IMG/VR virus record: IMGVR_UViG_3300020576_002947
Coordinates: 128,001-192,000 of that record
From: a virus
Lineage: Duplodnaviria > Caudoviricetes
Reading direction: 5' to 3' (one strand)
DNA: 64,000 nucleotides
Below are positions 1 through 64,000 of the stretch, one piece after another. The position numbers and the translations under genes are program-made. A model generated the notes under the pieces. It was not told the DNA's origin, did no database searches, and saw only the letters and a program-made list of their open reading frames with translations. Within the stretch, counting starts at the first letter, position 1. The number at the start of each line of letters is the position of its first letter.

Positions 1-3000
1 TAGTTTCTGGGTGATCATCCCAGCTAAACCATTTAACTTCAGTTAGTATATCTTGATCAAGAGTTTTTAGTTCAGAAGCATTAAAATCTAAGCCAAACTT
101 TGTCTTATCTACTAAGTCGAGAAAAGACTTTTTCTGTCTGTCTGAAAGTAATACTCTAGCCGCCTCTCTTAATGCAGACGCTTTCATACCTCTTTTAAAT
201 AACATGAACATTACAGTTGGCATCACAAGTCTACGCAAGACATAATACGTACTTAGTTTAGTAAGCATTACTAGTGTACTATTAATGATTCTTAGACTTT
301 GTGTTGACCCAGTAGGCATAGCAAGAGCCATCGGAGATACAAAAGTTACCAGTCCATTTTCTAGATCAAATCTATGAATTACTGTTTTGGCTCTAACAGG
401 GCCATACAATCCTGACCTATCATCCTGAATAACAATAATATCTCTTGGCTTAATAGTAGGTTGTCCTGTTAAGGTGATCCAACCAGAGTACATATTAGCT
501 ACTGAGTCCGCTAAAGTAGTTACAAGAGAGTTATGAACTGCAGGGGTTGTAGGTGTATGTGCAATTGTAGAAGCAAATCCAGGAACCCAACTAAATAAGT
601 TAGTAATTCTTTGTTGGATATTACCAAACCCACCACCAATAGCTGTAAGATAGATACCACTATCTACAGTAAGTGTTCTTCTAGAAGATGGTATAATATC
701 ATCGTCTACGCAAACACTGAGAGATCTTTCAATTGAATCTCCTCCAAACCATTGACTATAGGTCTGTATACCAACTGCGTCAGTAAATACTTTACTAGCG
801 TCAGGTTTAATTGAGTTTTGAATCAAGTTTATCCCTGTTTTGGCAATATAGAACTGAGTAAAAGGTTTCCAAGCTAGTGTAGAAGTTAAATACTCAACAT
901 CCTTAAAACGTTCACCTGCAAGAGGTCTACCATCATACTCATAGCCTAATTTCTTAGCCCTGTATTCAGCCTTGTCCTGAGCAGACCAAGTAGGAAGTAT
1001 AAAGTTCTCAAAAAGATGTTTCTGACCAGCTTGATTCATCTGATTAAAAAAGCTTCCTTCATATTTCTTCTCAGCAACTCCTTTCGGATTCCAGATCATC
1101 TCAGCCCACTTTGCAAGATTATGTAACCCTCCAGGAATAGAGAGATCCCAGAAAACCTCTCCTAGTTTTAAAGGCCATAGCGTTTCGCTATCTCTCTCAG
1201 ACTGCTTCTCTAAAGCTTTGGAAACAGCGGAAGCATTCTGTCTTATGTATTTACCATCTTGCCTAGCTAGATCTGGGTCAACAGGGGATATACCTAAATT
1301 CTCATCTGACCATAATCCTACTCGGTTTGCCTTAGCAATATTTTGTGTTGCTATTAGCTCAGCAGGAGTTTTGTCAGTATTCGATCCAGGCCTTGGTTTA
1401 ATGTCAGCGTCTTTCTCTACGTAAGCCCAAGCCATTCCAAGACGAATCATCTCTTCGTTAACATCTAGGTAGGTATTAGAATCAGCATCAAAAGCTTTAA
1501 TTTGTACAAGGAAACGGCCATATGCAGCTTCAAAGCCTACGATATCAACGACTACGTTCTTTCCTTCAATAAGTTTCTTAAGAGTTTTTGTTGACTCGAT
1601 TCCAAAACGCTGACGCTTTTCTGGTGCGTCTACATAGCGAAGTCTTGCACCGTTCATTCCGGTGATACCGAAGTTAATTGTATCACCATCTTTTACAAAG
1701 ATTTTAAGCTGGTCTTTGTTACTTCTCAGAAGTTCAAGTGACTTGGCTACTTTTGCATAACTCTTTGTGCTTTCTTTTGTTAAGAAGTCTTTATCAATAG
1801 CTGCTGCACTAGTACTAAGAAGTTCTGAAGTTTCTTCAGAGACTTCCAAGTTGTCATTAGCTTCATTAACCAGTAACGACTTAATATCTAGTGACTGATT
1901 ACCAACAGCCTTAAGCTCTTCTATTGTAGGAGAAAAGTTTTCAAGTGTTTTAGCTGTATAAGCATAGTGGCAAGGCCACCACCACTTTCCGTAGAACACC
2001 CTACTCTCAGTTCCAAACGATGTAGGACAGCCTACAAAATCGAAAACAGCCCTTCGGCAGACATCAATTACTTTGTGAGATGTAGCTTCATTAACAGATA
2101 CACTAAAATAAGTTTTCTTAGCGTTCCAATCATAAAAAGCGTAGTTATTGAAGAAGTTGTTATCAGGAGTTTGATCTAATGTAGGTGAGGCATCATAAAT
2201 ATTTACTGCAGCTTCAGCAGCATAGTGTCTAGCACCTTCAATATATACATCGCCAAAGTGAGCAATACCGTGGGACATATCCCTAAACTTACCAAAAGGA
2301 TTTAATTTTTCAAGAAAGAGTGACTTAGCACCATCAACCTGGATAATTGATTCAAGTACGATATTAGCAGGAGACTTAGAAATCCCCACCATACCGGTAT
2401 TTCTCCACACCCACCCATTGTTTGTTTGAGTATTTCCAACAGTAATTTGTTTGTTTAGTTCATCTCCATCAGATAGTGCTACAATAGTTACTAAGTCATC
2501 AGACGCTGGAAGCTCAGTAATTGCACCATTAAATACAACTGGCATTGTAGCTGCGTTACTACCATAACCCATTCGAAGATGGATTCTAGCACCAGGTTTA
2601 AGAACAAAGGTGTTGAGATAATTTCTAGCCCAGATCATCTTCATCTCATCATCAAAGTTCTTCATGATGTGACGAGCCCAGACATCACCTAATAGGCCAT
2701 CCCCAAATCCCCATTTCTTAGGATTACTTAGAACGGCTAAGAACTCATTTCTTTGGTCAACAGCCATTTCTTCTAAGAAGATTTGCTCGGCTCTGTAGTT
2801 AGTTAATGATCTGAAGACATTAGACAGGCCAATTGTTAGTACGGATGCAGGAGTCTCAACTGAAGAAACAAGCTCTATAGAGCTTACTGCTGTTCTAGTA
2901 AAGTATTGATCCCAGAGCTTCTCAGTGCCGCCTTTCCAGTAAAAACCTTCGTTGATGATTGCTAAGAAGTAAGCAGGCCATGCACCCTTTAATCTTCCAA

Positions 3001-6000
3001 AAGGAGAATGGTTTCTTAAGTCTACTGTTAATCCATAGATTGCATCCTCTGATTCAGGGAACAGAGCAAGTCTCTGCTTTCCAATCAAGACTGCCTGCTC
3101 TTCTAGACTTAGATCTTTATCTTGAAGATCGCTAAAAACGCTTAGCATGTCTAAACTAGCAAATCTTCGATCTAAACTAATATCCCTAGGCTTACCACTA
3201 GGAAGGTAATCAGTCATTACAGACCTGCTACCAGATTTTGTAGTATGGATTGTATGGTTAGCCATATTACCGCAATCCATAGCAATATATGGATTATACC
3301 CAGAGAAGAAAGGATCTAGTTTTGATGTTTCATAGAAATCAGCTTCGATACCAATAGATCTTACCCACCCTAACCAATGGACATAATAAGTATCAATGGC
3401 GTGTAGAGAATTACCTGCTGACGCAGCTTCTCGAAGATACTTTGTAAAATCATCAAAACTTTTTGCTTCATCTGCTAAAGATAGAAGTTTATCAATCTGG
3501 TCTTTATTAGTAATATAGTCGGCATTAGCTCTAGTTACTCTAAAATGAGTTTCTAGTAGTTTTACTGCTGTTCTTTTATGCTTACTAGAGTTGTATGTAT
3601 GACCAAACACTCGGTATGCATATCTAGGGCCTTTGATATTCAGTTGGTCAGGTTTAACTTCTTTAACAACCCTCTCCAAATCAAGATCACCCCAGCCAGT
3701 ATGATCTAATGCAGGTCCGTGGGCACCTAAATGTGACCTTGAATTAAAGAAGGCAAATCCTACTGAGGGTGGTATGTTGTTTTTCTGTGCATTTGCAATT
3801 AGCTCTCGAAGAGTCTCATCACCATTGGTACGAATCTGGGCAGACCCTCCTTTCCAAGTGTCAGAAACACTCTCTAATTCTTTCGACTCTAGAACCTTTC
3901 TATAAAGAAGATTCTTATCATAAACAGTAAAAGGATACAACTTATCAGCCTTCTCCATCATTCTCCAAGGTGTTACAAATGTACCTGCATCAGCAGGAGG
4001 AGAATGAGGAGTTTTAACGGTCAGAAGTGGCTTAAATTTAGAAATTTTTTCTAAGTGTTCGTAAGGAGAGTGTACTTCATAATTAGAATCAGCCCCTTGA
4101 AATGTCATCGGCTTTCTAAAGGCTGCGTTTTCTCTGTCACCACCAACCTCATCCCACCTACCAAGAATGTTTTCTCCAATATTATCAAGAAAACTTGATT
4201 GTTTCCATTGAAGTAAGAAATTGTACGTTGGGTCTGTTAGATCATGCCATTTATGGTCGCTACTAAGTCGATCTGCAATTCCTTGTGTAACAGCGGTCTT
4301 AATAGCCTTCAATCTAAAAGCGTAACTAAAGAAAATTCTTTCCTCTTCAGTACCTTTACCAAGAGCCTCTAAATCTCCCGGGTCCTCAAAAGGAATTAAC
4401 CTTTTTTCGAATTCTTTAGGAATCTCTCCTTTAAAAATATTACTCTTTTTGAAGATATCATTAATTGGTCGAGTATCAGTCCCTATGCGGTTGAAATCTT
4501 TTAGATCAACCATTTCCCCACTACTAGCCCACCATCCAAGTTCAGCACCCTTCTGATCAATCTCGGTAGCCCCCTGAGAAAGTGCTTCTACTACTTCGGT
4601 AGCTTTTTCGCCAGTAGACGCCATATACAGATTATCACCATATATGTTAGGAAGGTACTGCCCAATATTAGTAATTGAAGCTCCTCTTTGGTCTGCAGGT
4701 ACTAAACTAACTACTTTGTTATCTCCAGAAACAGGTAATTTTTCTGAGATTCTGATTGTAGATATGACTCCTGTCTTTGTGGGGCCATCTTCGTTCTTAA
4801 CTTCCTTAGGAGAGAAAACGTCTCGAGCTCCGTACTGATCAGTAGTAACTTCATCTAAAGTTGACTTAAAGTAATTCTTTTCATAGTAAACATAGAAATC
4901 TGGGTCTACATACCTACCTTGAGTCATTGTACCGTCTAAAGGCCAAGCTGCTATATTTTGTCTAGTAGCAGGAACTTCAAAGTACCTACCGCAGTGATTA
5001 AGAATCTCCTCATCCAGTGTAGACAGAGAGATATCATTTTCATCGGATTGCTCTTGCTCGCCAAACTGGGCTAGTCGGTTAAAAGAAAGAACCCACTGAT
5101 TTAACTGTGTTTTAGTAGGTAAATAAAGGTCAGGATAAACCTCTTCATGCAGTAGTGAATTCTGCAATGACATATAATCAATAGCTTTGAGGTAGGTGGG
5201 AAAAGCGTCTTCTACGCCTCTTGTTTCATCGTTATACTTTAAAGTAGTGTTTGTCTGATTATTGTACGTGTTAAGTGTCTTTAGCCTCTCTGCTTCCTTA
5301 ACCCTTGGATCAAAATCTAAGAAAGTTATTACAAAATCCCAGCTTCCAGGAGCACCGGGAGCATTACTTACTTCAATACCCGCGGGCATAACAAAATTAA
5401 TACCCATTAAGCTAAAAATGGTACCTTTTGCGTGGATATAGGCAGATCCTGGTTTTGACTTATCAAACTCGTGACGATCATCAGGAAGGTCTGTAACCGA
5501 TGAGTCTTTACTCTTTCTACTTATAGCTCTTTCAGCGAATAGATCGTAAAATCTCTGGACTTTTAGCATGGCATCATTACTCATGCAACGCCCTTCAAGG
5601 GTAATTATTTTTGACTTTGTGCCTAAGATCTGATGCTTCGGTAATTGTAAAGCTTCATGAGTAGTCACACTTAGGTTATAGCCGCCTTGGACATTTATCT
5701 TAGTAACAATTACATCTTGATCGCCTGTACTAGATAAATGCAGCCTTACATCATCCACACTAGGTACAAAAAATACATCATCAACTGCTCTAGAAAATGA
5801 AGCTGCTCTGCTATCAAAATAAGCGTTCTCATCTACTGCAACATTATAATGTAGCTTTGTAATACCAGGATCTATTTCAGCAGGAATGATCCTAATAACT
5901 GCCCCAAAGAAGTCTTGTGGGTTGACTATTGCAGCCTCAATAGTCGTTTTCATATTCCTAATTGCTTGTGCTCTAACCTCCTCTTCAGGGTTCTGAAAAT

Positions 6001-7669
6001 TAACAGTCCTTTGTAGCCTCGCATATTCCTTATCTTCAAAGTATTTTGTGATAGCATTTCTATAAGCTGCAGCATCTTGTTTGTTTTGTGTATCTGATTT
6101 TGAAATATCAACGAGAGTATCAAGACTGCTTATCTTTTGATAATATTCATTAGGAACAAGGATGTTAGCGATATCTACACCAACCCCGACCCTATTTCCA
6201 AGATGGTCTGCTAGTGCATAGTCAAAGCCTTCTTTCCAGTAGGTCCAACCCATAACCATACCAGCTAAAGATCCCTTTACTATACTGTCCCAATTAGCTT
6301 TTGAGTTGAATTTTAAAACATAGTATTCGCCTTCAGTATCGAAGCCAGCAGTATCTGATCCTTTCTCATAAGCTGGTAGCCTTTTGATATTGTCACTTGT
6401 AACCTCTCCTTTTCGAGTGACTAAGTTTTGAAGACTTCGAATAGTTTGAGCATCTGATCCTGCTGTAGTGCTTTGTGTATAGTTTATCTCAGAACCTATT
6501 TTAGATACTTGTTCTGGGCCTGGAATAGTTAAAACTATTTCATCTGAGTAGCTATAAGAAGATTTCTTCGTTGTTGCAGCCCAGAATTGATAAATGGGCC
6601 AACAGTACGCATCACTTAGGCACCTTATTTCAGGATTTTTCTTAGCCTTTTCTTCATCACTCTCAAGCAAGCTCTCAGCCCCAGCTAAGGATGCATAAGC
6701 AGACCAGAGAAATGGGTCTACTTGAATATCAAGCTGCATTGCTTCAGGACTACCAGGGACAGTCGATAGTGAATACCCTTTTACAATTACCTCATTATAT
6801 GGAATTGGGTGGGAACTACTATCATCATCCTTGTCAAGCATAGGGAATAAGCCCCCTTCTGTAATTAAGATAGGTGTTAAATTAATTTGCTCAAGTACAG
6901 GCTGAAGAGAGTTTGCTACTTCATGTTTTGAAGGTGCTAGAATAGATATAGTGTATGTTCGGTACGTAGTTCCAGCATGGTTCTTAAAGCCCCCTTCTGT
7001 TCTAATAGAAGGAACTTCCTTAATATAGGATGTTGAAGAACTAGATACTGAAGTAATATTACAGTTTCCTAGAATAGGAGCGTACCCTAACTGAGTTGTA
7101 TTGTGTGGGTATTGATAGGGTTTTGGTGTGTTTAGAAATCCAAAACTATCATCAGGAAGAAAGAGATGGTCGGCCATCTTCTGCCTTTCACGCTTCTTTA
7201 AAAACTCTTCGTCCTTTAGCGGGTCAATAACTTCTTTCTTAGTTTTTGGCTCCGAGTTAGGCTGTGTATTTTCATCAGCTGTAGAAGTGTTAGAAAATTC
7301 TAGGGACTTCTCCATCGGTTTCTTTTTGTTTGAGGTATTTATATTTAGTTTAGAACTAACAATTTTATATGTAGAAAAACTATTAGAAAGAATTGTTGTT
7401 CCTAAGAAACCTAGACCTGGTATCGTAAGCTGAAGCGTTATCGTACCTTCAAAGTTGTGCCTATAGTCTGAGTTTATAAGAACAGTTAGTAAGGAAAGGC
7501 CGTACTCACTCCTGATATGCTCAGCAAACTCTGACCAGAGAACGTAAAAAGATTTTTGTTTTCCTGGATTAGGGCCTCGGTAGTTTACTTTGTCTAGTAT
7601 AAGTGCATACTCTTGACCACCCTTTGTTTCCTTTCTTATAGAGTTTGGGCTTACTACAATATTATCCAT
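1..7669 (-). CDS. Giant baseplate hub-like/tail protein (>2556 aa, 3'-truncated by window edge) with an embedded staphylococcal nuclease domain
   Basis: ATG at 7669 (MDNIVVSPNSIRKE...), 2 nt after the stop of 7672..8400. The same frame is open wherever hand-translated (about 7669-6680, 3840-3570, 1720-1290, 60-2). The track reports no minus-strand ORF here, as expected if no stop occurs before the edge. Hub-like motifs: PGARIHLRMGYGSNAATMPVVFNGAITE (about 2515-2600) and MYSGWITLTGQPTIKPRDIIVIQD...VIHRFDLENGLVTFVSP (about 330-495). Confidence 0.8.
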   Translation of the reverse strand, partial: MDNIVVSPNSIRKETKGGQEYALILDKVNYRGPNPGKQKSFYVLWSEFAEHIRSEYGLSLLTVLINSDYRHNFEGTITLQLTIPGLGFLGTTILSNSFSTYKIVSSKLNINTSNKKKPMEKSLEFSNTSTADENTQPNSEPKTKKEVIDPLKDEEFLKKRERQKMADHLFLPDDSFGFLNTPKPYQYPHNTTQLGYAPILGNCNITSVSSSSTSYIKEVPSIRTEGGFKNHAGTTYRTYTISILAPSKHEVANSLQPVLEQINLTPILITEGGLFPMLDKDDDSSSHPIPYNEVIVKGYSLSTVPGSPEAMQLDIQVDPFLWSAYASLAGAESLLESDEEKAKKNPEIRCLSDAYCWPIYQFWAATTKKSSYSYSDEIVLTIPGPEQVSKIGSEINYTQSTTAGSDAQTIRSLQNLVTRKGEVTSDNIKRLPAYEKGSDTAGFDTEGEYYVLKFNSKANWDSIVKGSLAGMVMGWTYWKEGFDYALADHLGNRVGVGVDIANILVPNEYYQKISSLDTLVDISKSDTQNKQDAAAYRNAITKYFEDKEYARLQRTVNFQNPEEEVRAQAIRNMKTTIEAAIVNPQDFFGAVIRIIPAEIDPGITKLHYNVAVDENAYFDSRAASFSRAVDDVFFVPSVDDVRLHLSSTGDQDVIVTKINVQGGYNLSVTTHEALQLPKHQILGTKSKIITLEGRCMSNDAMLKVQRFYDLFAERAISRKSKDSSVTDLPDDRHEFDKSKPGSAYIHAKGTIFSLMGINFVMPAGIEVSNAPGAPGSWDFVITFLDFDPRVKEAERLKTLNTYNNQTNTTLKYNDETRGVEDAFPTYLKAIDYMSLQNSLLHEEVYPDLYLPTKTQLNQWVLSFNRLAQFGEQEQSDENDISLSTLDEEILNHCGRYFEVPATRQNIAAWPLDGTMTQGRYVDPDFYVYYEKNYFKSTLDEVTTDQYGARDVFSPKEVKNEDGPTKTGVISTIRISEKLPVSGDNKVVSLVPADQRGASITNIGQYLPNIYGDNLYMASTGEKATEVVEALSQGATEIDQKGAELGWWASSGEMVDLKDFNRIGTDTRPINDIFKKSNIFKGEIPKEFEKRLIPFEDPGDLEALGKGTEEERIFFSYAFRLKAIKTAVTQGIADRLSSDHKWHDLTDPTYNFLLQWKQSSFLDNIGENILGRWDEVGGDRENAAFRKPMTFQGADSNYEVHSPYEHLEKISKFKPLLTVKTPHSPPADAGTFVTPWRMMEKADKLYPFTVYDKNLLYRKVLESKELESVSDTWKGGSAQIRTNGDETLRELIANAQKNNIPPSVGFAFFNSRSHLGAHGPALDHTGWGDLDLERVVKEVKPDQLNIKGPRYAYRVFGHTYNSSKHKRTAVKLLETHFRVTRANADYITNKDQIDKLLSLADEAKSFDDFTKYLREAASAGNSLHAIDTYYVHWLGWVRSIGIEADFYETSKLDPFFSGYNPYIAMDCGNMANHTIHTTKSGSRSVMTDYLPSGKPRDISLDRRFASLDMLSVFSDLQDKDLSLEEQAVLIGKQRLALFPESEDAIYGLTVDLRNHSPFGRLKGAWPAYFLAIINEGFYWKGGTEKLWDQYFTRTAVSSIELVSSVETPASVLTIGLSNVFRSLTNYRAEQIFLEEMAVDQRNEFLAVLSNPKKWGFGDGLLGDVWARHIMKNFDDEMKMIWARNYLNTFVLKPGARIHLRMGYGSNAATMPVVFNGAITELPASDDLVTIVALSDGDELNKQITVGNTQTNNGWVWRNTGMVGISKSPANIVLESIIQVDGAKSLFLEKLNPFGKFRDMSHGIAHFGDVYIEGARHYAAEAAVNIYDASPTLDQTPDNNFFNNYAFYDWNAKKTYFSVSVNEATSHKVIDVCRRAVFDFVGCPTSFGTESRVFYGKWWWPCHYAYTAKTLENFSPTIEELKAVGNQSLDIKSLLVNEANDNLEVSEETSELLSTSAAAIDKDFLTKESTKSYAKVAKSLELLRSNKDQLKIFVKDGDTINFGITGMNGARLRYVDAPEKRQRFGIESTKTLKKLIEGKNVVVDIVGFEAAYGRFLVQIKAFDADSNTYLDVNEEMIRLGMAWAYVEKDADIKPRPGSNTDKTPAELIATQNIAKANRVGLWSDENLGISPVDPDLARQDGKYIRQNASAVSKALEKQSERDSETLWPLKLGEVFWDLSIPGGLHNLAKWAEMIWNPKGVAEKKYEGSFFNQMNQAGQKHLFENFILPTWSAQDKAEYRAKKLGYEYDGRPLAGERFKDVEYLTSTLAWKPFTQFYIAKTGINLIQNSIKPDASKVFTDAVGIQTYSQWFGGDSIERSLSVCVDDDIIPSSRRTLTVDSGIYLTAIGGGFGNIQQRITNLFSWVPGFASTIAHTPTTPAVHNSLVTTLADSVANMYSGWITLTGQPTIKPRDIIVIQDDRSGLYGPVRAKTVIHRFDLENGLVTFVSPMALAMPTGSTQSLRIINSTLVMLTKLSTYYVLRRLVMPTVMFMLFKRGMKASALREAARVLLSDRQKKSFLDLVDKTKFGLDFNASELKTLDQDILTEVKWFSWDDHPET

Positions 7670-7671
7670 AT

Positions 7672-8400
7672 TTATCTAAAGGCCTCGGCAAGTCGATTCC
7701 TATCAATCGTAGGTTCGGTTATACCTTTGACTCTTATTAGAGGCCGAGTATCGTTTTTATTATCTTCATTGATTATATGATTTGAGTATTCTTCTGGTGT
7801 CATTGTAGCACCTGCAGCAGAACCCATAAACGTTTGAATATTTCTCGCGTTTCTAATTGACCTTACCTCAACTGCCCTTGCTGCGCCAACTACGGCAAGA
7901 CCTGTCATGATTCTTATGAAAGAGCTTCTAGACAGTCTAAGACCGTCTAATGCAGGAGCAAGAGTTTTCAAAGGACTATTATCAAGAGCTGCTATTAAAT
8001 TTCCTTTCATGTTCTTAATAAAATCTGGGTATGTATTAAGAAACTTATTAGTACTTACTGATATTGCACTTCCGAGTACAAGAGTTGAGATACCTAGAGA
8101 AGCACTAGCAGCTATGGCAACCTCAGGAGGCATACCACCATGCATAGCCTCGCCAACATTAAAGCCTCCTATAGCACCAATAACTCCTCCAACGATAGCA
8201 CTTCTTCCGCCAAAGATACCACCAGCTAACATACCTACTGATGCACCCAAACCAGCCATCTCAGGACCCTTAGTTCTAGAATTAAGCTGATCATTTACTA
8301 CTCTGCTATCCTTAACAGCATAGTAAGTAAGCAGAGAGCCTACAACTAAACCTATACCTAACTCAGGGGAGGGCCTAACTCTTAAAAGTCCTTTTATCAT
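7672..8400 (-). CDS. Gly/Ala-rich multi-hydrophobic-helix protein, probable virion/ejection protein
   Basis: 242 aa with glycine-zipper segments (GLGASVGMLAGGIFGG, VGGVIGAIGG); tightly coupled between two giant virion genes. Confidence 0.55.
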   Translation of the reverse strand: MIKGLLRVRPSPELGIGLVVGSLLTYYAVKDSRVVNDQLNSRTKGPEMAGLGASVGMLAGGIFGGRSAIVGGVIGAIGGFNVGEAMHGGMPPEVAIAASASLGISTLVLGSAISVSTNKFLNTYPDFIKNMKGNLIAALDNSPLKTLAPALDGLRLSRSSFIRIMTGLAVVGAARAVEVRSIRNARNIQTFMGSAAGATMTPEEYSNHIINEDNKNDTRPLIRVKGITEPTIDRNRLAEAFR

Positions 8401-8402
8401 TT

Positions 8403-11400
8403 TTAGGTAGCACTCTCCAGATAGTTATAGGCATCTATAGAATTAATTCTATTTTTGCGATTAAGGGATGAACTAACTACAACACCCATACTACCTAGTT
8501 CTTTAGATAGAGCGTGGTAACCTATATCAGATTGACGTGCAGAGTCTGAAGATCCATTAATAGCAATCGACATGTTGCTGTATGATTCGGCAGAGAACGA
8601 AGGACTACCATAGCTATCTTGATTAATACCTTCCGAGTCTATTTCCCCATTAGGTGTCATTGTAGTCTCACTTAAAACATCTTCCTTTAGTTTAGGAGCT
8701 GAAGCTAGCGCAGCTAATCCCATTGCACCTAACATTAGCCCAGAACCCCAGTTTTCCATCATCTCTCTATGGGCTTTTTCAGTAAGAGTCACTCCATTTT
8801 TACTAGTAGCTTTTAGCTTTAGCATATTTCTATGCTGAAGCTCAGACTGACCTAGAGGATTTGATTCAGTAAATCTATTTTGTATTGGTGGTGAAACTTC
8901 TGGACCTACACCTAGATTAGCATCGGCCTGTAGTCTATCCATAGGTTTATAAGGTTGAACCCCACCATCTAGGAAAGAGTCAACTCTAGCTCCCATCTCT
9001 TCAGGAGAGAGTTGTGAAAATCCAGGTTCATTCATTAGGTTCTGAAGAAAGTTAGCACCATCTTTATGCTGCAGAATTTGTGTGGCCTTGTCTTTTACCT
9101 TAGCAAGTCTGGGATCTGTTGAAAGTAAGGTAAACTCATTATTTTCTACGCCTGAGAGGGCTGTTAGAATACCCTCAGTCTCGTACTTGGAGACCAGAAG
9201 TTTTTCATAATCCTGACCTTTAAATTCCTTAGCTCTATCTAGCACAAAACCAGCAGTCTCAATACCAGCTTCTCTAAACATATCAGCGATTCCTGTATTG
9301 TTTTCAACCCCCTCAGCAACATTTCGAGCCATTGATTGAAGAAGCTTTGCTGTAATTCTTTCCTTTTCTGACATTGCTATATCAGCATCTATTGTTCCTA
9401 ATGCGGTTTCGGCTATCAGTTTTGCCCTCTCATCTGTTGCACCAAAACCCTTAGCCACTACTTCTAATCTAGACTGTAATCCTTTATCAGGAGCAAACAG
9501 TTTCTTAACTGACTTACTGATGACATCACTCTCGTCTGAGTAAGCACCTGCCTTTTGTGTTGAATTAACATAGTCACTATAAGACTCGACTTCATCTAGA
9601 CCTAACTCTTTAAAAGCGCCAAGCTCATCTTCTAACCCTAGTTCTTTGATTGCAGAGAAAGCTGCACCTGCTTTTCCTGTAGATTTATCATCTCCAGCAT
9701 ATTTTAAAAGCTGGTAAAGTCCCTGACCAATAGTGTTTTGGGCAACGTTCTGGCCTCTGCCTGAGGCGAGTGGGTCTGTATTTAGAAAAGCCCTGGCACT
9801 TAAGTTGGAGATCCCTTTACCATCAACATTTCTAAAACCAAAACTAAGGCTAGGGGCACTCTCTTGCAAAGTTACTGTTTCTCTCATAGCTAAAGCAGCG
9901 ACCATAAAAGCTCTGAACGCATTAGAGTCAGAAGACATTATTGCCTGTCTCATATCAGGACTAGCCATTACCCACGAAGAAAATGTTTCCAAAGCACTTT
10001 TATCTACCGCGTTTGGTGTAAGTGCTTTAAATACTTCGCCAGCTACAGCTTCAGTAAATGCTTTTTTATTAGTACCTGAGAATTGAGTTGAAAACCGTCT
10101 AAGCTCAGGGTCCTTTTCTAAGAACTGATCTAAGAATGTAACCCCTTGTGCCTCTTCTCCTAGTAATCTCTTTATGTCGTCTAGTGTACTATCATTAACC
10201 CTATACTCTCTGCCATTAGTTAACTTTTGGATTACAGTATCAACAAGATTGTCACCATTTCCTTCTATATAAGTCCCTGCCGCGACACGAGCTTTAGCTA
10301 GTACATGAGCGGTATCAAAATTATTTACTACAGCTTCAGTTGATAATGAAGTAAACTTAGGGAATGGGTTTAATTCATTAATCATCCTTTTTGTTGACGA
10401 AGCTACGTTTCTAGCTCTTTCTTCTGCTACTAACTTAGCGGACTGTTTGGCAGCTGGACTTGTATCGTTAGCATCAATAACCCGTCCAGAAAGAAGGGTA
10501 TTAACTTCACCCTCAGTCATTACTCTCTCCCAAACTAACTTACTTCCTGCATTAGTACTACTTGCTATCGCTTCACCAGTGTTAACACCTGAGATTGATA
10601 CTCTAAAAAATTGTTCTCCATCTACAACCTCAGCCCTTATACTTTCAGGAGTAATTTTAATGATTGACCCAGTAATATCTCTAATTCTAGTTCCTTCAAG
10701 AGCAATAGCACCATCTACTTTGTTGATTGTAGCACCCTTGAGAATATCAGAAGCATCCCTATCAAGAAGATAAGCCCAGACGTTATCTGCCACATCATCA
10801 TGGGCTTCTTTCATTCCAAACATCCAAGCTCTTTTACTGCCTGTTTTAGCTGCTTTTAACATCTGATCTTGCTGGTTAAAGTTTCCTGTAGTAGCAGCAC
10901 CAGTTGCCATGGCAAGAAGCTCTTTTGAGACGCCTTTTTTGATGTCTAGTATTTGTACTCGCCTAATAAGATCGTCTACCTTACTAGCACTAACTCCACT
11001 AGTACCTTTTAAGAATCTAAGTTCTCTAGCAAGGATACCAAAGTCAGCTCGGCCTTGAGTAGGAATAAAAAGAATCTCATCCTTTTCCATCTCTAAAACT
11101 AAGGTTTCTATTTGATCAATCCTAACTAGTCCATTGGTTGCAGATAAAGGATTACTCTTACTAGCTTTTTGAGGAGTAATTTGAAAAGCAAATCTATTAC
11201 CATTAGGTCCAGACAGATTTTGATCATCCATAAGCTTCTTCATAAAAGCTTGGGTAGCTGCTTTAAGCTCATCTTTGTCAGTAATTAGCTTTAATCTTTT
11301 AAATTCTTCTTGGTAGGCAGTATGGCTTCCAGAACTTTTTATTTTCTCTAGTGCTGTTTCTATTGCGTCAAGCTGAGTCCCAGTCATTAGAGAAGCACTA

Positions 11401-13763
11401 CTAACTCGCCAACCTGGAACTGCAGTACCATCAACATCGAAAGGAAGGCTTTCTATATCAAGGTAAGCAAAAGATTGTCCATGTTTTTTAGGGTCTTGGA
11501 GAGCGGTTAGTAAACGCTTAGCTTTTCCAAGTTCTAAGTCCAATCTTTTCTCAGCAGTTGATTGTACTATCTTCCCATCTTCAATAGCAAAAGGCTCAAA
11601 AGACTTTGATGTTAAGACTCTTGTTGTAGTATTTCCCTTAGAAGTAACGCTTACAGCTAAAGCCTTGCCTTCATCAATACCAGTTTGGGCAGCTTCAGCC
11701 ACATCATTATAGCGACCAGGAGTAAGAATACTCATAGTAGGCCTAGTTTCAGGTCTAAATGGATAAAGTTTAACTTTATTATTAACTTCCATTTTGCCAA
11801 TCGTTTCTTCAGGACCAGAAATTCCACTAGGCATTCTTTCAGATACCATAGTAGTACTTAATTGACTATAGTCAGCCCCCTCAGGTATAGTGTCAGTATA
11901 CATAATCTGTCTTACTGAATTGTGGTCAGTATATCTTCTTCTATACATTGGCTTAGTACCATCTACATGGAATCTAGGTGCTGCTAGCTCATGTTGAACA
12001 TATCTTTGAGTTTCAGTTAAAATAGATGAGTCTCTAGTAGCAGAACTATGCTTCTCAGCACCTCCAATAAGAGCTGAATGGTACTCAAGCTCAGTTTCAA
12101 ACATAAATGACGTGGCTTGCTCAGTAGACATTCCAACATCAAGACTCTTATCTAAAGCTATTGTCCTCATTTGTAAGACTGAACCAACAGTCATACTACC
12201 ATCAGGACCAATAGAAGAAGGCATTAAATCTTTAAGATCTTCTGCTCCGCCAACAAGAGTCTCTAGTTCAATACCTGATAGATAGATATGGCCTAGTCCG
12301 ATAGCCTTCGTAAGATCTTGTACACCTTGAGTTGTCTTTATGTTATACTGCTGACCATTAAAAGAAAGAGTTTTTTGGGAAAGACCTTGTATTAACTGCT
12401 CTGTTTTAAATCTATATACTTTAAAACTAGGATCGTTTTCCCCTACTTGAGATGTAAGTCTAATAACTTCCTGTAAATCTAGTTTTCCTGAGGCAAGTTT
12501 TTCAGCATAGCCTGCTTTTGAGGCTCTGGCTGTTTGTCTCCTACTCTGAAACTCTCTGTTGTTTGCAGCAAACTCGTCTAGGTACTGACGAAGGGAGATA
12601 GGTACGTTATCACCATCAATAGGCCGAAAAGCATCTTCACCAGTAAATAATCCTTTACTTCTTAGCATATCAGCCATTACTTTAAGGATTTTACCCTCAG
12701 TTTTTCCAGAAGGCATACCATCTTTTGATGCTATAGTGCTTGTAATATTCTCAATAGCTTCCTCACTACCATTGAAATTAGTACGACCAATCTGATACTC
12801 CCAGAACTTAGTCATCTCATCTCTATTGGCAAACTCTCTCCCCATTAAAGATTCTGTGTATCCTACCAGCATTTGGGCCAGCTTTCTTTTCCCGTCAGGA
12901 CCTACTTCGCCTGTATATGGCTTTATCCTAAAATCTGTTATTGGGTTTGTAAAAGGATGGCTTGCTCCAAATGGAAGATCTTGTTCTATTAAGGAAGTTC
13001 TAACGAACTCTGCGGCTTCTCTAATAGTATTAGAATCTGATCCCAATTGATTAACAGCAACAGTTGGGTCTACTGCACCTACTGAGGTAGAAGCAGCCAA
13101 TCCAAAATCAGCTAATCTGCCTAGCATACTAGTTTTGAGAGTGCCTCCTTCGTCAGGCACAATCATGTTATAAAGCATCTCGGCAGAGCCAGCGTTGTAA
13201 ACTCCTGCTACTTTTTGGCCTGATTTGTTTATGCTTTGGTCTAGGAAGACTGAGAACTCTTCGATTATATCATCAGAGTATTCTTCTGGAAGTGCGCTTC
13301 TAAACGCGTCGTAAATCTGTGGTTGGGTAAATCTAAATCCAGCGCCTTTCCCGATTGATGATACTATTTGTTCTATACTACCATCAATGGTTAGATCAGG
13401 AGCCATAATCAAGAATGTTCTTAATGACGCGTAGTCAGAATCAGTATTAAGCTTATGTAAAAAATTACCCTGTCCAATCGCGTTTCCTAGCCCATCGGCA
13501 AGTTTTACACCTTTTTTAATTCTTGCTACAATTTCATCAGGTGTTTCTAGATTAAGATTACTTCTAATTATATTTATAGGTATATCTTGGACAACTTTAG
13601 CAGACCATGATTTAGATTCCTCACTAAAAATACCTGCGGCAAAAACAGTTATACCTGCTGTTCCAAAAGCAACTACGTTCTCTATTACAAAATCAAGACC
13701 ATCTTCTTGATCTCTTGCAATATCACCAGGCTCCAAATTAATATTAGTAGTGTAGAAATCCAC
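8403..13763 (-). CDS. Giant putative virion protein (1786 aa) with DEDDh (DnaQ-like) 3'-5' exonuclease domain
   Basis: Motifs FAYLDIES (D769, E771), QGRADFGIL (D907), EAHDDVADN (H988, D993); hydrophobic helix WGSGLMLGAMGLAALASA near the C-terminus; GTG start; located in the tail module. Confidence 0.7.
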   Translation of the reverse strand: MDFYTTNINLEPGDIARDQEDGLDFVIENVVAFGTAGITVFAAGIFSEESKSWSAKVVQDIPINIIRSNLNLETPDEIVARIKKGVKLADGLGNAIGQGNFLHKLNTDSDYASLRTFLIMAPDLTIDGSIEQIVSSIGKGAGFRFTQPQIYDAFRSALPEEYSDDIIEEFSVFLDQSINKSGQKVAGVYNAGSAEMLYNMIVPDEGGTLKTSMLGRLADFGLAASTSVGAVDPTVAVNQLGSDSNTIREAAEFVRTSLIEQDLPFGASHPFTNPITDFRIKPYTGEVGPDGKRKLAQMLVGYTESLMGREFANRDEMTKFWEYQIGRTNFNGSEEAIENITSTIASKDGMPSGKTEGKILKVMADMLRSKGLFTGEDAFRPIDGDNVPISLRQYLDEFAANNREFQSRRQTARASKAGYAEKLASGKLDLQEVIRLTSQVGENDPSFKVYRFKTEQLIQGLSQKTLSFNGQQYNIKTTQGVQDLTKAIGLGHIYLSGIELETLVGGAEDLKDLMPSSIGPDGSMTVGSVLQMRTIALDKSLDVGMSTEQATSFMFETELEYHSALIGGAEKHSSATRDSSILTETQRYVQHELAAPRFHVDGTKPMYRRRYTDHNSVRQIMYTDTIPEGADYSQLSTTMVSERMPSGISGPEETIGKMEVNNKVKLYPFRPETRPTMSILTPGRYNDVAEAAQTGIDEGKALAVSVTSKGNTTTRVLTSKSFEPFAIEDGKIVQSTAEKRLDLELGKAKRLLTALQDPKKHGQSFAYLDIESLPFDVDGTAVPGWRVSSASLMTGTQLDAIETALEKIKSSGSHTAYQEEFKRLKLITDKDELKAATQAFMKKLMDDQNLSGPNGNRFAFQITPQKASKSNPLSATNGLVRIDQIETLVLEMEKDEILFIPTQGRADFGILARELRFLKGTSGVSASKVDDLIRRVQILDIKKGVSKELLAMATGAATTGNFNQQDQMLKAAKTGSKRAWMFGMKEAHDDVADNVWAYLLDRDASDILKGATINKVDGAIALEGTRIRDITGSIIKITPESIRAEVVDGEQFFRVSISGVNTGEAIASSTNAGSKLVWERVMTEGEVNTLLSGRVIDANDTSPAAKQSAKLVAEERARNVASSTKRMINELNPFPKFTSLSTEAVVNNFDTAHVLAKARVAAGTYIEGNGDNLVDTVIQKLTNGREYRVNDSTLDDIKRLLGEEAQGVTFLDQFLEKDPELRRFSTQFSGTNKKAFTEAVAGEVFKALTPNAVDKSALETFSSWVMASPDMRQAIMSSDSNAFRAFMVAALAMRETVTLQESAPSLSFGFRNVDGKGISNLSARAFLNTDPLASGRGQNVAQNTIGQGLYQLLKYAGDDKSTGKAGAAFSAIKELGLEDELGAFKELGLDEVESYSDYVNSTQKAGAYSDESDVISKSVKKLFAPDKGLQSRLEVVAKGFGATDERAKLIAETALGTIDADIAMSEKERITAKLLQSMARNVAEGVENNTGIADMFREAGIETAGFVLDRAKEFKGQDYEKLLVSKYETEGILTALSGVENNEFTLLSTDPRLAKVKDKATQILQHKDGANFLQNLMNEPGFSQLSPEEMGARVDSFLDGGVQPYKPMDRLQADANLGVGPEVSPPIQNRFTESNPLGQSELQHRNMLKLKATSKNGVTLTEKAHREMMENWGSGLMLGAMGLAALASAPKLKEDVLSETTMTPNGEIDSEGINQDSYGSPSFSAESYSNMSIAINGSSDSARQSDIGYHALSKELGSMGVVVSSSLNRKNRINSIDAYNYLESAT

Positions 13764-13785
13764 TATAGCTATAACCTAAAATAAA

Positions 13786-13811
13786 TTAGAGCCTATTTTA
13801 TTAGGCTCTAA
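13786..13811 (-). terminator. Rho-independent terminator-like hairpin
   Basis: Perfect 10-bp stem TTAGAGCCTA/TAGGCTCTAA, 6-nt loop, followed by TTTATTTT on the minus strand; downstream of 13855..14202. Confidence 0.65.
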
Positions 13812-13854
13812 CTGTTTTTTATCATGAAATAATCACCACTACTTAAACATCTAG

Positions 13855-14202
13855 TCACTCACTTTCTGTTTCTTCACTTACCTCAACTTCGTTATCCGCT
13901 TGATGCTCGGCAATTCGAGCTTCTAAATCTGCTGTGATTTCATCAACCTTTTCTTTTACGATAGCTTTTAATAGCATCTTTGACTCTGCATTAGGTCTAT
14001 TTGACTTAGCCCTTGTAAGCAAGTTAATATAGTCATAATGCAAAGCATCTAAAGTTGGGTAGTCACACTCTTCCCCTGCAATTAAAGCATTCTTTCTCTT
14101 TAAAAACCAGTCATGTACTTCCTTGGGGGAGTCTAGTATAAAACGAGAAAATTGATTGTCTTGAGCTTTCATTAGCTTGGTCTTTTGAGTCTTAGTAGCC
14201 AT
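13855..14202 (-). CDS. Hypothetical protein (115 aa, acidic tail)
   Basis: ATG 1 nt after the upstream stop (TAAAATG); followed by a terminator hairpin. Confidence 0.7.
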   Translation of the reverse strand: MATKTQKTKLMKAQDNQFSRFILDSPKEVHDWFLKRKNALIAGEECDYPTLDALHYDYINLLTRAKSNRPNAESKMLLKAIVKEKVDEITADLEARIAEHQADNEVEVSEETESE

Positions 14203-14203
14203 T

Positions 14204-15307
14204 TTAGTTACCTATGAATCGAATTCTAACTGAATCAATATTAATGTTAAACTGATCGTCAGTATTGAATAGGACGTACCCACAGGTAGGTGCTGGGTAC
14301 TTTCCTGCATTTTCAAAGATATATGGCATTGGTTTACACATACAACCTGTGTTAACAATCAACCTTCCTTCAGGAGTATAAGCCAAGTTCATTCGATGAG
14401 AGTGACCATGGAAAAGAGCTTTTGGACTCTCAGGGATGTCTAGAAGAGGCAAGAATGTGTCTACCCATCTGAGGGCCATTTCAGCTGCATCTTTGCCACA
14501 GAAGCCGTCTAGGTGGGCTAAAACCATGTTTCCTACAGAACCTAGATTAGTTACCTCAAGATCACTGCCTAGCCTTGTATTAGGTGCTGTAGAAAAGGCT
14601 GTTACTGTTAGTAGTTCTACATTCTTAAATCTGTTTGAGATTAATTCTAGTGGATCAACGATCAGAGGAAGGATCTCAGGCATGAAGTTCTGAATCTTTC
14701 TAGAAACCCTAACGTCATGATTTCCAGAGATTAGATAAACCTTAGAAAACTTCTCAGACAACATTTTCAAGATTGCTATAGCTCTTGACAGTTCCTCTCT
14801 AACCAGTAGATGATCAATGGTCTTTCGGTGTGAAGACACCGCATACATATCAAAGAAGTCACCTGCGATAAACAATACATCAGCAGTTTCATTCATCAAG
14901 TGAGCAAGAGCCTCAGTATTCTCAAAAGGAATATGAAAGTCAGATGCAACAATACACTTAATAGTAGGACCGTCTAGTTTGCCTAGCTTTTTGATTTTAG
15001 GTATCTCACCTATAACTTCTTCTAGATTAGCTAAGGCCTCCTCTAACAACTTTCCTTTGTTAACTGGGTTAAGAGGGCCAGGTTCGTTTGAAAGAGATTC
15101 CTTCCAAAAGCGTCGGTATGCATTTACCTTTTGCCTTGCTTTCTCAGGGGAGAGCTTAAGCTTTCTAGCTAACCCTAGAACGAGATCTTCGACACCCTTC
15201 TTTTGGACAAACCTTGTGTAAAAGTCAATAGCGAAGTTGCTAGGAAGTCCAAGAGCTTCTGCATGAGTGAGCAGAATTTGGGGAGTGTATGTAGTTGGTT
15301 TAAACAT
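14204..15307 (-). CDS. Calcineurin-like metallophosphoesterase
   Basis: Complete motif set: SDFHIP, AGDFFD, SGNHD, VLAH, HGHSH. Confidence 0.9.
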   Translation of the reverse strand: MFKPTTYTPQILLTHAEALGLPSNFAIDFYTRFVQKKGVEDLVLGLARKLKLSPEKARQKVNAYRRFWKESLSNEPGPLNPVNKGKLLEEALANLEEVIGEIPKIKKLGKLDGPTIKCIVASDFHIPFENTEALAHLMNETADVLFIAGDFFDMYAVSSHRKTIDHLLVREELSRAIAILKMLSEKFSKVYLISGNHDVRVSRKIQNFMPEILPLIVDPLELISNRFKNVELLTVTAFSTAPNTRLGSDLEVTNLGSVGNMVLAHLDGFCGKDAAEMALRWVDTFLPLLDIPESPKALFHGHSHRMNLAYTPEGRLIVNTGCMCKPMPYIFENAGKYPAPTCGYVLFNTDDQFNINIDSVRIRFIGN

Positions 15308-15336
15308 GATATATTTTTAACTCTCAATTAGTAATG

Positions 15337-18300
15337 TCAATAGGCACGATCCTTCATATAGGACTCAAGCCCTGAGGTGTCATCCTGTTTCATATTTACA
15401 CTCACATCTATATTCGATGTTGGAGCTGTTTTGTTGTCGATCATTACCTGAATATCTTTTGTCGTGATGCCAGTACCTGCTAAAATCCTATCAATTTTAG
15501 GTTTTGTGGATAAAGGCATTCTATTAACTCGGTCTAAATTAGGTAGAGGTACTCCTTGAGAAGCACTCCTAGCTTGTCTAATTTCACGTTTTCCTATTGG
15601 TCGCCCTTGTATTCCTTCTGCAAGTCGAGACCTAGTCTTTAGGTCATTAATATCAACATCAGGACTCCACCCGCCCCACTTCTCATCAGGAAGGTAAGCT
15701 TTACTGAAAATCTCATCTAATCCAATATTAGGAGTACTCTTCCCAAAGTACCTAGCAGTAACTCTCTTTTCAGTTGGCGATAAAAGTTCAAATACTTTTT
15801 GCTTTTCGTTATCATTCCCATAGAGTAAAGCCTCTTTAACTGCTTGCCGACGTGGTTGGGAAATACTGGCGATCATCTGATCAACAGTACCGTTTATAAC
15901 ATTAAACCCCATCCTAGTACGCTTAGCTTTGTTTTCAGCGTCAATAGCCAGCATACTCCACTTACCAGCCTTCTTCTTTAGTCTATAAGGGCTTTTAGAT
16001 AGTAGGTCTACGTTAGTTCCTTCGTATCTCCAAGCCTGGTCCTTATAGAACTCTGCTAGTCTTGAGAATTTTAAGTACTGCAGGGCGTCCCAATAGTCTT
16101 CAAACTTGTCACGTCTTCTAGTAGCCCCAGGCTTCCACTTTTTACCTGTAGCCAATTCGTAGGTTCCCCTGATCGACGCTGCTGTGGCCGCTAAAGACGC
16201 AAACAGAAGGGCTGAGGTTCCCTTACCTTTCTTTGATACACCGAAGGCAATATAACCCACCACACCAGCACTAACAGCCGCTTGTAGTGGAGCTTTACTT
16301 GCCCAGTTGCTAATAGTAGGTGCTACTAAGGTATTAGGAAGGTCAGACCAGCTCATATAGTCTGAACCATAAACATCACCTCGAGATAATTGTTCTGAGG
16401 GGGAGCGGTTTCTCATGAACTTATTACTGATCATGTTATCGCTATGAATACCCCACTCCCACAGTTTGGCGAGAGGGCTTAGAGATCTGTCGAAGGCAAC
16501 TCTGTCTGTAGGATCGCCAGATTGGTACTCTCTAGCATACCCTTTCTCCACAAGTCGATTAGATAACCGACCTATCTGTTGTAATGGTGTATTAATGACA
16601 CCAAAGTCAGCTGAGAAAACTTGTTGGCCCATTAGTTCTGGGTCTAATGCATTAGCGTTAGTTCTAAAGGTAGCAACCTTTCCTGCTTTAATGCCGTAAT
16701 GTGCTAAGACTTCTTGGATAGTCCCAGACTCAACAAGCTCACTTTCCCACTCAATACCAGCTACTTTATAAGTACCTGCCTTCGTAACAATATGACCTTC
16801 ACCTGTAACATACTGCACTACAGCATGAACATTTCTAATATTAGTACTACTAAGCGGAGTATGTAGAGTATAGTCTCTACGCATTAAGTCTAAATCTCTT
16901 TTTATCTGCTGAAAAATTATTCTCTCATGACCACCAAGAGTTGTCTTAGTCTCAAAATAACTTTCTAGCTCTCGTGTCTCTCTTGAATTAGGCTTAACTC
17001 GTGAAAGTACTTGTAATCTTGACAGAGGGTCGTATGTCTCATAAGGTGATAATGCACCAATCTCTCTTAACTGTTCTAGTGTTTCCCTAGCTTGGTAAAT
17101 TCTAGACATTGCTGAGCGTATTTTACCTTGCTCTAATCCAACCATTCTAGTACGAATTTGACTGGGATCGTCTTGATTGATATAAGCAATAACACCTCTT
17201 TGGACTCCCAGAGCTTTCATTTCTAGCTGGATAGCTTCTTCGACAGAGTACCCAGCATTTTGGTTTGCAAAGTTTTCACTATCAAGAGGAACAATCTTCA
17301 CTACCGATTTAGTAGCTCCTCCCATAACAGCATCTACTGTACCACTATAATTCATTTCTTCATTATAAACTGGTACATTTGTGCCTGCCAAAGCTCCTTG
17401 TCTTTGTAAGATAGAAAGAGCTTCCATTTGAGCCATCTTGGCTTTCTCACCTTCAAAGATCTTTGAGTCATAATAACCAATAGGGTTTATCATTGACTCA
17501 ATTACTTCAGCTTCATTCCTACCAAGCATACTAATATCAACTTTATTAGGCCGGGTATACTGATTAAGCCTTTCAAAAGCATCACCGGGAAGAAGCTGCT
17601 CGTAGTTCTCTCCTCTCGTATAAGGGTCACCCCATCCTAATGCTTCATCAGCAGCTACTAACCATGAAGGCATACTATTTTTGTATGGGCTAAATGCGTC
17701 ATAGTTTTTATCTGGGAAGCCTAGTACCCTTCTAAAGAATTCACCACCTTCACCTGAAAGTTCTCCAAGCTTGTTTGCGTAAATATATCGTCTGATATCT
17801 CTAGCATCTGAGGATGATTGGTTAGGTATGTCATAGTAGTTAGGAGACATCCCGCCAGTTAAGGCTTTTAGCAAACCTCCATAAAGACCGCTCTGGTCTC
17901 GGTATTTATCAATAATATCAAAAACTAAAGAGTCACTAGACCTTAAAGCACTAGGCCTAATAGGTTTGTTAAGGTACACCTCAACCTTCCCTGTTTCAGA
18001 ACCTAGAAGACCACCATTGCCTCTGCCATAACCTGCCTCAGCACCATAAGCAATCTCAAGACCTGCTGCTGACAAGGCTTGGTTTTCTATATCACCATAT
18101 ACTGAGCTATTCCTACCTCCACCATAGTAGGCCTTAAGGTTTGAATAGTTTGCTGCTGTTGTTCTAACTACGTTCTCAGCACCTACTAAAGCCTGTGATT
18201 TTGCATCTTTAGGATTGTTTGAGAAGTCAGGTCTATATGGACGATCTTTCTTAACCCTTTCCTCCCAAGAAGGACCAAGAAGTCTTGCAATTGGAGCTAG

Positions 18301-21300
18301 TGGATTTGTAAGTGTAGGAAGAAATGAAGTTTCTGCTGAAGCATGTTGAACGTTGTCGGCACTAGTCCAGTTTGAATGTGCTCTGCGATAATAGTTAGCT
18401 CTCCAGTACTCAACATCAGAGCCTGCAGCGTCTCCTTTATTACCTAGAACTAAGAATCTCCCACGCTTAATAGCATCGTAACCAGTCATTAGGTACTCTT
18501 GGTACTCTTCTGCTGTTCTCGCTGTAATATATTTCTCTAGGCCAGGAAAAGCTCTTACTAGGTCTTTCGTTCCTTCGTTTGCACCAACTAGATCACCTAA
18601 CTTTTTAATTCCAATAGTTAGCTTTGCCCTAATATTAGCTGACAGGTCATCTAGGCCTGGAACTCCGTAGGTCTCTGCATCATCATTAATATTATTGTAC
18701 AGCTCATATCCGATATAAGCAGGAAGAAGTCTTTTTAGAGTCAAGGCTGCAGCATACCTAGGTACAGTTAATAGGTCTTGTGACCCTAAAGCAAGACCTA
18801 GGGGTTCTGCAAGTTTGTTTGAGGTGGTGACTAGTGACATAGCCGCATGGCCTAAATCAGTCTGTGATGCGTTGGGATCAACAAGGGCCTGTAAAGAAGC
18901 TCCTAGCCAATTATGGATTTGACTGGAGTCCTTTAATGTCTGTACAGCATAGTAGTCTAAGTCACTGGTTACACTAGAATAATCTCTAATTGCAGGAGTT
19001 CTTGATTTACCAAGAAAGCCAAACCTTTTATCAACTACCTTACGTGCGCTACCTAATTGTAGTGCGTCGCTAGCCCTCTCAACAAGCAAGTTTTCAAAGT
19101 TTGAGGTTGCACTAGCTGTACTTCCTCTTAACCCTTTGAGAGACTTAATAAAGTTGCTAGCTATCTTAGCTCTAGTCTCATCAGTAATATCTAAGCTCCT
19201 GTCGTTCAATAAATCCCAACCACCTAGCATAGATAAAAGTTCTTTAGCTGCTGCTCTATCTACTTTCTTATCATCTGCGACACCTATTGTCATGTTCTGG
19301 TAGATCTTTTCAAGGAACTTTGTCTGAGTGCCTAGCTCACCATCAGTAATACCTGCCATCTGAAGTAAAAGACTATCTATCTCAGTAACTCCAGTTTTAG
19401 TCGAATCTTTAATAAACGTTTCAAACGCTTCACCTCCACCAACTAGAGACTCTCCTCTCATTGTTAGTAGCTGATCTAGCTCAGCATCTTGTGCGTCTCG
19501 ATAAAGTTTACTTCCTGTCTTACTTCCAAAAAAGCCTTCGTGCGTAGAGTGTTTAAACCCTTCTGTTGATGATCCTGGTGCTCCAAACCCTAATCTATCT
19601 TTTTTAGTGTATTCTAGCGTTCTATGGAGCCCCGAATCAAGTTTAATGATACCTTCAAGACTTTCACTTGGATTTAGCCACCCCATCCTATCCATAGCAA
19701 CCCAAGTAGCATCAGCATCATTAGCTGATATTACTTCTAAGAGTCCTGGCATATAGTAGTTACTATCACTATTATTTATTACACCTACTTTAGAAGCTAT
19801 TTTAGCTAAGTCATCTGAATAATTAAAAGGGACTGAACCAGCAAGATTGGATGCGTGCTCAAGGGCTTGAAATCTAGTCGAAGCATGTACTTTACTACTA
19901 GAAGCTAAATTAAAAGTTAGCTCAGTTAAGTCATCCATCGAAACTTCCCCATTATTGGAAAATTTCTTCAATAAAGCTGCAGCAAGACCCTCAGTAACAC
20001 CTTTCTTAGGTATTAGTATAGCTGATGTACTAGATGTTGAGGATTCTGAGACATCATAAAGTTCATGCTGCATGGAGTAGAAAAGATCCCTTGCTTTAGT
20101 AGCTTGGTCTTCATCAGATAAGAAGAATTTTCTAACAGCTTTTACAACATTAGAACCACCACCCTTCCCTACTTCAGCAATTTCATCTAAATCAAGAAAG
20201 TTTATTACACTAGGGTCTGCTTTTGAACGGTACTTATTTCTAGCAGACAGTGCATCTCTGGTAGCCTTAGATTCACTTGTTGCTAAAAATCTGTAAGATT
20301 TATCTGTGTTTACTGCTTTAAAAGTAGCGTTCTTTCCATCAGTCTGCAAGCTAAAAAGCTTCCGTCCAATGCCAATACCCATTCCTTTAGCCCCTTTTCC
20401 AAGGTCAGGTTGTAGGGAAAGCTCCCCGAGTTTTTTTACTCGAATAGGATCTGATTTCAAGAAATTAAACAGTTTTGATACGTTTACGTTAAAGACCCCA
20501 GGAAGCAGAGGTATGGTCATTTCTTGACCACCTTTTGCAGCTTGGAATCTAATAGCATTAGCTATTTGTGCTTGTGAAACGATCTCCCTATTTGCACGAT
20601 TAGATCGACTATAACCAGAGTCTAAAGTCTTTTTTGTATCTTCAAGTATTTTACCAATAAAGCCTGTTTGCTGCTTTCCACCAGTATTAACTAATCCAGT
20701 TTTAGTCTCTAGAAAGATACTAAGATTTTTCTGCATCCTTACCAGGTCACCATCAGCAGCTTCAGCTCCTGATTCTGACAAGGCCATAGTAAGATTCTTA
20801 TGATATTCTTTTAAGGTATCTGTTAGAAAGCCATTGTTACGGCCTTTAGTTTCAGAGGCAATAGACTGTTGGACTTTTCTTCCTTCTTCAGTAAGGAAAT
20901 CATCGAAGTCCTCACCTTTACTAGACAGGAATTTTGTCTCATTTTCCCCACCTATATTAAATAAATCTTTAAATCGGTACTCTCTTCCATCAACAGCAGT
21001 AAAAGTTTTAATTACAGCATCATCACGAGCAGCAGCTTTGACCATCTCCCTATGAGCTTCTATAATTGAACCAGCACTATCACCAGTTTTTATTAACGTA
21101 GCGTAATCGTTCCTACCTGCGCCTGGGGATTTAAAAGCAGCATCCAGAGCAACTCTGATATCATTCTCTGCATCAAAAGATTGACCTACTATTTTTTGAA
21201 CTCCAGTAAGATTACTAGCACTAGTGGCCCTTTCAAAAGCCTGAGTAGAGTTAGTATCTTGGAGAATGGAGGTCATGTTATGACTAATTCTTTCGGCCCA

Positions 21301-21747
21301 GTCTTCAGCAGCCTTGGCGCTAGCTCCTTTACCATTAGAATCTACGACACTTTGCTGTAGTCTTTCTGCTAAGGTTCTAGTAAAGACCTGTCTCTGTTTG
21401 TTTTGGTTAAATTGAGAGAAGACAGCAGTCTGAATATTTCCTAGACCTTCAATAGCCGCATTAGCAGCGTCTGAAAGTTTTATTTGTCTAAGAGAGGCTG
21501 ATTCTACACTTCCTTCTTGTAGATATCTTGATGAGGCAATAAGTTCTTCAGCATCAGCACCAATAGCACTGAGTATAGCCTTTCCTGCTCTACCTCCTAA
21601 TACCTCACTACCATACTTTATTATGGAAGGTGCAGCAGCAGTAAGGCCGATTACTGCTGCTGCGGTGTATGCTAGATTCCTTAGACTGTTCTTTCTAGGT
21701 TCTTCGCTCTGCCATTCGGCGGAGCTGCTCTGGTGATGGCGGAACAA
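15337..21747 (-). CDS. Tape-measure-like giant virion protein (about 2136 aa) with degenerate PD-(D/E)XK and SNase-like domains; start uncertain
   Basis: Directly follows the tail chaperone genes; helical Ala/Gly-rich composition; several hydrophobic segments (AYTAAAVIGLTAAAP; AAVSAGVVGYIAFGV...ALLFASLAATAAS). Confidence 0.65.
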   Translation of the reverse strand: MFRHHQSSSAEWQSEEPRKNSLRNLAYTAAAVIGLTAAAPSIIKYGSEVLGGRAGKAILSAIGADAEELIASSRYLQEGSVESASLRQIKLSDAANAAIEGLGNIQTAVFSQFNQNKQRQVFTRTLAERLQQSVVDSNGKGASAKAAEDWAERISHNMTSILQDTNSTQAFERATSASNLTGVQKIVGQSFDAENDIRVALDAAFKSPGAGRNDYATLIKTGDSAGSIIEAHREMVKAAARDDAVIKTFTAVDGREYRFKDLFNIGGENETKFLSSKGEDFDDFLTEEGRKVQQSIASETKGRNNGFLTDTLKEYHKNLTMALSESGAEAADGDLVRMQKNLSIFLETKTGLVNTGGKQQTGFIGKILEDTKKTLDSGYSRSNRANREIVSQAQIANAIRFQAAKGGQEMTIPLLPGVFNVNVSKLFNFLKSDPIRVKKLGELSLQPDLGKGAKGMGIGIGRKLFSLQTDGKNATFKAVNTDKSYRFLATSESKATRDALSARNKYRSKADPSVINFLDLDEIAEVGKGGGSNVVKAVRKFFLSDEDQATKARDLFYSMQHELYDVSESSTSSTSAILIPKKGVTEGLAAALLKKFSNNGEVSMDDLTELTFNLASSSKVHASTRFQALEHASNLAGSVPFNYSDDLAKIASKVGVINNSDSNYYMPGLLEVISANDADATWVAMDRMGWLNPSESLEGIIKLDSGLHRTLEYTKKDRLGFGAPGSSTEGFKHSTHEGFFGSKTGSKLYRDAQDAELDQLLTMRGESLVGGGEAFETFIKDSTKTGVTEIDSLLLQMAGITDGELGTQTKFLEKIYQNMTIGVADDKKVDRAAAKELLSMLGGWDLLNDRSLDITDETRAKIASNFIKSLKGLRGSTASATSNFENLLVERASDALQLGSARKVVDKRFGFLGKSRTPAIRDYSSVTSDLDYYAVQTLKDSSQIHNWLGASLQALVDPNASQTDLGHAAMSLVTTSNKLAEPLGLALGSQDLLTVPRYAAALTLKRLLPAYIGYELYNNINDDAETYGVPGLDDLSANIRAKLTIGIKKLGDLVGANEGTKDLVRAFPGLEKYITARTAEEYQEYLMTGYDAIKRGRFLVLGNKGDAAGSDVEYWRANYYRRAHSNWTSADNVQHASAETSFLPTLTNPLAPIARLLGPSWEERVKKDRPYRPDFSNNPKDAKSQALVGAENVVRTTAANYSNLKAYYGGGRNSSVYGDIENQALSAAGLEIAYGAEAGYGRGNGGLLGSETGKVEVYLNKPIRPSALRSSDSLVFDIIDKYRDQSGLYGGLLKALTGGMSPNYYDIPNQSSSDARDIRRYIYANKLGELSGEGGEFFRRVLGFPDKNYDAFSPYKNSMPSWLVAADEALGWGDPYTRGENYEQLLPGDAFERLNQYTRPNKVDISMLGRNEAEVIESMINPIGYYDSKIFEGEKAKMAQMEALSILQRQGALAGTNVPVYNEEMNYSGTVDAVMGGATKSVVKIVPLDSENFANQNAGYSVEEAIQLEMKALGVQRGVIAYINQDDPSQIRTRMVGLEQGKIRSAMSRIYQARETLEQLREIGALSPYETYDPLSRLQVLSRVKPNSRETRELESYFETKTTLGGHERIIFQQIKRDLDLMRRDYTLHTPLSSTNIRNVHAVVQYVTGEGHIVTKAGTYKVAGIEWESELVESGTIQEVLAHYGIKAGKVATFRTNANALDPELMGQQVFSADFGVINTPLQQIGRLSNRLVEKGYAREYQSGDPTDRVAFDRSLSPLAKLWEWGIHSDNMISNKFMRNRSPSEQLSRGDVYGSDYMSWSDLPNTLVAPTISNWASKAPLQAAVSAGVVGYIAFGVSKKGKGTSALLFASLAATAASIRGTYELATGKKWKPGATRRRDKFEDYWDALQYLKFSRLAEFYKDQAWRYEGTNVDLLSKSPYRLKKKAGKWSMLAIDAENKAKRTRMGFNVINGTVDQMIASISQPRRQAVKEALLYGNDNEKQKVFELLSPTEKRVTARYFGKSTPNIGLDEIFSKAYLPDEKWGGWSPDVDINDLKTRSRLAEGIQGRPIGKREIRQARSASQGVPLPNLDRVNRMPLSTKPKIDRILAGTGITTKDIQVMIDNKTAPTSNIDVSVNMKQDDTSGLESYMKDRAY

Positions 21748-22438
21748 TTACGTTACCCTTTTCTACTTCTTCTTGAAGTTCCTTAATAGTTTTTGTCGGT
21801 TTCGATCTAGACGTAAGAGTCATATGTTTAGACTCTACACCCTTAGAATTAAGAGACGGTTCGACAAAATCCATTTTCTCTGCTACTGCTACTCCTGGCG
21901 ATTGAGAAGCTCCTGAGAGTTCATTACAAAGACCATAGTAGGCCTCCTCACCAAAGATTGCCCTAAATCTTTCCTTTGTTGCTTGTATAGTCTTGAACTT
22001 TTGTATGTCATCCATAGTATCGAAACTATCAAAAGAAACATTATTAAGCAAAGCAACAGCTAGCGTTTTAATCTTAGAGTCATCAGAAGAAAGCCATTTA
22101 CCAGCAATATCAGCATGAGAGTAGTTATTATTCAGCTTGTAGTAAGTCGGAATAGAGTAACTACTAAAGTCAAGTACTAGGACAAATAGTGTAAATAGCG
22201 TGCCTGCAAGCATCTTATCCACTTCGAGCTTTGGTAAGATACAGTTATAGACAGCAAACTTTGAACAATCGTAAACTGATTTTTTATCTAATAATACTTT
22301 CCTAAAATAATTATCTTCCTGCTCAGTGAAAGACCTAATAAAGACATCAAAACTATCTTTATGATCATAAGGGCCAGCGATTCTAGCCCTTTTCCATGAG
22401 AAGCCAGGAACTAGCTCTATTCCTGTTTCAGTAACCAA
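21695..22438 (-). CDS. Tail assembly chaperone-like protein 2
   Basis: Lies between the tube genes and the tape-measure-like gene; shares the pattern F-x-x-R...C-(V/I)-(L/V)-x-P...G...(L/F)-S-(G/S) with the upstream gene; TTG start with GGAG 6 nt upstream. Confidence 0.55.
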   Translation of the reverse strand: MVTETGIELVPGFSWKRARIAGPYDHKDSFDVFIRSFTEQEDNYFRKVLLDKKSVYDCSKFAVYNCILPKLEVDKMLAGTLFTLFVLVLDFSSYSIPTYYKLNNNYSHADIAGKWLSSDDSKIKTLAVALLNNVSFDSFDTMDDIQKFKTIQATKERFRAIFGEEAYYGLCNELSGASQSPGVAVAEKMDFVEPSLNSKGVESKHMTLTSRSKPTKTIKELQEEVEKGNVIVPPSPEQLRRMAERRT

Positions 22439-23128
22439 TTACAGCTCCGTTATTTCAATCTCGTATGTTTCGCCAGAGAGTCTTCTAATTATCTGAGCAG
22501 TTGTTAGCAAGATACCTCTTGGGATAATAGCTATCTCAAACTCATCGGGCCAAACTACACACCTATCAACAACATGAATATCGTTTTGGTAGATAAAGGC
22601 TACATCACTCATATCGTTTCCTACGACAGGCCTGATAATGAAGTGGTAGTCACCTACTCTGACTTTACTAAGACTATACTGTGAATTAGTAGCTAGGACC
22701 TCATTAGCCTCATCCTCTGTAGGAGCACCCCACGGTTTGACATGGTAAATAGGGACTAAGTTTTTAGGCGGTCCTACTACATCTCCATTTATAGCTACTG
22801 ATATATAACCTGATAAATAAGTTACAGCATTTACAATCTCAGGTTTGATACCGATTGGCATCATTTTCTCTTCTTCTGGGGAGAGGGAAGGCCATAGTAC
22901 ACAAGCCTTGTAGACGTAGGACTCAAGAATCTTATTAGTCTCAAAATCGTTAGCCTCAAGCCCACTTGTATACAACGTCTGGATCTTCTCTAGATCCTCA
23001 GGGTACAAAGCTCTTAAAACAAAAGGAAACTTAGTCTTAGGATGACTAAACTTACTGATCGAAATTCCTTCTGGTAGACTCTGCTTAATCTCATTAATGA
23101 TTTCTTCTGTGAGTTCTCTTGGGTTCAT
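22439..23128 (-). CDS. Tail assembly chaperone-like protein 1 (two internal repeats)
   Basis: Repeats FVLRAL...ACVLWP...MPIGI...LSGY and FIIRPV...RCVVWP...IPRGI...LSGE; position upstream of the tape-measure-like gene. Confidence 0.6.
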   Translation of the reverse strand: MNPRELTEEIINEIKQSLPEGISISKFSHPKTKFPFVLRALYPEDLEKIQTLYTSGLEANDFETNKILESYVYKACVLWPSLSPEEEKMMPIGIKPEIVNAVTYLSGYISVAINGDVVGPPKNLVPIYHVKPWGAPTEDEANEVLATNSQYSLSKVRVGDYHFIIRPVVGNDMSDVAFIYQNDIHVVDRCVVWPDEFEIAIIPRGILLTTAQIIRRLSGETYEIEITEL

Positions 23129-23129
23129 A

Positions 23130-23933
23130 TTAAATCTCTAATATTTTTGTTACCGATGCTGCTGTAGTTTTGGAGTCGAATTTTTCGATCTGTCTAAGAC
23201 TATTTATTGGCTGTAGATCGGCAGCTACAAAACTATACACTTCAAGGTTAGGTACTCCTTGGTCAGAAACCCTCAGAGATCTTGAAGTTAGCCTACAATT
23301 TATTAATGTACAGCCGGTGCCTATATTGTAAAGAGGGTTTTCAGATGAATGATAAGCTTCTGTATACCTACCATCATTAGACATTCTGAGAAGTACACCT
23401 TCTCCTGCTCTGTAACCTGCCTGGATAGTCATAGTTAGATTAGCATATAAAGCTGGTTTATAAGAGTTAGCTACATACGAGTAGCTATTCTCCTCTTCCA
23501 TTATTGTTGAGAGATGGTTTGATTTATAGTACCTCTTTTCTTGCATTATCTTTGCTTGCTTTAGGCGAGCACTCTGCTTTTCCTTAGGATCGGTGATTAA
23601 ATCAAGTTCTGGTAAAAGCAATTCTGTTTCAACAGCAGCTTTAGGTCCACTACTATTACCAGTTTTAAATCCTCTTATTTTTTCAAGTAGTGCAAAGATA
23701 AACATATCTTGTTTATAGTTAATTGCAAACTCTCCTTGAATCATCCTCACACCCTTACTAAAAGAGGGGGTAAACTTATCCCAAGAATATACAGGGCTTG
23801 TATTTTCTATTAGTTGGTAGTTAAACTGAGTAATATCGTCGATAAAAAACCCGTTAATAAATAAACTACTACTTTTACCATTCCAGTAGCTGTTATTAAA
23901 TTCATCAACAATCTTATATTTATCTAGGTACAT
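23130..23933 (-). CDS. Tail tube-like/baseplate tube-initiator protein
   Basis: PVYSW...SKGVRMIQGEFAINY and terminal EVYSFVA parallel KGKRAIVGSMTLN and TYSFTS of the tube protein. Confidence 0.6.
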   Translation of the reverse strand: MYLDKYKIVDEFNNSYWNGKSSSLFINGFFIDDITQFNYQLIENTSPVYSWDKFTPSFSKGVRMIQGEFAINYKQDMFIFALLEKIRGFKTGNSSGPKAAVETELLLPELDLITDPKEKQSARLKQAKIMQEKRYYKSNHLSTIMEEENSYSYVANSYKPALYANLTMTIQAGYRAGEGVLLRMSNDGRYTEAYHSSENPLYNIGTGCTLINCRLTSRSLRVSDQGVPNLEVYSFVAADLQPINSLRQIEKFDSKTTAASVTKILEI

Positions 23934-23935
23934 AT

Positions 23936-24811
23936 TTAAAAGCCTCCTACAGGTAGGGTACTAATATCAGGTTCAGTTGTAGCAGTTTCTGTAGTAGGTT
24001 CTGTAGTAGTAGTTGTAGTACTGCTAGTGGTCGTGCTACTAGTGGTTGTACTACTACTAGAGGTCGTAGTTGTAGACGAGGTTGTTGTAGTAGATAGTGT
24101 AGTTACAGTATCAGTAGTAGTTCCTGTAGTAGTTGTAACTGAGATCTCTATTATATCCTCGCACGGAAGGTAAATATCTAGTATTAAATCAATTGATCCA
24201 GACGTACAAGCACCATTATGATTTAAACAGTACCATATTTTTGTATACTCATTTGTCCCGTCTATAGGAACTTTGATTACTTTATCTCTTGCTGGGTAAA
24301 ATGCAGGTGTAGATGGGTTAGGAGTTTCCCTAGAAAAAGCTATTATTACACTGTACGGCTTTGTTTGTAAGGTTGGGAAATCTGGTGAGGGAAATTCGTC
24401 TTGGCATAGCCACGGTTGAGCTATGGGATGAGGTAGACTATCGGTTGTACCTGTAATAGTATTCCCATAGTAACCTTCTGGGTAGATAGTTCCAAACTCA
24501 CTAACTAGACTCCCGCTAGCTCTCGCGTGTACCCAACATCTTGATATTGGGATAGTAAACCCACCCATCCAATCATAAGAAGCACTGGAAGTAATAGTGT
24601 AAGTAGTATTAGCACGAGGACCTCCACCACAAAAATAGTTTATACTCCACTCATTTGTTGTGGTAGCCTCTGTGGTAGTAGGAAACGTAGTTTCTGTAAC
24701 TGTACTAGTAGTTGAGGTTGTTGTAGAAGACTGGGTAGGGGATGTTTCAGCATCTATTAAAAGACTTCCAGCTACAAGACTGGTTAGTTTATCCCAAAAG
24801 ACCCTAATCAA
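23936..24811 (-). CDS. Thr/Ser-rich linker-flanked protein, probable virion accessory
   Basis: Two low-complexity T/S tracts flanking a Cys/aromatic-containing domain of about 165 aa; coupled to both neighbours. Confidence 0.6.
   Translation of the reverse strand: MIRVFWDKLTSLVAGSLLIDAETSPTQSSTTTSTTSTVTETTFPTTTEATTTNEWSINYFCGGGPRANTTYTITSSASYDWMGGFTIPISRCWVHARASGSLVSEFGTIYPEGYYGNTITGTTDSLPHPIAQPWLCQDEFPSPDFPTLQTKPYSVIIAFSRETPNPSTPAFYPARDKVIKVPIDGTNEYTKIWYCLNHNGACTSGSIDLILDIYLPCEDIIEISVTTTTGTTTDTVTTLSTTTTSSTTTTSSSSTTTSSTTTSSTTTTTTEPTTETATTEPDISTLPVGGF
23960..24140. repeat. Low-complexity (gta/gtt)n coding repeat encoding poly-Thr/Ser
   Basis: Run of gtagtagttgta-type triplets, translated TTTTSSSTTTTSSSSTTTSSTTT. 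Confidence 0.8.
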
Positions 24812-25418
24812 GTATTGCTACACCTTGACAAATAAAGCTTAACGATTGCATTGACTGAGGATTGTTAACATTGAATAAAACTAGATTTGAATCAACAAAG
24901 TTCAGTCTTTTTATCACAAAAGAATAGTATTCTTCTGAGTTTGAGTAAGGTACCACTACAGTAACATTCATTGGAGGTAAATCAGTTACTGAAAGCTGGT
25001 AATGACTGCCTGACTGGTATACTGCTGAACTAAATGATTTGACAAGCTGATTTGTAAAAGGAATTGATGGATTTGTAAAAACCATTGAACCAGCAACTGT
25101 TTTAATTCCTGTAGTAAATCCTTTTATAGCTCCTTGATCCCAGCCAGCTACAGGATGCTTGCCTTGATACTCCCCTATAGTAAGATGGTTTAGACCATAA
25201 GCTACGGCGTATTCTGCTTGAAATCCTCTTGCCTCAGTTCTGGCCCAAGGCAGGGAGAAAATCATCTCAGCCTCAATCCAATTGAGATGGTTTACTGGGT
25301 CTAAAACATTATAATCAGTAATGTTTATCTCATCAGTTGCTATCCGATCAGAATAATAGGATACAGGACGAATACCCGTCAAGCTATTTGAGAATCTATA
25401 TGAAGACGGAACAGCCAT
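24804..25418 (-). CDS. Tail tube-like protein (tube paralog)
   Basis: KGFTTGIKTVAGSMVF and TDLPPMNVTVV match KGKRAIVGSMTL and DELPPFNITVV of 25482..26243. Confidence 0.65.
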   Translation of the reverse strand: MAVPSSYRFSNSLTGIRPVSYYSDRIATDEINITDYNVLDPVNHLNWIEAEMIFSLPWARTEARGFQAEYAVAYGLNHLTIGEYQGKHPVAGWDQGAIKGFTTGIKTVAGSMVFTNPSIPFTNQLVKSFSSAVYQSGSHYQLSVTDLPPMNVTVVVPYSNSEEYYSFVIKRLNFVDSNLVLFNVNNPQSMQSLSFICQGVAILD

Positions 25419-25428
25419 ACTTAAAATA

Positions 25429-25456
25429 AAATAGAGGGCTGTTAGGCCCTCTATTT
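25429..25456 (-). terminator. Rho-independent terminator
   Basis: Perfect 11-bp stem AAATAGAGGGC/GCCCTCTATTT, 6-nt loop, T-rich tail on the minus strand; just after the tube gene. Confidence 0.8.
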
Positions 25457-25481
25457 GGATTTCTTACCTACCTAATTAGTA

Positions 25482-26243
25482 CTACTCAAACAACGGGGTC
25501 CAAGGAGTCATTAGAAGCGAAGTAAAGGAGTAGGTTACGGGAGCAGTCATATCGTTCATAGACCAACCTGTGGTCATCTGAGCAATGCTTACGCCAAACA
25601 AGGCACAAGCAGACATAACACCTGCGTCATTAGCACCAACAACAGTAATGTTGAAGGGAGGTAGTTCGTCAGCGTAGAGAATTCTGCGCTTTCGAAGATA
25701 CTTAGCCGACTCTCTAACTCTTTCGTTAAAGATGTTGTTACCAGCACTCTGACCAATTAGACCTTTAAGGTTATTATCAGCCTGAATACTCTTATTAACG
25801 ACTAGCTGTTCAGAGCTTACTGAGAAGCCCCTTCCTAGAACACCAGTCTTATCAATTGTAGTCTCTTCGATGCGAGAGTAGTCACTACCAGCCATCATGA
25901 AGTCAGTTTGCTGAGCAATACCTTCCTTCTCATGAAGTCTAAAAACTTCGTAAAGAATAGCATCACGATCAAACTGGTTAAGCGTCATAGATCCAACAAT
26001 AGCTCTCTTACCCTTAACCATAGTTAGTGGATCTGCATTACCCATGCCGTAGAGACCAATGATCTCTCGGTTGATAGTTGCAGTTAGGGTATTAATGTGG
26101 GCTACCGGAACATCGTTAAACCACATTTGCAGGTCGGACCCAGAGAACGAAGATGGCAACTTGCTCTGAAGCGCAGTGAAATCTGTGCTATTCAGATCAA
26201 CCAAGTTGAACATATCAACTCTTGAATATCTAGTTCTGTTCAT
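25482..26243 (-). CDS. Major tail tube protein
   Basis: Directly follows the sheath gene and is followed by a terminator; motifs FSGSD, REIIGLYGMGNADP..KGKR.IVGS, DELPPFNIT are typical of large-myovirus tube proteins. Confidence 0.75.
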   Translation of the reverse strand: MNRTRYSRVDMFNLVDLNSTDFTALQSKLPSSFSGSDLQMWFNDVPVAHINTLTATINREIIGLYGMGNADPLTMVKGKRAIVGSMTLNQFDRDAILYEVFRLHEKEGIAQQTDFMMAGSDYSRIEETTIDKTGVLGRGFSVSSEQLVVNKSIQADNNLKGLIGQSAGNNIFNERVRESAKYLRKRRILYADELPPFNITVVGANDAGVMSACALFGVSIAQMTTGWSMNDMTAPVTYSFTSLLMTPWTPLFE

Positions 26244-26283
26244 TTTCTTTTATTATTTCCTCTGTGTTACGATATTCTTATGA

Positions 26284-27993
26284 TTAGCTCTTCCTAGCAA
26301 CAGTTAGGTTAATCTGAATCTCGTTGATAGTTCTAGCAATGAGCAGACTTAGATCAACCATAACCTGTCCAATCTGATCACCTTCGACTGTCTGGTAGAC
26401 TGAGTATTTATAGCCAACACCCTCTCCACCCTGCAGACTACCTTCCGCACTGTAAGAGTCTAGAACGTCTTTAACAGCCGTCTTCATATTAGCAAGAACA
26501 GCAGGACTAGCAGCAATGCCGCAGTACCTAACCAACCTATCTCTCAGAGAGCCTAGAATTGAGTTGCATGTTCGAATAGTACTTGCCTGCCTAAAGTCGT
26601 TATTCCTATCAGCAGCAGTTGGGTCTGATAGAATTACAAGAGATTCGTTAGTTACCTGACCGTTCTTAGCAAGAACGATATAAGCACCCTTACCTAGAAG
26701 TGGATTAATGCTACCATCATGACCGACACCAAATGTCAGTTTTTGAGCAAGGTAACCAGGATAAGTATTGTCGTATGAAAGAACTCCACGAAGTCTCTTA
26801 AAGGTGAGAGTCTCACCAGTGCTTAGAGTACTATGAAGAGCAGCAATCGAGCAAGTTGGGGTATCGTAATAAACACCAAGCTGTGGATGGGTATACTGGG
26901 CGTCTGGACCAGCAACAACCAAAACTCTTCGACCTAGGTCTAAAGTCTCTCCATTAGAAGTCTGTTTAATACCATTGTACAGAAGCGGGCCTGCCTTAAG
27001 CCATTTACCTGCTGAGCTGAAGTAGCCATACTCAGTAGCAAGAAGACTGTTATTTACATAGTCCAAGATCGCTGACCGATCCCGCAGTCTTGTGGGACGG
27101 CAACCTAGATAAGCTAGACAAGGAGATGCTTCGTGAGATAGATACTCAGCAAACAAAGCCATATCAGCATAAATTGAGGTGGATGTAGAACCAGCATCTA
27201 CGATCTCATCATCAAAATAGATACAACCTAGATGGATAATGGAGGCTCTTACTTTATCACCAATCAAAGTGTTAAATGTAGAATCTTCACCAACAGCAAT
27301 CATATCAGCAAGACCCTGCTTACTTGTAGCATAGTCTTCACCAGGAGCTGTAGTACCATTAGTACCACCTGACAGGGTAACTGTACCAGAACCAAGAGCT
27401 GTTACTAGAGAAGTAAGAGCAGTGGGCCATGAGTTTCTATTGATAGAAATTGTTCTATTTCTATTAGAAGAGTTGATAAAGTCGATCAGCTCACCAATGG
27501 TCTGAGTATTAGCAAACTCAAAAGTTCTAATACCTTCCTTATTAGTTGGCTGTGTAAGTTTAAAGTAAGTAAAGCCTGACGAGGCTCCTGTACCTGCGTA
27601 AACCTGAACAGAAACACTGTTGTAGATTCGTCCAGGGTAAACTGCGCGTATATCCAGCTTATTTGAAAATGCAGACGGGGACGAAGCATACGATCCAGAG
27701 CATCTAACAAGGACAATATCCTTAGCAAGCTCATTTAGTGCCTCAACAAAGTTCTTAGCTAGAGAAGAATGAGCATCCTTCCCTGTCTCTGTTGAAGTAT
27801 TAGGATCGTTGTACCCGCTTGTATAAATAGCCGGACCAAACACCTTCTCGAACTCAGAGTAATTTCTTACTCGAATTGGTGTATTGAGAGGGCCGTCTAA
27901 GGCTGTGCCAATGATTAGCAGAGGCTCACCAGTAATGGTCTGCCCCTGATCTCCAATGACTCCACCTATTAGATTAGTTGTAATTCCGTTCAT
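26284..27993 (-). CDS. Contractile tail sheath protein
   Basis: 569 aa; N-terminal LIIGTALDGPLNTPIRVRNYSEFEKVFG, LSGGTNG, C-terminal QVMVDLSLLIARTINEIQINLTV; GAGGA RBS. Confidence 0.85.
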   Translation of the reverse strand: MNGITTNLIGGVIGDQGQTITGEPLLIIGTALDGPLNTPIRVRNYSEFEKVFGPAIYTSGYNDPNTSTETGKDAHSSLAKNFVEALNELAKDIVLVRCSGSYASSPSAFSNKLDIRAVYPGRIYNSVSVQVYAGTGASSGFTYFKLTQPTNKEGIRTFEFANTQTIGELIDFINSSNRNRTISINRNSWPTALTSLVTALGSGTVTLSGGTNGTTAPGEDYATSKQGLADMIAVGEDSTFNTLIGDKVRASIIHLGCIYFDDEIVDAGSTSTSIYADMALFAEYLSHEASPCLAYLGCRPTRLRDRSAILDYVNNSLLATEYGYFSSAGKWLKAGPLLYNGIKQTSNGETLDLGRRVLVVAGPDAQYTHPQLGVYYDTPTCSIAALHSTLSTGETLTFKRLRGVLSYDNTYPGYLAQKLTFGVGHDGSINPLLGKGAYIVLAKNGQVTNESLVILSDPTAADRNNDFRQASTIRTCNSILGSLRDRLVRYCGIAASPAVLANMKTAVKDVLDSYSAEGSLQGGEGVGYKYSVYQTVEGDQIGQVMVDLSLLIARTINEIQINLTVARKS

Positions 27994-28022
27994 TTATTCC
28001 TCAGTAACTCCGTTTTTTTGGG

Positions 28023-28856
28023 TTAAGAATTAAAGGTTAGACGAGAGGATGTTAGGTAAGAAATCCAAAACTCTTCATCTAAATTAGGGTAGAGCCCTGT
28101 TTTAAGGGCCCACTTTATATAGTAAGAAGAATTTTGTCTATTATCTACCTTCTCAAGAGTATAATCAGTACCCCTGGTTAAAATTACATATCTCCCGTTC
28201 CGGTATAGTTTGATTTCAAGCACACTTGTTACAACCAAGCCATTATCTGTCGAGATTGTATAGGTCTCATCTTCGGAACTCCTAACCAATTTTATATTAT
28301 CATAGTAGAGGCCATCCCCTATTACACTAAACTGTATATTTGAGATGACTTTAGAGGGTCTAACTGTATATACAGCCAGCTTTACCTCAAAGCGAAGAGT
28401 AACTTTTCCTATCTCCCCTTTGGAATTAGGATCAGTCTCAATTATAGTCTCCCTCCAGGTTATTTCTGAAGTAGGGTATCTTGTCTGAAAAATACCTCTA
28501 GAGTCCTGAATAGACTGCTCAATATCCCAAGCCATCTCTGAAATATCAAGAGATATTGGATAATAAAGAACAAAATCTACTAGAAGATTATAGTTCTGCT
28601 GGTATCTTTGGTTTACAGTACCACCTTCAGCACTGCCATGAAAACCTGAGAATGTTCTTCCTTGCCCCTTTACGAGATCCCTGACTCTTTTAGAAACCTT
28701 ACCAATAATTATTGGGCTTGTTAAAGTGTCATTAGGTGGCCTATCTGCAAAGCGTATTTTATGGTAAGATAAAACATCTGCAATTAACTCAAGTAAGTAT
28801 TTTGGAGTTAAGTTAGGATTTGTTGCAATTAAAGTTTGAATTGATGGTGAAATCAT
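28023..28856 (-). CDS. Putative tail completion/terminator protein
   Basis: Position between neck genes and sheath; beta-rich pattern; no diagnostic motif. Confidence 0.4.
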   Translation of the reverse strand: MISPSIQTLIATNPNLTPKYLLELIADVLSYHKIRFADRPPNDTLTSPIIIGKVSKRVRDLVKGQGRTFSGFHGSAEGGTVNQRYQQNYNLLVDFVLYYPISLDISEMAWDIEQSIQDSRGIFQTRYPTSEITWRETIIETDPNSKGEIGKVTLRFEVKLAVYTVRPSKVISNIQFSVIGDGLYYDNIKLVRSSEDETYTISTDNGLVVTSVLEIKLYRNGRYVILTRGTDYTLEKVDNRQNSSYYIKWALKTGLYPNLDEEFWISYLTSSRLTFNS

Positions 28857-30289
28857 TTTGTCTCGACTCCGATACTTATCTCAAGGATCTCTCTTCCAAC
28901 TTGTAATTGAATATCTGCGTGTAAAAGCATGAAAGCTGGAGCAAACTCTATACCATTTCTAGTGATAGGATTACCTGTCACATTATCAAAAAGATTAATT
29001 TCTACTGCTATTACATTTAGCCTTAGATCTTTTAAGATAGACTCCAATAGACTTGACCATTCTTTCTTTACTCCAGGAACAGCTCTTTTGCCTTTGTATG
29101 AAGCTAGGAATGTATTGGCAGCGTCCATACCGACAGCAATAGCGTATGCTTCTCTTAGTAAGCTGGACCCTGATGACATTACGCCTCTGTAGATAGAAAT
29201 ACCAGCACCTGTCATTCTAACAGGTGCCATAATACCAACAGCAGCAAGGCTATCAAGTTCGGCTGCTGTTAGTGTAGGAACTAATGTTGTAATATCTAAG
29301 GATTTATTAGTAAAACCATTTAAAGGATTAATCCCCGCTAAAGACTCAACATTAAATCTTTCAAGACGTAAACCATTACGTAAAGAGTAATTACCTGATC
29401 CAAGAACAAGCCCAACCCAATCTGATCTAGAAGGTAGTATTGTAGGTAGATCTGTAAGATACTCTTCGATTGTGCCATCCACATTAGGAGCAGCAAAGAT
29501 GATTGGCTTAGGGGTTTGGTAATACTCTTCTAGATAAGATACTGCTTCATTCACTAGTGAGCTTGTAGCTTCTGTTAGCACAATAACAGATGTAATATTA
29601 TCTGTAGCTGATTCAAGACAAGTACGCAGATTTTCTGCGCTGAAATCATAGTCTAATCCACCTGACAAATAACTAGTGCCTGTTGTAAAAGTACTCCCAT
29701 GCTGATCCAAATAAACAGGTATAATTCCTAACTGATAGTATCTCTCAAGAAGGTGAGCAAGCTCATCGTAGTTTCCTGTAGTGCTGCAGGTTATTGTTGA
29801 GTATTCAGGTGTTAGACCACTAATAGTTAAAGTTGTAGATGTTTTGCTTATATAAACAGAGTTGTATTTCTCTCCTTCATACTTAGCTTTAAATACCCAA
29901 TCACCTAAGGTTAGTGATGCTCTAACTCCTGGGATTCTACATACAGTTGGGCTGCTACCAATAAATCTTTCAGCACATGTAACTAGATCGTACTTTCCTA
30001 GATACGGCCTATACCTAAATTCAGCTGATCCCGCGTACCCTAAACTACCAAAAAAAACACTGGCACCACTAACAACAGGCCTAAAAAGTACGTTGCTAAT
30101 ATCATTTATCTTTACGCCTGGCATAGCCAAGCACTCATAATCAAGCTCGAAAGAAGTTGCAGAACTACCTAGTGTAGTAAATTGGTTATAAAATGCAAAA
30201 GTTTTCTCAAAACTGGTAAAGTCTACTACTTGAAATGCCTCTGCACTTGGGCCATCTATTGCAGCACCTATAATAAGTGTTTCTGCCAT
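28853..30289 (-). CDS. Divergent tail-sheath paralog
   Basis: TLIIGAAIDGP..DFTSFEKTF, FKAKYEGEKYNSVYI, YLSGGLD and a sheath-like C-terminus align by eye with 26284..27993 (LIIGTALDGP, IRAVYPGRIYNSVSV, LSGGTN). Confidence 0.65.
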   Translation of the reverse strand: MAETLIIGAAIDGPSAEAFQVVDFTSFEKTFAFYNQFTTLGSSATSFELDYECLAMPGVKINDISNVLFRPVVSGASVFFGSLGYAGSAEFRYRPYLGKYDLVTCAERFIGSSPTVCRIPGVRASLTLGDWVFKAKYEGEKYNSVYISKTSTTLTISGLTPEYSTITCSTTGNYDELAHLLERYYQLGIIPVYLDQHGSTFTTGTSYLSGGLDYDFSAENLRTCLESATDNITSVIVLTEATSSLVNEAVSYLEEYYQTPKPIIFAAPNVDGTIEEYLTDLPTILPSRSDWVGLVLGSGNYSLRNGLRLERFNVESLAGINPLNGFTNKSLDITTLVPTLTAAELDSLAAVGIMAPVRMTGAGISIYRGVMSSGSSLLREAYAIAVGMDAANTFLASYKGKRAVPGVKKEWSSLLESILKDLRLNVIAVEINLFDNVTGNPITRNGIEFAPAFMLLHADIQLQVGREILEISIGVETK

Positions 30290-30807
30290 TGCTTATTCTC
30301 AACTATAGTAAAGGTACGCGTTTTTAAAATCTTTTCGTTTTCCTTACTATTTTGATTTAGAGGTTGAGTATTGGAGTGCCACCAAGCCATTTCTCCATTA
30401 TGTCTCTTAATAACATCAATAACTTTATAGCCCTCTCGCAAACAGATTAGGTTAATAGGCTTTTCTTGATTAATTATCCATTCTCCAGTATAAACAATAT
30501 CACCTATATTAGGTCTTATTACTGCTGGGAAGTGTATTGTAGGAGTCTCTCTTTGAACAAGGGCGAAATCTTCTTTTGAGCCTGGAACTTCAACATCGTA
30601 GCTAATTCTTGCACGGACAGCAAAAAGACCTGTCTTTTTACCAGTTCCTAGACATGAGGGACAAACCCCAGATGGGTCTCTAGCGCACTGAAGACAGGGA
30701 AACCTATCATCTTTATGAAGAACTACTAACCACTCTCCAATCTTGTCAATGAAATTAGAAACATTCTGTTCTAAATTCGGGCCTTTTTTAAAATCCCATT
30801 GCATCAT
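30268..30807 (-). CDS. Putative head closure/neck protein with Zn-binding Cys pairs
   Basis: CLQC...CPSCLGTG; positioned after the head-tail adaptor-like gene. Confidence 0.55.
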   Translation of the reverse strand: MMQWDFKKGPNLEQNVSNFIDKIGEWLVVLHKDDRFPCLQCARDPSGVCPSCLGTGKKTGLFAVRARISYDVEVPGSKEDFALVQRETPTIHFPAVIRPNIGDIVYTGEWIINQEKPINLICLREGYKVIDVIKRHNGEMAWWHSNTQPLNQNSKENEKILKTRTFTIVENKQWQKHLL

Positions 30808-30809
30808 TT

Positions 30810-32318
30810 TTAAAATCCCTGCCAGTCCCTACCGACGTATAAACTGCCGTTATTAAACGACTCGTGCCAATTAACGTTAAGCCAAGACTTTCTTGGCCCA
30901 GAATCGTTAAATTCTAGTAATTCAGACCATGACTGCAGGTCCTCTTGTGCGGTCTTTTTAGCTTCTACAATAGCCTGAATAAAATCTCTTGTAGTTGATT
31001 CTGAATAGTCCCCTAACTTCGTTGTTGTGCCAACGTATCTTAGTCTCTCATTTAAAATTGTGCAGATTAAGTTATATCTTGCTGCAGCCTCTACCCATCG
31101 AACTACAGCATGCCCTTCTCTAGACTCAGAGCGGAGAAGCTCTTCACTAAGGTTATTGAAGGAAATTCCAACCATAGTCAAGTATCGGGCATTAGCCTCA
31201 AGACTAGCTACGTGAAGGTGGTAATATAAAAAGTCTTCAGGATAATTCCCACTCTCAAATCCAAGTTTTGATTGGAGTAGTCTGATTCCACAATATAGTG
31301 GAGTGTACGTCCCTGTAAAGTACATGTAATAGTCTGATAGTACAGGCACACCTGTAATTGATGTTAGACCTTCTTTTACTTTAATTAAATATTTGGTATT
31401 TTCAGCTATTGATTCACTGGGCGTAAAAGTTAGTATCCTACCATTTAAGGCCCAACTACCAGAAACAGCGGTTTTATCGTACTCTCCGCTAACATCGTTT
31501 CTAGGGAGAACTTTCTCTTTAGTAAATTCTAAGTAGCTTGAATAACCTGCTGATGGGACCATAGACAGAGTTATTGTAAGATTAGGCCATGAACCTAAAT
31601 TACCTTGACCTGTTTCAGCACCAAAACTGACTAGCAAGGCAGATTGATTAATTGGGTCTAGGGTTGAAACATAAACAGGATCTCCATAATAAAAAGCTCT
31701 TACGTCTGACCATGCACCTGTAGCAGAGACAGAATAAGCTCTCACTCTCCAATAATAAGTGGTATCATCTACATAGGAGTAATTTGGGGTATAGGAAGTG
31801 CTGAGAGAGGCTTGTGTAAGTAAAGGAGCCTCCATAGTATAATTATCATCTAGCTGGAACTCATAAAGTGCTGATGAACTTACACTCGCCCATGTAAAGG
31901 TTGGGGCTGTTGAGTATGATTCATAATTAGCAGGTAAGATATTATCTTCTACTAAGTCAAGGTCAGTTCCTTCGACTGAGAATGTCCAGGTAGTTGGAAA
32001 GGCTGTCCTTCTACCAAAATAATCCTTGGCTCCCTCATTTATAATGAACTGATAAGACTCTCCTGTTTCTAAGCCACCTGATACTGTTAAAGTGGTGCAT
32101 AGAGTTCTTTGATCATAAGAGTCAAAGACAGTAGTAAGACTATCTCCATTGCTGACTTTAATTAGACGGACAAGCTCATTTCTTCTTGTATCGTCGCTAA
32201 ATTCAGACTGATCCATGTGGATAGACCAGTACAGATTTATATCAGGGTTCAGCCCTGAAATAATCTCATCCGCACTAGGACTAAAGTTAATCAGGTAAGG
32301 GATCTTTGCTGCAGCCAT
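30810..32318 (-). CDS. Ig-like/FN3 domain protein with C-terminal head-tail adaptor-like region
   Basis: Big_5-like segments (LETGESYQFIINEGAKDYFG; LTFTPSESIAENTKYLIKVKEGLTS), FN3-like YYWRVRA...GAWS, and a helical C-terminus; first gene after the capsid gene. Confidence 0.65.
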   Translation of the reverse strand: MAAAKIPYLINFSPSADEIISGLNPDINLYWSIHMDQSEFSDDTRRNELVRLIKVSNGDSLTTVFDSYDQRTLCTTLTVSGGLETGESYQFIINEGAKDYFGRRTAFPTTWTFSVEGTDLDLVEDNILPANYESYSTAPTFTWASVSSSALYEFQLDDNYTMEAPLLTQASLSTSYTPNYSYVDDTTYYWRVRAYSVSATGAWSDVRAFYYGDPVYVSTLDPINQSALLVSFGAETGQGNLGSWPNLTITLSMVPSAGYSSYLEFTKEKVLPRNDVSGEYDKTAVSGSWALNGRILTFTPSESIAENTKYLIKVKEGLTSITGVPVLSDYYMYFTGTYTPLYCGIRLLQSKLGFESGNYPEDFLYYHLHVASLEANARYLTMVGISFNNLSEELLRSESREGHAVVRWVEAAARYNLICTILNERLRYVGTTTKLGDYSESTTRDFIQAIVEAKKTAQEDLQSWSELLEFNDSGPRKSWLNVNWHESFNNGSLYVGRDWQGF

Positions 32319-32330
32319 AATTAATATACT
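32317..32330 (-). promoter_or_regulatory. Candidate promoter motif AGTATATTAATTAT
   Basis: Identical 14-mer at 50664-50677; both copies sit at or just before a start codon; this copy follows the capsid terminator, where a promoter would be needed. Confidence 0.35.
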
Positions 32331-32359
32331 CTAGAGCCGTGAAGTTACTAAGAAAAAAT

Positions 32360-32389
32360 AAAGGGAAGGTGAATAAACACCTTCCCTTT
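32360..32389 (-). terminator. Rho-independent terminator after major capsid gene
   Basis: Perfect 12-bp stem AAAGGGAAGGTG/CACCTTCCCTTT, 6-nt loop, ATTTTTT tail on the minus strand. Confidence 0.85.
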
Positions 32390-32412
32390 TGAGATTATCA
32401 CACGTAATTAAC

Positions 32413-33654
32413 TTAGCTCAATGTACGAACGGTGAAGAGAGCCTGATGGTTCTCGGCCACACGAATGTTCAAAGCCTTGCTGATAGCGCGACCACCGTCC
32501 TTAGTGGCTGTATCAAAGTACTTTCTGATCTTAAGAATGCTTGCATCCTTGAACCAATCCTCCATGCTGTCGATAGTGGTTGGACCCTTCTCAAGCAGCC
32601 AAAGAGCATTAGCAGCGTCGATCATGTACACACTAGCCAGAGCAGCTGTAGGAGTGTATCCTGAGCCGGGGCCACCTGACAGAGCAGTAGGACCATCTGA
32701 GATGTACATAGCGTAGTAGGGAACATGCATCAGATTGTAAGGCAGAGGTACGGCCTGTTCAAACTGAGGAGCAGAGTTCCAGAAGTTAGTGCCAAAGCTA
32801 CCTTGATGGTAGAACTGTGCCTTCATGATCGGATCTTGAGTAAACACAGCCCAGGTCATGGGATGAGCAAGGACGTGGCTTGGCTGGTACTGGCGTGAAA
32901 CCTGAATACTAACCATGCTCATAATGTCGCGGTGGTCAAGAGTATAGTTGGCATTGCCTGACACGTCCACACCTACCGTATGGTAAGTAGTATCGGTCGA
33001 GCTATTGTCAATAACTGTAACACCCTGGTCCAGCTTCTCCTTCAGCCTGCTTTCAACGAAGCGATTCATCGCATTGTTAGCAAGTCGAATATTAAGACCA
33101 ACCAAATCAAGGTTAGCTGACATTCTGGCTTCGTCACCGATAGCCATCTGCAGACCAGCCTTCTTGGCCTTCATATTTGCCGACTCAACGCTAGCGCTGA
33201 TCTTAGCTGTTGGATATTCTCCATTCAACTGAACCCAGTCAGCAGCCACAGCACCAATGTTGAACATTTCAACAGTCATGCTATTGTCGTTAGCAGGGAG
33301 AGAAACTCTCTGAGCTACCGCATTCTGGAGGAACAGACTAGGCTCCTTAGGCTCCCTAAGGATCTTAGTGACTGTCTCTTCCCAAAGAGGAAGTACGTCA
33401 ACACCCTGGAGGGCATCCTTTAGACTGCCAAGGAATCCGGGTACGTTCTCTAGACTTACGTTTAGTTGAGGAGTCTCTGTACCCTTCCTATCTGTCCCTG
33501 TCCACATAGCATGGAAGAGATCAAGAAGTCTCTCCTTAGTGTCCCAGGCCTCTTCAGGTGTTGCTGAGTTAGCAGCAGCAAACTTTTCGACAAGGGCGTA
33601 ACTCTCGGAGTTTGACTTATATTCTGTAAAGATTTTTCTTAGCTTATCGTTCAT
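32413..33654 (-). CDS. Major capsid protein (probably HK97 fold)
   Basis: 413 aa; portal-protease-decoration-capsid order; motifs LNGEYP, KAKKAGLQMAIGDEA, PSHVLAHPMTW, KIRKYF; strong terminator downstream. Confidence 0.85.
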   Translation of the reverse strand: MNDKLRKIFTEYKSNSESYALVEKFAAANSATPEEAWDTKERLLDLFHAMWTGTDRKGTETPQLNVSLENVPGFLGSLKDALQGVDVLPLWEETVTKILREPKEPSLFLQNAVAQRVSLPANDNSMTVEMFNIGAVAADWVQLNGEYPTAKISASVESANMKAKKAGLQMAIGDEARMSANLDLVGLNIRLANNAMNRFVESRLKEKLDQGVTVIDNSSTDTTYHTVGVDVSGNANYTLDHRDIMSMVSIQVSRQYQPSHVLAHPMTWAVFTQDPIMKAQFYHQGSFGTNFWNSAPQFEQAVPLPYNLMHVPYYAMYISDGPTALSGGPGSGYTPTAALASVYMIDAANALWLLEKGPTTIDSMEDWFKDASILKIRKYFDTATKDGGRAISKALNIRVAENHQALFTVRTLS

Positions 33655-33693
33655 CTTAGCTATTATCCTATTCCTTTTTATTATTCTCCAGTG

Positions 33694-35049
33694 TTAGCGT
33701 ACCCAAAGCTTGAGCTGGCCTACCACATTGGATAGATTCAAGAAGCTTGGAATACCTCTTGGGTTAGATGGAACAACTGTAGTACCGCTAACGGTGGCGC
33801 CAGCAGTCAGATTTGAACCATCAGTCAGTCCAGGAACACCAGGATCGAACTGAGCAAAAGCTGTGCGAGCATTAGTGATATAAGAGTAAGTTACTCGAAT
33901 AGCAGTCACTGTAATGTTTCCAGCAATTGTAATCAGACCGTTCGTTGGGTTCATGTCATGGAAATCGCCATTGAAGTCAGTAAGACCTGTTCTTCCTGTC
34001 GTTGGCAGAGTATACCAGTCACTTGAACTGTAGGTTGTAGAGTTTCCACTAATGTCAACCACAGTACCCTGAACTTCAACTGTCACAGGATGGTAAAGAG
34101 ATACAGGGTAGTATGCAACCCTATACTGCCGACCAGCAGTAACAGTGCTTGGAGTTTCAGCACTCACAGCAGTAACATTAAATCGAGAGCTCATCGGAGC
34201 ATAAAGACCACCATCAAGCTCATTCTTAACGAATGACATGAATGTGTCCTTGTCCTTGACTCTAGCAAGGTTCAGAACTTCGACTGCATCACCAGCAATC
34301 TGATCAGCACCCTGACCCCATTCGTACAGAACTGTCGTTACTGTAGAAGCAGGAAGAGCGGCTGTCCAAGAAGTAGAAGCCCAGGAGAGAGTCACAGAGC
34401 CAGTAACAGCAGCACCAGCGCCAGTGAACATTGCAACCACTCGAGGCTGAATACCAGGGTAAATAGCTTCTGTAAGGGCAAAAGTAGAGGCAGCGGCTGT
34501 AGCTACTGAGTAAAGCTTGCGGCCATTGAACTTAACAGGGATACCAACCTTCTTAGGATTAACTACTGAAGTGCTAGTAACAGTACCCCAGAATCCAGTA
34601 AGACGGTCGCCTGAATAAACTGTGCCATGAGCAGCGTTGTCAGCAACAATGTAAGGTACGTCAGCCCAAGCCTGCTTGGCAAAGGTAACCTGAGCACCAT
34701 CATTGGTGAAATAATTAGTCTTGGCGATGACCTTTGAAGGAGTCATACCAATAGGAAGAAGGTCGTTACCGTTGTGAAGAGTAAGAGCGGTCTGATCAGT
34801 GTTGGTAAGTGACCTTTGCCGAGAGCTGCCAGGATTAACTGCAACTCTGTTACCAACAGAGACAAACCTACCAGCGAGCATTGAAGCTCGGACTGTGGTA
34901 TCCCTCTCATCCTGATAGACAACAGGAAGGTAAGGGTCAGGCACCCATGTAAAGTTACCAGACCTGTGATCGCCCGAAATCGCTATGTCAGCATAAGACT
35001 GACCAGGATTTGGCGTTGATCCAAAAAAGTTATTGATATCGTAGCTCAT
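33694..35049 (-). CDS. Putative head decoration/capsid stabilising protein
   Basis: Between protease and capsid genes; beta-rich, Thr/Val/Gly-rich; PGVPGLTDG motif near the C-terminus. Confidence 0.55.
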   Translation of the reverse strand: MSYDINNFFGSTPNPGQSYADIAISGDHRSGNFTWVPDPYLPVVYQDERDTTVRASMLAGRFVSVGNRVAVNPGSSRQRSLTNTDQTALTLHNGNDLLPIGMTPSKVIAKTNYFTNDGAQVTFAKQAWADVPYIVADNAAHGTVYSGDRLTGFWGTVTSTSVVNPKKVGIPVKFNGRKLYSVATAAASTFALTEAIYPGIQPRVVAMFTGAGAAVTGSVTLSWASTSWTAALPASTVTTVLYEWGQGADQIAGDAVEVLNLARVKDKDTFMSFVKNELDGGLYAPMSSRFNVTAVSAETPSTVTAGRQYRVAYYPVSLYHPVTVEVQGTVVDISGNSTTYSSSDWYTLPTTGRTGLTDFNGDFHDMNPTNGLITIAGNITVTAIRVTYSYITNARTAFAQFDPGVPGLTDGSNLTAGATVSGTTVVPSNPRGIPSFLNLSNVVGQLKLWVR

Positions 35050-35082
35050 TTGTTATTGCTGTCTCCGATGTAATGCTAGAGG

Positions 35083-36933
35083 TTAAATTAGCTGCCTCGG
35101 CTTTTCATAGCTTTTATCTCCCATAAATGAAGTAAAAGCACTACTTTGATTATTTGTAGAGGGCACTTCATGACCATTACTCTCAGGTGTTACCTTAGGA
35201 TTTTGATCATTATCAGTATTCTCTGGCTTTGGAACATCTTCTGCCTTTAGAAGAAGAGTTTCAAGACGATGATTAGGAAGAACTGAGTAAGCCTTCCCGT
35301 ATTCCTTAGCACTCTCGAAAGAGATACCAAGCTTTCTACATAAGCCAACAAGGGCTTGAAGATAATTGTGATCCTTCTGAGTATCCTTGTATTGATTAAG
35401 GAGTGCATCAGGATCAGCAGGATTCTTGTCTGACTCTTCAATCTTAGCAAGAAGCTCAGAAGAAGTTAATTCAGTAGCGTCAATAGTTTCAATACTGTCG
35501 CCTAGAATATCAGACCTTATCCATCCAGAGACCATAGTAAGATCTCTACTTACGATACCTTCCTTGCTAACCACCCAACCATGCTGGATAGTCTCCTTAG
35601 TTAGCTCGCCAACTAGAAGATCAAGATCTGAATCGGAAACACTCTTTAGAGCCTCACCGATGGTCACAGGAGCAGGAGTAGAGTCCTCAGCAGGGATTAC
35701 TGGTTCAGTAGGAACTACTGGCTCAGCAGGTACTTCTGGTGTAGACGAATCAGTTGAATCGTCTGAAGGAGTCGGAGCATAAATTGTCTTTAGCTCATCA
35801 AGATTAGCCTCAATAAGCTGCTCCAAGGTGTCAGTCGGCTGGCTTTCTAGACAATCCAAGAACCCTCTAAAGCTCTTGTTCAGTGTCTCAAGTTCAACCT
35901 CACTCTCAGGGAGTGTTAGATTTAGTTTCTCAAATAGTACTTTGATTTCCATAGTTTTATTTTCCAAAGACTCCATTATTAGTGAGGCTTCTTGTGCAAT
36001 ATTTTCGTAATCGAAAGGTATATTATAAAGCGGTGCAGAACTGCAAGAATCTTTAAATGATAAATCTGGAGCAAAAGCGGTCATTGAATCTACGTCATCT
36101 GAAGTAAATTCTACAGCACCTGTCTCAGCATCAAGCATCTCATAAGACTCTCTGCCAATCATCTTTTGGGCAAGAAGTAGTTTTACAGCACTTTCACCAA
36201 TATCTTTTACCTGAATGCCTGCAAGTTCATCAGCAGGGGTTGGTGTAAAGGAGGTCTCAATTCCTGTCCATGAAGGTATGATCCAGTAACAAAGTTGTTT
36301 CTTACCATCAACAGTAACTTCATCACCCTTCCAATGCTTAATTGGCTTGCCTTCCTTCCAGAGCTTCAGTACATCTTGTCTTGTAATACTGTCAATGATC
36401 TGATGGGCTTCAACACCAATGCTTACATTAAGCATCTCTGCAGTCAGAATTTTTCTAATAGCTTCTGGGTTTGAGATCTGGCCGATCTCATCTAAAGTAT
36501 ATGTACCTTCCCATGATCCAGGTATTCCAGCCCCTCTTCGAGGAGTTTCTGACCCAGACTTTACTTTCTTACACTTAGCTACTATAATACGGCCCTGTAC
36601 TGAGTCTGTACTATAATAGTGATCAACAAAGAGAGGCTTACCGTGAGGTGTAACCATCGACCTATAGCCTGTAGGCTCAGTAGGGTGGTTATCGCCCTTA
36701 ATAGCTTTCTCTGTGTAAAGTGTAAAGTTCTTTGTAAGTCGATCAGCATGTGATGCTACAATATAAGGATAGATCGTTAGGATACTAGAAGCAGCCGCGG
36801 TACCATCCAAAAGAGTTTTAGCCGAGCTATCTAATAGCTCAGCTTTCTCGACCTTAGGCCTATTTTCAACTATTGAAGTACAAGACTCATATAGTTTGTT
36901 ATTTATTTTTCGGTAATCATTCATTGTATTCAA
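35083..36933 (-). CDS. Prohead maturation protease fused to scaffold
   Basis: HK97/herpes-type protease motifs KPLFVDH...VQGRI, NVSIG, ETSFTPTPAD; acidic Pro-rich C-terminal half. Confidence 0.8.
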   Translation of the reverse strand: MNTMNDYRKINNKLYESCTSIVENRPKVEKAELLDSSAKTLLDGTAAASSILTIYPYIVASHADRLTKNFTLYTEKAIKGDNHPTEPTGYRSMVTPHGKPLFVDHYYSTDSVQGRIIVAKCKKVKSGSETPRRGAGIPGSWEGTYTLDEIGQISNPEAIRKILTAEMLNVSIGVEAHQIIDSITRQDVLKLWKEGKPIKHWKGDEVTVDGKKQLCYWIIPSWTGIETSFTPTPADELAGIQVKDIGESAVKLLLAQKMIGRESYEMLDAETGAVEFTSDDVDSMTAFAPDLSFKDSCSSAPLYNIPFDYENIAQEASLIMESLENKTMEIKVLFEKLNLTLPESEVELETLNKSFRGFLDCLESQPTDTLEQLIEANLDELKTIYAPTPSDDSTDSSTPEVPAEPVVPTEPVIPAEDSTPAPVTIGEALKSVSDSDLDLLVGELTKETIQHGWVVSKEGIVSRDLTMVSGWIRSDILGDSIETIDATELTSSELLAKIEESDKNPADPDALLNQYKDTQKDHNYLQALVGLCRKLGISFESAKEYGKAYSVLPNHRLETLLLKAEDVPKPENTDNDQNPKVTPESNGHEVPSTNNQSSAFTSFMGDKSYEKPRQLI

Positions 36934-38539
36934 GGACCGAACCTAGTAAAGATGCTATGGCCTCAATATCTGGAAAGAGATCATAAGCTCCATCCTTTAA
37001 GGCAAAATATTGACTATCAGATAGATTATAGAGGTTACTGAGGTTGCTTAAGTAGGCATCTAGCTCAGCGAAAGTGGTTGGAACGCTAAATTCTTTGGCT
37101 TTTGCTGCCTTAGCCGCTTTTGTTTCAGAACCGTTATTACTCTTTTCATCTTGACCTGCTCCTCTACTGTCAGCCTTCACTTTAAGCAATGGGATCTGAA
37201 TCACATTTAGATGAGTAAGAGCCTTGTTGGGCATTCCAGGTAGGTCTGCGTTCTTCCTAGCTTCGCTAAGATCAACCAAGCCTTTAGCATAAAGATCGGC
37301 CCAGTGGTTCCTACTCTTGATCTTTTCATCCTCATCAACCTCAATTAGCCTGATAAATACACGATCATTCTCATTAGTGTAAGGATCGAAACCCTCTTCA
37401 TATAGGATCTGGTTAATAACCCAGAAAGAGAGAAGGTTTTCAAAGTTCTTAATTACCTGCTTCTTCTTTGGAAGGGTTAGTTCTTTGGCTGCTTGAGCAG
37501 CGCCTAAAGTACCTGTCTCCATACCCATAAGGAACGGGGTTACTCCAATACCAGAAAGAACTCTATTAGTAAAGATTTTTAAAATCTCTCCCATACGCAT
37601 AGCGTGAGATTCTGACCCAAAGTAATCAAACTCGTGATTAGGACCAGTAACTACAACACCACCAACAGGACCATTTCTATGCATTTGGTCTGCCTTCTCG
37701 ATTTCAGCAGCCAGACCTCCACCACCTTGACCTGTACCTAAACCACGTAAAACTTTGTGATGAATCAGCGGGTCCATGTGGTTCTTTGACATTACAAAGG
37801 TAGCTGCTTCAAGAGCTCTCAAGGTCTTAGTAGCTTCAAGAGACGCAAAGTTCAGTCCAAAGCCCCAGCGATTCTCAGCCTGCTCTTTATAAGCGAAATG
37901 GAAAAGATCCATTCCTTCCATATACTGATGTTCTTTAATCTTGGAAGGCTCAAACTTACTAATTAAACAATCTCCTGTCAGGAGTTGCTTTGCTTTGTTG
38001 GAAATCAAATTAGTAGGCTTCTTATCTCTTCGACTCCATACATCAACGCCATCAACAGTCTCTGGCTGGAGACTGCGAGCAGAAATCACTTCAAACCCAG
38101 AAATAGCATAAGGACGATCTTCATAGACACATCTATTTGCAGGGATTGACTGGTTGCCTCTCTTGATAGCCAAGAAACCATTGCCCAGCTTCCATGTTTC
38201 ATGGAATAAAGACTCGATGATTGTAGTGTAATGCTTTCCATTAGCAAGAGAAATTCTGTTTAGTCTTTTCTTTACTGTTTCAATTGCTTTTGCATTTTCA
38301 CCATCAAATCTAAAGCCTTTATAGCATTCAGAGTACATATTAATGGCTTGAGCAATAAGACCATCGCTTCGATAGGCCTTTTCACTATCCTCCATACGTC
38401 TTTCTGTATGCTTCTCAGATGAGTCTGAAAAGTATTGATAGTCTTCATTCCTACTTTTATGAACAAAGACTCTGGAGTCAAGTTGCTCATCAAGCCCTCG
38501 ACGATCATAATTATTTGCTCTTACGACTCTATCCAACAT
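36917..38539 (-). CDS. Portal protein
   Basis: 540 aa between terminase and protease; LFHFAY...WGFG, DPLIHHKV, RVLSGIGV, LYAKGLVDLSEARK. Confidence 0.8.
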   Translation of the reverse strand: MLDRVVRANNYDRRGLDEQLDSRVFVHKSRNEDYQYFSDSSEKHTERRMEDSEKAYRSDGLIAQAINMYSECYKGFRFDGENAKAIETVKKRLNRISLANGKHYTTIIESLFHETWKLGNGFLAIKRGNQSIPANRCVYEDRPYAISGFEVISARSLQPETVDGVDVWSRRDKKPTNLISNKAKQLLTGDCLISKFEPSKIKEHQYMEGMDLFHFAYKEQAENRWGFGLNFASLEATKTLRALEAATFVMSKNHMDPLIHHKVLRGLGTGQGGGGLAAEIEKADQMHRNGPVGGVVVTGPNHEFDYFGSESHAMRMGEILKIFTNRVLSGIGVTPFLMGMETGTLGAAQAAKELTLPKKKQVIKNFENLLSFWVINQILYEEGFDPYTNENDRVFIRLIEVDEDEKIKSRNHWADLYAKGLVDLSEARKNADLPGMPNKALTHLNVIQIPLLKVKADSRGAGQDEKSNNGSETKAAKAAKAKEFSVPTTFAELDAYLSNLSNLYNLSDSQYFALKDGAYDLFPDIEAIASLLGSVLEYNE

Positions 38540-39005
38540 TTAAAATTTCCTCAATTTCAGCAACAAAGGCATTGTAAACTAGAGGTTTGTACCAGTCATA
38601 GAACAAAACTTTTGTAGAGCTATTATTTTTTATTATTAGTTCAAAATCCTTTAGCAGTAGTTTTCTTTTTTCCTGAGCTTCAATCCACTGACTTTCTGTA
38701 ATACCTAAGCACAATGCTTCATCTAAGTAGGCAGACTCAGGGCCTCCTAGAATAAGATAAAAGTCGTAGTTAAAGAAATAACAGTCTACTTTTAACAAAC
38801 CATTAAAAGCACAATTCCACTTACCATCTAATGCAACATAGCTATTTTTAAATATAGGGTGCTCAGTAAGAAGTTTGGAAAGGAGGCTATCAAAAACCTC
38901 TTTTCTTTCCAGTTCTAAGCGGTCTCTGTTTGTCAATGCTTTTAGACATCGACCTAAAACAGAAGCTATCCATTTTTTTAGATTAGAAACTATTTTCGAG
39001 TACAT
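38529..39005 (-). CDS. Hypothetical protein, possibly a degenerate Vsr/DUF559-like endonuclease fold
   Basis: LKVDCYFF..DFYLILGGPES...EKRKLL...KVLFYDW resembles the Vsr pattern but lacks the catalytic E and H. Confidence 0.35.
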   Translation of the reverse strand: MYSKIVSNLKKWIASVLGRCLKALTNRDRLELERKEVFDSLLSKLLTEHPIFKNSYVALDGKWNCAFNGLLKVDCYFFNYDFYLILGGPESAYLDEALCLGITESQWIEAQEKRKLLLKDFELIIKNNSSTKVLFYDWYKPLVYNAFVAEIEEILNVG

Positions 39006-40107
39006 TAATTATCCTTTGTAAAGTCCTGGCTTTGACGCTACCTAAACGAGCTTCTTGCTCTGATTCAAGCTTTGCTTCTTTTGCAGCTAAGTTTTTCCTG
39101 ATCTGTAAACCTAAATCTGCTGCTGCGTCACTTATTAGTTGTCTAACAAATGGCAGAGTTCTAGATTCAGATCCAGCTATATGAGAAGCAAGACCGTCTA
39201 GAAAGTCGTCTACCTCATCTCCAATACTAGAAGCCATTTTAACTAGCTGAAGAGTCATTACTTCTTCTAAATAGCCTTGAAGAGTATTACCATAAGAGAC
39301 TGTAAAAACTTGTTTAGTTGGGGTCCAAACATCTGTCTCATTCTTTAAGTAGTTTTGGAGTAGATATTGAAGAGAGTGTGGAGATCCTTCTACAGCGACT
39401 GGTATGTAGTAAGATATAAAGTCCTTTAACTCCTCAGCAATAGGGTTCTCATATTCTTTCCTAAGCCCTACTGACCATTCTAAGATATTAGTTAGCTCAG
39501 TTTTAGCCTTGCCAAGTAAGTAAGAAAGCATTCTATTATTCTGAACCTCTTTACCTGGAATCACTTTGCCTGCTTTATCACGTTCAGATACAAGTACTAC
39601 TTTACCTGCCTTATCTTTAACTACTATAGGCTCTTTTGGCTTTAGAATATCATCTATAGCTTTATTAAATAAAACATCTAAAACTTCTGCTCTTTGTAGA
39701 TGCAAAAACACAGTCTGAAGAAACGACTCTGAGTGCCTATCAGACTTAGCTACCTCTTTCTCTATATTATCGATCTCAACTGCACTAGCTGTAAAGGATG
39801 GATAAGATACTGAGTCGTCTAAAATTAGCTCAATAGGAACGTAGTTTTGTTCTACAAGCTCAGCGTATCTAGGAAAATAAGGACTCTCAGCGCCAGCTTT
39901 GATATACTTAATAGTATCGTTTAAATCTGCTCTAACTCGTGCTGCTAACTCTTTAACATCATCTAGCTCAGCAGGAATTTTGGTATACTGAGTGTCATCC
40001 TCAACAGCAAGTTTGTCGATATTGAGGGTACTTGGTTCTACACCAGTAGACCCTGCTTCAACTTTCTTCTTTACATCAAATACCTTAAATAGGTCCGAAA
40101 TCCTCAC
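38983..40107 (-). CDS. Hypothetical protein (374 aa, helical), possibly structural
   Basis: Long ORF overlapping both neighbours, between terL and portal. Confidence 0.6.
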   Translation of the reverse strand: MRISDLFKVFDVKKKVEAGSTGVEPSTLNIDKLAVEDDTQYTKIPAELDDVKELAARVRADLNDTIKYIKAGAESPYFPRYAELVEQNYVPIELILDDSVSYPSFTASAVEIDNIEKEVAKSDRHSESFLQTVFLHLQRAEVLDVLFNKAIDDILKPKEPIVVKDKAGKVVLVSERDKAGKVIPGKEVQNNRMLSYLLGKAKTELTNILEWSVGLRKEYENPIAEELKDFISYYIPVAVEGSPHSLQYLLQNYLKNETDVWTPTKQVFTVSYGNTLQGYLEEVMTLQLVKMASSIGDEVDDFLDGLASHIAGSESRTLPFVRQLISDAAADLGLQIRKNLAAKEAKLESEQEARLGSVKARTLQRIINVLENSF

Positions 40108-42508
40108 TGGGCCTCCATGCTGTATGCTTTATTATATCGTAAGTTACTAGCTCTGAGTCTAGCCATAGAAAATCTTCGTTATAGCCAGGGACATGTTTCT
40201 TTAATAGGGGTATAGGTTCAGGTAAAAAGTTATTTGTACCAACTAGTACTTTCTCCTTAATATCTTCACCATGTAAGAATATAATGTACTCAATAAACAT
40301 TAAACAGTCGATATAATGCTCGTCTTTATCAGTAAATACTTGTCTACCACTAGGATTTGTTTTTGATTGATATTTTATAAGCTGTCTCTTAAGATCAAGG
40401 TACTTAAAGTCGTCAGAATCATCAGCACCGCTAGCAATTAGCTTATCTTCTTCAACACGCTTACGTAATCTTTTAACCAGATACTCTTTAGCATGTCGTT
40501 TTTCTGACATAGTGTCTGAGTTTACATTTCGTGCAATTCTAGATTGTGAAGGTTCGTTAGAGTCTACCCAAAGGACACTCTGAAGGGCTAAGAGATAAAG
40601 CATTCCGTCTACATCGAATCCTCTTCTTTCTAGCTCGTACTTAAGCTCATCATATCGATCAAAACCACCTCCACCATGGTCCATACAAACATAATCAACT
40701 GAGTACTCCCAGTGTAGCTCTAGAAGTCTATTTACAGTATCATGTAGTAGTCTATCTGTAACAGCTAAGGTTTCTTGGTGAACTACAGTTAACTTGTCAG
40801 TTAATGGCTCGTACTGTCCAATTATAACTGAAGGACCACTTTGTACTCTATCCCAGTCACAACCCATTATTCTTACATGCGCCCGATCTACTAGATGGTT
40901 ACCATAAGTATATTCTTCTTTAAAGATTTTGTCTACTATGGTTTGAGGGAAAACTGTGTTCTCGCCACCCATAGGCTTTAGTAAGAATTCAGTTTCCCAT
41001 TCTATATCATTCTTACATTCAGCTCTGAGAGCTTTAAGATCATCTTCTGTAAGGTCGATCCCTAGTCGATCAGTTACAGGAATTTTGGTAATTGTAGATT
41101 TATCAGGTGGGTTAATAAAGATGTCGTTATAAAAACGGCCTGATGGGTTCTTAATAGTCCCGATAATATAGTTGATGTTGGTGTCAAAACGACGATGCTC
41201 TCCCTGCATATCACCAATCATAAAGGGCCAGATAGCTTGCCAAGCAGCATCAGAAATATCCTGCGCTTCATCAACAATAGTCATATCAGGGGACTTACCT
41301 CTGACTTTATCTGGTCTTACCAAGGCCATACCTGTAATAGTAGAACCAGTAATAAACTTCCTAGACGGCTGACCCGTATTGGTATTACCAACCTTATGTT
41401 TCATTAATTGAATCAAAGGACTGGCTTCTGTCATCATATCTATATAGTCAAATACTTCTTTTACCTGTTGTACTGATGCTGCAAAGTAGATTATTCTAAG
41501 ATCTTTCATTGTACATAGGAAGTATAGAATATTAGCAGCAATGCCGTAAGTCTTCCCACCTCTTCTATGAGCACAGTTATGTACAACAAGGTCTGAGGCC
41601 ATAAAATTATGGTCCTCATGGTCTACTGATATATCGTAAACATTACGAAGACCAATACTTCTTACATTAATGAGCTTATCCCAACATCTGGAAGGCTTGG
41701 TCTCTGTTTGATTAACTTCTAGTCCTATAAGATTTAAGAATTCATTGATGTCATGCTTTTCACACAGGAAGATGATATTGTCGTCATTAATTCTACTATG
41801 GATACCAAATCTTTGGAGCAAGTGCTGATGATCTTCAGCCATCTCTCTGGTTCTATTAAAGAGAGCAACTAATTCTTGATCTTTTTCTAAAATTCTACCT
41901 TGATTAGCAAAGTAATACGTAAAGTAATATCTTAAACACTCTTTAGTTAAAGAAAAGATCTTGGTGTTTACTGAGGCATGTAGTTGAGAGAGATCAGAAA
42001 GAAACTCAATTCCGTCTTTAGTCTCTTCAGATGTACCAAAGATATCAGTTTTGTCTGGAGTTAGTATACAGTCTCCAATCTTAAAGTCTTTTACCTTAAT
42101 CCAGCCTGACGATTTAGTATAGATTTCATGGTCTGGTGTAAGCCTAAGTACTTTACCTGATTCAAAGACTAGTTTATAGCACTCTTTCTTTTGAGGATTT
42201 TTAATCCACTTAGCGTCACTCCAAACTACTTTATTTAAAGTGAGGTCATATAAGACTGTTTCTTTTATCCAGTCTAAGGAGTCTATCCTAACAGGACGAA
42301 GTGTCTCTGGGTCGATAACCCTAGTAGTCTCATCAACACATACGTAGTTGTACTTATTAATACCAGCTAGTAGTTGTTTTTGAAGGTAATTTAACTTTAA
42401 AGGAGCTTTTGTAGTAGGATCTACTAAAACAGACTCAATCCACGGAATAGGGCCTTGAGCAGCAAGAGAAGATAAATATTTCCTATCCTCTTCAGAGATC
42501 TGAATCAT
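40085..42508 (-). CDS. terL: Terminase large subunit, intein-containing
   Basis: Walker A CAHRRGGKT, RG..PDMTIVDEAQ Walker B, RNase H-like nuclease IMGCDW, YVCMD, DEHYIDC. Confidence 0.93.
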   Translation of the reverse strand: MIQISEEDRKYLSSLAAQGPIPWIESVLVDPTTKAPLKLNYLQKQLLAGINKYNYVCVDETTRVIDPETLRPVRIDSLDWIKETVLYDLTLNKVVWSDAKWIKNPQKKECYKLVFESGKVLRLTPDHEIYTKSSGWIKVKDFKIGDCILTPDKTDIFGTSEETKDGIEFLSDLSQLHASVNTKIFSLTKECLRYYFTYYFANQGRILEKDQELVALFNRTREMAEDHQHLLQRFGIHSRINDDNIIFLCEKHDINEFLNLIGLEVNQTETKPSRCWDKLINVRSIGLRNVYDISVDHEDHNFMASDLVVHNCAHRRGGKTYGIAANILYFLCTMKDLRIIYFAASVQQVKEVFDYIDMMTEASPLIQLMKHKVGNTNTGQPSRKFITGSTITGMALVRPDKVRGKSPDMTIVDEAQDISDAAWQAIWPFMIGDMQGEHRRFDTNINYIIGTIKNPSGRFYNDIFINPPDKSTITKIPVTDRLGIDLTEDDLKALRAECKNDIEWETEFLLKPMGGENTVFPQTIVDKIFKEEYTYGNHLVDRAHVRIMGCDWDRVQSGPSVIIGQYEPLTDKLTVVHQETLAVTDRLLHDTVNRLLELHWEYSVDYVCMDHGGGGFDRYDELKYELERRGFDVDGMLYLLALQSVLWVDSNEPSQSRIARNVNSDTMSEKRHAKEYLVKRLRKRVEEDKLIASGADDSDDFKYLDLKRQLIKYQSKTNPSGRQVFTDKDEHYIDCLMFIEYIIFLHGEDIKEKVLVGTNNFLPEPIPLLKKHVPGYNEDFLWLDSELVTYDIIKHTAWRPSEDFGPI
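41576..42340 (-). mobile_element. Intein (255 aa) with degenerate LAGLIDADG remnant
   Basis: Starts CVDETTRV; block B LRLTPDHEI; ends VYDISVDHEDHNFMASDLVVHN followed by Cys+1; removal restores ...KYNYV|CAHRRGGKT. Confidence 0.92.
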
Positions 42509-42511
42509 AAA

Positions 42512-42949
42512 TTAGCGTGAGTGTAGGGTTCTAGCAAAAACTCGAGCTTGGTTTCCATCAAAAGCACCGTAGGCTGATTCCATTTGCTTCTGTGCGTAAG
42601 TGTATTGGTTATAAGCTGATTGTGAAGCTTGAGACCCTTGAGAAAAAGGAACTGATAAAGTAGACTTATCAGTAATTGATGTACTAATTGCCCCGACTAG
42701 GCTTTGAGCTAGTTCAGGAGCGTAAAAAGCAGCGTTAACTAAAAGACTATAACCAAGACCTGCAACAAAGTTTTTACCTGCAGCTACCTGGGCTAAACCA
42801 TCTACAATAGATGACGCTACAGCTTTTCTCTTCTGCTCGGGGTTTTCATAATGACCACTTGCAGCCATGAAAACCCCGGTAAGAGACATACCTAGGTTCA
42901 TCATCGCACCCTTGCTCCCACCAAGGGTTGTTAGTAACTTAGTATTCAT
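42512..42949 (-). CDS. Small Gly/Ala-rich hydrophobic protein, possible virion/ejection protein
   Basis: 145 aa; hydrophobic segments (FVAGLGYSLLVNAAF). Confidence 0.55.
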   Translation of the reverse strand: MNTKLLTTLGGSKGAMMNLGMSLTGVFMAASGHYENPEQKRKAVASSIVDGLAQVAAGKNFVAGLGYSLLVNAAFYAPELAQSLVGAISTSITDKSTLSVPFSQGSQASQSAYNQYTYAQKQMESAYGAFDGNQARVFARTLHSR

Positions 42950-42966
42950 TTTTGAGTATCAGTTCG

Positions 42967-43311
42967 TTAAAAGAACTTAAGAGCCTGCTCGCCTGCGTTT
43001 AACAACGCCTTATTAACAGAACGGCTAAAATCACCAGCAGGACCAGTAGGTACACCTTTGCCGAGATTTTGAACCATTTTACCAATTCCGCTATTAATAC
43101 CTTTTCCTAGCTCTCCAGCTTTACCACCAAGAATCATTGAGGCAGCGTAAGTAGACAAGCCAAAAGCACCTACGTTAAGGGCTGCTGTAGTCATATCCCC
43201 ATAACGCATCGAATCGTATGCTGATTTAGCATGACTAAGTGCAAACATACCTGCGGTACCACCTACACCATATCTTGCAATTGGGTTTGAAGAAAGAAAT
43301 CCACCTGCCAT
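42967..43311 (-). CDS. Small Gly/Ala-rich hydrophobic protein
   Basis: 114 aa; YGVGGTAGMFAL, ALNVGAFGLSTYAASMILGG. Confidence 0.55.
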   Translation of the reverse strand: MAGGFLSSNPIARYGVGGTAGMFALSHAKSAYDSMRYGDMTTAALNVGAFGLSTYAASMILGGKAGELGKGINSGIGKMVQNLGKGVPTGPAGDFSRSVNKALLNAGEQALKFF

Positions 43312-43318
43312 TTAGTTA

Positions 43319-43753
43319 TTAACTCCCTGAAAGAATATTATATCTTTCATCACTCATACTAGAGCCCATAATTCCTCTAGCATACGCCGGACCTGCACCC
43401 ATATCATTAACATGTCTGAGATCCCCAGAACCATCATAATAAGATGAGGGCGGCGGCGCTTTAGCAGGCAGAGCAGCAGTAGCAGCTACATTTAAACCAA
43501 ATGAAGCTCCTCCGTAAAGACCCATACCTGTTGTTATCCAGCCATTCAAACCAAATCTTTTAGTCTCATCTTTTAAGTTAGGTTTAAAAGCATTAGGAAA
43601 AGCCCCTTCTAGTCTGCCAGAGATACCTTTAAAGGTACTGCTATTTCCTAGGGCTGAAGTAGCTGTTAAAGTAGCCTTTTTTATAAAGGAGTTTGACCCA
43701 ATAGCGCCTCCCACTTGGTCAATAGATTGTAGAATAGTACCTAGTAAACTCAT
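43319..43753 (-). CDS. Small Gly/Ala-rich hydrophobic protein
   Basis: 144 aa; GWITTGMGLYGGASFGLNVAATAAL; ATGA overlap with the upstream gene. Confidence 0.55.
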   Translation of the reverse strand: MSLLGTILQSIDQVGGAIGSNSFIKKATLTATSALGNSSTFKGISGRLEGAFPNAFKPNLKDETKRFGLNGWITTGMGLYGGASFGLNVAATAALPAKAPPPSSYYDGSGDLRHVNDMGAGPAYARGIMGSSMSDERYNILSGS

Positions 43754-44511
43754 TTTACCTCAACGTCGATTACAACATTAGTAGGATCATCCTCTTTTGA
43801 GGAGTTCCTTAACTCTTTTAGAGCCACACCTTTAGGTCTAGCAAACAAGTCAGACAACATTTTAAACTGTCCTGCTTGAACAGCAAGGTTCGCTTTATCT
43901 TTTCTAGTAGCTACAAGCTGAGAAAGAGCATTTTGTAGTGACTTTTCTAGTAGTGCTCTATGTTTGATAATTTCATTAGCCCTTCTGTCAGTAATAGCGT
44001 CACCTTTAGCACTAACACCTACAACAGACTCACCAGCAACTCCATAAACAGCCAACTCTCTATCAATTCTGTTGATTAGCACAGTCTGTTTAACAATATG
44101 AAGGATTTGAAGTATGTCTGAAGAACTATCAGGTCTAACATCATGCTCTCTTACAAAGTTAGCTAGCCATATAGCAGCTTCTTTTACTTCTAGACGGCAG
44201 GGCTCCCCGAAAAGGGCATCAATAGCTACTTGTCTCTGTTGAGTACTATGCTTATACTTCTTTTTAATAGCACTCATAATAGGGCATACAGCAAAGTAGG
44301 GACATTCATGAGTTTTACAAGTTAAAAACCCACTATAAAATCCAGGAAGCTTTCGTTCGAAGATAGTTTCATCCCAAAAAGGTATTTCTCCTATTACTTC
44401 TAGCATTGCTTCGACGAGAGACTTACTAAAGTCGTCTACTTCTAGAAAAGGGGCAGTCTCTTCAAGACTTAAAAAACTAGTAGTCTTAGTTTGAATTGGG
44501 AAGTCACTCAT
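43750..44511 (-). CDS. Putative terminase small subunit (Cys cluster plus helical oligomerisation region)
   Basis: CKTHECPYFAVCP...PCRLE, then helix-hairpin-helix ending LSQLVATRKDK; upstream of terL. Confidence 0.45.
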   Translation of the reverse strand: MSDFPIQTKTTSFLSLEETAPFLEVDDFSKSLVEAMLEVIGEIPFWDETIFERKLPGFYSGFLTCKTHECPYFAVCPIMSAIKKKYKHSTQQRQVAIDALFGEPCRLEVKEAAIWLANFVREHDVRPDSSSDILQILHIVKQTVLINRIDRELAVYGVAGESVVGVSAKGDAITDRRANEIIKHRALLEKSLQNALSQLVATRKDKANLAVQAGQFKMLSDLFARPKGVALKELRNSSKEDDPTNVVIDVEVK

Positions 44512-44920
44512 TAAAAAGATTATTGAACTCAGTCAGTGAATGATCATTTCTTCTCATTCTTATTACTAGTACTTGCACTGTTTCACCATTATTTTGAACA
44601 TTAAATATGCTTTTATAACCATTTACACAATATTTCCAATCCTGTGTAAAAAGCTGGTCTGCGTAAGTATACTCATAACTGATCATATGAGAAGTAATTA
44701 CGTTTGTAGGCTCTAATGTAGGTGTATCTGAATCCATCTCTTCTTGTGGAACAACAAGAAAGTTTATATAATTATTTAATGAGAGTTTTAAATCAAATTC
44801 AGGTAAAAACTCAGGAATAATTAAAGTAAAGTACTCCGGTGACACTTCTACGATTCCGGCTGAACTAGGCGGAATATAGAAAGTAACATCTTTATTTAAT
44901 GAAGTGTTCTGTCGAGACAT
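44504..44920 (-). CDS. Hypothetical protein
   Basis: Track ORF 44504..44938 starts at a TTG inside an inverted repeat; the ATG at 44920 (MSRQN) is the more likely start. Confidence 0.6.
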   Translation of the reverse strand: MSRQNTSLNKDVTFYIPPSSAGIVEVSPEYFTLIIPEFLPEFDLKLSLNNYINFLVVPQEEMDSDTPTLEPTNVITSHMISYEYTYADQLFTQDWKYCVNGYKSIFNVQNNGETVQVLVIRMRRNDHSLTEFNNLFNE

Positions 44921-44926
44921 CTTTAC

Positions 44927-45003
44927 TACTAATGTCAAAAATAGTTTGACACTAGTATATTAGAGGCCTAGTCCTTGCACTCTAAGTTATATATAGAGTG
45001 TAA
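44927..45003. promoter_or_regulatory. Divergent control region with two inverted repeats
   Basis: IR1: TACTAATGTCAAA-5nt-TTTGACACTAGTA (44927-44957, 12/13 match). IR2: TTGCACTCTA-9nt-TAGAGTGTAA (44975-45003, 9/10 plus G.T), abutting the ATG at 45004. Confidence 0.55.
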
Positions 45004-48000
45004 ATGTTTCCAAAACGGTCTAATGATACAGATGATTATAAGGGTCTAAGTAAGAAACAAGGCTCAATTAAAGGATTGGAGTCTATTAGATTAGATTTCA
45101 AACTAAAAGAGTTTTGGGTAACACAGAAGACTAAGGATGCTATGGCTAAAGACGTAGCTAACTCCTTAAACACCTTAAGTGGGTCAACAATTCACTATAA
45201 AACTCTTCCTGATAACTCTCGTCCTCAATGGGTTGATACCCTTAGCAATTTAAGTGATAGTCTTAATGGATTAGCTAGATTTAGTACCTCCCAAATTATG
45301 GGTGCTTTAGATAATTCAATTAATGCAACTAAAGATATGATATTAGAGGCTTCAAAAGTTTATCTAATGTTTAATCCTCAAATGCACAAACGAAACGGAG
45401 AACTAACTTTTACAGGGCAGGTAATGGGTAGGATTTATGATGTACACAAAGCATCATTCCAAACGGAAGCTACTAAAAATGCTCTTGAAGCAGCTTGGAA
45501 TTTAATGAATCCTAAGAGTGGTAAGTACGAGATGGTTAGTTTCCAAGCTAAAGTTCTTACTGTAGAAAACCCAGCACTTATAAGTGAAATGTTGTATGGT
45601 ACGAAAGGTGGTCTGAAGGATATGCCAGACTTTTCTGACTTACTAGGTACTATCGTTAAGGGAAGAGACGGTCAGCTTCTTTTTGTCACTGACGCTAGAG
45701 TATTTGCTCAGCTAGCTATTGATAATGATGGAGACGTAATTCAATTATCAGTACTAAAGAAGGTAGGGGAGTCTATCACAACATCAGCAGAGTTTGCATT
45801 CTACCAAAAATCCCCTGGTTTAAGAACAAATGGAGGCGTTAGACTATTAAACGGTCTTCTATCCCAACAATTGAGTGGTGCAGCAATAGATGCAGCAGTT
45901 ACTGACCCAGTTACAAAAAGACAACTAGAACTAAAGAGGCTTAAAGCAACAACCGACTTAACCCTTTATGCCCGCCAGAGATTCTTTGGTGCCCAATTAG
46001 ATGCTTTTGGATTAAATACTACAAATACCCCTGAAAGTCCTTATAAGGGGACAATGGATTATCGTTACAGCAAAAGTGATCTACTAAAAACTGGTGCTGG
46101 TTTAATTACTACTGGGGCCAACGGTAGATCACAATTTCCTGATATAAAAGAGATATTTGCTTTTGAGGAAGGTGGTGTAAAATTTATTGGAGATGACGCC
46201 TTATCCCCTCAAGCACTACCTTCAGGGGTAAGATCTATTTTAAGAGGAGCCTCCAGAGGAAAAGAAGTTGCCTTTTGGGAAGGTTACCGAGGAAAAGACC
46301 TATCAAACAAAATGTATGCTCAAGAGTATGCTTTTGGTGGTTATGCTAAAAAGCAGGCCATGAAAGAACTAATTCCACAAGTGCGTAGCAACAAACAGGT
46401 GGGTCTTTTAACTAATATGGTTTGGGTTAAGGAAGTCTCTGAAATCATGCAAAGCATGACAGATAAAGGGGATTTAAATAACATGATTGATCAACTGGAT
46501 ACTGCGTTTCTAAAGGCGGTAAGTGATCATGTTAGTTCAGGAGACATAGATCCTAAAGCATTAGCAAAGATTAGAGAATCTGCAGGAATGCTTGCTACGA
46601 TTACCTCAAAGTTAGGCTTAGGAGACAGACGCTTTAAAGTACTAGAGCTACAAGCACTAAAAGCAGGTATTGGAGGAAAGGCACAGACAATCGGAGCGGA
46701 CGCAAGTCTTGTTTGGGGAGAAGAGGCACAAAGAGTTTTTACTGAATCAGCCAGTTTGTACCTAACTAAATCTAAATATTTTTCTGGTATGAGCGTAACC
46801 CAGTTATCAGAAGTACTAGAAGATATGATGACGGGTAACTCTCGATACTTAAAGTCAGTAGGACCTGATTTCATTACTCAAATGACTAACCCATTTGGTA
46901 GCGTTCTATCTAGCTTTGAATCTGGCGGTGACGGAGCTGTAACTAGAGAAGTAAAACCAAGAGAATCTAAAATTAGGACCGATTATTCTAAAGCAGCTCT
47001 TGAGAAGAGAGCCCAAAGTAGACCTCTTGCTCATGTACTAGATCGTAATGGAGCAAAGAAAACCAAAGGAGCTTTAGATTATTTAATTGAAGCGGGTATA
47101 CTAGAAGTACATAGATTTGATATGAGCGCAGAGACTATAGGTGCTGAAAATTTAGGCCAACTACAGAGAATGGCTGGGCAGAATCCTGTTTCTTCAGTTA
47201 CAATTGTACAAAGGGACGCTGCGGGTGGTTATAGAAGCTGGGGAAGTAATCCTGGAATTCAAGCTACAGATACAGCAGCAAGACAAGCACAATTACTAGA
47301 AAACTCAGTATGGAGACCTACAGTAATGCTAGCGAATGCAAATGGTCTCGCTTTTGATAATACTACCCCACCTGAAGATATAATACCACTATTTCTTGAC
47401 CCCTTAGAAGCAGTAAGAAAAGCAACAGAGAATGTTTCAGGTATAATTGGTCTCGAAACTCAACAAAAAGGTGGTAAAGGAGTAAAAACACACTATAGAT
47501 TTAATATAGGTGATTTTAGTGGTGCAGCTATTAATAACGATGGTATGCCGGAAGCTAGTGGTATTACTCTTAAATCATTCAAAGACGATGAAAAGCTTCT
47601 TGAGAACGCCTTAAGAGGGTACTCCTCAAAGAAAGATTTCGATAATGGTGATATAAAGAAGATTCTTAATCTTGATGTTGAAAGCGAGATTAATAGAAAG
47701 GGTTTAATGGACTACGCAAAGAATCTATTAAACAGGGCCTTAAATGAGAACGACAAAGAAGCAGAGATTAAATTTAAAAGACTAGTCACTGGTGGGTTTA
47801 TGAGGTCTTATGCAGGACAAAGTTTTGAAAGAAAATTCAATGCAGCTGTTGCATCAGTAGCAGGAGAACTAGCACACCAAACGACACTAACTGTTCAACC
47901 AGGTGGAGGAGTAGGTTTAGGTATAAATCAAAATTCTGATGTATGGAGCAGAGGTTCTATTACTATAACAAACGAGTATGGTGATATTGTTGATGAACGA

Positions 48001-49662
48001 GACTTAGCTGATGGTATTATTATAGCACAGAAGTGGTTAAACTTAAGAATAGGTAGTAAAAAATCAGGACCACTAAATGCTGCGGCAAGAGCATTCCTCT
48101 ACGATCCGACCAAACCATCGTCTGTTGCAGATAAAAGAGGTAGTAAAATATCTAGCCAGGCTATTGCTGGCGTAGAAATAAAAGCTACGGTAGCTTACTT
48201 TATGCCAGATACTTTTCTTCAAGAACAGGGTGATGATCTTACTAAAAAGATTTTCAAAGGTAACGCAGATGAGTGGTTTGAGCACTTTTATTTAACACTG
48301 GCTGAAGACAAATCAGGTACTTACGAAGATCTATCCAATAAACAGAAGTTTCAGGGACAGGGCGAGCTTTTTCTTACCCCTGCAGGTGCAGCTAAAGTTA
48401 AAGCTCAACAAAAACTTAAAGCTGGAAAACTGATTGAGTACGAAGGAATACCACCTATGAAAGATCAGTTAAGTAGAAAAGCCCAAATGTTTTACGGCAA
48501 ATGGTATTATGTTCTTAGCGAAGAAGAGTTAGTTTCTGACGCTAAACTTGTAAATACTGCTGGCTGGTTAAAAGCTATGCCAATAGGAATTACAACTCAG
48601 TATACCATGAATCCTACTGGTGGCGGTGCAAAGCAAAACATTGATATGATGATAAGTCTTGGTGAGGTTTTTGCTAAATCCACAGGAATTAATCAACTAC
48701 TTATCCACCATGCCAATGAGCTAGGATTAACGTCAGAAGAAGTTAAAACCAAAATGGAAAAACATAGGGCTAACTTCCAAAAAGCTGTTAGCACTGGTGA
48801 TGATAAAGCCTTAAAAGGTCATATTACTGCAATGCTTGAGGACTTTGGATTAATGAAAGAAGAGGTAGAAGAAATAGATGAACAAGGGGTAGTAAGAAAA
48901 GCATCAGCTTGGGTTTTTGGCAAGCGTGATGAACGGGGTAATGCTGCGTTAGCGGATACCACAGTAATCTCACTTACAAATGTTGCAGAACACCTAGTAG
49001 CAAGAGAAACTTGGGATGAGAACTTGCAACGCTTAGTTATAAAAGGTGCTGAGTCAACCCAAGTTATGAAAGGAGGTTTAATGAGCCAGGATGTAATCAA
49101 TAAAATCTTTGGTGATGGTGCTGTTAAAGCATTTGACCTTTTCTCAGTACTTGGACGTGATGGTGAGGAAGGTTTAATAAAGAGCTTCGCAAGAGAGCTT
49201 AATCCTGGTGTGGTAACACTTACTGATAATATGATTGCACAGGCACGGCAAACACTGCAGGTTGGGTTTGTTGCAGTTGCTCAGCAGGAGTACACGGGAG
49301 CTGCGGAAAAGGCTACTGAGCACCTAAGATCGCAGCTAGGCCTATTAATGGATGCTAGACTTGAAATTCTTGATGCTATTAGTGGGGGTCAGATTATACA
49401 GGGCTTAGGTAGTATCAAAAAAGAAACTCACCAGCTACAAGCAATAGCCCATAGCATAGGCCTAGCAAGTCAAGCACAAAAACTTGGTACTATAGGTAAA
49501 GAATTAGAGGGCAAATCTGAAAACATGCTCCACTATCTAATGAAGAGTACTCCTGCTAATGGTAAGCTAGCAATAGCTATGGCCGCCACAGCAGCAACTG
49601 CTACAGCCTTTGCGATGAGAGGAAGAGTACAGGCTAAAAGAGAAGAAGCTCGTACCAGGTAG
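45004..49662 (+). CDS. Putative single-chain two-barrel (DPBB) RNA polymerase-like giant protein (1552 aa)
   Basis: beta'-like: VLTVENPAL and FAQLAIDNDGDVIQLSV (D240/D242/D244). beta-like: KATVAYFMP, DAKLVNTAGWLKAM (K1181/K1190), NIDMMISLGEVFAKSTGINQLLIHH. Ala-rich hydrophobic C-terminal helix. Confidence 0.6.
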   Translation: MFPKRSNDTDDYKGLSKKQGSIKGLESIRLDFKLKEFWVTQKTKDAMAKDVANSLNTLSGSTIHYKTLPDNSRPQWVDTLSNLSDSLNGLARFSTSQIMGALDNSINATKDMILEASKVYLMFNPQMHKRNGELTFTGQVMGRIYDVHKASFQTEATKNALEAAWNLMNPKSGKYEMVSFQAKVLTVENPALISEMLYGTKGGLKDMPDFSDLLGTIVKGRDGQLLFVTDARVFAQLAIDNDGDVIQLSVLKKVGESITTSAEFAFYQKSPGLRTNGGVRLLNGLLSQQLSGAAIDAAVTDPVTKRQLELKRLKATTDLTLYARQRFFGAQLDAFGLNTTNTPESPYKGTMDYRYSKSDLLKTGAGLITTGANGRSQFPDIKEIFAFEEGGVKFIGDDALSPQALPSGVRSILRGASRGKEVAFWEGYRGKDLSNKMYAQEYAFGGYAKKQAMKELIPQVRSNKQVGLLTNMVWVKEVSEIMQSMTDKGDLNNMIDQLDTAFLKAVSDHVSSGDIDPKALAKIRESAGMLATITSKLGLGDRRFKVLELQALKAGIGGKAQTIGADASLVWGEEAQRVFTESASLYLTKSKYFSGMSVTQLSEVLEDMMTGNSRYLKSVGPDFITQMTNPFGSVLSSFESGGDGAVTREVKPRESKIRTDYSKAALEKRAQSRPLAHVLDRNGAKKTKGALDYLIEAGILEVHRFDMSAETIGAENLGQLQRMAGQNPVSSVTIVQRDAAGGYRSWGSNPGIQATDTAARQAQLLENSVWRPTVMLANANGLAFDNTTPPEDIIPLFLDPLEAVRKATENVSGIIGLETQQKGGKGVKTHYRFNIGDFSGAAINNDGMPEASGITLKSFKDDEKLLENALRGYSSKKDFDNGDIKKILNLDVESEINRKGLMDYAKNLLNRALNENDKEAEIKFKRLVTGGFMRSYAGQSFERKFNAAVASVAGELAHQTTLTVQPGGGVGLGINQNSDVWSRGSITITNEYGDIVDERDLADGIIIAQKWLNLRIGSKKSGPLNAAARAFLYDPTKPSSVADKRGSKISSQAIAGVEIKATVAYFMPDTFLQEQGDDLTKKIFKGNADEWFEHFYLTLAEDKSGTYEDLSNKQKFQGQGELFLTPAGAAKVKAQQKLKAGKLIEYEGIPPMKDQLSRKAQMFYGKWYYVLSEEELVSDAKLVNTAGWLKAMPIGITTQYTMNPTGGGAKQNIDMMISLGEVFAKSTGINQLLIHHANELGLTSEEVKTKMEKHRANFQKAVSTGDDKALKGHITAMLEDFGLMKEEVEEIDEQGVVRKASAWVFGKRDERGNAALADTTVISLTNVAEHLVARETWDENLQRLVIKGAESTQVMKGGLMSQDVINKIFGDGAVKAFDLFSVLGRDGEEGLIKSFARELNPGVVTLTDNMIAQARQTLQVGFVAVAQQEYTGAAEKATEHLRSQLGLLMDARLEILDAISGGQIIQGLGSIKKETHQLQAIAHSIGLASQAQKLGTIGKELEGKSENMLHYLMKSTPANGKLAIAMAATAATATAFAMRGRVQAKREEARTR

Positions 49663-49672
49663 TACGAGCTTC
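49645..49672. terminator. Hairpin between convergent genes, probable (bi)directional terminator
   Basis: Perfect 11-bp stem GAAGCTCGTAC/GTACGAGCTTC, 6-nt loop; TTCTCTTTT follows on minus and ATTACTTT on plus. Confidence 0.7.
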
Positions 49673-49678
49673 ATTACT

Positions 49679-50113
49679 TTAAATATTAAGTCCTAATCCC
49701 CACTTGAGATTAAACTTCCTAGCAGCTTCTCGGCTAGCCTTCCACGGATCTTTATACTTCCCACTCCAGATATCCTTTGGAAACTGGAATTTACCAATAG
49801 ATTCAGCATTTGCAAGATAATTCTTTAGTACTTCTGAGTATTCAGAGATTAGTAAAGTTAGACTTAGAACCAAAGCCTTTGCCTGCTCAACTTCGCCTTT
49901 TGCGATGAGATCTGATAGTCTTAGTGCTGTTTCTAAGATCTTGTTTAAAATTGCTTTATGGAAAGCTTCAATTTTTTCTAGATCTTGGTTAAATCTCTTA
50001 GACAATTGATTAGCTGAGAACCCGCTTAAAAGCTCAGCCGCTTTAGAAAACTCCTTTTGAACTACTAGAGCATCTATTTTTGAAAAAAGATCGTTCATTT
50101 TAATACCTGCCAA
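49679..50113 (-). CDS. Hypothetical helical protein (144 aa)
   Basis: ORF in the operon, converging on the plus-strand giant gene. Confidence 0.6.
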   Translation of the reverse strand: MAGIKMNDLFSKIDALVVQKEFSKAAELLSGFSANQLSKRFNQDLEKIEAFHKAILNKILETALRLSDLIAKGEVEQAKALVLSLTLLISEYSEVLKNYLANAESIGKFQFPKDIWSGKYKDPWKASREAARKFNLKWGLGLNI

Positions 50114-50120
50114 TAAACCC

Positions 50121-50663
50121 CTAGAGGTTTTTTATTGTATAACGTTCTTTCATTAAATTTAATATAGTATCTATTGTATTTGGTCCCACTTCTACCTCAA
50201 TAAATGGAATGTTAAATTTAATTAAAATCGTTCTAATTTCGCTATCAAGTTCGATAGCCTCAGCTTCAGACTGAGTTCTACCATACTCTAAATAAGGATG
50301 CTCTTTTAGATTCCTAACCAGAAGAATATTGAAATTATCAAACTCATTAAAGAGTTCAACCATAAGAGTCTCAAAAGCATCCCTTTGCTTATCATGCTGG
50401 TACATGATACCAGTTATAATAGGAGAGTCACTAACTATTACATCGAGCTGGTCCTTTTTAATATAAACATCCTTCCATTGAGTCATGCTTATCCAAGGTT
50501 GGCACTCATTAAGCTCCTTAAATCTATGCTCCCATGTTAGCTGCTTTGCAAACTCAGGAACTAGTTCACTAAGGACCTTTCTCTCCTTTAAATGTGTTGA
50601 TAAGGCTAAACCGTAAGTTGACTTACCAATACCAGGACCACCAAAAAAATTTACTACTACCAT
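50121..50663 (-). CDS. P-loop kinase/ATPase (NadR/AAA_28-like nucleotide kinase family)
   Basis: N-terminal VVNFFGGPGIGKST, EFAK, VIVSDSP, GRTQSEAEA. Confidence 0.8.
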   Translation of the reverse strand: MVVVNFFGGPGIGKSTYGLALSTHLKERKVLSELVPEFAKQLTWEHRFKELNECQPWISMTQWKDVYIKKDQLDVIVSDSPIITGIMYQHDKQRDAFETLMVELFNEFDNFNILLVRNLKEHPYLEYGRTQSEAEAIELDSEIRTILIKFNIPFIEVEVGPNTIDTILNLMKERYTIKNL

Positions 50664-50677
50664 ATAATTAATATACT
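50664..50677 (-). promoter_or_regulatory. Candidate promoter motif AGTATATTAATTAT
   Basis: Exact copy of 32317-32330; directly precedes the ATG at 50663. Confidence 0.35.
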
Positions 50678-50975
50678 ATACTGGAGGCTCTTCAACAGGC
50701 TCTTCTGGGACCGTAGACTGCCCAACAATAGCCATAAATTGACTAACTGAAGCCTCGCCTGCGGCAGCAGCTTGACTTCTAATCATGCTAGTAGCAACTT
50801 CACTACCCTGCTTTACAAAGAACTCTACAGCAGCTTCCATAGGATTCTGACCTTGGTAGTTTAGGTATTGGATGACGTAATAAAGGATGGCATCTGAGAT
50901 AGGTGCGGCAAGAGTAATAGTATGAGACTGCTCATTTCTATTGTCTTTGATTGTGATTTCAACTGTATCGTTCAT
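50676..50975 (-). CDS. Hypothetical protein (99 aa)
   Basis: TAATG-coupled ORF downstream of the fibre genes. Confidence 0.6.
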   Translation of the reverse strand: MNDTVEITIKDNRNEQSHTITLAAPISDAILYYVIQYLNYQGQNPMEAAVEFFVKQGSEVATSMIRSQAAAAGEASVSQFMAIVGQSTVPEEPVEEPPV

Positions 50976-51139
50976 TATTGTGGTACCGTAATTGTGTTTT
51001 GAATTGACTCATGTAGTTGTTGCGGATCAAGTAGAAGACCTGTTGATTTTAAGTAGAGTATTCCAATGAGAATGCTTGCGGATATTAGCCATAATAACCA
51101 TCCAAGACTTTTCTGAGGCTTGTAGTCTGGATCATACAC
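50975..51139 (-). CDS. Small single-pass membrane protein (54 aa), below the ORF-track cutoff
   Basis: Hand translation from GTG 51139: MYDPDYKPQKSLGWLLWLISASILIGILYLKSTGLLLDPQQLHESIQNTITVPQ*. It fills the gap exactly and has a TAATG overlap with the next gene. Confidence 0.65.
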   Translation of the reverse strand: MYDPDYKPQKSLGWLLWLISASILIGILYLKSTGLLLDPQQLHESIQNTITVPQ

Positions 51140-51643
51140 TTAGGTCACCTGTACTCCTCTTCTTCTGGGAGTTTCTCCCCCTCCACCACCCCAATCCTCT
51201 GTTAGGAGGACATCAGAGTCGTCTAGAAGTCTAAATTCAGCCATCTTAGCCTTCTGCTCTATACACCCAAAGATCGAAGCTCTCATTGAGAATCTCCAAT
51301 ACTGAGCAGCAATCCCTGGTGTTGGATTTTTAGTTTCTCCCGTATATGTACAACCTAAAGGAGAAGGAGCCATACCCATTGAGATAGAAGTCCAAGAGCT
51401 TCCGTCACTAGAGTACTCCAAGACCCTTGTTACGGGCTCATTAAACTCAATATAAGTAGATACTGTGGCTACTGTTGGTGGTGAGGACCCAAGATTCCAT
51501 ATCGCACAGATCTCAGCGTTGTGAATCTCATCACTTTTGATGACTTCATGGTAAGTAGCATTACTACTGTCGGTTAAGACGGTACTATCTACTAGTGTTC
51601 CATTATCTACAGCTAACTGGTAGCCTTCAGCCCATTTTGGCAT
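51140..51643 (-). CDS. Discoidin/F5-8-type carbohydrate-binding-like protein associated with the tail fibre
   Basis: WNLG, VLEYSSDGSSWT, AQYWRF, MAEFRL; Gly linker plus RRR tail; TAATG-coupled to the fibre gene. Confidence 0.55.
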   Translation of the reverse strand: MPKWAEGYQLAVDNGTLVDSTVLTDSSNATYHEVIKSDEIHNAEICAIWNLGSSPPTVATVSTYIEFNEPVTRVLEYSSDGSSWTSISMGMAPSPLGCTYTGETKNPTPGIAAQYWRFSMRASIFGCIEQKAKMAEFRLLDDSDVLLTEDWGGGGGETPRRRGVQVT

Positions 51644-54600
51644 TACTGTTCTTCAATCTCCAGGTAAACGGTGAACTTAGCATGTGTAGCATCAAGTGCG
51701 GTGAAATTAACTCTCAGCCATGCATCCGATGCTAATGTTGTTGTTGAGAAGGTTGTGGTGCTTGCTTCGTAAGTTGAGCCACCAGATAAGCTAACATCAC
51801 CACCAGTATGAATGTTGGTAGCAGAGAAAGCACCAGTTCCATTATAGTACTCACAACGTACTGTCGTAGTTCCAGCAGAAGCCGTATTAACTCTTACTCG
51901 GAGTTTCTTAGGTGTCCAGTTAGTTCCAGCATCAGCAAGCCTTGGAATAGGAATTTGAACGTCGTCTGCACCTGAAGCAGTAGGGGTATAGGCTGAGAAG
52001 AAGACAAGAGTTCTACGTTCTTTCTTAGCACTAATCTGCCCCTGTAGTTTTCCAATACCCTGTAATACTGTATCACCAGCAACTACTACTGAGTTGGATG
52101 AAGAGAGACCAGTTAATGTACAAGCTCGTACAGTTGCGTCGAAGTCACTAATCTTACTGGCTGTTAGTGTTGGAATATCTCCAGCAACCAAAGCTCTAAA
52201 TGCAGGAACTGCTGAAGCTCCTGAAACAGGACCAGCAAAGACCAGTGAGCTAGCTTGATTAGCCCAAGCTGCTGTAAGAGTTCCAGATGAGGTAACGGGA
52301 GAACCTGTTACTGAGAACTGTGCAGGAAGCGAAAGAGCAACTGATGTAACAGTTCCTGTGCCTGCGGGAGTCTGCCAAGTACCATCACCTCTTAGGAACT
52401 GGGCACTTGTACCTACTGTTAAGGCACTAAGGTTTCCTGTAGCATCAGCCAGAACAACCTTATTACCCGTACCAGTAAAACCAGTTACGTTGATTGTTCC
52501 GGTAGAGAGAATTCTCATTCTCTCAGTAAGGGTTCCTCCTGTTGCTGTATAGAATACTAGACTTGCAGCGTCTTCGTTTGTTCCAATCTGAAGTGCCTCG
52601 ATTTTTGCATTTTCCTTAGGTGCAGTTGAACCAGCCCACCATGAGATTTTTCCAATCGTGCCACCGTCAGCAATAGCATTGGAGTCAGTAAACATCTCAA
52701 GGATAGGATAGACGGACGCTGTGTTTCGAATTTGCAGTCCGTTGTAACCAGAACCTGACAGAATAGTGTTGAGGTTGAATGTGAACGATGACCCGCCAAT
52801 GATGGTGTTCATCAGCCTGGTGTTTCCAGCATTAACCCACAAACTCCAAGGATTCGTCAGTGTGACATTTGTTCCAGCAACTGGAGGACCGCTTATGTAG
52901 GTGTTTACAGCATTTGTGTAGGTGACTGCTGAGTTAGTAGCAGCCAAAACTCCACCGCCAAATGAGTTGATGGTGTTCAGGGCAACAGTTGTGCTAGATG
53001 CGGTGCTAGTATCTGTAAAGATTGCACTGCCAAACCTAGCATTGATGCCATTTGAACCCCACGCCGTGCCAGAGTTGTTCCTAGCAACAAGAAAATTGAC
53101 TGGCACGGCTGATGTTCCAATCATGACGGGATTCTGGAAAAAGTTTCTCGCCCCAATACCAACTGCGTAACCCTCATAAACGCCCCAGACGTTCGTCGGG
53201 TAGGATGCTGTACCCGTTCCGACAATCTGCAATCCATACGAGTTGGAAATTGTGAAAGTTGCTGGATTAGTAAAATCAGTTAGTACTCTGACTCCATATG
53301 AGTTAGTTACAGTACCAGAACCAGTTGCGGCACTAGAAGCACCATGAATAAAGTATCCAGAGTAGATGTTGGAGAATATTCCAGCATGGGTAGATGTAAC
53401 TATCTTACAGTCAGAGTATACCCCAGCTATTACACCAGATATAGTCTTACCGGAGGCTACAGAACTATTAGAAAGGCTAAACCATCCACCATACTGGTTA
53501 GTAGCTGAAGTATCATTATAAGTGCTATTTACGTAGCTAAGGAAGCCATAATGTGTTCGTGCTGTAGTTGTGTTGTGAGTTGGAGTGGCAGAGAACTGAC
53601 CACCAGCAACAGCTACATCAGTTCCAGAGTTACCAACAGTTAGTTTTGAGGTAGCTGAGGTGCTTCCGAGCCCAACAAAACCAGCATTATTAACCGTAAA
53701 GATACTCGTTGTATCACTATTAGTTATCCTAAGAGCATCTGTGGAACTAGTATTCCCATTTCCCTGTATCTGTACCCTATGACTTCCGCTAGGCACAAGA
53801 CCAAAGCCAGTCATTCCAGCACCATCGGTATATACTGCGTTAGCATTTGCATCTGTAGCTACATTAAATGCAATTGTATTAGTAGTTGTACCAGTGGTTG
53901 ATACTTGAAGACCGTGCCTATTACTAGTACCTCCTGAGTGTCTAATAATAGCAGCGTAGTTTGCGTCACCTGCTGTCCTGGTAGCTGTAAACTGTCCTAT
54001 TGCAGCTACTACACCATCGTTTCTACAGGTAAAGTAAGCAGCTCCTGAATCAGGCCACACTCTTAACCCAAAACCACCTGAAGTAGCATCCGTACCAGTA
54101 ATTGTTAGTCTAACACCAGAGGATAATGCCCCTCCAAAGCCAGCCTCAGTACCATTAAATTGGAAGTTTGCATTCGTACTTAGACCACTAGAAGTACTGT
54201 TATAAACAAAGCAACCATCGAGTAAGCTCGAAAGATTTAACCCTGTGATAGTTGGGGTGTTTGGAAGTGAGAACGTTAGTCCTGTGGCGTCTTCGGTAAT
54301 GGTGATTTGATCAGTAGTACCAAAGAAGTTCTTTTTGGTAAAAGTGTCAGTTCCTGTCTGAAATACAGCACCGCTTGCAGTGTCTAGACCTGCCAATGCG
54401 GTTAGTGTGGAGTCTAAGCCTTGTGCATCACTAATACCGTATCCTGCTAGAGTAGTTGGAACACCAGAAGTAATATCTCCCCATGCGTGTACATGCGAGC
54501 TAGGGGTAAATGAGGTTGGAACACTTGTTAGAGTAGACCACGGTACATCAGTAATTCCATACCCAGCAAGAGTTGTAGGAACACCCGACGTAATGTCAGA

Positions 54601-57600
54601 CCAAGCATGGACGTGTCCAGTGGCAGAAATGCCTGCTTCTGCCAAAGTATTGTTGATCCAAGCAGTACCATTCCACTTGAGGATTTCGCCCGATGAGTTT
54701 GAAGTGATCGTAACGTTGGAGTGAGAATCCAACGTATGAGCAGCGGGGGTAAAAGATGAAGGAACTGAGGTAAGCTGTGACCACGCAATACTCAAAGCCG
54801 CCTGATGCTGCGTGACGTTCGATTGAGCAATTCTTGCGTCAGCAAATGTGCCAGTTGTGATTTTAGCTGTGTCAAGGTTCGGAACGTCTCCTGAGCTGAT
54901 GGTGCTGAGGACGATATTGGTTCCGTCGCCTCTTAGGAAGCTTCCTGATGTTGCTAGCCCGTTAACTCTGAATCCAGAAACTGCGTCAACAGCAGCTCTG
55001 AATGTCATGTTTTTGTCAAAATCCCAATAAAAGTCGTCTCTTGCTCCTGCGGGATATCCTCCATACCAATCCATTCGGTAAATGTCAAGATTGTTGGAGG
55101 GATAGGTGCCGTTCCAGGTTGGAATGAAAGTGACCCTTACATATTTGTAGTGGACCCCTGGTGTTGGACTATAACGCCAAGGAATTGTCGCGTGGCTAAC
55201 GAAGAAGTGCCCTGGCCAAGTGCTTGCCGTGTTGGTGGGTCCAGCATGTGTTACCCAAGTCACATTGTCTTCTGATTTTTCAATCAGAACCGCAGCAGAA
55301 TGTCCATTCGTTGATGTGTACGCATAAAATGCATTGATATACACGTAGTTGCTTTTATAGTCGCCAGCACTTTTGCTCCACGTGAACCTGATGCCGTACT
55401 TGCCATTCGCCAATGTGATGGCGCTTCCTGTGCCGCGACCAATGACGTTGTTTTTCATAGCAGCCCCTGATGGAGAGGTTGCATGGGCGGTCCACACTGA
55501 TCCATCAGTGCTTTCTTCGATAGACATTGGGAGATGGAATTTAAGCTTGTTATCAAACTGACCGTCAACGACAGCCGCTTCTAACGCCGAAGGAGAACCT
55601 AAGTTGCCCCTCAGCAAGCTGTTGTTTACTGGAGGAATGCTCTGAGCCAAAGGCACTACGCCTGAGGTCAAGTTCGATGCGTTCAGGGCCGTGAGTGATG
55701 TGCCAATTCCTGCGAATGAGTTGGCGGTCATCGCGCCAGAAATGGTTACTGCTGATGGAAGACTAATTGTTGGGTTGCCAGAAACACCATCGCCATTCGT
55801 GATAGTGATCTGGTTGGTGGTGCCTGTTAAAGTCCTCTTGGTAAACGTATCAGTTCCAGTTTGTACAACAAGTCCTGCTGTGGTGTTCAATCCAGCCAAA
55901 GCTGTAAGAGTTGCATCAAGACCTTGTGCGTCAGTTATTCCGTACCCTGCTAAGGTTGTGGGAGTTCCTGTAGTGATATCAGACCATGCGTGAGTATGAC
56001 CAACAGCACTAATTCCTGCTTCAGCCAACGTATTATTGATCCAAGCACTTCCATTCCACTTCAGAAGCTCTCCTGAGGAGTTGGAGGTGATGGTTACGTT
56101 AGAATGACTGTCAAGAGTATGAGCCGAAGGTGTAAAATCAGCAGGAACGCTAGTAAGATCGCCCCAAGGAACACCAGTCTGCCAAGTTTTATCTCCTTTC
56201 CAATACTGCCCTGAAGTCCCAGCAGTGATAGTGCTTTCTTTATTGTCGAGCTGTCCTTGTGCTTTACCAAAGGCAGTTAGCACTGAATCAGCAGCAGTAA
56301 TAGCTGTATTGGAGGAAGCAAAACCAGTTAGTGTAGTAGCTCGTACCCGTGCGTCTGTAAAATAAAGGTTTCCACTTTCTGTTACCTGAGCAGTGGTGTA
56401 ATCTCCAGAAGAAGCTACAACTGTACCAGTTCTTCCAAAAACAGAAGAAACACCAGAGATCATCGAGGAAATATTGCCAGAAAGCTTTTGGATAGCAGAT
56501 AAGATGCTATCTGCGCTGCTTACTGTGCCACTAGCTGCTGAATAACCTGTTAGGGTTGCTGCAATAGCCCTAGCGTTAGTGAAGTAGAGATTAGTATTCT
56601 CTGGAACAGCTAGGGTATCAAGAGTCTGATTAGTTCCATCTCCTCTTACGTACTGTGCAGAAGTTCCTAGTGTGAGAGCAGAAAGATCACCAGTAGCAGA
56701 AACCTGTACGAATCTACTTCCAGTTCCAGACAATCCAGTAACATTTACTGTCCCTGTGCTGCCAATTCTTAGCCTTTCGGATAGTGTTCCACCAGTTGCA
56801 GTTCTGAAGATAATATCAGAAGCATTTTCAGTAATCCCTGCTGCAAGGAACTCAATTCTACCCATCTCAACAGGAGCGCCATAACCACCCCAAGCACTAA
56901 TCTTACCAACTACACCACCATCTGGGATAGCTGTTGTAGCCCTCCAGAATTCAAAGGTAGGTTCAATTGCTGTACCTCCTCTAATCTGAACTCCAGTAGC
57001 TCCGCTTCCTGCTAGAACATTAGTATTGGGGGTAGTGGCGTCAAAAACACTACTTGTTCCAACAAATAAATCACCACCAAATCTAGACTGCCCTGTGTAG
57101 GCATTGAATGTCCAAGGGTTTGTTATGGTTACGTTTGTACCAGAAGTAGGAGGTCCTGCGATATACAGGTTGTAAGCATGAGTGTAAGTTACTCCAGTTG
57201 CTGTAGACGCTAGTGTTGGAGTAGCGAAACTATTTGCTGCATTATGTGTTACTGTTGCACCAGCTACGGTGCTAGTGTCAGTCAGAGTACCATTTTGTAC
57301 TCTGAACAGCATTCCATTAACACTCCAAGCAGCTCCAGACATGGATTTGGAGATAACAAGTGCTGCTGATCGTGTTGTGGTTCCAATCTGAACTGGAGAT
57401 GCGAAATAATTGGCAGCATTTGCTGCTGTACCATATGCCTCGTATACACCCCAAAGGTTTGTTGGATAGCTCGTAGATCCATTGGCTACAATATGCAAAC
57501 CGTAAGAGTTAGCTATTCCCAAACTAGTAGGAGCTGCAAAGTCAGTAAGTACTCTTACTCCATAAGAAGAGGTGATCGCACCGCTACCAGTAGCTGTAGA

Positions 57601-60600
57601 TGTAGCACCATGAACAAAGTACCCACCCATCTGACTTGTTACAGTTCCAGCGTGTGAAGCAGAGGAGATTCTTGCATCACCTGCTACACCTATGACAGAG
57701 CCAGAGTTAGTGAATCCTGAAGTAGTATAGGTATCTGGTAGGGCAAAATACCCACCATATATCGAAAGTGTTGAGTTAGATGCTGTTACAATAGCAGCAT
57801 TACCCAGAACCCCATAAAAGGTTCGGGTGGTTCCATCTGAGTTTGTGGAAGTAGACGTAAAACTACCACCACCTACATAAGCATTATTAGCCGTATGCTG
57901 TACTATAAGCTTAGCAGTTGTAGAAGGTGTCGTACCAAAACTAGCGTATCCAGCATCATTAACAGTAAATAGTTGCGTAGTGGCTGAGTTAACTAAGTGT
58001 AGGGCGTTTGTGCTACTTGTACTTCCTAATCCAGAAATTAAAAGTCTTGTGTTGTTTTGGAGTGAACCAAATCCAGCAGAGCCATCATCCCTAACCTGAA
58101 GTAATTGAGTACCAGCACTATTTTCTACTCTAAATGCTTGTGTTGAGCTAGTACTACCTGAGCCCTTGACCAGGAATCTATAACTAGCTACATCTGTGGA
58201 GCCAATTGAGAAGAATCCGTTGATCCCAACTCTAAAGAGTTCAGAACTACCTGACTTCAATACAAAGGGGACTCCACCTGAAGAGTAAGAATGTGCTAAT
58301 CCCCAAACAGCATTAGTCTGGTCCACAAATAAACCCCCTCTCCTGTTATTAGTGCCATCATTAACAGCAGCACCTACAGCAGCAACTCCTGTAGTTTGCA
58401 CATTGTAGATTTGAGGTGTTACGGTGCCACTAGCACCATCAGGAATAGCTCCAGTATAGGTTAAATCACCAACTCGGATGTTATATGGAGCATGAACTGC
58501 ACCATCGTTTCTTACAGTGAATAGTCCTGAGCCAGCAGAGCTATAGACCTCAATGGAGTTCGTTGAAGACGTAGCACCTAATCCATGAATACCTAGCTTC
58601 TTAGCTACTAGTAGTCCAGGTGTAGAGGTTGGGGTGAAGAAAGTGCTATAGCCAACGTTTAGATCGTGTGCATATTCTACTGTAGGAGCTTCATCAAGCC
58701 CTATCATCTCACAACGAGCTACATCCCATTGAATAGCAGCATTGGTACCTGCTAGGTAGAAGTATCCAGTCTGAGCAAAAGATCCTCCAACACCGATTTG
58801 TTGGAGTATGAGGTATTCCTGCCAAGCACCAGTACCTATTGCTGAAGATAGCCATACGTTGGTAGAACCAGTTCCAATTGCGTTAGTTGCAAAAGAAAGG
58901 GTGTAGCCTGATGGAATCTTAGCCCAAACTCGGTATAAGATCCTCTGTCCTTCTAGGTATCCCCTACTACCTGAATTTGGAAGTGCTTTGCCTAAACCTA
59001 CATAGAAACCACCACAACCTGGGTTACAAGTAGTTCCATCGTAGTTGATTCTTAGAATATTACCAGAATGGTTTGGTGCAGTGGAATCTGCTGAGACTGA
59101 GTGTGTTACACTACCATTAACCAGGTTGTTATAAACAGTATATCCTGTGGCACCGTGTAACATGTCAGTGTTACGGTTGATTACCCTACCACGAACATCT
59201 GTAATTGGAGAAGTTGATCTTAGTCCAAACGAGGCAGAAGGGTAAATAGAGTATGGCCTATAACCAGTTACTTGAGTAAAGGAGGGGGAGGATGTTGTCC
59301 CGATATCCTGTACTGTACCGATAACAGTGTTTCCACTGACTCCATTACCATACGTTATTGTTGTTTGGTTAGCAGTTGCAGTTAAAGTACGTCTAGCAAA
59401 AGAACTAGCTCCAGTTTGTACTAGATAACCAGTCGTACTATCCAAAGCTCCAAGTGCATTTAGATAGGCGTTAGTAAGCGTTGTGTTTAGTGTTATGTTG
59501 GAAGATCCATCAACTGATGCACTTCCTGATACAGAACCACTTAGTTGAAGTGTTCTTGCTGTCTGCCAGGCATTTGCTGTTGAGGCATTTCCTTGAAGAT
59601 CAGCTACAAGAGTAGCAGTTGTGTAGCCACTTCCTCCAATATTAACTGTTGCAGATGGTTCTACTGTTAGGCCAGTGAATAATCGGTATAGATTGGAGCC
59701 CGCATCTCGGAATAATCCGCTAAACTTATCGGTTCCGTCGTTGTACTTGCCATAGAATCCAATATCAACTACATCAGCAGCATTATCAGACGCTAGTTTA
59801 ATTAATGGGTCTGAGACTGAGATGCTTGAAGCACTAATGCTGGTCAAAGCACCTGTGATAGTGACGTTACCAGCGATATTAACGTCAGCATTGATGTCGA
59901 AGGAGCTTGAGGTCTTTGTAAGGGCATCGTAGTAGCTGATGCTGTTTGTTGAGTCCCAAAAAGCTAGTTTATTGAGTACACCAGTACCAGAAACACCACC
60001 CAAACCTGTTACAGAGATCGCTTGTGTGCTTGCACTAGTGAGTCTACCCTTGCTGTCTACTGTGAAGGTAGGAATTAATGAGCTGCTACCATAAGAGCCA
60101 GAGCTAACAGTAGTGTCTGATAGGCTAAAGTTCCATGATCTATTAGCTGTTAGATCAAGAGCACTGGTATTGCTGATTGTTATATCAGGAGATCCAGATA
60201 GTTGGAGAGTACGGGAACTTATAACTCCGTCTGTTATTCCATAACCAGCTAAGGTAGTAGGTACACTAGTTAACTGTCCCCAACCAATACTAAGTAAAGA
60301 CTGGTGCTGGGTAACACTACCAGAGGAGATTCTTGCGTTAGCAAAGGTTCCAGTAGTTATCTTTGAAGCATCTAAGTCAGGTACGTCACCAGAACCAATT
60401 GTACTAAGGACAATATTAGTACCGTTGCCTCTTAGGAAGCTTCCAGAGGTAGCAACTCCTCCCAGTCTAAAGCCACTAGCTGCATTTACATAGACTGAGT
60501 TAACTATCCCACTATTAGTAACTTGGAATGAGTCAGTTCTACCATTACTAGCTGATGCAATCAGAGGATAGTCAGCAGCATCTAGATTAAGCTGCGTGAT

Positions 60601-62142
60601 TGTCTGGCCTGTGAATGCTGGAAGTGTTGAAGTGGCTGGGGTAGTTAGTGTCCATCCAGAGCTTTGGTAGTTTTGTTCACAAACAACGTAGATTGTTACA
60701 TCATAATCTACGTATACCTCAAGAATAGCACCCTGGTAAGTATCCCCTTCAACAAGACGAATCTTAGTAATTCCACCATTACTGCTATACCAGCTTCTAT
60801 TCCAAAGTGTTAGTGAGGGATTTCTTCCATAATTATACGCAGCGTAGAATGTCGTGGCACTATGTTGTCCGCTAGTTATATCATAGACCGTAAAGAACGC
60901 TGATGCTCGATTACCACTTGAGAGAGAATCAGGATTGCCATTGGTTGCGATTCTATACCAAAAACCTGAAACCGCAGGGCCAGATACTCTCTGAACTCTT
61001 GCAGCGGTAGTTGCTGCTGACCCATGTCCTGAGTCAAGATGAGCACCATCTAGATAATCAGCATTGAAGTTAGTATTAACTGTTGTTGAGGTGACAGCAA
61101 GCGGTGATGTGCCTGTAGCTTGAGAAAGTGTCTGCCGTACAAAAGTTGGTGATGCTCCTGAATGAAGATCCTGGGGTCCTGTTAGAACTATGTTCCCAGA
61201 GACACCATCTCCATTTGTAACAGTAACTCTATTGGTGGTTCCTGTTATAGATCTAGCTGTAGTAACACCAGCAGATGTTCGTACAACAATACCATTGGAC
61301 CCTGGATCATTTAACCCTCCAATAGCAGATACACTAGACCATACTGGAACTCCACCAGAGACCGTTAGAACAGTGCCACTAGCACCGATTCCTAGTCTTG
61401 CAAAGGTGTCTATGCCACTTCCATAGATCAGGTCACCACTTACCCAGTTAACTGCTGAGAGGCCTGTGAGAGCGGCGTCTAGAGGCTGTTTATTGCTAAA
61501 CTGGGTTTGGATGTTGCTTGTAACACCGTCTAGATATTGGTATTCTGTATTAGATACGCTACCATCACCGATCTTAGATGCATCAATACCGCTTGGAATA
61601 TCAGAAGCTGTGATATATCCAGCAACATAAGCAGTTCCATTACTTTTAAGAAATGATGATGAAGGTGCTGATCCATTTATCTGATATCCTAATGCTGTTA
61701 AATTGCCTGTATCATAATCCCATTCAAAATCTGTTGATTGGGCTAGCTTTTGCTCTGAATTTATAAATAAAACTGATTTGGGATTGCCTGCATAGACCAT
61801 TGTCTCATTAGCTATGAGACTTGCGGTAGAACTGGACCAATCTAAGAGACCTCCACCTAGATTTATTAATACATCGCCACTTGATCCTTGTGTTGTAGGA
61901 AGAGTTAAGGTATAACCATACGCTGGAGCAGCAGGAGGTTCTATTCTAATATTAAAAATAGAACTAAAGTCTACATGAGAGGCTGATAGTCCACTAGTAA
62001 GATTTAAACCAGATGAAGTAAAGGTAAAACTATCAGAACCTACTAGGCTACGCCCATCAGAGTATGCGACCTGACCGTCAGTTATTCTACTAGCGGAACT
62101 ACTAGAGATCGTAAGCGGTGTATATAATTCCTCTCGACGCAT
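51643..62142 (-). CDS. Giant tail fibre/receptor-binding protein (3499 aa)
   Basis: Thr/Ser/Gly-rich; fibre motifs [33 protein letters not shown] (x4), [26 protein letters not shown]. Confidence 0.9.
52370..53785 (-). repeat. Copy 2 of an approximately 470-aa internal fibre duplication (copy 1 about 56620-58050)
   Basis: Shared [10 protein letters not shown], SYPTNxWGVYE, GPPxxGTNVTxTNPW, TATGGTLxERxRIxSTGT, GTSAQxxRGDGT. Confidence 0.85.
54545..54750 (-). repeat. Direct peptide repeat [39 protein letters not shown]...[11 protein letters not shown] (other copy about 55930-56135)
   Basis: Near-identical approximately 65-aa blocks whose DNA differs mainly at synonymous sites. Confidence 0.85.
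56620..58050 (-). repeat. Copy 1 of the approximately 470-aa internal fibre duplication
   Basis: Same motifs as 52370-53785. Confidence 0.85.
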
Positions 62143-62151
62143 TATTTAAAG

Positions 62152-62181
62152 CAAAAAGCCCCTACTTTAAAGGTAGAGGCT
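62152..62181 (-). terminator. Rho-independent terminator
   Basis: Minus strand AGCCTCTAC-7nt-GTAGGGGCT (one G.U pair) followed by TTTT; between 62201..62572 and the fibre start. Confidence 0.7.
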
Positions 62182-62200
62182 AACAAAAAAGCGTGTAATC

Positions 62201-62572
62201 TTACTCAGACTTCTTCTTTTTTGGCTTTACTTCGTTAGGCAATTCAGGAACAGAATTATCCCCAAGAACCTCTAGTTCCTCTTCTGAAAAAGGAATATCT
62301 TTGACCTCTGGGAGCTCTTGAAGACTAAGATTCATACAATCAGTTACGACAAGAACAACTTCGTTGCCCTGGACACACAAAAACTCTGTTTGTAGGACGA
62401 ATTTCTCACCAGCTTCATCATAATAAGTAGGTGTAATCTTCTCTTTCTTAAAACTTTCCTTTAGTCCTGAATCAACAACAGCAATAGTCAGTCTATTGCC
62501 TTCTAAACTAATTACAGGGGTGTCAACTACAATACGTTCCCCAATAATAAAATCAATTATACTCTGTTTCAT
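62201..62572 (-). CDS. Hypothetical protein (123 aa)
   Basis: ORF coupled to the upstream gene and followed by a terminator. Confidence 0.65.
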   Translation of the reverse strand: MKQSIIDFIIGERIVVDTPVISLEGNRLTIAVVDSGLKESFKKEKITPTYYDEAGEKFVLQTEFLCVQGNEVVLVVTDCMNLSLQELPEVKDIPFSEEELEVLGDNSVPELPNEVKPKKKKSE

Positions 62573-62574
62573 TC

Positions 62575-63078
62575 TTAACCTAACCTCAAAACCTTTGCCT
62601 TCTTATCAGCAAATACAGTTTTTAGTGCCTTTTCGGTTGTCAGTAAGGATATTAGAGCCGCAGGCTTTCCTTTTATAGCCATATCCTCAAACTTATCAGA
62701 TACACTTAGGTAGTCTAGAACCACTACTATGTTATCATCTGATTCTAGAAGTCTTTGTCCTTTTGTATTAATGATGTGTTGAACATCTAGACAATGGACA
62801 CCCTTTACCTCATTATTTGTTTGAAACAGTTTAATATCTTTGCTTGTTCCGCCAATATAAAAGATAGTTGACGGATCATAAAGTTTTGATGTCTCATAAA
62901 CAAAAGCAGGTGCTAGTATATCTGTCTTCCCTGTATTAGTCCCAGAGTCAATACGTAAATATGGATACGTATTCTCATAGTCAAAACCCAACGATACTTC
63001 TTCAAGAAACTCTCTAATCAGTTTCTTTTGTCTATTAGCCCAATTGCGGCTCATACTATTAATGTGCATGCTTTTCAA
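62575..63078 (-). CDS. Small divergent P-loop-like protein
   Basis: LRIDSGTNTGKT (Walker A-like) and IVVVLD (Walker B-like). Confidence 0.4.
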   Translation of the reverse strand: MKSMHINSMSRNWANRQKKLIREFLEEVSLGFDYENTYPYLRIDSGTNTGKTDILAPAFVYETSKLYDPSTIFYIGGTSKDIKLFQTNNEVKGVHCLDVQHIINTKGQRLLESDDNIVVVLDYLSVSDKFEDMAIKGKPAALISLLTTEKALKTVFADKKAKVLRLG

Positions 63079-63658
63079 AAAAGTCCCAGTACCTATTATG
63101 TGTGCTTTCTAATAATCTAAGCACCTCAGAGTCAGTAGGCTTTCTGTAATGAGGTAAGATAGTTCCTTTCCTAAGCTGGGTAATGAATCCATTAGCACTC
63201 ATAAGGTATATGCCATAGTTCTCAGGCACTTCTGCTAACGCTGTAGGAACTAAATGAGGTTCTATTAAATAACTAAATGTAGTAATTGGTATCTTTTGAG
63301 GGTGAACCCACTCTGATTTAGGTATATTCTGTAAAGTAGAAGGGTCTAAGCTAACATATTTATTGCTTTTAGGTAGGCCATTTTTTAAAAACATATGTTT
63401 ACAGACTTTACCAGAGAAATCTCTTCTAAGATCACTAATGTTATTCTTGATTTCAATCTCATGACCATAACCACTAGTAGTTATATAAAAGAAATCCATC
63501 TCCCAGGGAACTAAGTTCATGCTTCTAGGAAAACACTTATATTTATTAAGCATTCTATAAAGCCTTTTTATTGCAGCGGCTTCAGTCACAAACTTGCTAG
63601 AGGCACCAAAAAGCCCTGCCTGTAGGAGGATCTGAAAAGTACGATTCAGGAAACACAA
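63059..63658 (-). CDS. PD-(D/E)XK nuclease, MmcB-like; true start possibly GTG at 63589
   Basis: WEMDFFYITTSGYGHEIEIKNNISDLRRDF...FSYL...VPENYGIY. Confidence 0.7.
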   Translation of the reverse strand: MCFLNRTFQILLQAGLFGASSKFVTEAAAIKRLYRMLNKYKCFPRSMNLVPWEMDFFYITTSGYGHEIEIKNNISDLRRDFSGKVCKHMFLKNGLPKSNKYVSLDPSTLQNIPKSEWVHPQKIPITTFSYLIEPHLVPTALAEVPENYGIYLMSANGFITQLRKGTILPHYRKPTDSEVLRLLESTHNRYWDFFEKHAH

Positions 63659-63687
63659 CTCACGTACTATTAAAACAGGCAGGGCTT
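63611..63687. other. Long nested inverted repeat, candidate structured RNA/terminator element
   Basis: 13-bp outer stem AAGCCCTGCCTGT/ACAGGCAGGGCTT enclosing inner stem AGTACG/CGTACT; T run after the stem on minus. Confidence 0.5.
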
Positions 63688-63704
63688 AGTTATTTTTTAT
63701 CCTT

Positions 63705-63986
63705 TTATGTATTACCTTTTTTTGTAGAGGGCGTTTTCTTTATAGGTTTTTGCACTTTGTGCTCTTCAATCATTCTTACATTCTGAACTTTTGGAGGACT
63801 ATCATTAGTACTAAACCTCAGCTCTGTCCCATTTCTGCGTTCGACCTTTAGATCAAACTCCCTAACCAACTCCCCTAGAGCATTTGTAATTCTTCCTTTT
63901 AGATTACCTTCAAGCATGTTCTGCTCAAACTCTGGATACAATAAATGGGCTTGATTCTCTGTTACATAGTAACATGTCTCACCCAT
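63705..63986 (-). CDS. Hypothetical protein (93 aa, basic tail)
   Basis: ATG-started ORF in the dominant orientation. Confidence 0.55.
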   Translation of the reverse strand: MGETCYYVTENQAHLLYPEFEQNMLEGNLKGRITNALGELVREFDLKVERRNGTELRFSTNDSPPKVQNVRMIEEHKVQKPIKKTPSTKKGNT

Positions 63987-64000
63987 AGCTTCAATAACAT

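Follow-up and report, generated by a model that had tools for sequence, protein, structure and literature searches.

We found that three consecutive minus-strand giant genes of a jumbo myovirus probably make up the tail-core and hub trio conserved among 0305phi8-36-like jumbo myoviruses, and that their products would act together in the ejection steps proposed below. The genes lie in a window of 64,000 nucleotides, bases 128001-192000 of a 239.7-kb IMG/VR genome, and on sequence the source phage is a distant relative of Bacillus phage 0305phi8-36. The order of terminase, portal, capsid, sheath, tube, chaperones and three giants is common to this phage, 0305phi8-36, MTATph1, WH1 and KLEB27-3, and it recurs in 35 IMG/VR loci. 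Mass spectrometry places the 0305phi8-36 counterparts of the trio (two homologues and one positional counterpart) in the virion, and gp145, gp146 and their counterparts in WH1 and KLEB27-3 carry virion or structural protein annotations.

An initial annotation had read four giants in the morphogenesis cluster as a candidate virion-delivered complex. All giant ORFs were found at the positions it claimed, and only the one at <1-7669 overruns the window edge. Three match the conserved tail-module trio, with counterparts annotated as virion proteins, whereas the fourth (45004-49662) lies outside the tail module and is linked neither to the trio nor to a polymerase. The features, in window coordinates, are as follows:

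1..7669 (-), baseplate-hub giant, first 2556 of 3257 aa, gp147 homologue
1304..1645 (-), SNase domain inserted in the hub, aa 2009-2122 (Pfam PF00565)
1946..3061 (-), conserved hub core, aa 1537-1908, common to gp147-like proteins
7672..8400 (-), 242-aa protein rich in Gly/Ala, 3-4 hydrophobic segments (hydropathy scan), encoded between the middle-giant and hub genes
8403..13763 (-), middle giant (giant 2), 1786 aa, in the gp146 ('tape measure') position by synteny
10698..11564 (-), candidate diverged DEDDh-exonuclease-like domain of the middle giant, aa 734-1022 (hhalign, motifs)
14204..15307 (-), 367-aa calcineurin-like metallophosphoesterase (Mre11/SbcD-like class), encoded between the genes of giants 1 and 2
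15337..21747 (-), giant 1, 2136 aa, first of the three tail giants, gp145 homologue
16141..16380 (-), Ala/Gly-rich hydrophobic helical hairpin of giant 1, aa about 1790-1869 (hydropathy)
16480..16845 (-), SNase-like OB fold of giant 1, aa 1635-1756, model residues 676-797 (VIA, Foldseek, alignment)
17020..17568 (-), PD-(D/E)XK fold of giant 1, Cas4/lambda-exonuclease/RecB type, aa 1394-1576, model residues 435-617, pLDDT 70-88
21695..23128 (-), two small ORFs, 247 and 229 aa, assigned by position only to the lineage's two-gene tail chaperone
24804-25418 (-), tube paralogue, synteny anchor (tblastn to relatives)
25482-26243 (-), tail tube, synteny anchor (tblastn to relatives)
26284-27993 (-), tail sheath, synteny anchor (PHROG sheath families, E 1e-26; tblastn to relatives)
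45004..49662 (+), 1552-aa orphan protein with relatives P0007 and P0008 only

The two small ORFs at the chaperone position gave no sequence match in family searches or at relatives' loci.

Nuclease folds in the tail giants

Giant 1 is collinear with 0305phi8-36 gp145 (blastp E 7e-28), itself a virion protein by mass spectrometry, and its homologues occur in 6 phage records and 35 IMG/VR loci. Residues 960-2136 were modelled by AlphaFold2 with a 22-sequence alignment, giving pLDDT 70-89 across model residues 450-1090. Foldseek on this model recovered both nuclease folds that had been described in giant 1 from its sequence, a degenerate PD-(D/E)XK and an SNase-like one. The former, whose region is covered by just 8 of the 22 sequences in the alignment, resembles LHK-Exo, Cas4 SSO0001 and lambda exonuclease (VIA Z 13.5-11.8), the top match having Z 13.5 and rmsd 3.3 over 155 aa (Foldseek E 2e-4). 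Relatives carry the motif D...D/E-x-K...Q-x-N-x-Y; giant 1 keeps GTVD, VVKIV replaces (D/E)xK, and by these residues the fold is catalytically degenerate. Most gp145-family members lack this domain, which is present in the sub-branch of giant 1. The OB fold matches Tudor-SN (VIA Z 9.3) and staphylococcal nuclease (8.1; 103 aa, rmsd 3.3), in agreement with Foldseek. The gp145 family conserves this fold, in which the SNase catalytic residues are missing.

The modelled helical hairpin of giant 1 resembles membrane-protein hairpins (Z about 6), and the middle giant has a C-terminal hydrophobic helix. Hydropathy scans bear out the C-terminal Ala/Gly hydrophobic helices of the initial annotation, together with its four small Gly/Ala-rich proteins: the 242-aa one, with no family match and no counterpart in relatives, and those at 42512-42949, 42967-43311 and 43319-43753. 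The metallophosphoesterase (PF00149, E 4e-8; phrog_221) likewise has no counterpart at relatives' loci.

The hub giant spans 3257 aa at genome positions 125896-135669, with 2105 bases past the window start. It is collinear with gp147 in four segments (blastp E 1e-23), matches phrog_20474 (E 2e-84), and has tblastn matches in 6 cultured phages, to their hub or structural proteins; on this similarity it is a gp147-type 'hyperplastic' hub of the T4 gp27/P2 gpD type. Its SNase domain, as first annotated, is well supported (PF00565 E 7e-13; score 49.5 bits, threshold 21), and alignment to thermonuclease shows DGDT, RL..VD.PE and YGR all kept, so that the domain looks intact and is apparently active. 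Two of five hub homologues carry SNase and the remaining ones NlpC/P60, M23 or CHAP; the hub cargo is exchangeable, SNase in this phage and a peptidoglycan hydrolase in relatives.

The middle giant is an orphan in homology searches but for one relative of 85% identity, and homology, HMM and hhalign searches gave no significant similarity to the middle giants of relatives. It is a candidate orthologue of these, by position and one alignment at P 0.01. The DEDDh exonuclease that had been proposed here is partly borne out. The motifs YLDIES (LDIES as ExoI) and AHDDVAD (ExoIII) are present, and domain-level hhalign against the relatives' 22-sequence exonuclease profile placed ExoI and ExoII in register (P 0.01, probability 4%); the region has no Pfam, PHROG or PDB match, and the HMM of the relatives' exonuclease domain does not match it. 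As the alignment puts LDIES on ExoI and GPNGNRFAF on ExoII, the ExoII Asp would be Ala and has probably been lost, and at most a DEDDh-like remnant, much diverged, may be left.

Nuclease signatures are found as folds in two of the three trio members and in part only in the third. Since two of the three nuclease folds lack catalytic residues, the nucleolytic processing suggested at first is plausible solely for the hub SNase.

The nuclease-like folds in the first two giants could instead be evolutionary leftovers in purely structural proteins (tape measure, tube plug, membrane channel), a reading we consider rather unlikely. The missing catalytic residues of both giant 1 folds, the probable loss of the ExoII residue in giant 2 and the scarcity of the PD-(D/E)XK domain in the gp145 family all fit it. 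However, the SNase-like OB fold is retained by nearly all members across about 23% identity, and the D...DxK...QxNxY and DEDDh motifs are intact in relatives; both observations argue that binding or cleavage of nucleic acids has been under selection in this lineage.

Exonuclease and polymerase signatures in the middle giants of relatives

The middle giant of MTATph1 has an RNase_T Pfam match (24.2 bits), and blastp ties this domain to KLEB27-3 and 0305phi8-36. An iterated HMM of the exonuclease domain detected it in 25 middle giants (E 1e-20 to 1e-118). At least 17 distinct middle giants carry the signature R-[YF]-P-T...D-x-D-G-D, which no gp145-like or hub ORF has; it sits about 1400-1900 aa into proteins that begin with the DEDDh-like domain. 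Weak PF00623 matches fall precisely on the relatives' NADFDGD region (E 0.015 and 0.09), and a PDB profile match covers RPB1 412-464 (E 0.9). The relatives' middle giants therefore combine a DEDDh exonuclease-like domain with a catalytic signature of the beta' type of RNA polymerase, and the signature motif together with the sub-threshold profile matches makes them candidate polymerases. The question whether the exonuclease and polymerase halves are fused in relatives thus has a positive answer as far as the relatives' own domains are concerned. The middle giant of this phage has no DxDGD and no polymerase signature.

Identity of the 1552-aa protein

The 1552-aa protein is not part of the tail trio. 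Its gene lies between the packaging and fibre modules on the strand opposite to the tail giants, and its family has three members: this phage, P0007 (88% identity) and P0008 (26%). Two blocks are conserved (aa 34-283 and 1029-1305), including DNDGD at aa 240-244 (bases 45721-45735) in both relatives, and an Ala-rich hydrophobic helix occupies aa 1520-1540. The two-barrel RNA polymerase first proposed here was not recovered: Pfam, PHROG, PDB and atlas searches gave no match, hhalign found none to gp99, the relatives' middle giants or an 800-aa ORF, and the AlphaFold model (pLDDT 31) is unusable. The polymerase identity, resting on one conserved DxDGD loop, is unproven. A search of five relatives' contigs (one rated complete) gave no homologue, so the co-occurrence of the four giants is not conserved.

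In the model of the initial annotation, the four giants are co-injected and the 1552-aa protein is a single-chain virion RNA polymerase with beta' then beta barrels; it would be the relatives' middle-giant polymerase module moved to its own gene, 'missing' from a middle giant that lacks the DxDGD of most relatives. Consistent with this, DNDGD lies within a block of 26% identity, AQ.AID.DGD.IQL.V.K, with P-x-L about 50 residues upstream, the second block opens with K-R-x-x-K-(I/V)-S-S-Q, beta strands may flank the loop in the low-confidence model, and the C-terminal helix resembles those of the tail giants. The lineage's barrel HMM scores the 1552-aa protein (E 0.26) much as it does the bona fide YonO-like gp99 (E 0.33). 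We nevertheless regard this model as quite unlikely. Besides the failed profile searches and the missing homologues, the R-x-P Arg is absent (ENP, KDP), the barrel order would be the reverse of the one in the single-chain two-barrel polymerases that PMC10770324 compares, and the gene runs opposite to the late genes here and in the contig of P0008. Chance matches to DxDGD also weigh against it, since a proteome this large should hold about one and four are seen, and D-x-D-G-D is a common Ca2+-binding loop as well.

We give an even chance to another reading, in which the 1552-aa protein has a different function as a membrane protein with a tail anchor, such as an early or middle protein at work at the cell membrane. 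Its DxDGD would then be a metal-binding loop with no bearing on transcription, and the phage's own transcription enzyme would be a small split pair at genome positions 42825-45513. The orientation against late genes, kept in a distant relative, and the conserved C-terminal hydrophobic helix followed by basic residues agree with it. The complete signature, VRYPNL...(44 aa)...GDADGD, occurs in a 368-aa ORF in another part of the genome, and this ORF is the best own-genome match of the lineage's barrel HMM (E 0.003). On the other side, such other functions have no positive support for this protein, and conservation in two blocks fits a two-domain enzyme too.

Precedents and a proposed route of ejection

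The initial annotation knew of no described system with this combination, but precedents exist for its parts. Hardies et al. 2007 (PMC2147016) described the gp27-like hub family and noted that BtI1, a prophage-like relative, bears an SNase on its hub, and Chaban et al. 2024 (PMC10770324) described gp96 of Thermus phage P23-45 as a tape-measure-fused two-barrel virion RNA polymerase. The closest systems, 0305phi8-36 (gp145-gp146-gp147), WH1, Edson, KLEB27-3 and Moorella phage MTATph1, share the terminase-to-baseplate gene order, a giant 1 like gp145, a third giant like the gp27-like hub gp147, and exchangeable hub enzymatic domains. They differ in that identity to this phage is only about 21-27%, its SNase is mid-hub rather than N-terminal, its hub has 3257 aa against about 1900-2330 aa, and its middle giant is unrecognisable by sequence. 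In this phage a metallophosphoesterase and two small genes also interrupt the giants, and giant 1 has the additional dead PD-(D/E)XK domain.

Other phage polymerases are less close. The virion polymerases of N4-like (T7-like fold) and crAss-like phages (gp66 of phi14:2, two-barrel) are also giant, packaged and ejected for early transcription, but they are capsid-internal podovirus cargo rather than tail-module proteins, and no similarity to any window protein was detected. YonO-like polymerases (SPbeta YonO, 0305phi8-36 gp99) are single chains with a DxDGD loop from phages of the same lineage. However, gp99 has R-S-P...D-T-D-G-D mid-protein with the other barrel upstream, whereas in the 1552-aa protein the loop comes at aa 240, the Arg is missing, and profile comparison gave no match.

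For the trio, our preferred reading is that, on sheath contraction, the hub would deliver its Ca2+-dependent nuclease at the surface of the cell or in the equivalent of a periplasm. By analogy, giants 1 and 2 would be kept in the tube lumen and then expelled, and their hydrophobic helices would enter the membrane to form a DNA conduit; we infer this ejection through the tube and membrane insertion from such comparisons. The nuclease folds of these two giants, dead or in the course of being lost, may hold or guide the DNA end.

The nearest described precedent for the relatives' middle giants is the P23-45 polymerase, which is alike in tape-measure position, DxDGD loop and hydrophobic membrane segments. 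P23-45 is a siphovirus with an N-terminal polymerase, whereas the relatives are myoviruses with the signature far into the protein, and the middle giant of this phage differs from gp96 in wholly lacking DxDGD. In relatives, the middle giant would additionally initiate transcription, and gp96 supplies a mechanism that couples transcription to DNA entry.

Genomic setting of the giant tail proteins

The window covers bases 128001-192000 of an IMG/VR virus record (239,691 bp, rated 94% complete). Three giant ORFs lie on the minus strand downstream of the structural genes, and a fourth is encoded on the plus strand. The packaging and structural genes were assigned by a PHROG scan.

Packaging, structural and giant genes of the window
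40085-42508, minus strand, large terminase (PHROG scan)
36917-38539, minus strand, portal (PHROG scan)
32413-33654, minus strand, major capsid protein (PHROG scan)
26284-27993, minus strand, tail sheath (PHROG scan)
25482-26243, minus strand, tube-like protein (PHROG scan)
15337-21747, minus strand, giant 1 (2136 aa), downstream of the structural genes
8403-13763, minus strand, giant 2 (1786 aa), downstream of the structural genes
<1-7669, minus strand, giant 3 or hub, downstream of the structural genes
45004-49662, plus strand, fourth giant (1552 aa), between the packaging genes and a 3499-aa fibre-like gene

The hub gene extends past the window edge, and whole-genome reading gives it a full length of 3257 aa. 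By tblastn and blastp, the hub aligns with gp147, the baseplate hub of Bacillus phage 0305phi8-36, in four collinear segments (E 1e-23), and giant 1 with gp145 of the same phage in three (E 7e-28). All-against-all blastp showed that the giants are not paralogues of one another. The annotations of 0305phi8-36, Moorella phage MTATph1, Bacillus phage WH1 and KLEB27-3 share one order: sheath paralogue, sheath, tube and its paralogue, two small chaperone-like genes, three giants and baseplate genes. Scanning IMG/VR with a gp145-family alignment yielded 35 loci (contigs of up to 239 kb); in almost all of these, two further giants come directly after the gp145-like ORF. Judged by collinear homology and retained gene order, giants 1 and 3 are assigned to the gp145 and gp147 families. 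Giant 2 occupies the position of a tape measure, after the tail chaperones and one gene removed, as in 0305phi8-36. According to the notes of the 0305phi8-36 record, gp145 and gp146 were detected in virions by mass spectrometry. Hardies et al. 2007 (PMC2147016) gave the tape-measure role to gp146 mainly on tail length, and described gp147 as a "hyperplastic" T4 gp27/P2 gpD hub with exchangeable cell-wall-degrading domains.

The tail module is subject to mobile-element traffic in the relatives: a transposase (L169:24650-26137) is found between the middle giant and the hub in MTATph1, and in KLEB27-3 an inserted gene (L171:20396-21492) divides the gp145-like gene into two. Elsewhere in the window, the large terminase (807 aa) has an 88%-identical homologue on a Logan contig with a precomputed intein-splicing Pfam match, so the terminase probably holds an intein; inteins are also present in the ribonucleotide reductase and family-A DNA polymerase encoded outside this region of the genome. 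The 3499-aa fibre-like protein (51643-62142) is Gly/Ser/Thr-rich with long internal duplications; in the 88% relative, the corresponding protein is either divided or reduced in length (1432 aa plus more).

Nuclease folds in the hub and giant 1, and a possible one in giant 2

The initial annotation had proposed a virion-delivered transcription and nuclease system spread over the four giants. The SNase domain it placed in the hub was confirmed, as residues 2009-2122 match Pfam PF00565 (49.5 bits against a cut-off of 21, E 7e-13) and thermonuclease (phmmer E 8e-6), with DGDT, aRL.yVDaPE and YGR kept in the alignment to thermonuclease. At the sequence level, the Ca2+ ligands and catalytic Arg and Glu (D21, R35, D40, E43 and R87 of SNase) are conserved, and the domain looks like the sole active nuclease among the giants of this phage. 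SNase is present in two of five hub homologues, the others carrying NlpC/P60, M23 or CHAP. The hub homologue of BtI1 likewise carries a staphylococcal-nuclease domain in place of cell-wall-degrading domains (PMC2147016); the hub SNase represents an exchange of cargo on a known scaffold, of a kind recorded as early as 2007.

Giant 1 had no match in Pfam and other family searches, and its residues 960-2136 were modelled with AlphaFold2 using 21 IMG/VR homologues (mean pLDDT 59.9; 70-89 across model residues 450-1090). Residues 1394-1576 (model 435-617, pLDDT 70-88) are predicted to adopt the alpha-beta-beta-beta-alpha-beta core of the Cas4/lambda-exonuclease/RecB type of PD-(D/E)XK nucleases. 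A Foldseek match (E 2e-4) agrees with an independent VIA search, which matched LHK-Exo (Z 13.5, 155 aa, rmsd 3.3), Cas4 SSO0001 (Z 13.4) and lambda exonuclease (Z 11.8). The domain is present in only 8 of 22 aligned gp145-family members. Seven relatives keep G-x-x-D-A, (V/I)-D-(I/F)-K or I-E-I-K, and Q-x-N-x-Y, whereas giant 1 of this phage retains GTVD and reads VVKIV where the seven have (I/V)(V/M)D(I/F)K or IEIK, leaving the catalytic D...(D/E)-x-K incomplete in the alignment. D...D/E-x-K...Q-x-N-x-Y is kept in the gp145-like ORFs of the IMG/VR loci L172, L173, L174, L175, L178, L186 and L193. With the motif intact in these relatives, an active PD-(D/E)XK nuclease may reside in the tail giant of some of the lineage's phages.

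A second fold, an SNase-like OB fold, was recovered at residues 1635-1756 of giant 1 (model 676-797), a region with no Pfam match. Foldseek gave it a probability of 1.0, and the VIA search matched it to Tudor-SN (2wac, Z 9.3; 3bdl, Z 9.0) and staphylococcal nuclease (1sta, Z 8.1, 103 aa, rmsd 3.3). The fold is present in nearly all gp145-family members, and in the alignment every member having it lacks the SNase catalytic residues; giant 1, for example, has TGEGH for DGDT, KVAGIEWES for RL.GID.PE and FGV for YGR. As both folds were recovered and the catalytic residues are missing, the earlier description of degenerate PD-(D/E)XK and SNase-like folds in this protein is correct. In the tail module, giants 1 and 2 are separated by a calcineurin-like metallophosphoesterase gene (Mre11/SbcD-like class, 14204-15307), which is lacking from the loci of the relatives.

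The DEDDh exonuclease attributed to giant 2 stands in part. Only one relative was found (85%), there was no detectable sequence similarity to the middle giant of any of the lineage's relatives, and an ESM-atlas look-up, like that for the 1552-aa protein, returned no match. The ExoI motif LDIES (D768, E770) and the ExoIII motif AHDDVAD (H988, D993) are present within residues 734-1022; on the other side, giant 2 has no Pfam match even at E up to 10, the exonuclease-domain HMM of the relatives does not detect it, and a single domain-level hhalign comparison with the relatives' domain gave P 0.01 at a probability of 4%. In DEDDh exonucleases (DnaQ/RNase T), the ExoII Asp stands in the context N-x(2,3)-(F/Y)-D. 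In the hhalign alignment, LDIES pairs with ExoI, and GPNGNRFAF with the relatives' ExoII (G-x-N-x-x-x-F-D), which would put Ala in place of this Asp in giant 2. In ADFGIL, the ExoII originally chosen, the Asp is out of register. On balance, the domain is probably a strongly diverged, likely inactive DEDDh-like remnant. A stand-alone ORF of 200 aa outside the window (genome 88172-88774), with an ExoII-like H-N-I-I-A-F-D motif, looks like an ordinary DEDDh exonuclease by its sequence; it was the top own-genome match of the first exonuclease HMM, at a non-significant score.

Polymerase signatures in the lineage and in this genome

The middle giants of the relatives, surveyed in L172-L206 (IMG/VR), L170:22670-30217 and L171:23550-30854, carry two types of signature. 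The MTATph1 protein matches RNase_T (24.2 bits) with DLET, NVVGFD and H-x4-D in its sequence, and blastp links this domain to KLEB27-3 (E 4e-8) and gp146 (E 7e-10); an iterated HMM found this DEDDh-exonuclease-like domain of about 380 aa in 25 middle giants. Weak PF00623 matches in WH1 (residues 1941-2013) and KLEB27-3 (residues 1877-1944) fall exactly at the NADFDGD part of the profile, where these proteins read G-L-Y-G-F-x-N-R-Y-P-T-I-N ... K-A-D-(H/Y)-D-G-D, and a profile of the two sequences matches RPB1 residues 412-464 at E 0.9 only. Of the ORFs that follow the gp145-like gene in the IMG/VR loci, about 20 contain D-x-D-G-D, which is missing from all gp145-like ORFs and hub cores; in at least 17 distinct proteins, the alignment shows R-[YF]-P-[TS] ahead of it with constant spacing. 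The signature is absent from 0305phi8-36 gp146 itself. The HMM and motif counts imply that the DEDDh-like domain, usually N-terminal, and the beta'-type catalytic signature, 1400-1900 residues further on, are joined in most of the lineage's middle giants. This combination suggests a putative virion RNA polymerase within the tail module of a contractile-tail jumbo lineage. Among described proteins, gp96 of Thermus phage P23-45, a tape-measure-fused virion polymerase, comes closest (PMC10770324); our literature searches found no description of such a middle giant for the 0305phi8-36 group, and a jumbo-phage review names the YonO-like gp99 only (PMC7824862).

The tail module of this phage has no polymerase signature, and the initial annotation had described the 1552-aa protein as two-barrel and RNAP-like. 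Word-indexed search, exhaustive HMMER against 1.8 billion representatives, an IMG/VR protein scan, and degenerate DNA patterns for I-D-x-D-G-D-x-I-Q in IMG/VR and metagenomes covered 1.8 to 5.8 billion proteins and revealed just two relatives, P0007 (88%) and P0008 (26%, 1328 aa). The contigs of five phages related to this one, four of them incomplete, contained no homologue. A short divergent intergenic region (44921-45003) separates the gene from the minus-strand genes on the packaging side. Its inverted orientation is kept in the contig of the distant P0008, a plus-strand gene amid minus-strand small genes.

The family has two conserved blocks, residues 34-283 (A-Q-x-A-I-D-x-D-G-D-x-I-Q-L) and 1029-1305, and a metal-binding-type D-x-D-x-D loop (DNDGD/DSDGD) inside a conserved block is invariant in all three members. 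Apart from this loop, there is no family, profile or structural support for the polymerase call, which is unproven. Sequence and profile searches gave no Pfam, PHROG or PDB match; hhalign found nothing against gp99, the relatives' middle giants or an 800-aa ORF; and an AlphaFold2 model of residues 130-1329 from 3 sequences was unusable (mean pLDDT 30.9). The R-x-P motif seen elsewhere (NRYPT in WH1 and KLEB27-3, RSP in gp99, VRYPNL in a 368-aa ORF of this genome) is absent about 33-45 residues before the loop, and the family instead has E-N-P-A-L and K-D-P-R-L, without Arg, 50 residues upstream. The barrel HMM of the lineage cannot discriminate here, as the 1552-aa protein (E 0.26, driven by the loop alone) scores no worse than the bona fide gp99 (E 0.33). 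Rpb1_2, Rpb2_6 and T7-type Pfam families were undetected genome-wide, the T7-type result being uninformative with its control also silent. A suggested paralogy of the C-terminus with the 800-aa ORF was discarded, with nothing found by hhalign or all-against-all blastp.

In the single-chain two-barrel enzymes compared in PMC10770324, the beta-type barrel is N-terminal to the beta'-type barrel. The 1552-aa protein does not show this order: its loop is at residue 240 with no room upstream, so the barrel order would be reversed. Taken together, its sequence makes a two-barrel RNA polymerase rather unlikely. A broader reading holds that the lineage ejects a protein with a DEDDh exonuclease and a two-barrel RNA polymerase via the tail, and that this phage has dismantled it, leaving a dead exonuclease remnant in the middle giant and a polymerase function passed on to the separate, membrane-anchored 1552-aa protein with a circularly permuted (beta'-then-beta) barrel order, which is not known from any polymerase; we regard this reading as quite improbable.

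The best own-genome match of the barrel HMM is the 368-aa ORF outside the window (E 0.003; genome 42825-43931, L004:3825-4931), in which VRYPNL and GDADGD are separated by 44 aa. Its neighbour is a 457-aa ORF (genome 44140-45513, L004:5140-6513), and the pair has no Pfam or PHROG match. The 368-aa ORF is the best beta'-type barrel candidate of this genome and may be a small non-virion enzyme, and the two ORFs may form a very small split two-barrel polymerase.

Nucleic-acid enzyme folds in the tail of the lineage

Among the folds originally assigned to the four giants, those in the hub and giant 1 hold, while that in giant 2 is weak and that in the 1552-aa protein is yet to be proven. The proposed tail delivery of nucleic-acid enzymes suits the lineage better than this phage, in which giant 1, and probably giant 2, retain nuclease folds that are dead or dying. 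Our results indicate that nucleic-acid enzyme folds are a feature of all three giant tail proteins in a widespread jumbo-myovirus lineage, comprising the 35 IMG/VR loci and Bacillus and Moorella phages: giant 1 has a Cas4-like nuclease together with an SNase-like OB fold, giant 2 a DEDDh-like domain with a polymerase catalytic signature, and the hub sometimes an SNase. Literature searches found no description of this arrangement for the lineage.

What happens in the first seconds of an infection is decided by enzymes carried in the virion, and the known virion polymerases are capsid-packed (N4-like, crAss-like and phiKZ-like phages), with one tape-measure fusion (P23-45). If confirmed, our findings would show that transcription delivered by the tail also occurs in jumbo phages with contractile tails, and would add exonuclease and nuclease partners, with possible roles in DNA-end processing, host DNA attack or counter-defence.

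Follow-up and report, generated by a model that had tools for sequence, protein, structure and literature searches.

Canonical baseplate hubs are proteins of 320 to 390 aa with no enzyme within their fold, and in T4 the lysozyme is carried by a separate spike protein, gp5. A giant variant is gp147 of Bacillus phage 0305phi8-36, described as a "hyperplastic homologue of T4 gp27 hub," for which HMM-HMM comparison was needed to establish the gp27 link (PMC2147016). It bears transglycosylase, NlpC/P60, and M23 domains at its termini and no SNase, and together with its BtI1 and BwK1 homologues it exemplifies hubs with exchangeable enzyme domains. In the BtI1 hub, an SNase is located at the N terminus, outside the hub fold; its purpose was considered "not obvious," and intragenomic capture of stand-alone SNase genes was proposed (Hardies, Thomas & Serwer 2007, PMC2147016). 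The cultured Acinetobacter phage vB_AbaM_ME3 (KU935715.1; 234.9 kb) encodes another giant member of this family, the hub protein ME3_37. Its full-scoring SNase (PF00565, 53.2 bits, aa 1126-1241) precedes the hub fold, and an M23 peptidase domain (aa 1301-1401) comes after the SNase. Evolved VgrG proteins of the T6SS also combine a gp27-like hub module with enzymatic cargo, the effector being a C-terminal extension after the gp5-like beta-helix. Here, we describe a giant hub in which an SNase domain lies inside the hub fold itself. This placement is the new part, as the presence of nucleases on hubs of this type was already noted in 2007.

The window (the whole stretch of DNA analyzed, 64,000 nucleotides) derives from an uncultured, contractile-tailed 240-kb phage (239.7-kb genome). 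Its TerL is at most 24% identical to those of the nearest cultured phages, the best cultured match being the ME3 TerL. For host assignment, cultured relatives were very distant, and matches in genome collections were mostly MAG bins of mixed taxa. The complete hub gene (L002:7896-17669, minus strand) encodes P0002, a protein of 3,257 aa, and its reading frame is open at the window start:

2..7669, minus strand: in-window share of the hub gene, aa 1-2556 (ORF list, translation, and collinear homology).
L002:7896-9998, minus strand: final 701 codons of the hub gene, before the window start.

TerL, the major head protein, sheath, and giant tail proteins are encoded upstream of the hub gene, and downstream of it come SLT, VanY, a gp25-like sheath initiator, and Baseplate_J, in this order. 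The gp147 gene is placed similarly, after giant tape-measure-like genes and before gpV/gpW/gpJ-like baseplate genes. Whereas gp147 carries wall hydrolases at its termini, SLT and VanY/M15, which cut the cell wall, here come from small genes of their own directly downstream of the hub gene. A DEDDh exonuclease in the adjoining 1,786-aa protein received no support from Pfam or from phmmer against PDB sequences.

P0002 shares five collinear blocks with gp147, gp035 of Bacillus phage KLEB27-3, and ME3_37 (aa 206-363, 638-904, 1538-1907, 2268-2498, and 3095-3215), although identity to gp147 is only about 24 to 26%. A C-terminal YPL..G.P..AG motif is among the blocks common to the gp147-type hub family, and ME3_37 aligns over blocks C, D, and E. 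The parts that concern the hub fold are as follows:

296..2983, minus strand: gp27/gp44-type hub fold, broken by insertions, aa 1563-2458 (AlphaFold2 model m2338136f553a, VIA-align, and Foldseek).
1949..3058, minus strand: hub block C, aa 1538-1907 (BLASTP to gp147, gp035, and 50 metagenomic homologues).
905..1948, minus strand: lineage-specific insert of about 350 aa in a hub loop, aa 1908-2255 (alignment A4, loop survey, and model).
176..904, minus strand: hub block D, aa 2256-2498 (BLASTP and alignment A4).

Block C holds an RIHLRMGYGS...PVVFNG motif and ends C-terminally in ...RVFYGKWWWPCHYAY, with invariant columns in A4. Block D opens with ...KPFTQFYI...NLIQNSIKP and contains MYSGWITLTGQPTIKPRD. 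When the A4 profile was compared with PDB sequences, a weak match (E = 0.018) was obtained to the block D motif of the phi812 hub (9euf_E). Pfam searches of the whole protein and of five subsegments outside the SNase (E ≤ 10) returned no hub family and, apart from SNase, nothing significant, and no shorter homologues of aa 1530-2500 were found at E ≤ 1e-5.

The hub model has a pTM of only 0.58, with pLDDT values of 70 to 93 in the hub core and low confidence in the linkers, and the structures retrieved with it by Foldseek were mostly hubs. VIA-align superposed it on 3d37_B (Z = 21.8; 293 of 316 residues; rmsd 2.9), Mu gp44 (9ki1_G; Z = 20.4; 318 residues), and T4 gp27 (1k28_D; Z = 14.9; 310 residues). 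Mu gp44 (1wru, 9ki1_G), the MuSo2/Neisseria hubs (3cdd, 3d37), the pyocin R2 hub (6u5h_A), and T4 gp27 share one fold of about 300 residues with P0002 at Z scores of 15 to 22. VgrG1 structures aligned with Z scores of 14 to 17 over chain residues of about 5 to 353, that is, over the gp27-like part only. Structure comparison matched no gp5-like part in P0002, so that the architecture of evolved VgrG was not found. As a tip that bears an enzyme, P0002 may still be a functional analogue of VgrG; unlike VgrG, it belongs to the structural proteins of a phage, and the surroundings of the hub gene showed no immunity gene. The hub alignment spans model residues of about 34 to 929 and therefore both sides of the insert. 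This agrees with the original prediction, made from the nucleotide sequence, that the SNase lies between hub-like motifs: blocks C and D flank it, and the hub fold (Z = 15 to 22) is found on either side of it. Sequence and model together indicate that P0002 is a true baseplate hub of the "hyperplastic" type, and from homology we infer that it is incorporated into the virion. Baseplate hubs are trimers; three SNase copies would therefore be present at the tail tip of each virion.

The same prediction placed an SNase domain at positions 1295-1715, corresponding to aa 1985-2125 of P0002. The peptide was given correctly, but the hub gene runs along the minus strand, and translation of this stretch on the plus strand runs into many stops. 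The domain itself was borne out by a PF00565 match of 49.5 bits (E = 6.7e-13; cutoff, 21) covering aa 2009-2122 (window 1304-1645). The score was 53.5 bits with the insert alone and 55.4 bits in a six-frame genome search, in which nothing else in the 239.7-kb genome matched SNase and no stand-alone SNase gene was found. With phmmer against PDB sequences, the domain aligned to S. aureus thermonuclease (E of about 1e-5). An AlphaFold2 model of aa 1905-2270 reached pLDDT values of 92 to 98 across most of the SNase domain, with linkers of low confidence, and Foldseek returned many S. aureus nuclease entries (probability 1.00; TM scores of 0.70 to 0.75 by target). The modeled domain has the OB-fold beta-barrel and three helices of this family. 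The domain and its predicted active-site codons, the latter each placed by alignment to S. aureus nuclease, are listed below.

1298..1702, minus strand: SNase (thermonuclease) domain, aa 1990-2124 (Pfam, alignment, AlphaFold2 model, and Foldseek).
1514..1690, minus strand: overall span of the predicted active-site codons (alignment and conserved columns).
1688-1690, minus strand: codon for D1994, equivalent to D19.
1682-1684, minus strand: codon for D1996, equivalent to D21.
1643-1645, minus strand: codon for R2009, equivalent to R35.
1628-1630, minus strand: codon for D2014, equivalent to D40.
1619-1621, minus strand: codon for E2017, equivalent to E43.
1520-1522, minus strand: codon for Y2050, equivalent to Y85.
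1514-1516, minus strand: codon for R2052, equivalent to R87.

All seven of these residues had been predicted to be kept, and both the S. aureus nuclease alignment and the columns of 95 SNase homologues agree. D2014, P2016, E2017, and R2052 are invariant among the 95, and D1994, D1996, R2009, and Y2050 are at least 90% conserved. In addition, Y2083 corresponds to Y113. D83 had been named as the only substituted position. Its replacement by alanine (A2048) is correct, but K84 (A2049) and Y115 (E2085) are changed as well, giving three noncatalytic changes. In S. aureus nuclease, K84 and Y115 contribute to substrate binding. We take the Ca2+ ligands to be D21, D40, and, via water, D19, and the catalytic residues to be E43, R35, and R87; the equivalents of all six are kept in P0002. 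By sequence and model, then, the domain is a genuine SNase with every Ca2+-binding and catalytic residue retained. It shares its fold and active-site residues with S. aureus Nuc, and its omega loop is of the short type, as in most homologues from bacteria. Nuc and the small thermonucleases are secreted, stand-alone proteins (homologues of 150 to 230 aa), whereas the P0002 domain is internal to 3,257 aa. Two outcomes named beforehand as speaking against the prediction, the lack of an SNase profile match and flanks that are not hub-like, were both looked for, and neither was observed.

Insert (A2) and hub (A4) were aligned and folded separately. The composite alignments A1 and A3 were discarded, as their SNase rows were misplaced onto the hub motifs SDGDEL and MGYGS. 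Within the insert, a disordered linker comes first; a helix (aa 1965-1983) then precedes the SNase, after which come a long helix (aa 2132-2162) and a helical C-flank. For the conserved C-flank (aa 2125-2268), the ESM Atlas showed low recognition and was uninformative. The insert region is gapped or nonhomologous in every relative in A4 except P0005, the 92%-identical relative that alone has the insert in common with P0002. The presence/absence survey of homologous hubs proposed with the prediction covered 60 related loci, and none of the 60 loops contained an SNase. Loop length was 9 to 32 aa in 45 loci, 99 to 207 aa in 14, and 536 aa in one, compared with 361 aa here, and loop sequences were nonhomologous among the nearest relatives (A4). 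At the sequence level, the host loop is thereby shown to be a variable site. In the model, it appears to fall where hub domains 2 and 3 meet, a placement obtained by counting secondary-structure elements only.

Nucleases recur on related hubs at other sites. Precomputed Pfam labels for 55 giant homologues included SNase in three, Endonuclea_NS_2 in three (P0018, P0020, and P0022), and M23/LysM/NlpC/P60 in about four. The view of the original prediction that the usual cargo of hubs consists of peptidoglycan hydrolases is thus too strong for this family, in which nucleases are about as frequent. The SNase is C-terminal in the P0046 hub and N-terminal in the L017 and L024 hubs (custom HMM). Pfam scores for P0029 (18.2 bits) and KLEB27-3 gp035 (16.1 bits) were below threshold. 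Because phmmer with the SNase alone was too insensitive against the 55 homologues, the other hub SNases were found by Pfam and the custom HMM. Across the family, SNases occupy the N terminus, mid-protein positions, the C terminus, and, here, the inside of the hub fold. Literature searches for a characterized virion- or tail-associated nuclease gave nothing relevant.

The domain resembles small stand-alone SNases (36 to 40% identity; 68 to 83 bits) more than it does the SNases of other hubs (at most 27% identity and 25 bits). Since the P0002 and ME3 domains are only about 27% identical, they were probably acquired separately, and on sequence grounds the same is probable with respect to the SNases on other hubs. 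The nearest database relative is only about 40 to 48% identical, which argues against a recent capture. The GC content of the insert (0.40) equals that of the window. Between P0002 and P0005, the dN/dS of the SNase was 0.15 (dS = 0.49), equal to that of the whole gene; it was 0.056 for the C-flank and 0.30 for the C-terminal 750 aa, which are long, K/E/A-rich, and fast evolving. There were 19 residue differences from P0005 and none at a predicted active-site position. Comparison of the two sequences thus shows the domain to be under purifying selection.

An intact SNase is thus grafted into one loop of a gp27/gp44-type hub, between two predicted helices, and we hypothesize that it is displayed on the hub as an active Ca2+-dependent endo/exonuclease. 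It would most likely act outside the cytoplasm, where Ca2+ is available, during adsorption or penetration, and its targets would be extracellular or envelope-associated DNA or RNA in the path of the tail tip, such as matrix eDNA or surface-bound nucleic acid. At the tail tip, the SNase would then be an accessory enzyme comparable with the peptidoglycan hydrolases of related hubs. Characterized SNase-family enzymes are secreted or surface bound and need millimolar Ca2+, and extracellular action is favored for that reason. Against this reading, K84 and Y115 are not retained, and a nuclease lying close to the channel through which the DNA leaves would put the phage genome itself at risk, unless it were held at a distance or inactive. 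Overall, we judge it on balance probable that the P0002 SNase works as a tail-tip nuclease outside the cytoplasm.

On sheath contraction, the hub tip might instead enter the envelope and carry the SNase into the periplasm or cytoplasm, where, in the manner of nuclease-bearing evolved VgrG or T6SS effectors, it would degrade host, plasmid, or competing-phage nucleic acids for host shut-off or antidefense. The hub fold common with VgrG (Z = 14 to 17) and the unrelated nuclease fold Endonuclea_NS_2 on family hubs, as expected for toxic cargo, are consistent with this idea, and the K/E/A-rich C-terminal 750 aa (dN/dS of 0.30) might be the ejected or extended part. Yet the domain sits within the structural fold of a 3,257-aa protein rather than at a terminus, and neither a release site nor a neighboring immunity-like gene was evident. 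SNase chemistry also needs Ca2+ far above cytoplasmic levels, and an injected nonspecific nuclease would meet the incoming phage DNA. We therefore consider such delivery unlikely. In a broader form, the loop joining blocks C and D would serve this jumbo-phage clade as a dedicated, hypervariable site for cargo display, with the SNase as an infection effector. Released or exposed on contraction, the enzyme would destroy nucleic acids of the host, of plasmids, or of rival phages, or else a surface barrier made of DNA. This version, which we find distinctly unlikely, would give nuclease-armed VgrG spikes their first functional counterpart in phages, one that arose several times independently on the hub family.

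Catalysis would be irrelevant if the OB-fold SNase bound nucleic acids or polyanions, whether as an adhesin for eDNA or teichoic-acid-like polymers or to retain the tape measure or the front end of the DNA in the hub. SNase-like OB folds are noncatalytic binders in Tudor-SN type proteins, and the subthreshold scores of P0029 and KLEB27-3 gp035 suggest that some lineages tolerate decay of the domain. Catalytic residues would be dispensable for a pure binder, however, and all catalytic and Ca2+-binding residues are kept here and in P0005 despite a dS of 0.49, which renders this explanation quite improbable. Recent capture of a stand-alone nuclease gene as a neutral passenger with no virion role would suit a permissive loop that accepts unrelated inserts of 99 to 536 aa in relatives, the greater similarity of the domain to stand-alone SNases than to other hub SNases, and the capture model of Hardies et al. 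It is hard to reconcile with purifying selection, a base composition matching the surroundings, the lack of a remaining stand-alone SNase gene in the genome, and a capture that was not recent, and we regard it as very improbable. The same low probability is assigned to an intracellular role before assembly, in which, late in infection, free hub protein would break down the DNA or RNA of the host to salvage nucleotides or to aid lysis. Phages often encode nucleases that degrade host DNA, and this SNase is the only one in the genome, but an enzyme for host shut-off would hardly be expected in a late structural gene, the cytoplasm has little Ca2+, and the enzyme would be active in the compartment of replicating phage DNA.

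Tail-tip hubs are usually thought to carry cell wall hydrolases, and the gp147-type family repeatedly has nucleases instead or in addition. This recurrence suggests that, during infection, these large phages meet nucleic acid on or close to the cell surface as a genuine obstacle or target. The present case shows that a permissive loop within the hub fold can accommodate an entire enzyme. If virions do have SNase activity, it would bear on how phages penetrate eDNA-rich biofilms and on the engineering of hubs as enzyme carriers, and the cultured relative ME3 makes the hub-nuclease question directly testable. It should be noted that aa 1537-1908 of P0002 match phrog_20474 (E = 2e-84), a PHROG labeled "endolysin."

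Translated on the plus strand, positions 1295 to 1715 contain stops throughout. The peptide described in the original prediction lies in a minus-strand frame of a very long open reading frame (window 2..7669), which extends past the window start. The window represents bases 128001 to 192000 of a 239,691-bp IMG/VR virus record (CheckV completeness, 94%). After the upstream DNA was added (locus L002), the complete gene, L002:7896-17669(-), was found to encode a 3257-aa protein, P0002, in which aa 1985 to 2125 are the counterpart of positions 1295 to 1715.

The SNase domain predicted at this site is real and looks intact. The proposed Pfam search matched SNase (PF00565) to aa 2009 to 2122 with an E value of 6.7e-13 and 49.5 bits, compared to a gathering score of 21. 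The score rose to 53.5 bits when the insert alone (aa 1908 to 2255) was used as the query, and a genome-wide search yielded this one SNase match only. Using phmmer against PDB sequences, the domain was aligned to Staphylococcus aureus thermonuclease (E ~1e-5). As predicted, D19, D21, R35, D40, E43, Y85, and R87 are kept, as D1994, D1996, R2009, D2014, E2017, Y2050, and R2052, respectively; Y2083 corresponds to Y113. The D83 equivalent is indeed Ala, but it is not the sole change: K84 is also replaced by Ala and Y115 by Glu. Searched exhaustively, 1.84 billion representatives yielded 1540 SNase-family matches, 93 of which were aligned with the insert and its counterpart in P0005, a 92%-identical relative. 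Throughout these 95 rows, D2014, P2016, E2017, and R2052 were invariant, whereas D1994, D1996, R2009, and Y2050 were at least 90% conserved. An AlphaFold2 model of aa 1905 to 2270 displayed pLDDT values of 92 to 98 over the SNase domain, and Foldseek matched the insert model to staphylococcal nuclease structures (probability, 1.00; TM, 0.70 to 0.75 by target).

In cultured phages, tblastn matched P0002 with ORF147 of Bacillus phage 0305phi8-36, a "baseplate hub protein"; with gp035 of KLEB27-3, a "putative baseplate protein"; and with relatives, most matches falling into two pieces, one on each side of the SNase. BLASTP resolved five collinear blocks (P0002 q206-363, 638-904, 1538-1907, 2268-2498, and 3095-3215). 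The 0305phi8-36 protein, gp147, was assigned as a "hyperplastic homologue of the T4 gp27 hub" (Hardies et al. 2007, PMC2147016). Folding aa 1530 to 2500 with 24 homologues resulted in a hub model with a pTM of 0.58 and pLDDT values of 70 to 93 in the hub core; confidence in the insert was low because just two alignment rows cover it. Foldseek matches of this model were mostly hubs, including the phi812 hub, T5 pb3, Mu gp44, MuSo2, the pyocin R2 hub, T4 gp27, and VgrG. In VIA-align, the Neisseria Mu-like hub 3d37_B gave a Z of 21.8 (293/316 residues; rmsd, 2.9), followed by Mu gp44 (Z 20.4) and T4 gp27 (Z 14.9). For all three hubs, the alignment covered model residues ~34 to 929 (aa 1563 to 2458), on both sides of the insert, and therefore represents one hub fold interrupted by the SNase-bearing segment. 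Together with the collinear blocks, this bears out the predicted location between hub-like motifs. By secondary-structure count, ~10 strands (~140 to 190 residues) follow the insert, a length similar to that of gp27 domains 3 and 4, which suggests that the insertion point is near the junction of hub domains 2 and 3. P0002 is a member of both the 0305phi8-36 gp147-type hub family and the SNase family, showing every testable defining feature of each. The gene context agrees with the hub identity:

Window 40085-42508: TerL, upstream of the hub
Window 32413-33654: major head protein, upstream of the hub
Window 26284-27993: sheath, upstream of the hub
Upstream of the hub, after the sheath: 2136-aa protein
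Window 14204-15307 (-): calcineurin-like metallophosphoesterase, 367 aa (PF00149, 34.3 bits)
Window 8403-13763 (-): 1786-aa protein, upstream of the hub
Upstream of the hub, after the 1786-aa protein: 242-aa protein
L002:7291-7893 (-): SLT transglycosylase, 200 aa, directly downstream of the hub, before the window start
L002:6610-7287 (-): VanY/M15 peptidase, 225 aa, downstream of the hub, after SLT
Downstream of the hub, before the window start: gp25-like sheath initiator, 132 aa
L002:3150-4502 (-): glycosyltransferase-like protein, 450 aa (phrog_7162, E 1.5e-25)
Downstream of the hub, before the window start: Baseplate_J, 369 aa

The wall hydrolases are separate genes immediately downstream of the hub. 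SLT and VanY/M15 have an N-terminal RA..DFYRIGLI tag in common (15/34 identical, E 7e-6), the remainder being unrelated; the tag may dock both to the hub or tail. The glycosyltransferase-like gene lies in the baseplate operon, with gp25-like on one side and Baseplate_J on the other. The 367-aa protein, encoded between the 2136-aa and 1786-aa giants, carries the PHROG label "metallo-phosphoesterase / DNA repair exonuclease." For the 1786-aa protein, Pfam and PHROG gave no match and phmmer against PDB nothing relevant.

In an alignment of the hub region with homologues, conserved block C ends with ...FYGKWWWPCHYAY at ~aa 1906 and block D starts with KPFTQFYI...NLIQNSIKP at ~aa 2268. Distant homologues have a short linker between them, whereas the nearest clade (P0006 to P0014; 34 to 44% identical) has longer segments that are non-homologous to one another. 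The AlphaFold2 model divides the insert as follows:

First part of the insert (-): disordered linker
aa 1965-1983 (-): confident helix
aa 1990-2124 (-): SNase domain
aa 2132-2162 (-): long helix
Last part of the insert (-): helical C-flank, moderate confidence

Loop length was measured with two flanking HMMs at 60 related loci from IMG/VR and prokaryote genome contigs. Most loops (45) had 9 to 32 aa, 14 had 99 to 207 aa, and the longest had 536 aa, compared to 361 aa in P0002. The 536-aa insert belongs to IMGVR_UViG_3300000367_000028 (L048; hub ORF 1023-8288). P0025 to P0052 include a large group of 3300- to 3900-aa homologues with a C-D gap of ~1300 to 1600 aa without a Pfam label. This survey, which the original prediction had suggested, detected SNase in the loop at 0/60 loci, nor was it encoded within 10 kb, apart from two loci (L017 and L024) at which the hub ORF carries SNase N-terminally. 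The insert is common only to P0002 and P0005, a Logan assembly sequence with identical gene order, and searching the 1.84 billion representatives with the insert flanks revealed no homologues beyond P0005. The GC content of the insert, 0.40, equals that of the window. Between P0002 and P0005, the SNase had a dN/dS of 0.15 (dS, 0.49). The hub blocks (0.04 to 0.05) and the strongly conserved C-flank of the insert (0.056) were lower, and the C-terminal 750 aa were higher (0.30). The two SNases differ by 19 substitutions, which leave all catalytic residues unchanged. Because of this and the low dN/dS, the domain is under purifying selection, as judged from this single sequence pair.

Precomputed Pfam labels of 55 giant homologues assigned SNase to P0002, P0005, and P0046, in the last of which a rescan placed it at the extreme C terminus (aa 2805 to 2882). 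Endonuclea_NS_2 was assigned to P0018, P0020, and P0022 (~3000 aa), and M23, LysM, or NlpC/P60 to ~4/55. Rescanning P0018 gave 34.9 bits for Endonuclea_NS_2 (PF13930; cut-off, 27) at aa 1058 to 1136. This fold, a nuclease other than SNase, is closely followed by a DUF6046 match corresponding to the family's conserved block B. Sub-threshold N-terminal SNase matches occurred in P0029 (18.2 bits) and KLEB27-3 gp035 (16.1 bits). ME3, a cultured Acinetobacter phage, has a 2329-aa hub (ME3_37) with a full SNase (53.2 bits, aa 1126 to 1241) upstream of the hub fold and followed by M23, whereas the P0002 SNase is inside the fold. The BtI1 hub has an N-terminal SNase whose purpose was called not obvious (Hardies et al. 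2007, PMC2147016). The P0002 SNase is 36 to 40% identical to small stand-alone SNases (68 to 83 bits) but ≤27% identical to those on other hubs (≤25 bits), a similarity pattern which argues for its separate acquisition.

These analyses demonstrate an intact SNase, under purifying selection, embedded in a variable hub-fold loop. Three copies per virion would be positioned at the tail tip, where the nuclease would be active with Ca2+. Characterized SNase-family enzymes are secreted or surface proteins and need millimolar Ca2+. For this reason, and because the domain is internal to a structural fold with no release mechanism visible and this type of loop carries variable, presumably exposed, additions in relatives, we favor activity outside the cytoplasm, with nucleic acid of the matrix or associated with the envelope as the substrate, as the probable, though far from certain, role.

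VgrG was among the Foldseek matches of the hub model; release from within the fold being nowhere apparent, a delivered VgrG-like effector seems unlikely. Given the catalytic residues retained in both P0002 and P0005, we consider a non-catalytic binder more doubtful still. A neutral passenger, set beside a domain kept by selection, is very improbable, and an intracellular role late in infection equally so.

SNase on gp147-type hubs is a known kind, in the literature since 2007 and present in a cultured phage. New are the placement of the enzyme in a hypervariable loop within the hub fold, combined with wall hydrolases split into separate tagged genes, and the evidence for independent acquisition. 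The value of P0002 is mainly that of one more, structurally distinct, case that sharpens the question of hub-SNase function. Its identity as an evolved VgrG was rejected, the SNase being internal to the hub fold.

The C-terminal ~750 aa of the hub (aa 2500 to 3257; L002:7896-10170(-)) are K/E/A-rich, predicted to be helical, and fast-evolving (61% identity to P0005 at the dN/dS of 0.30), and the end block at aa 3095 to 3215 (...YPLFSGGVPYTAGILGHAG...) is conserved out to Bacillus phages and ME3. In P0011 (3506 aa), an intein (Pfam Hom_end, LAGLIDADG_3, and Intein_splicing) is present at the equivalent of P0002 aa ~1704 (window ~2558), within RIHLRMGYGS, the most conserved hub motif, which explains why the BLAST alignment has a gap of 384 aa.
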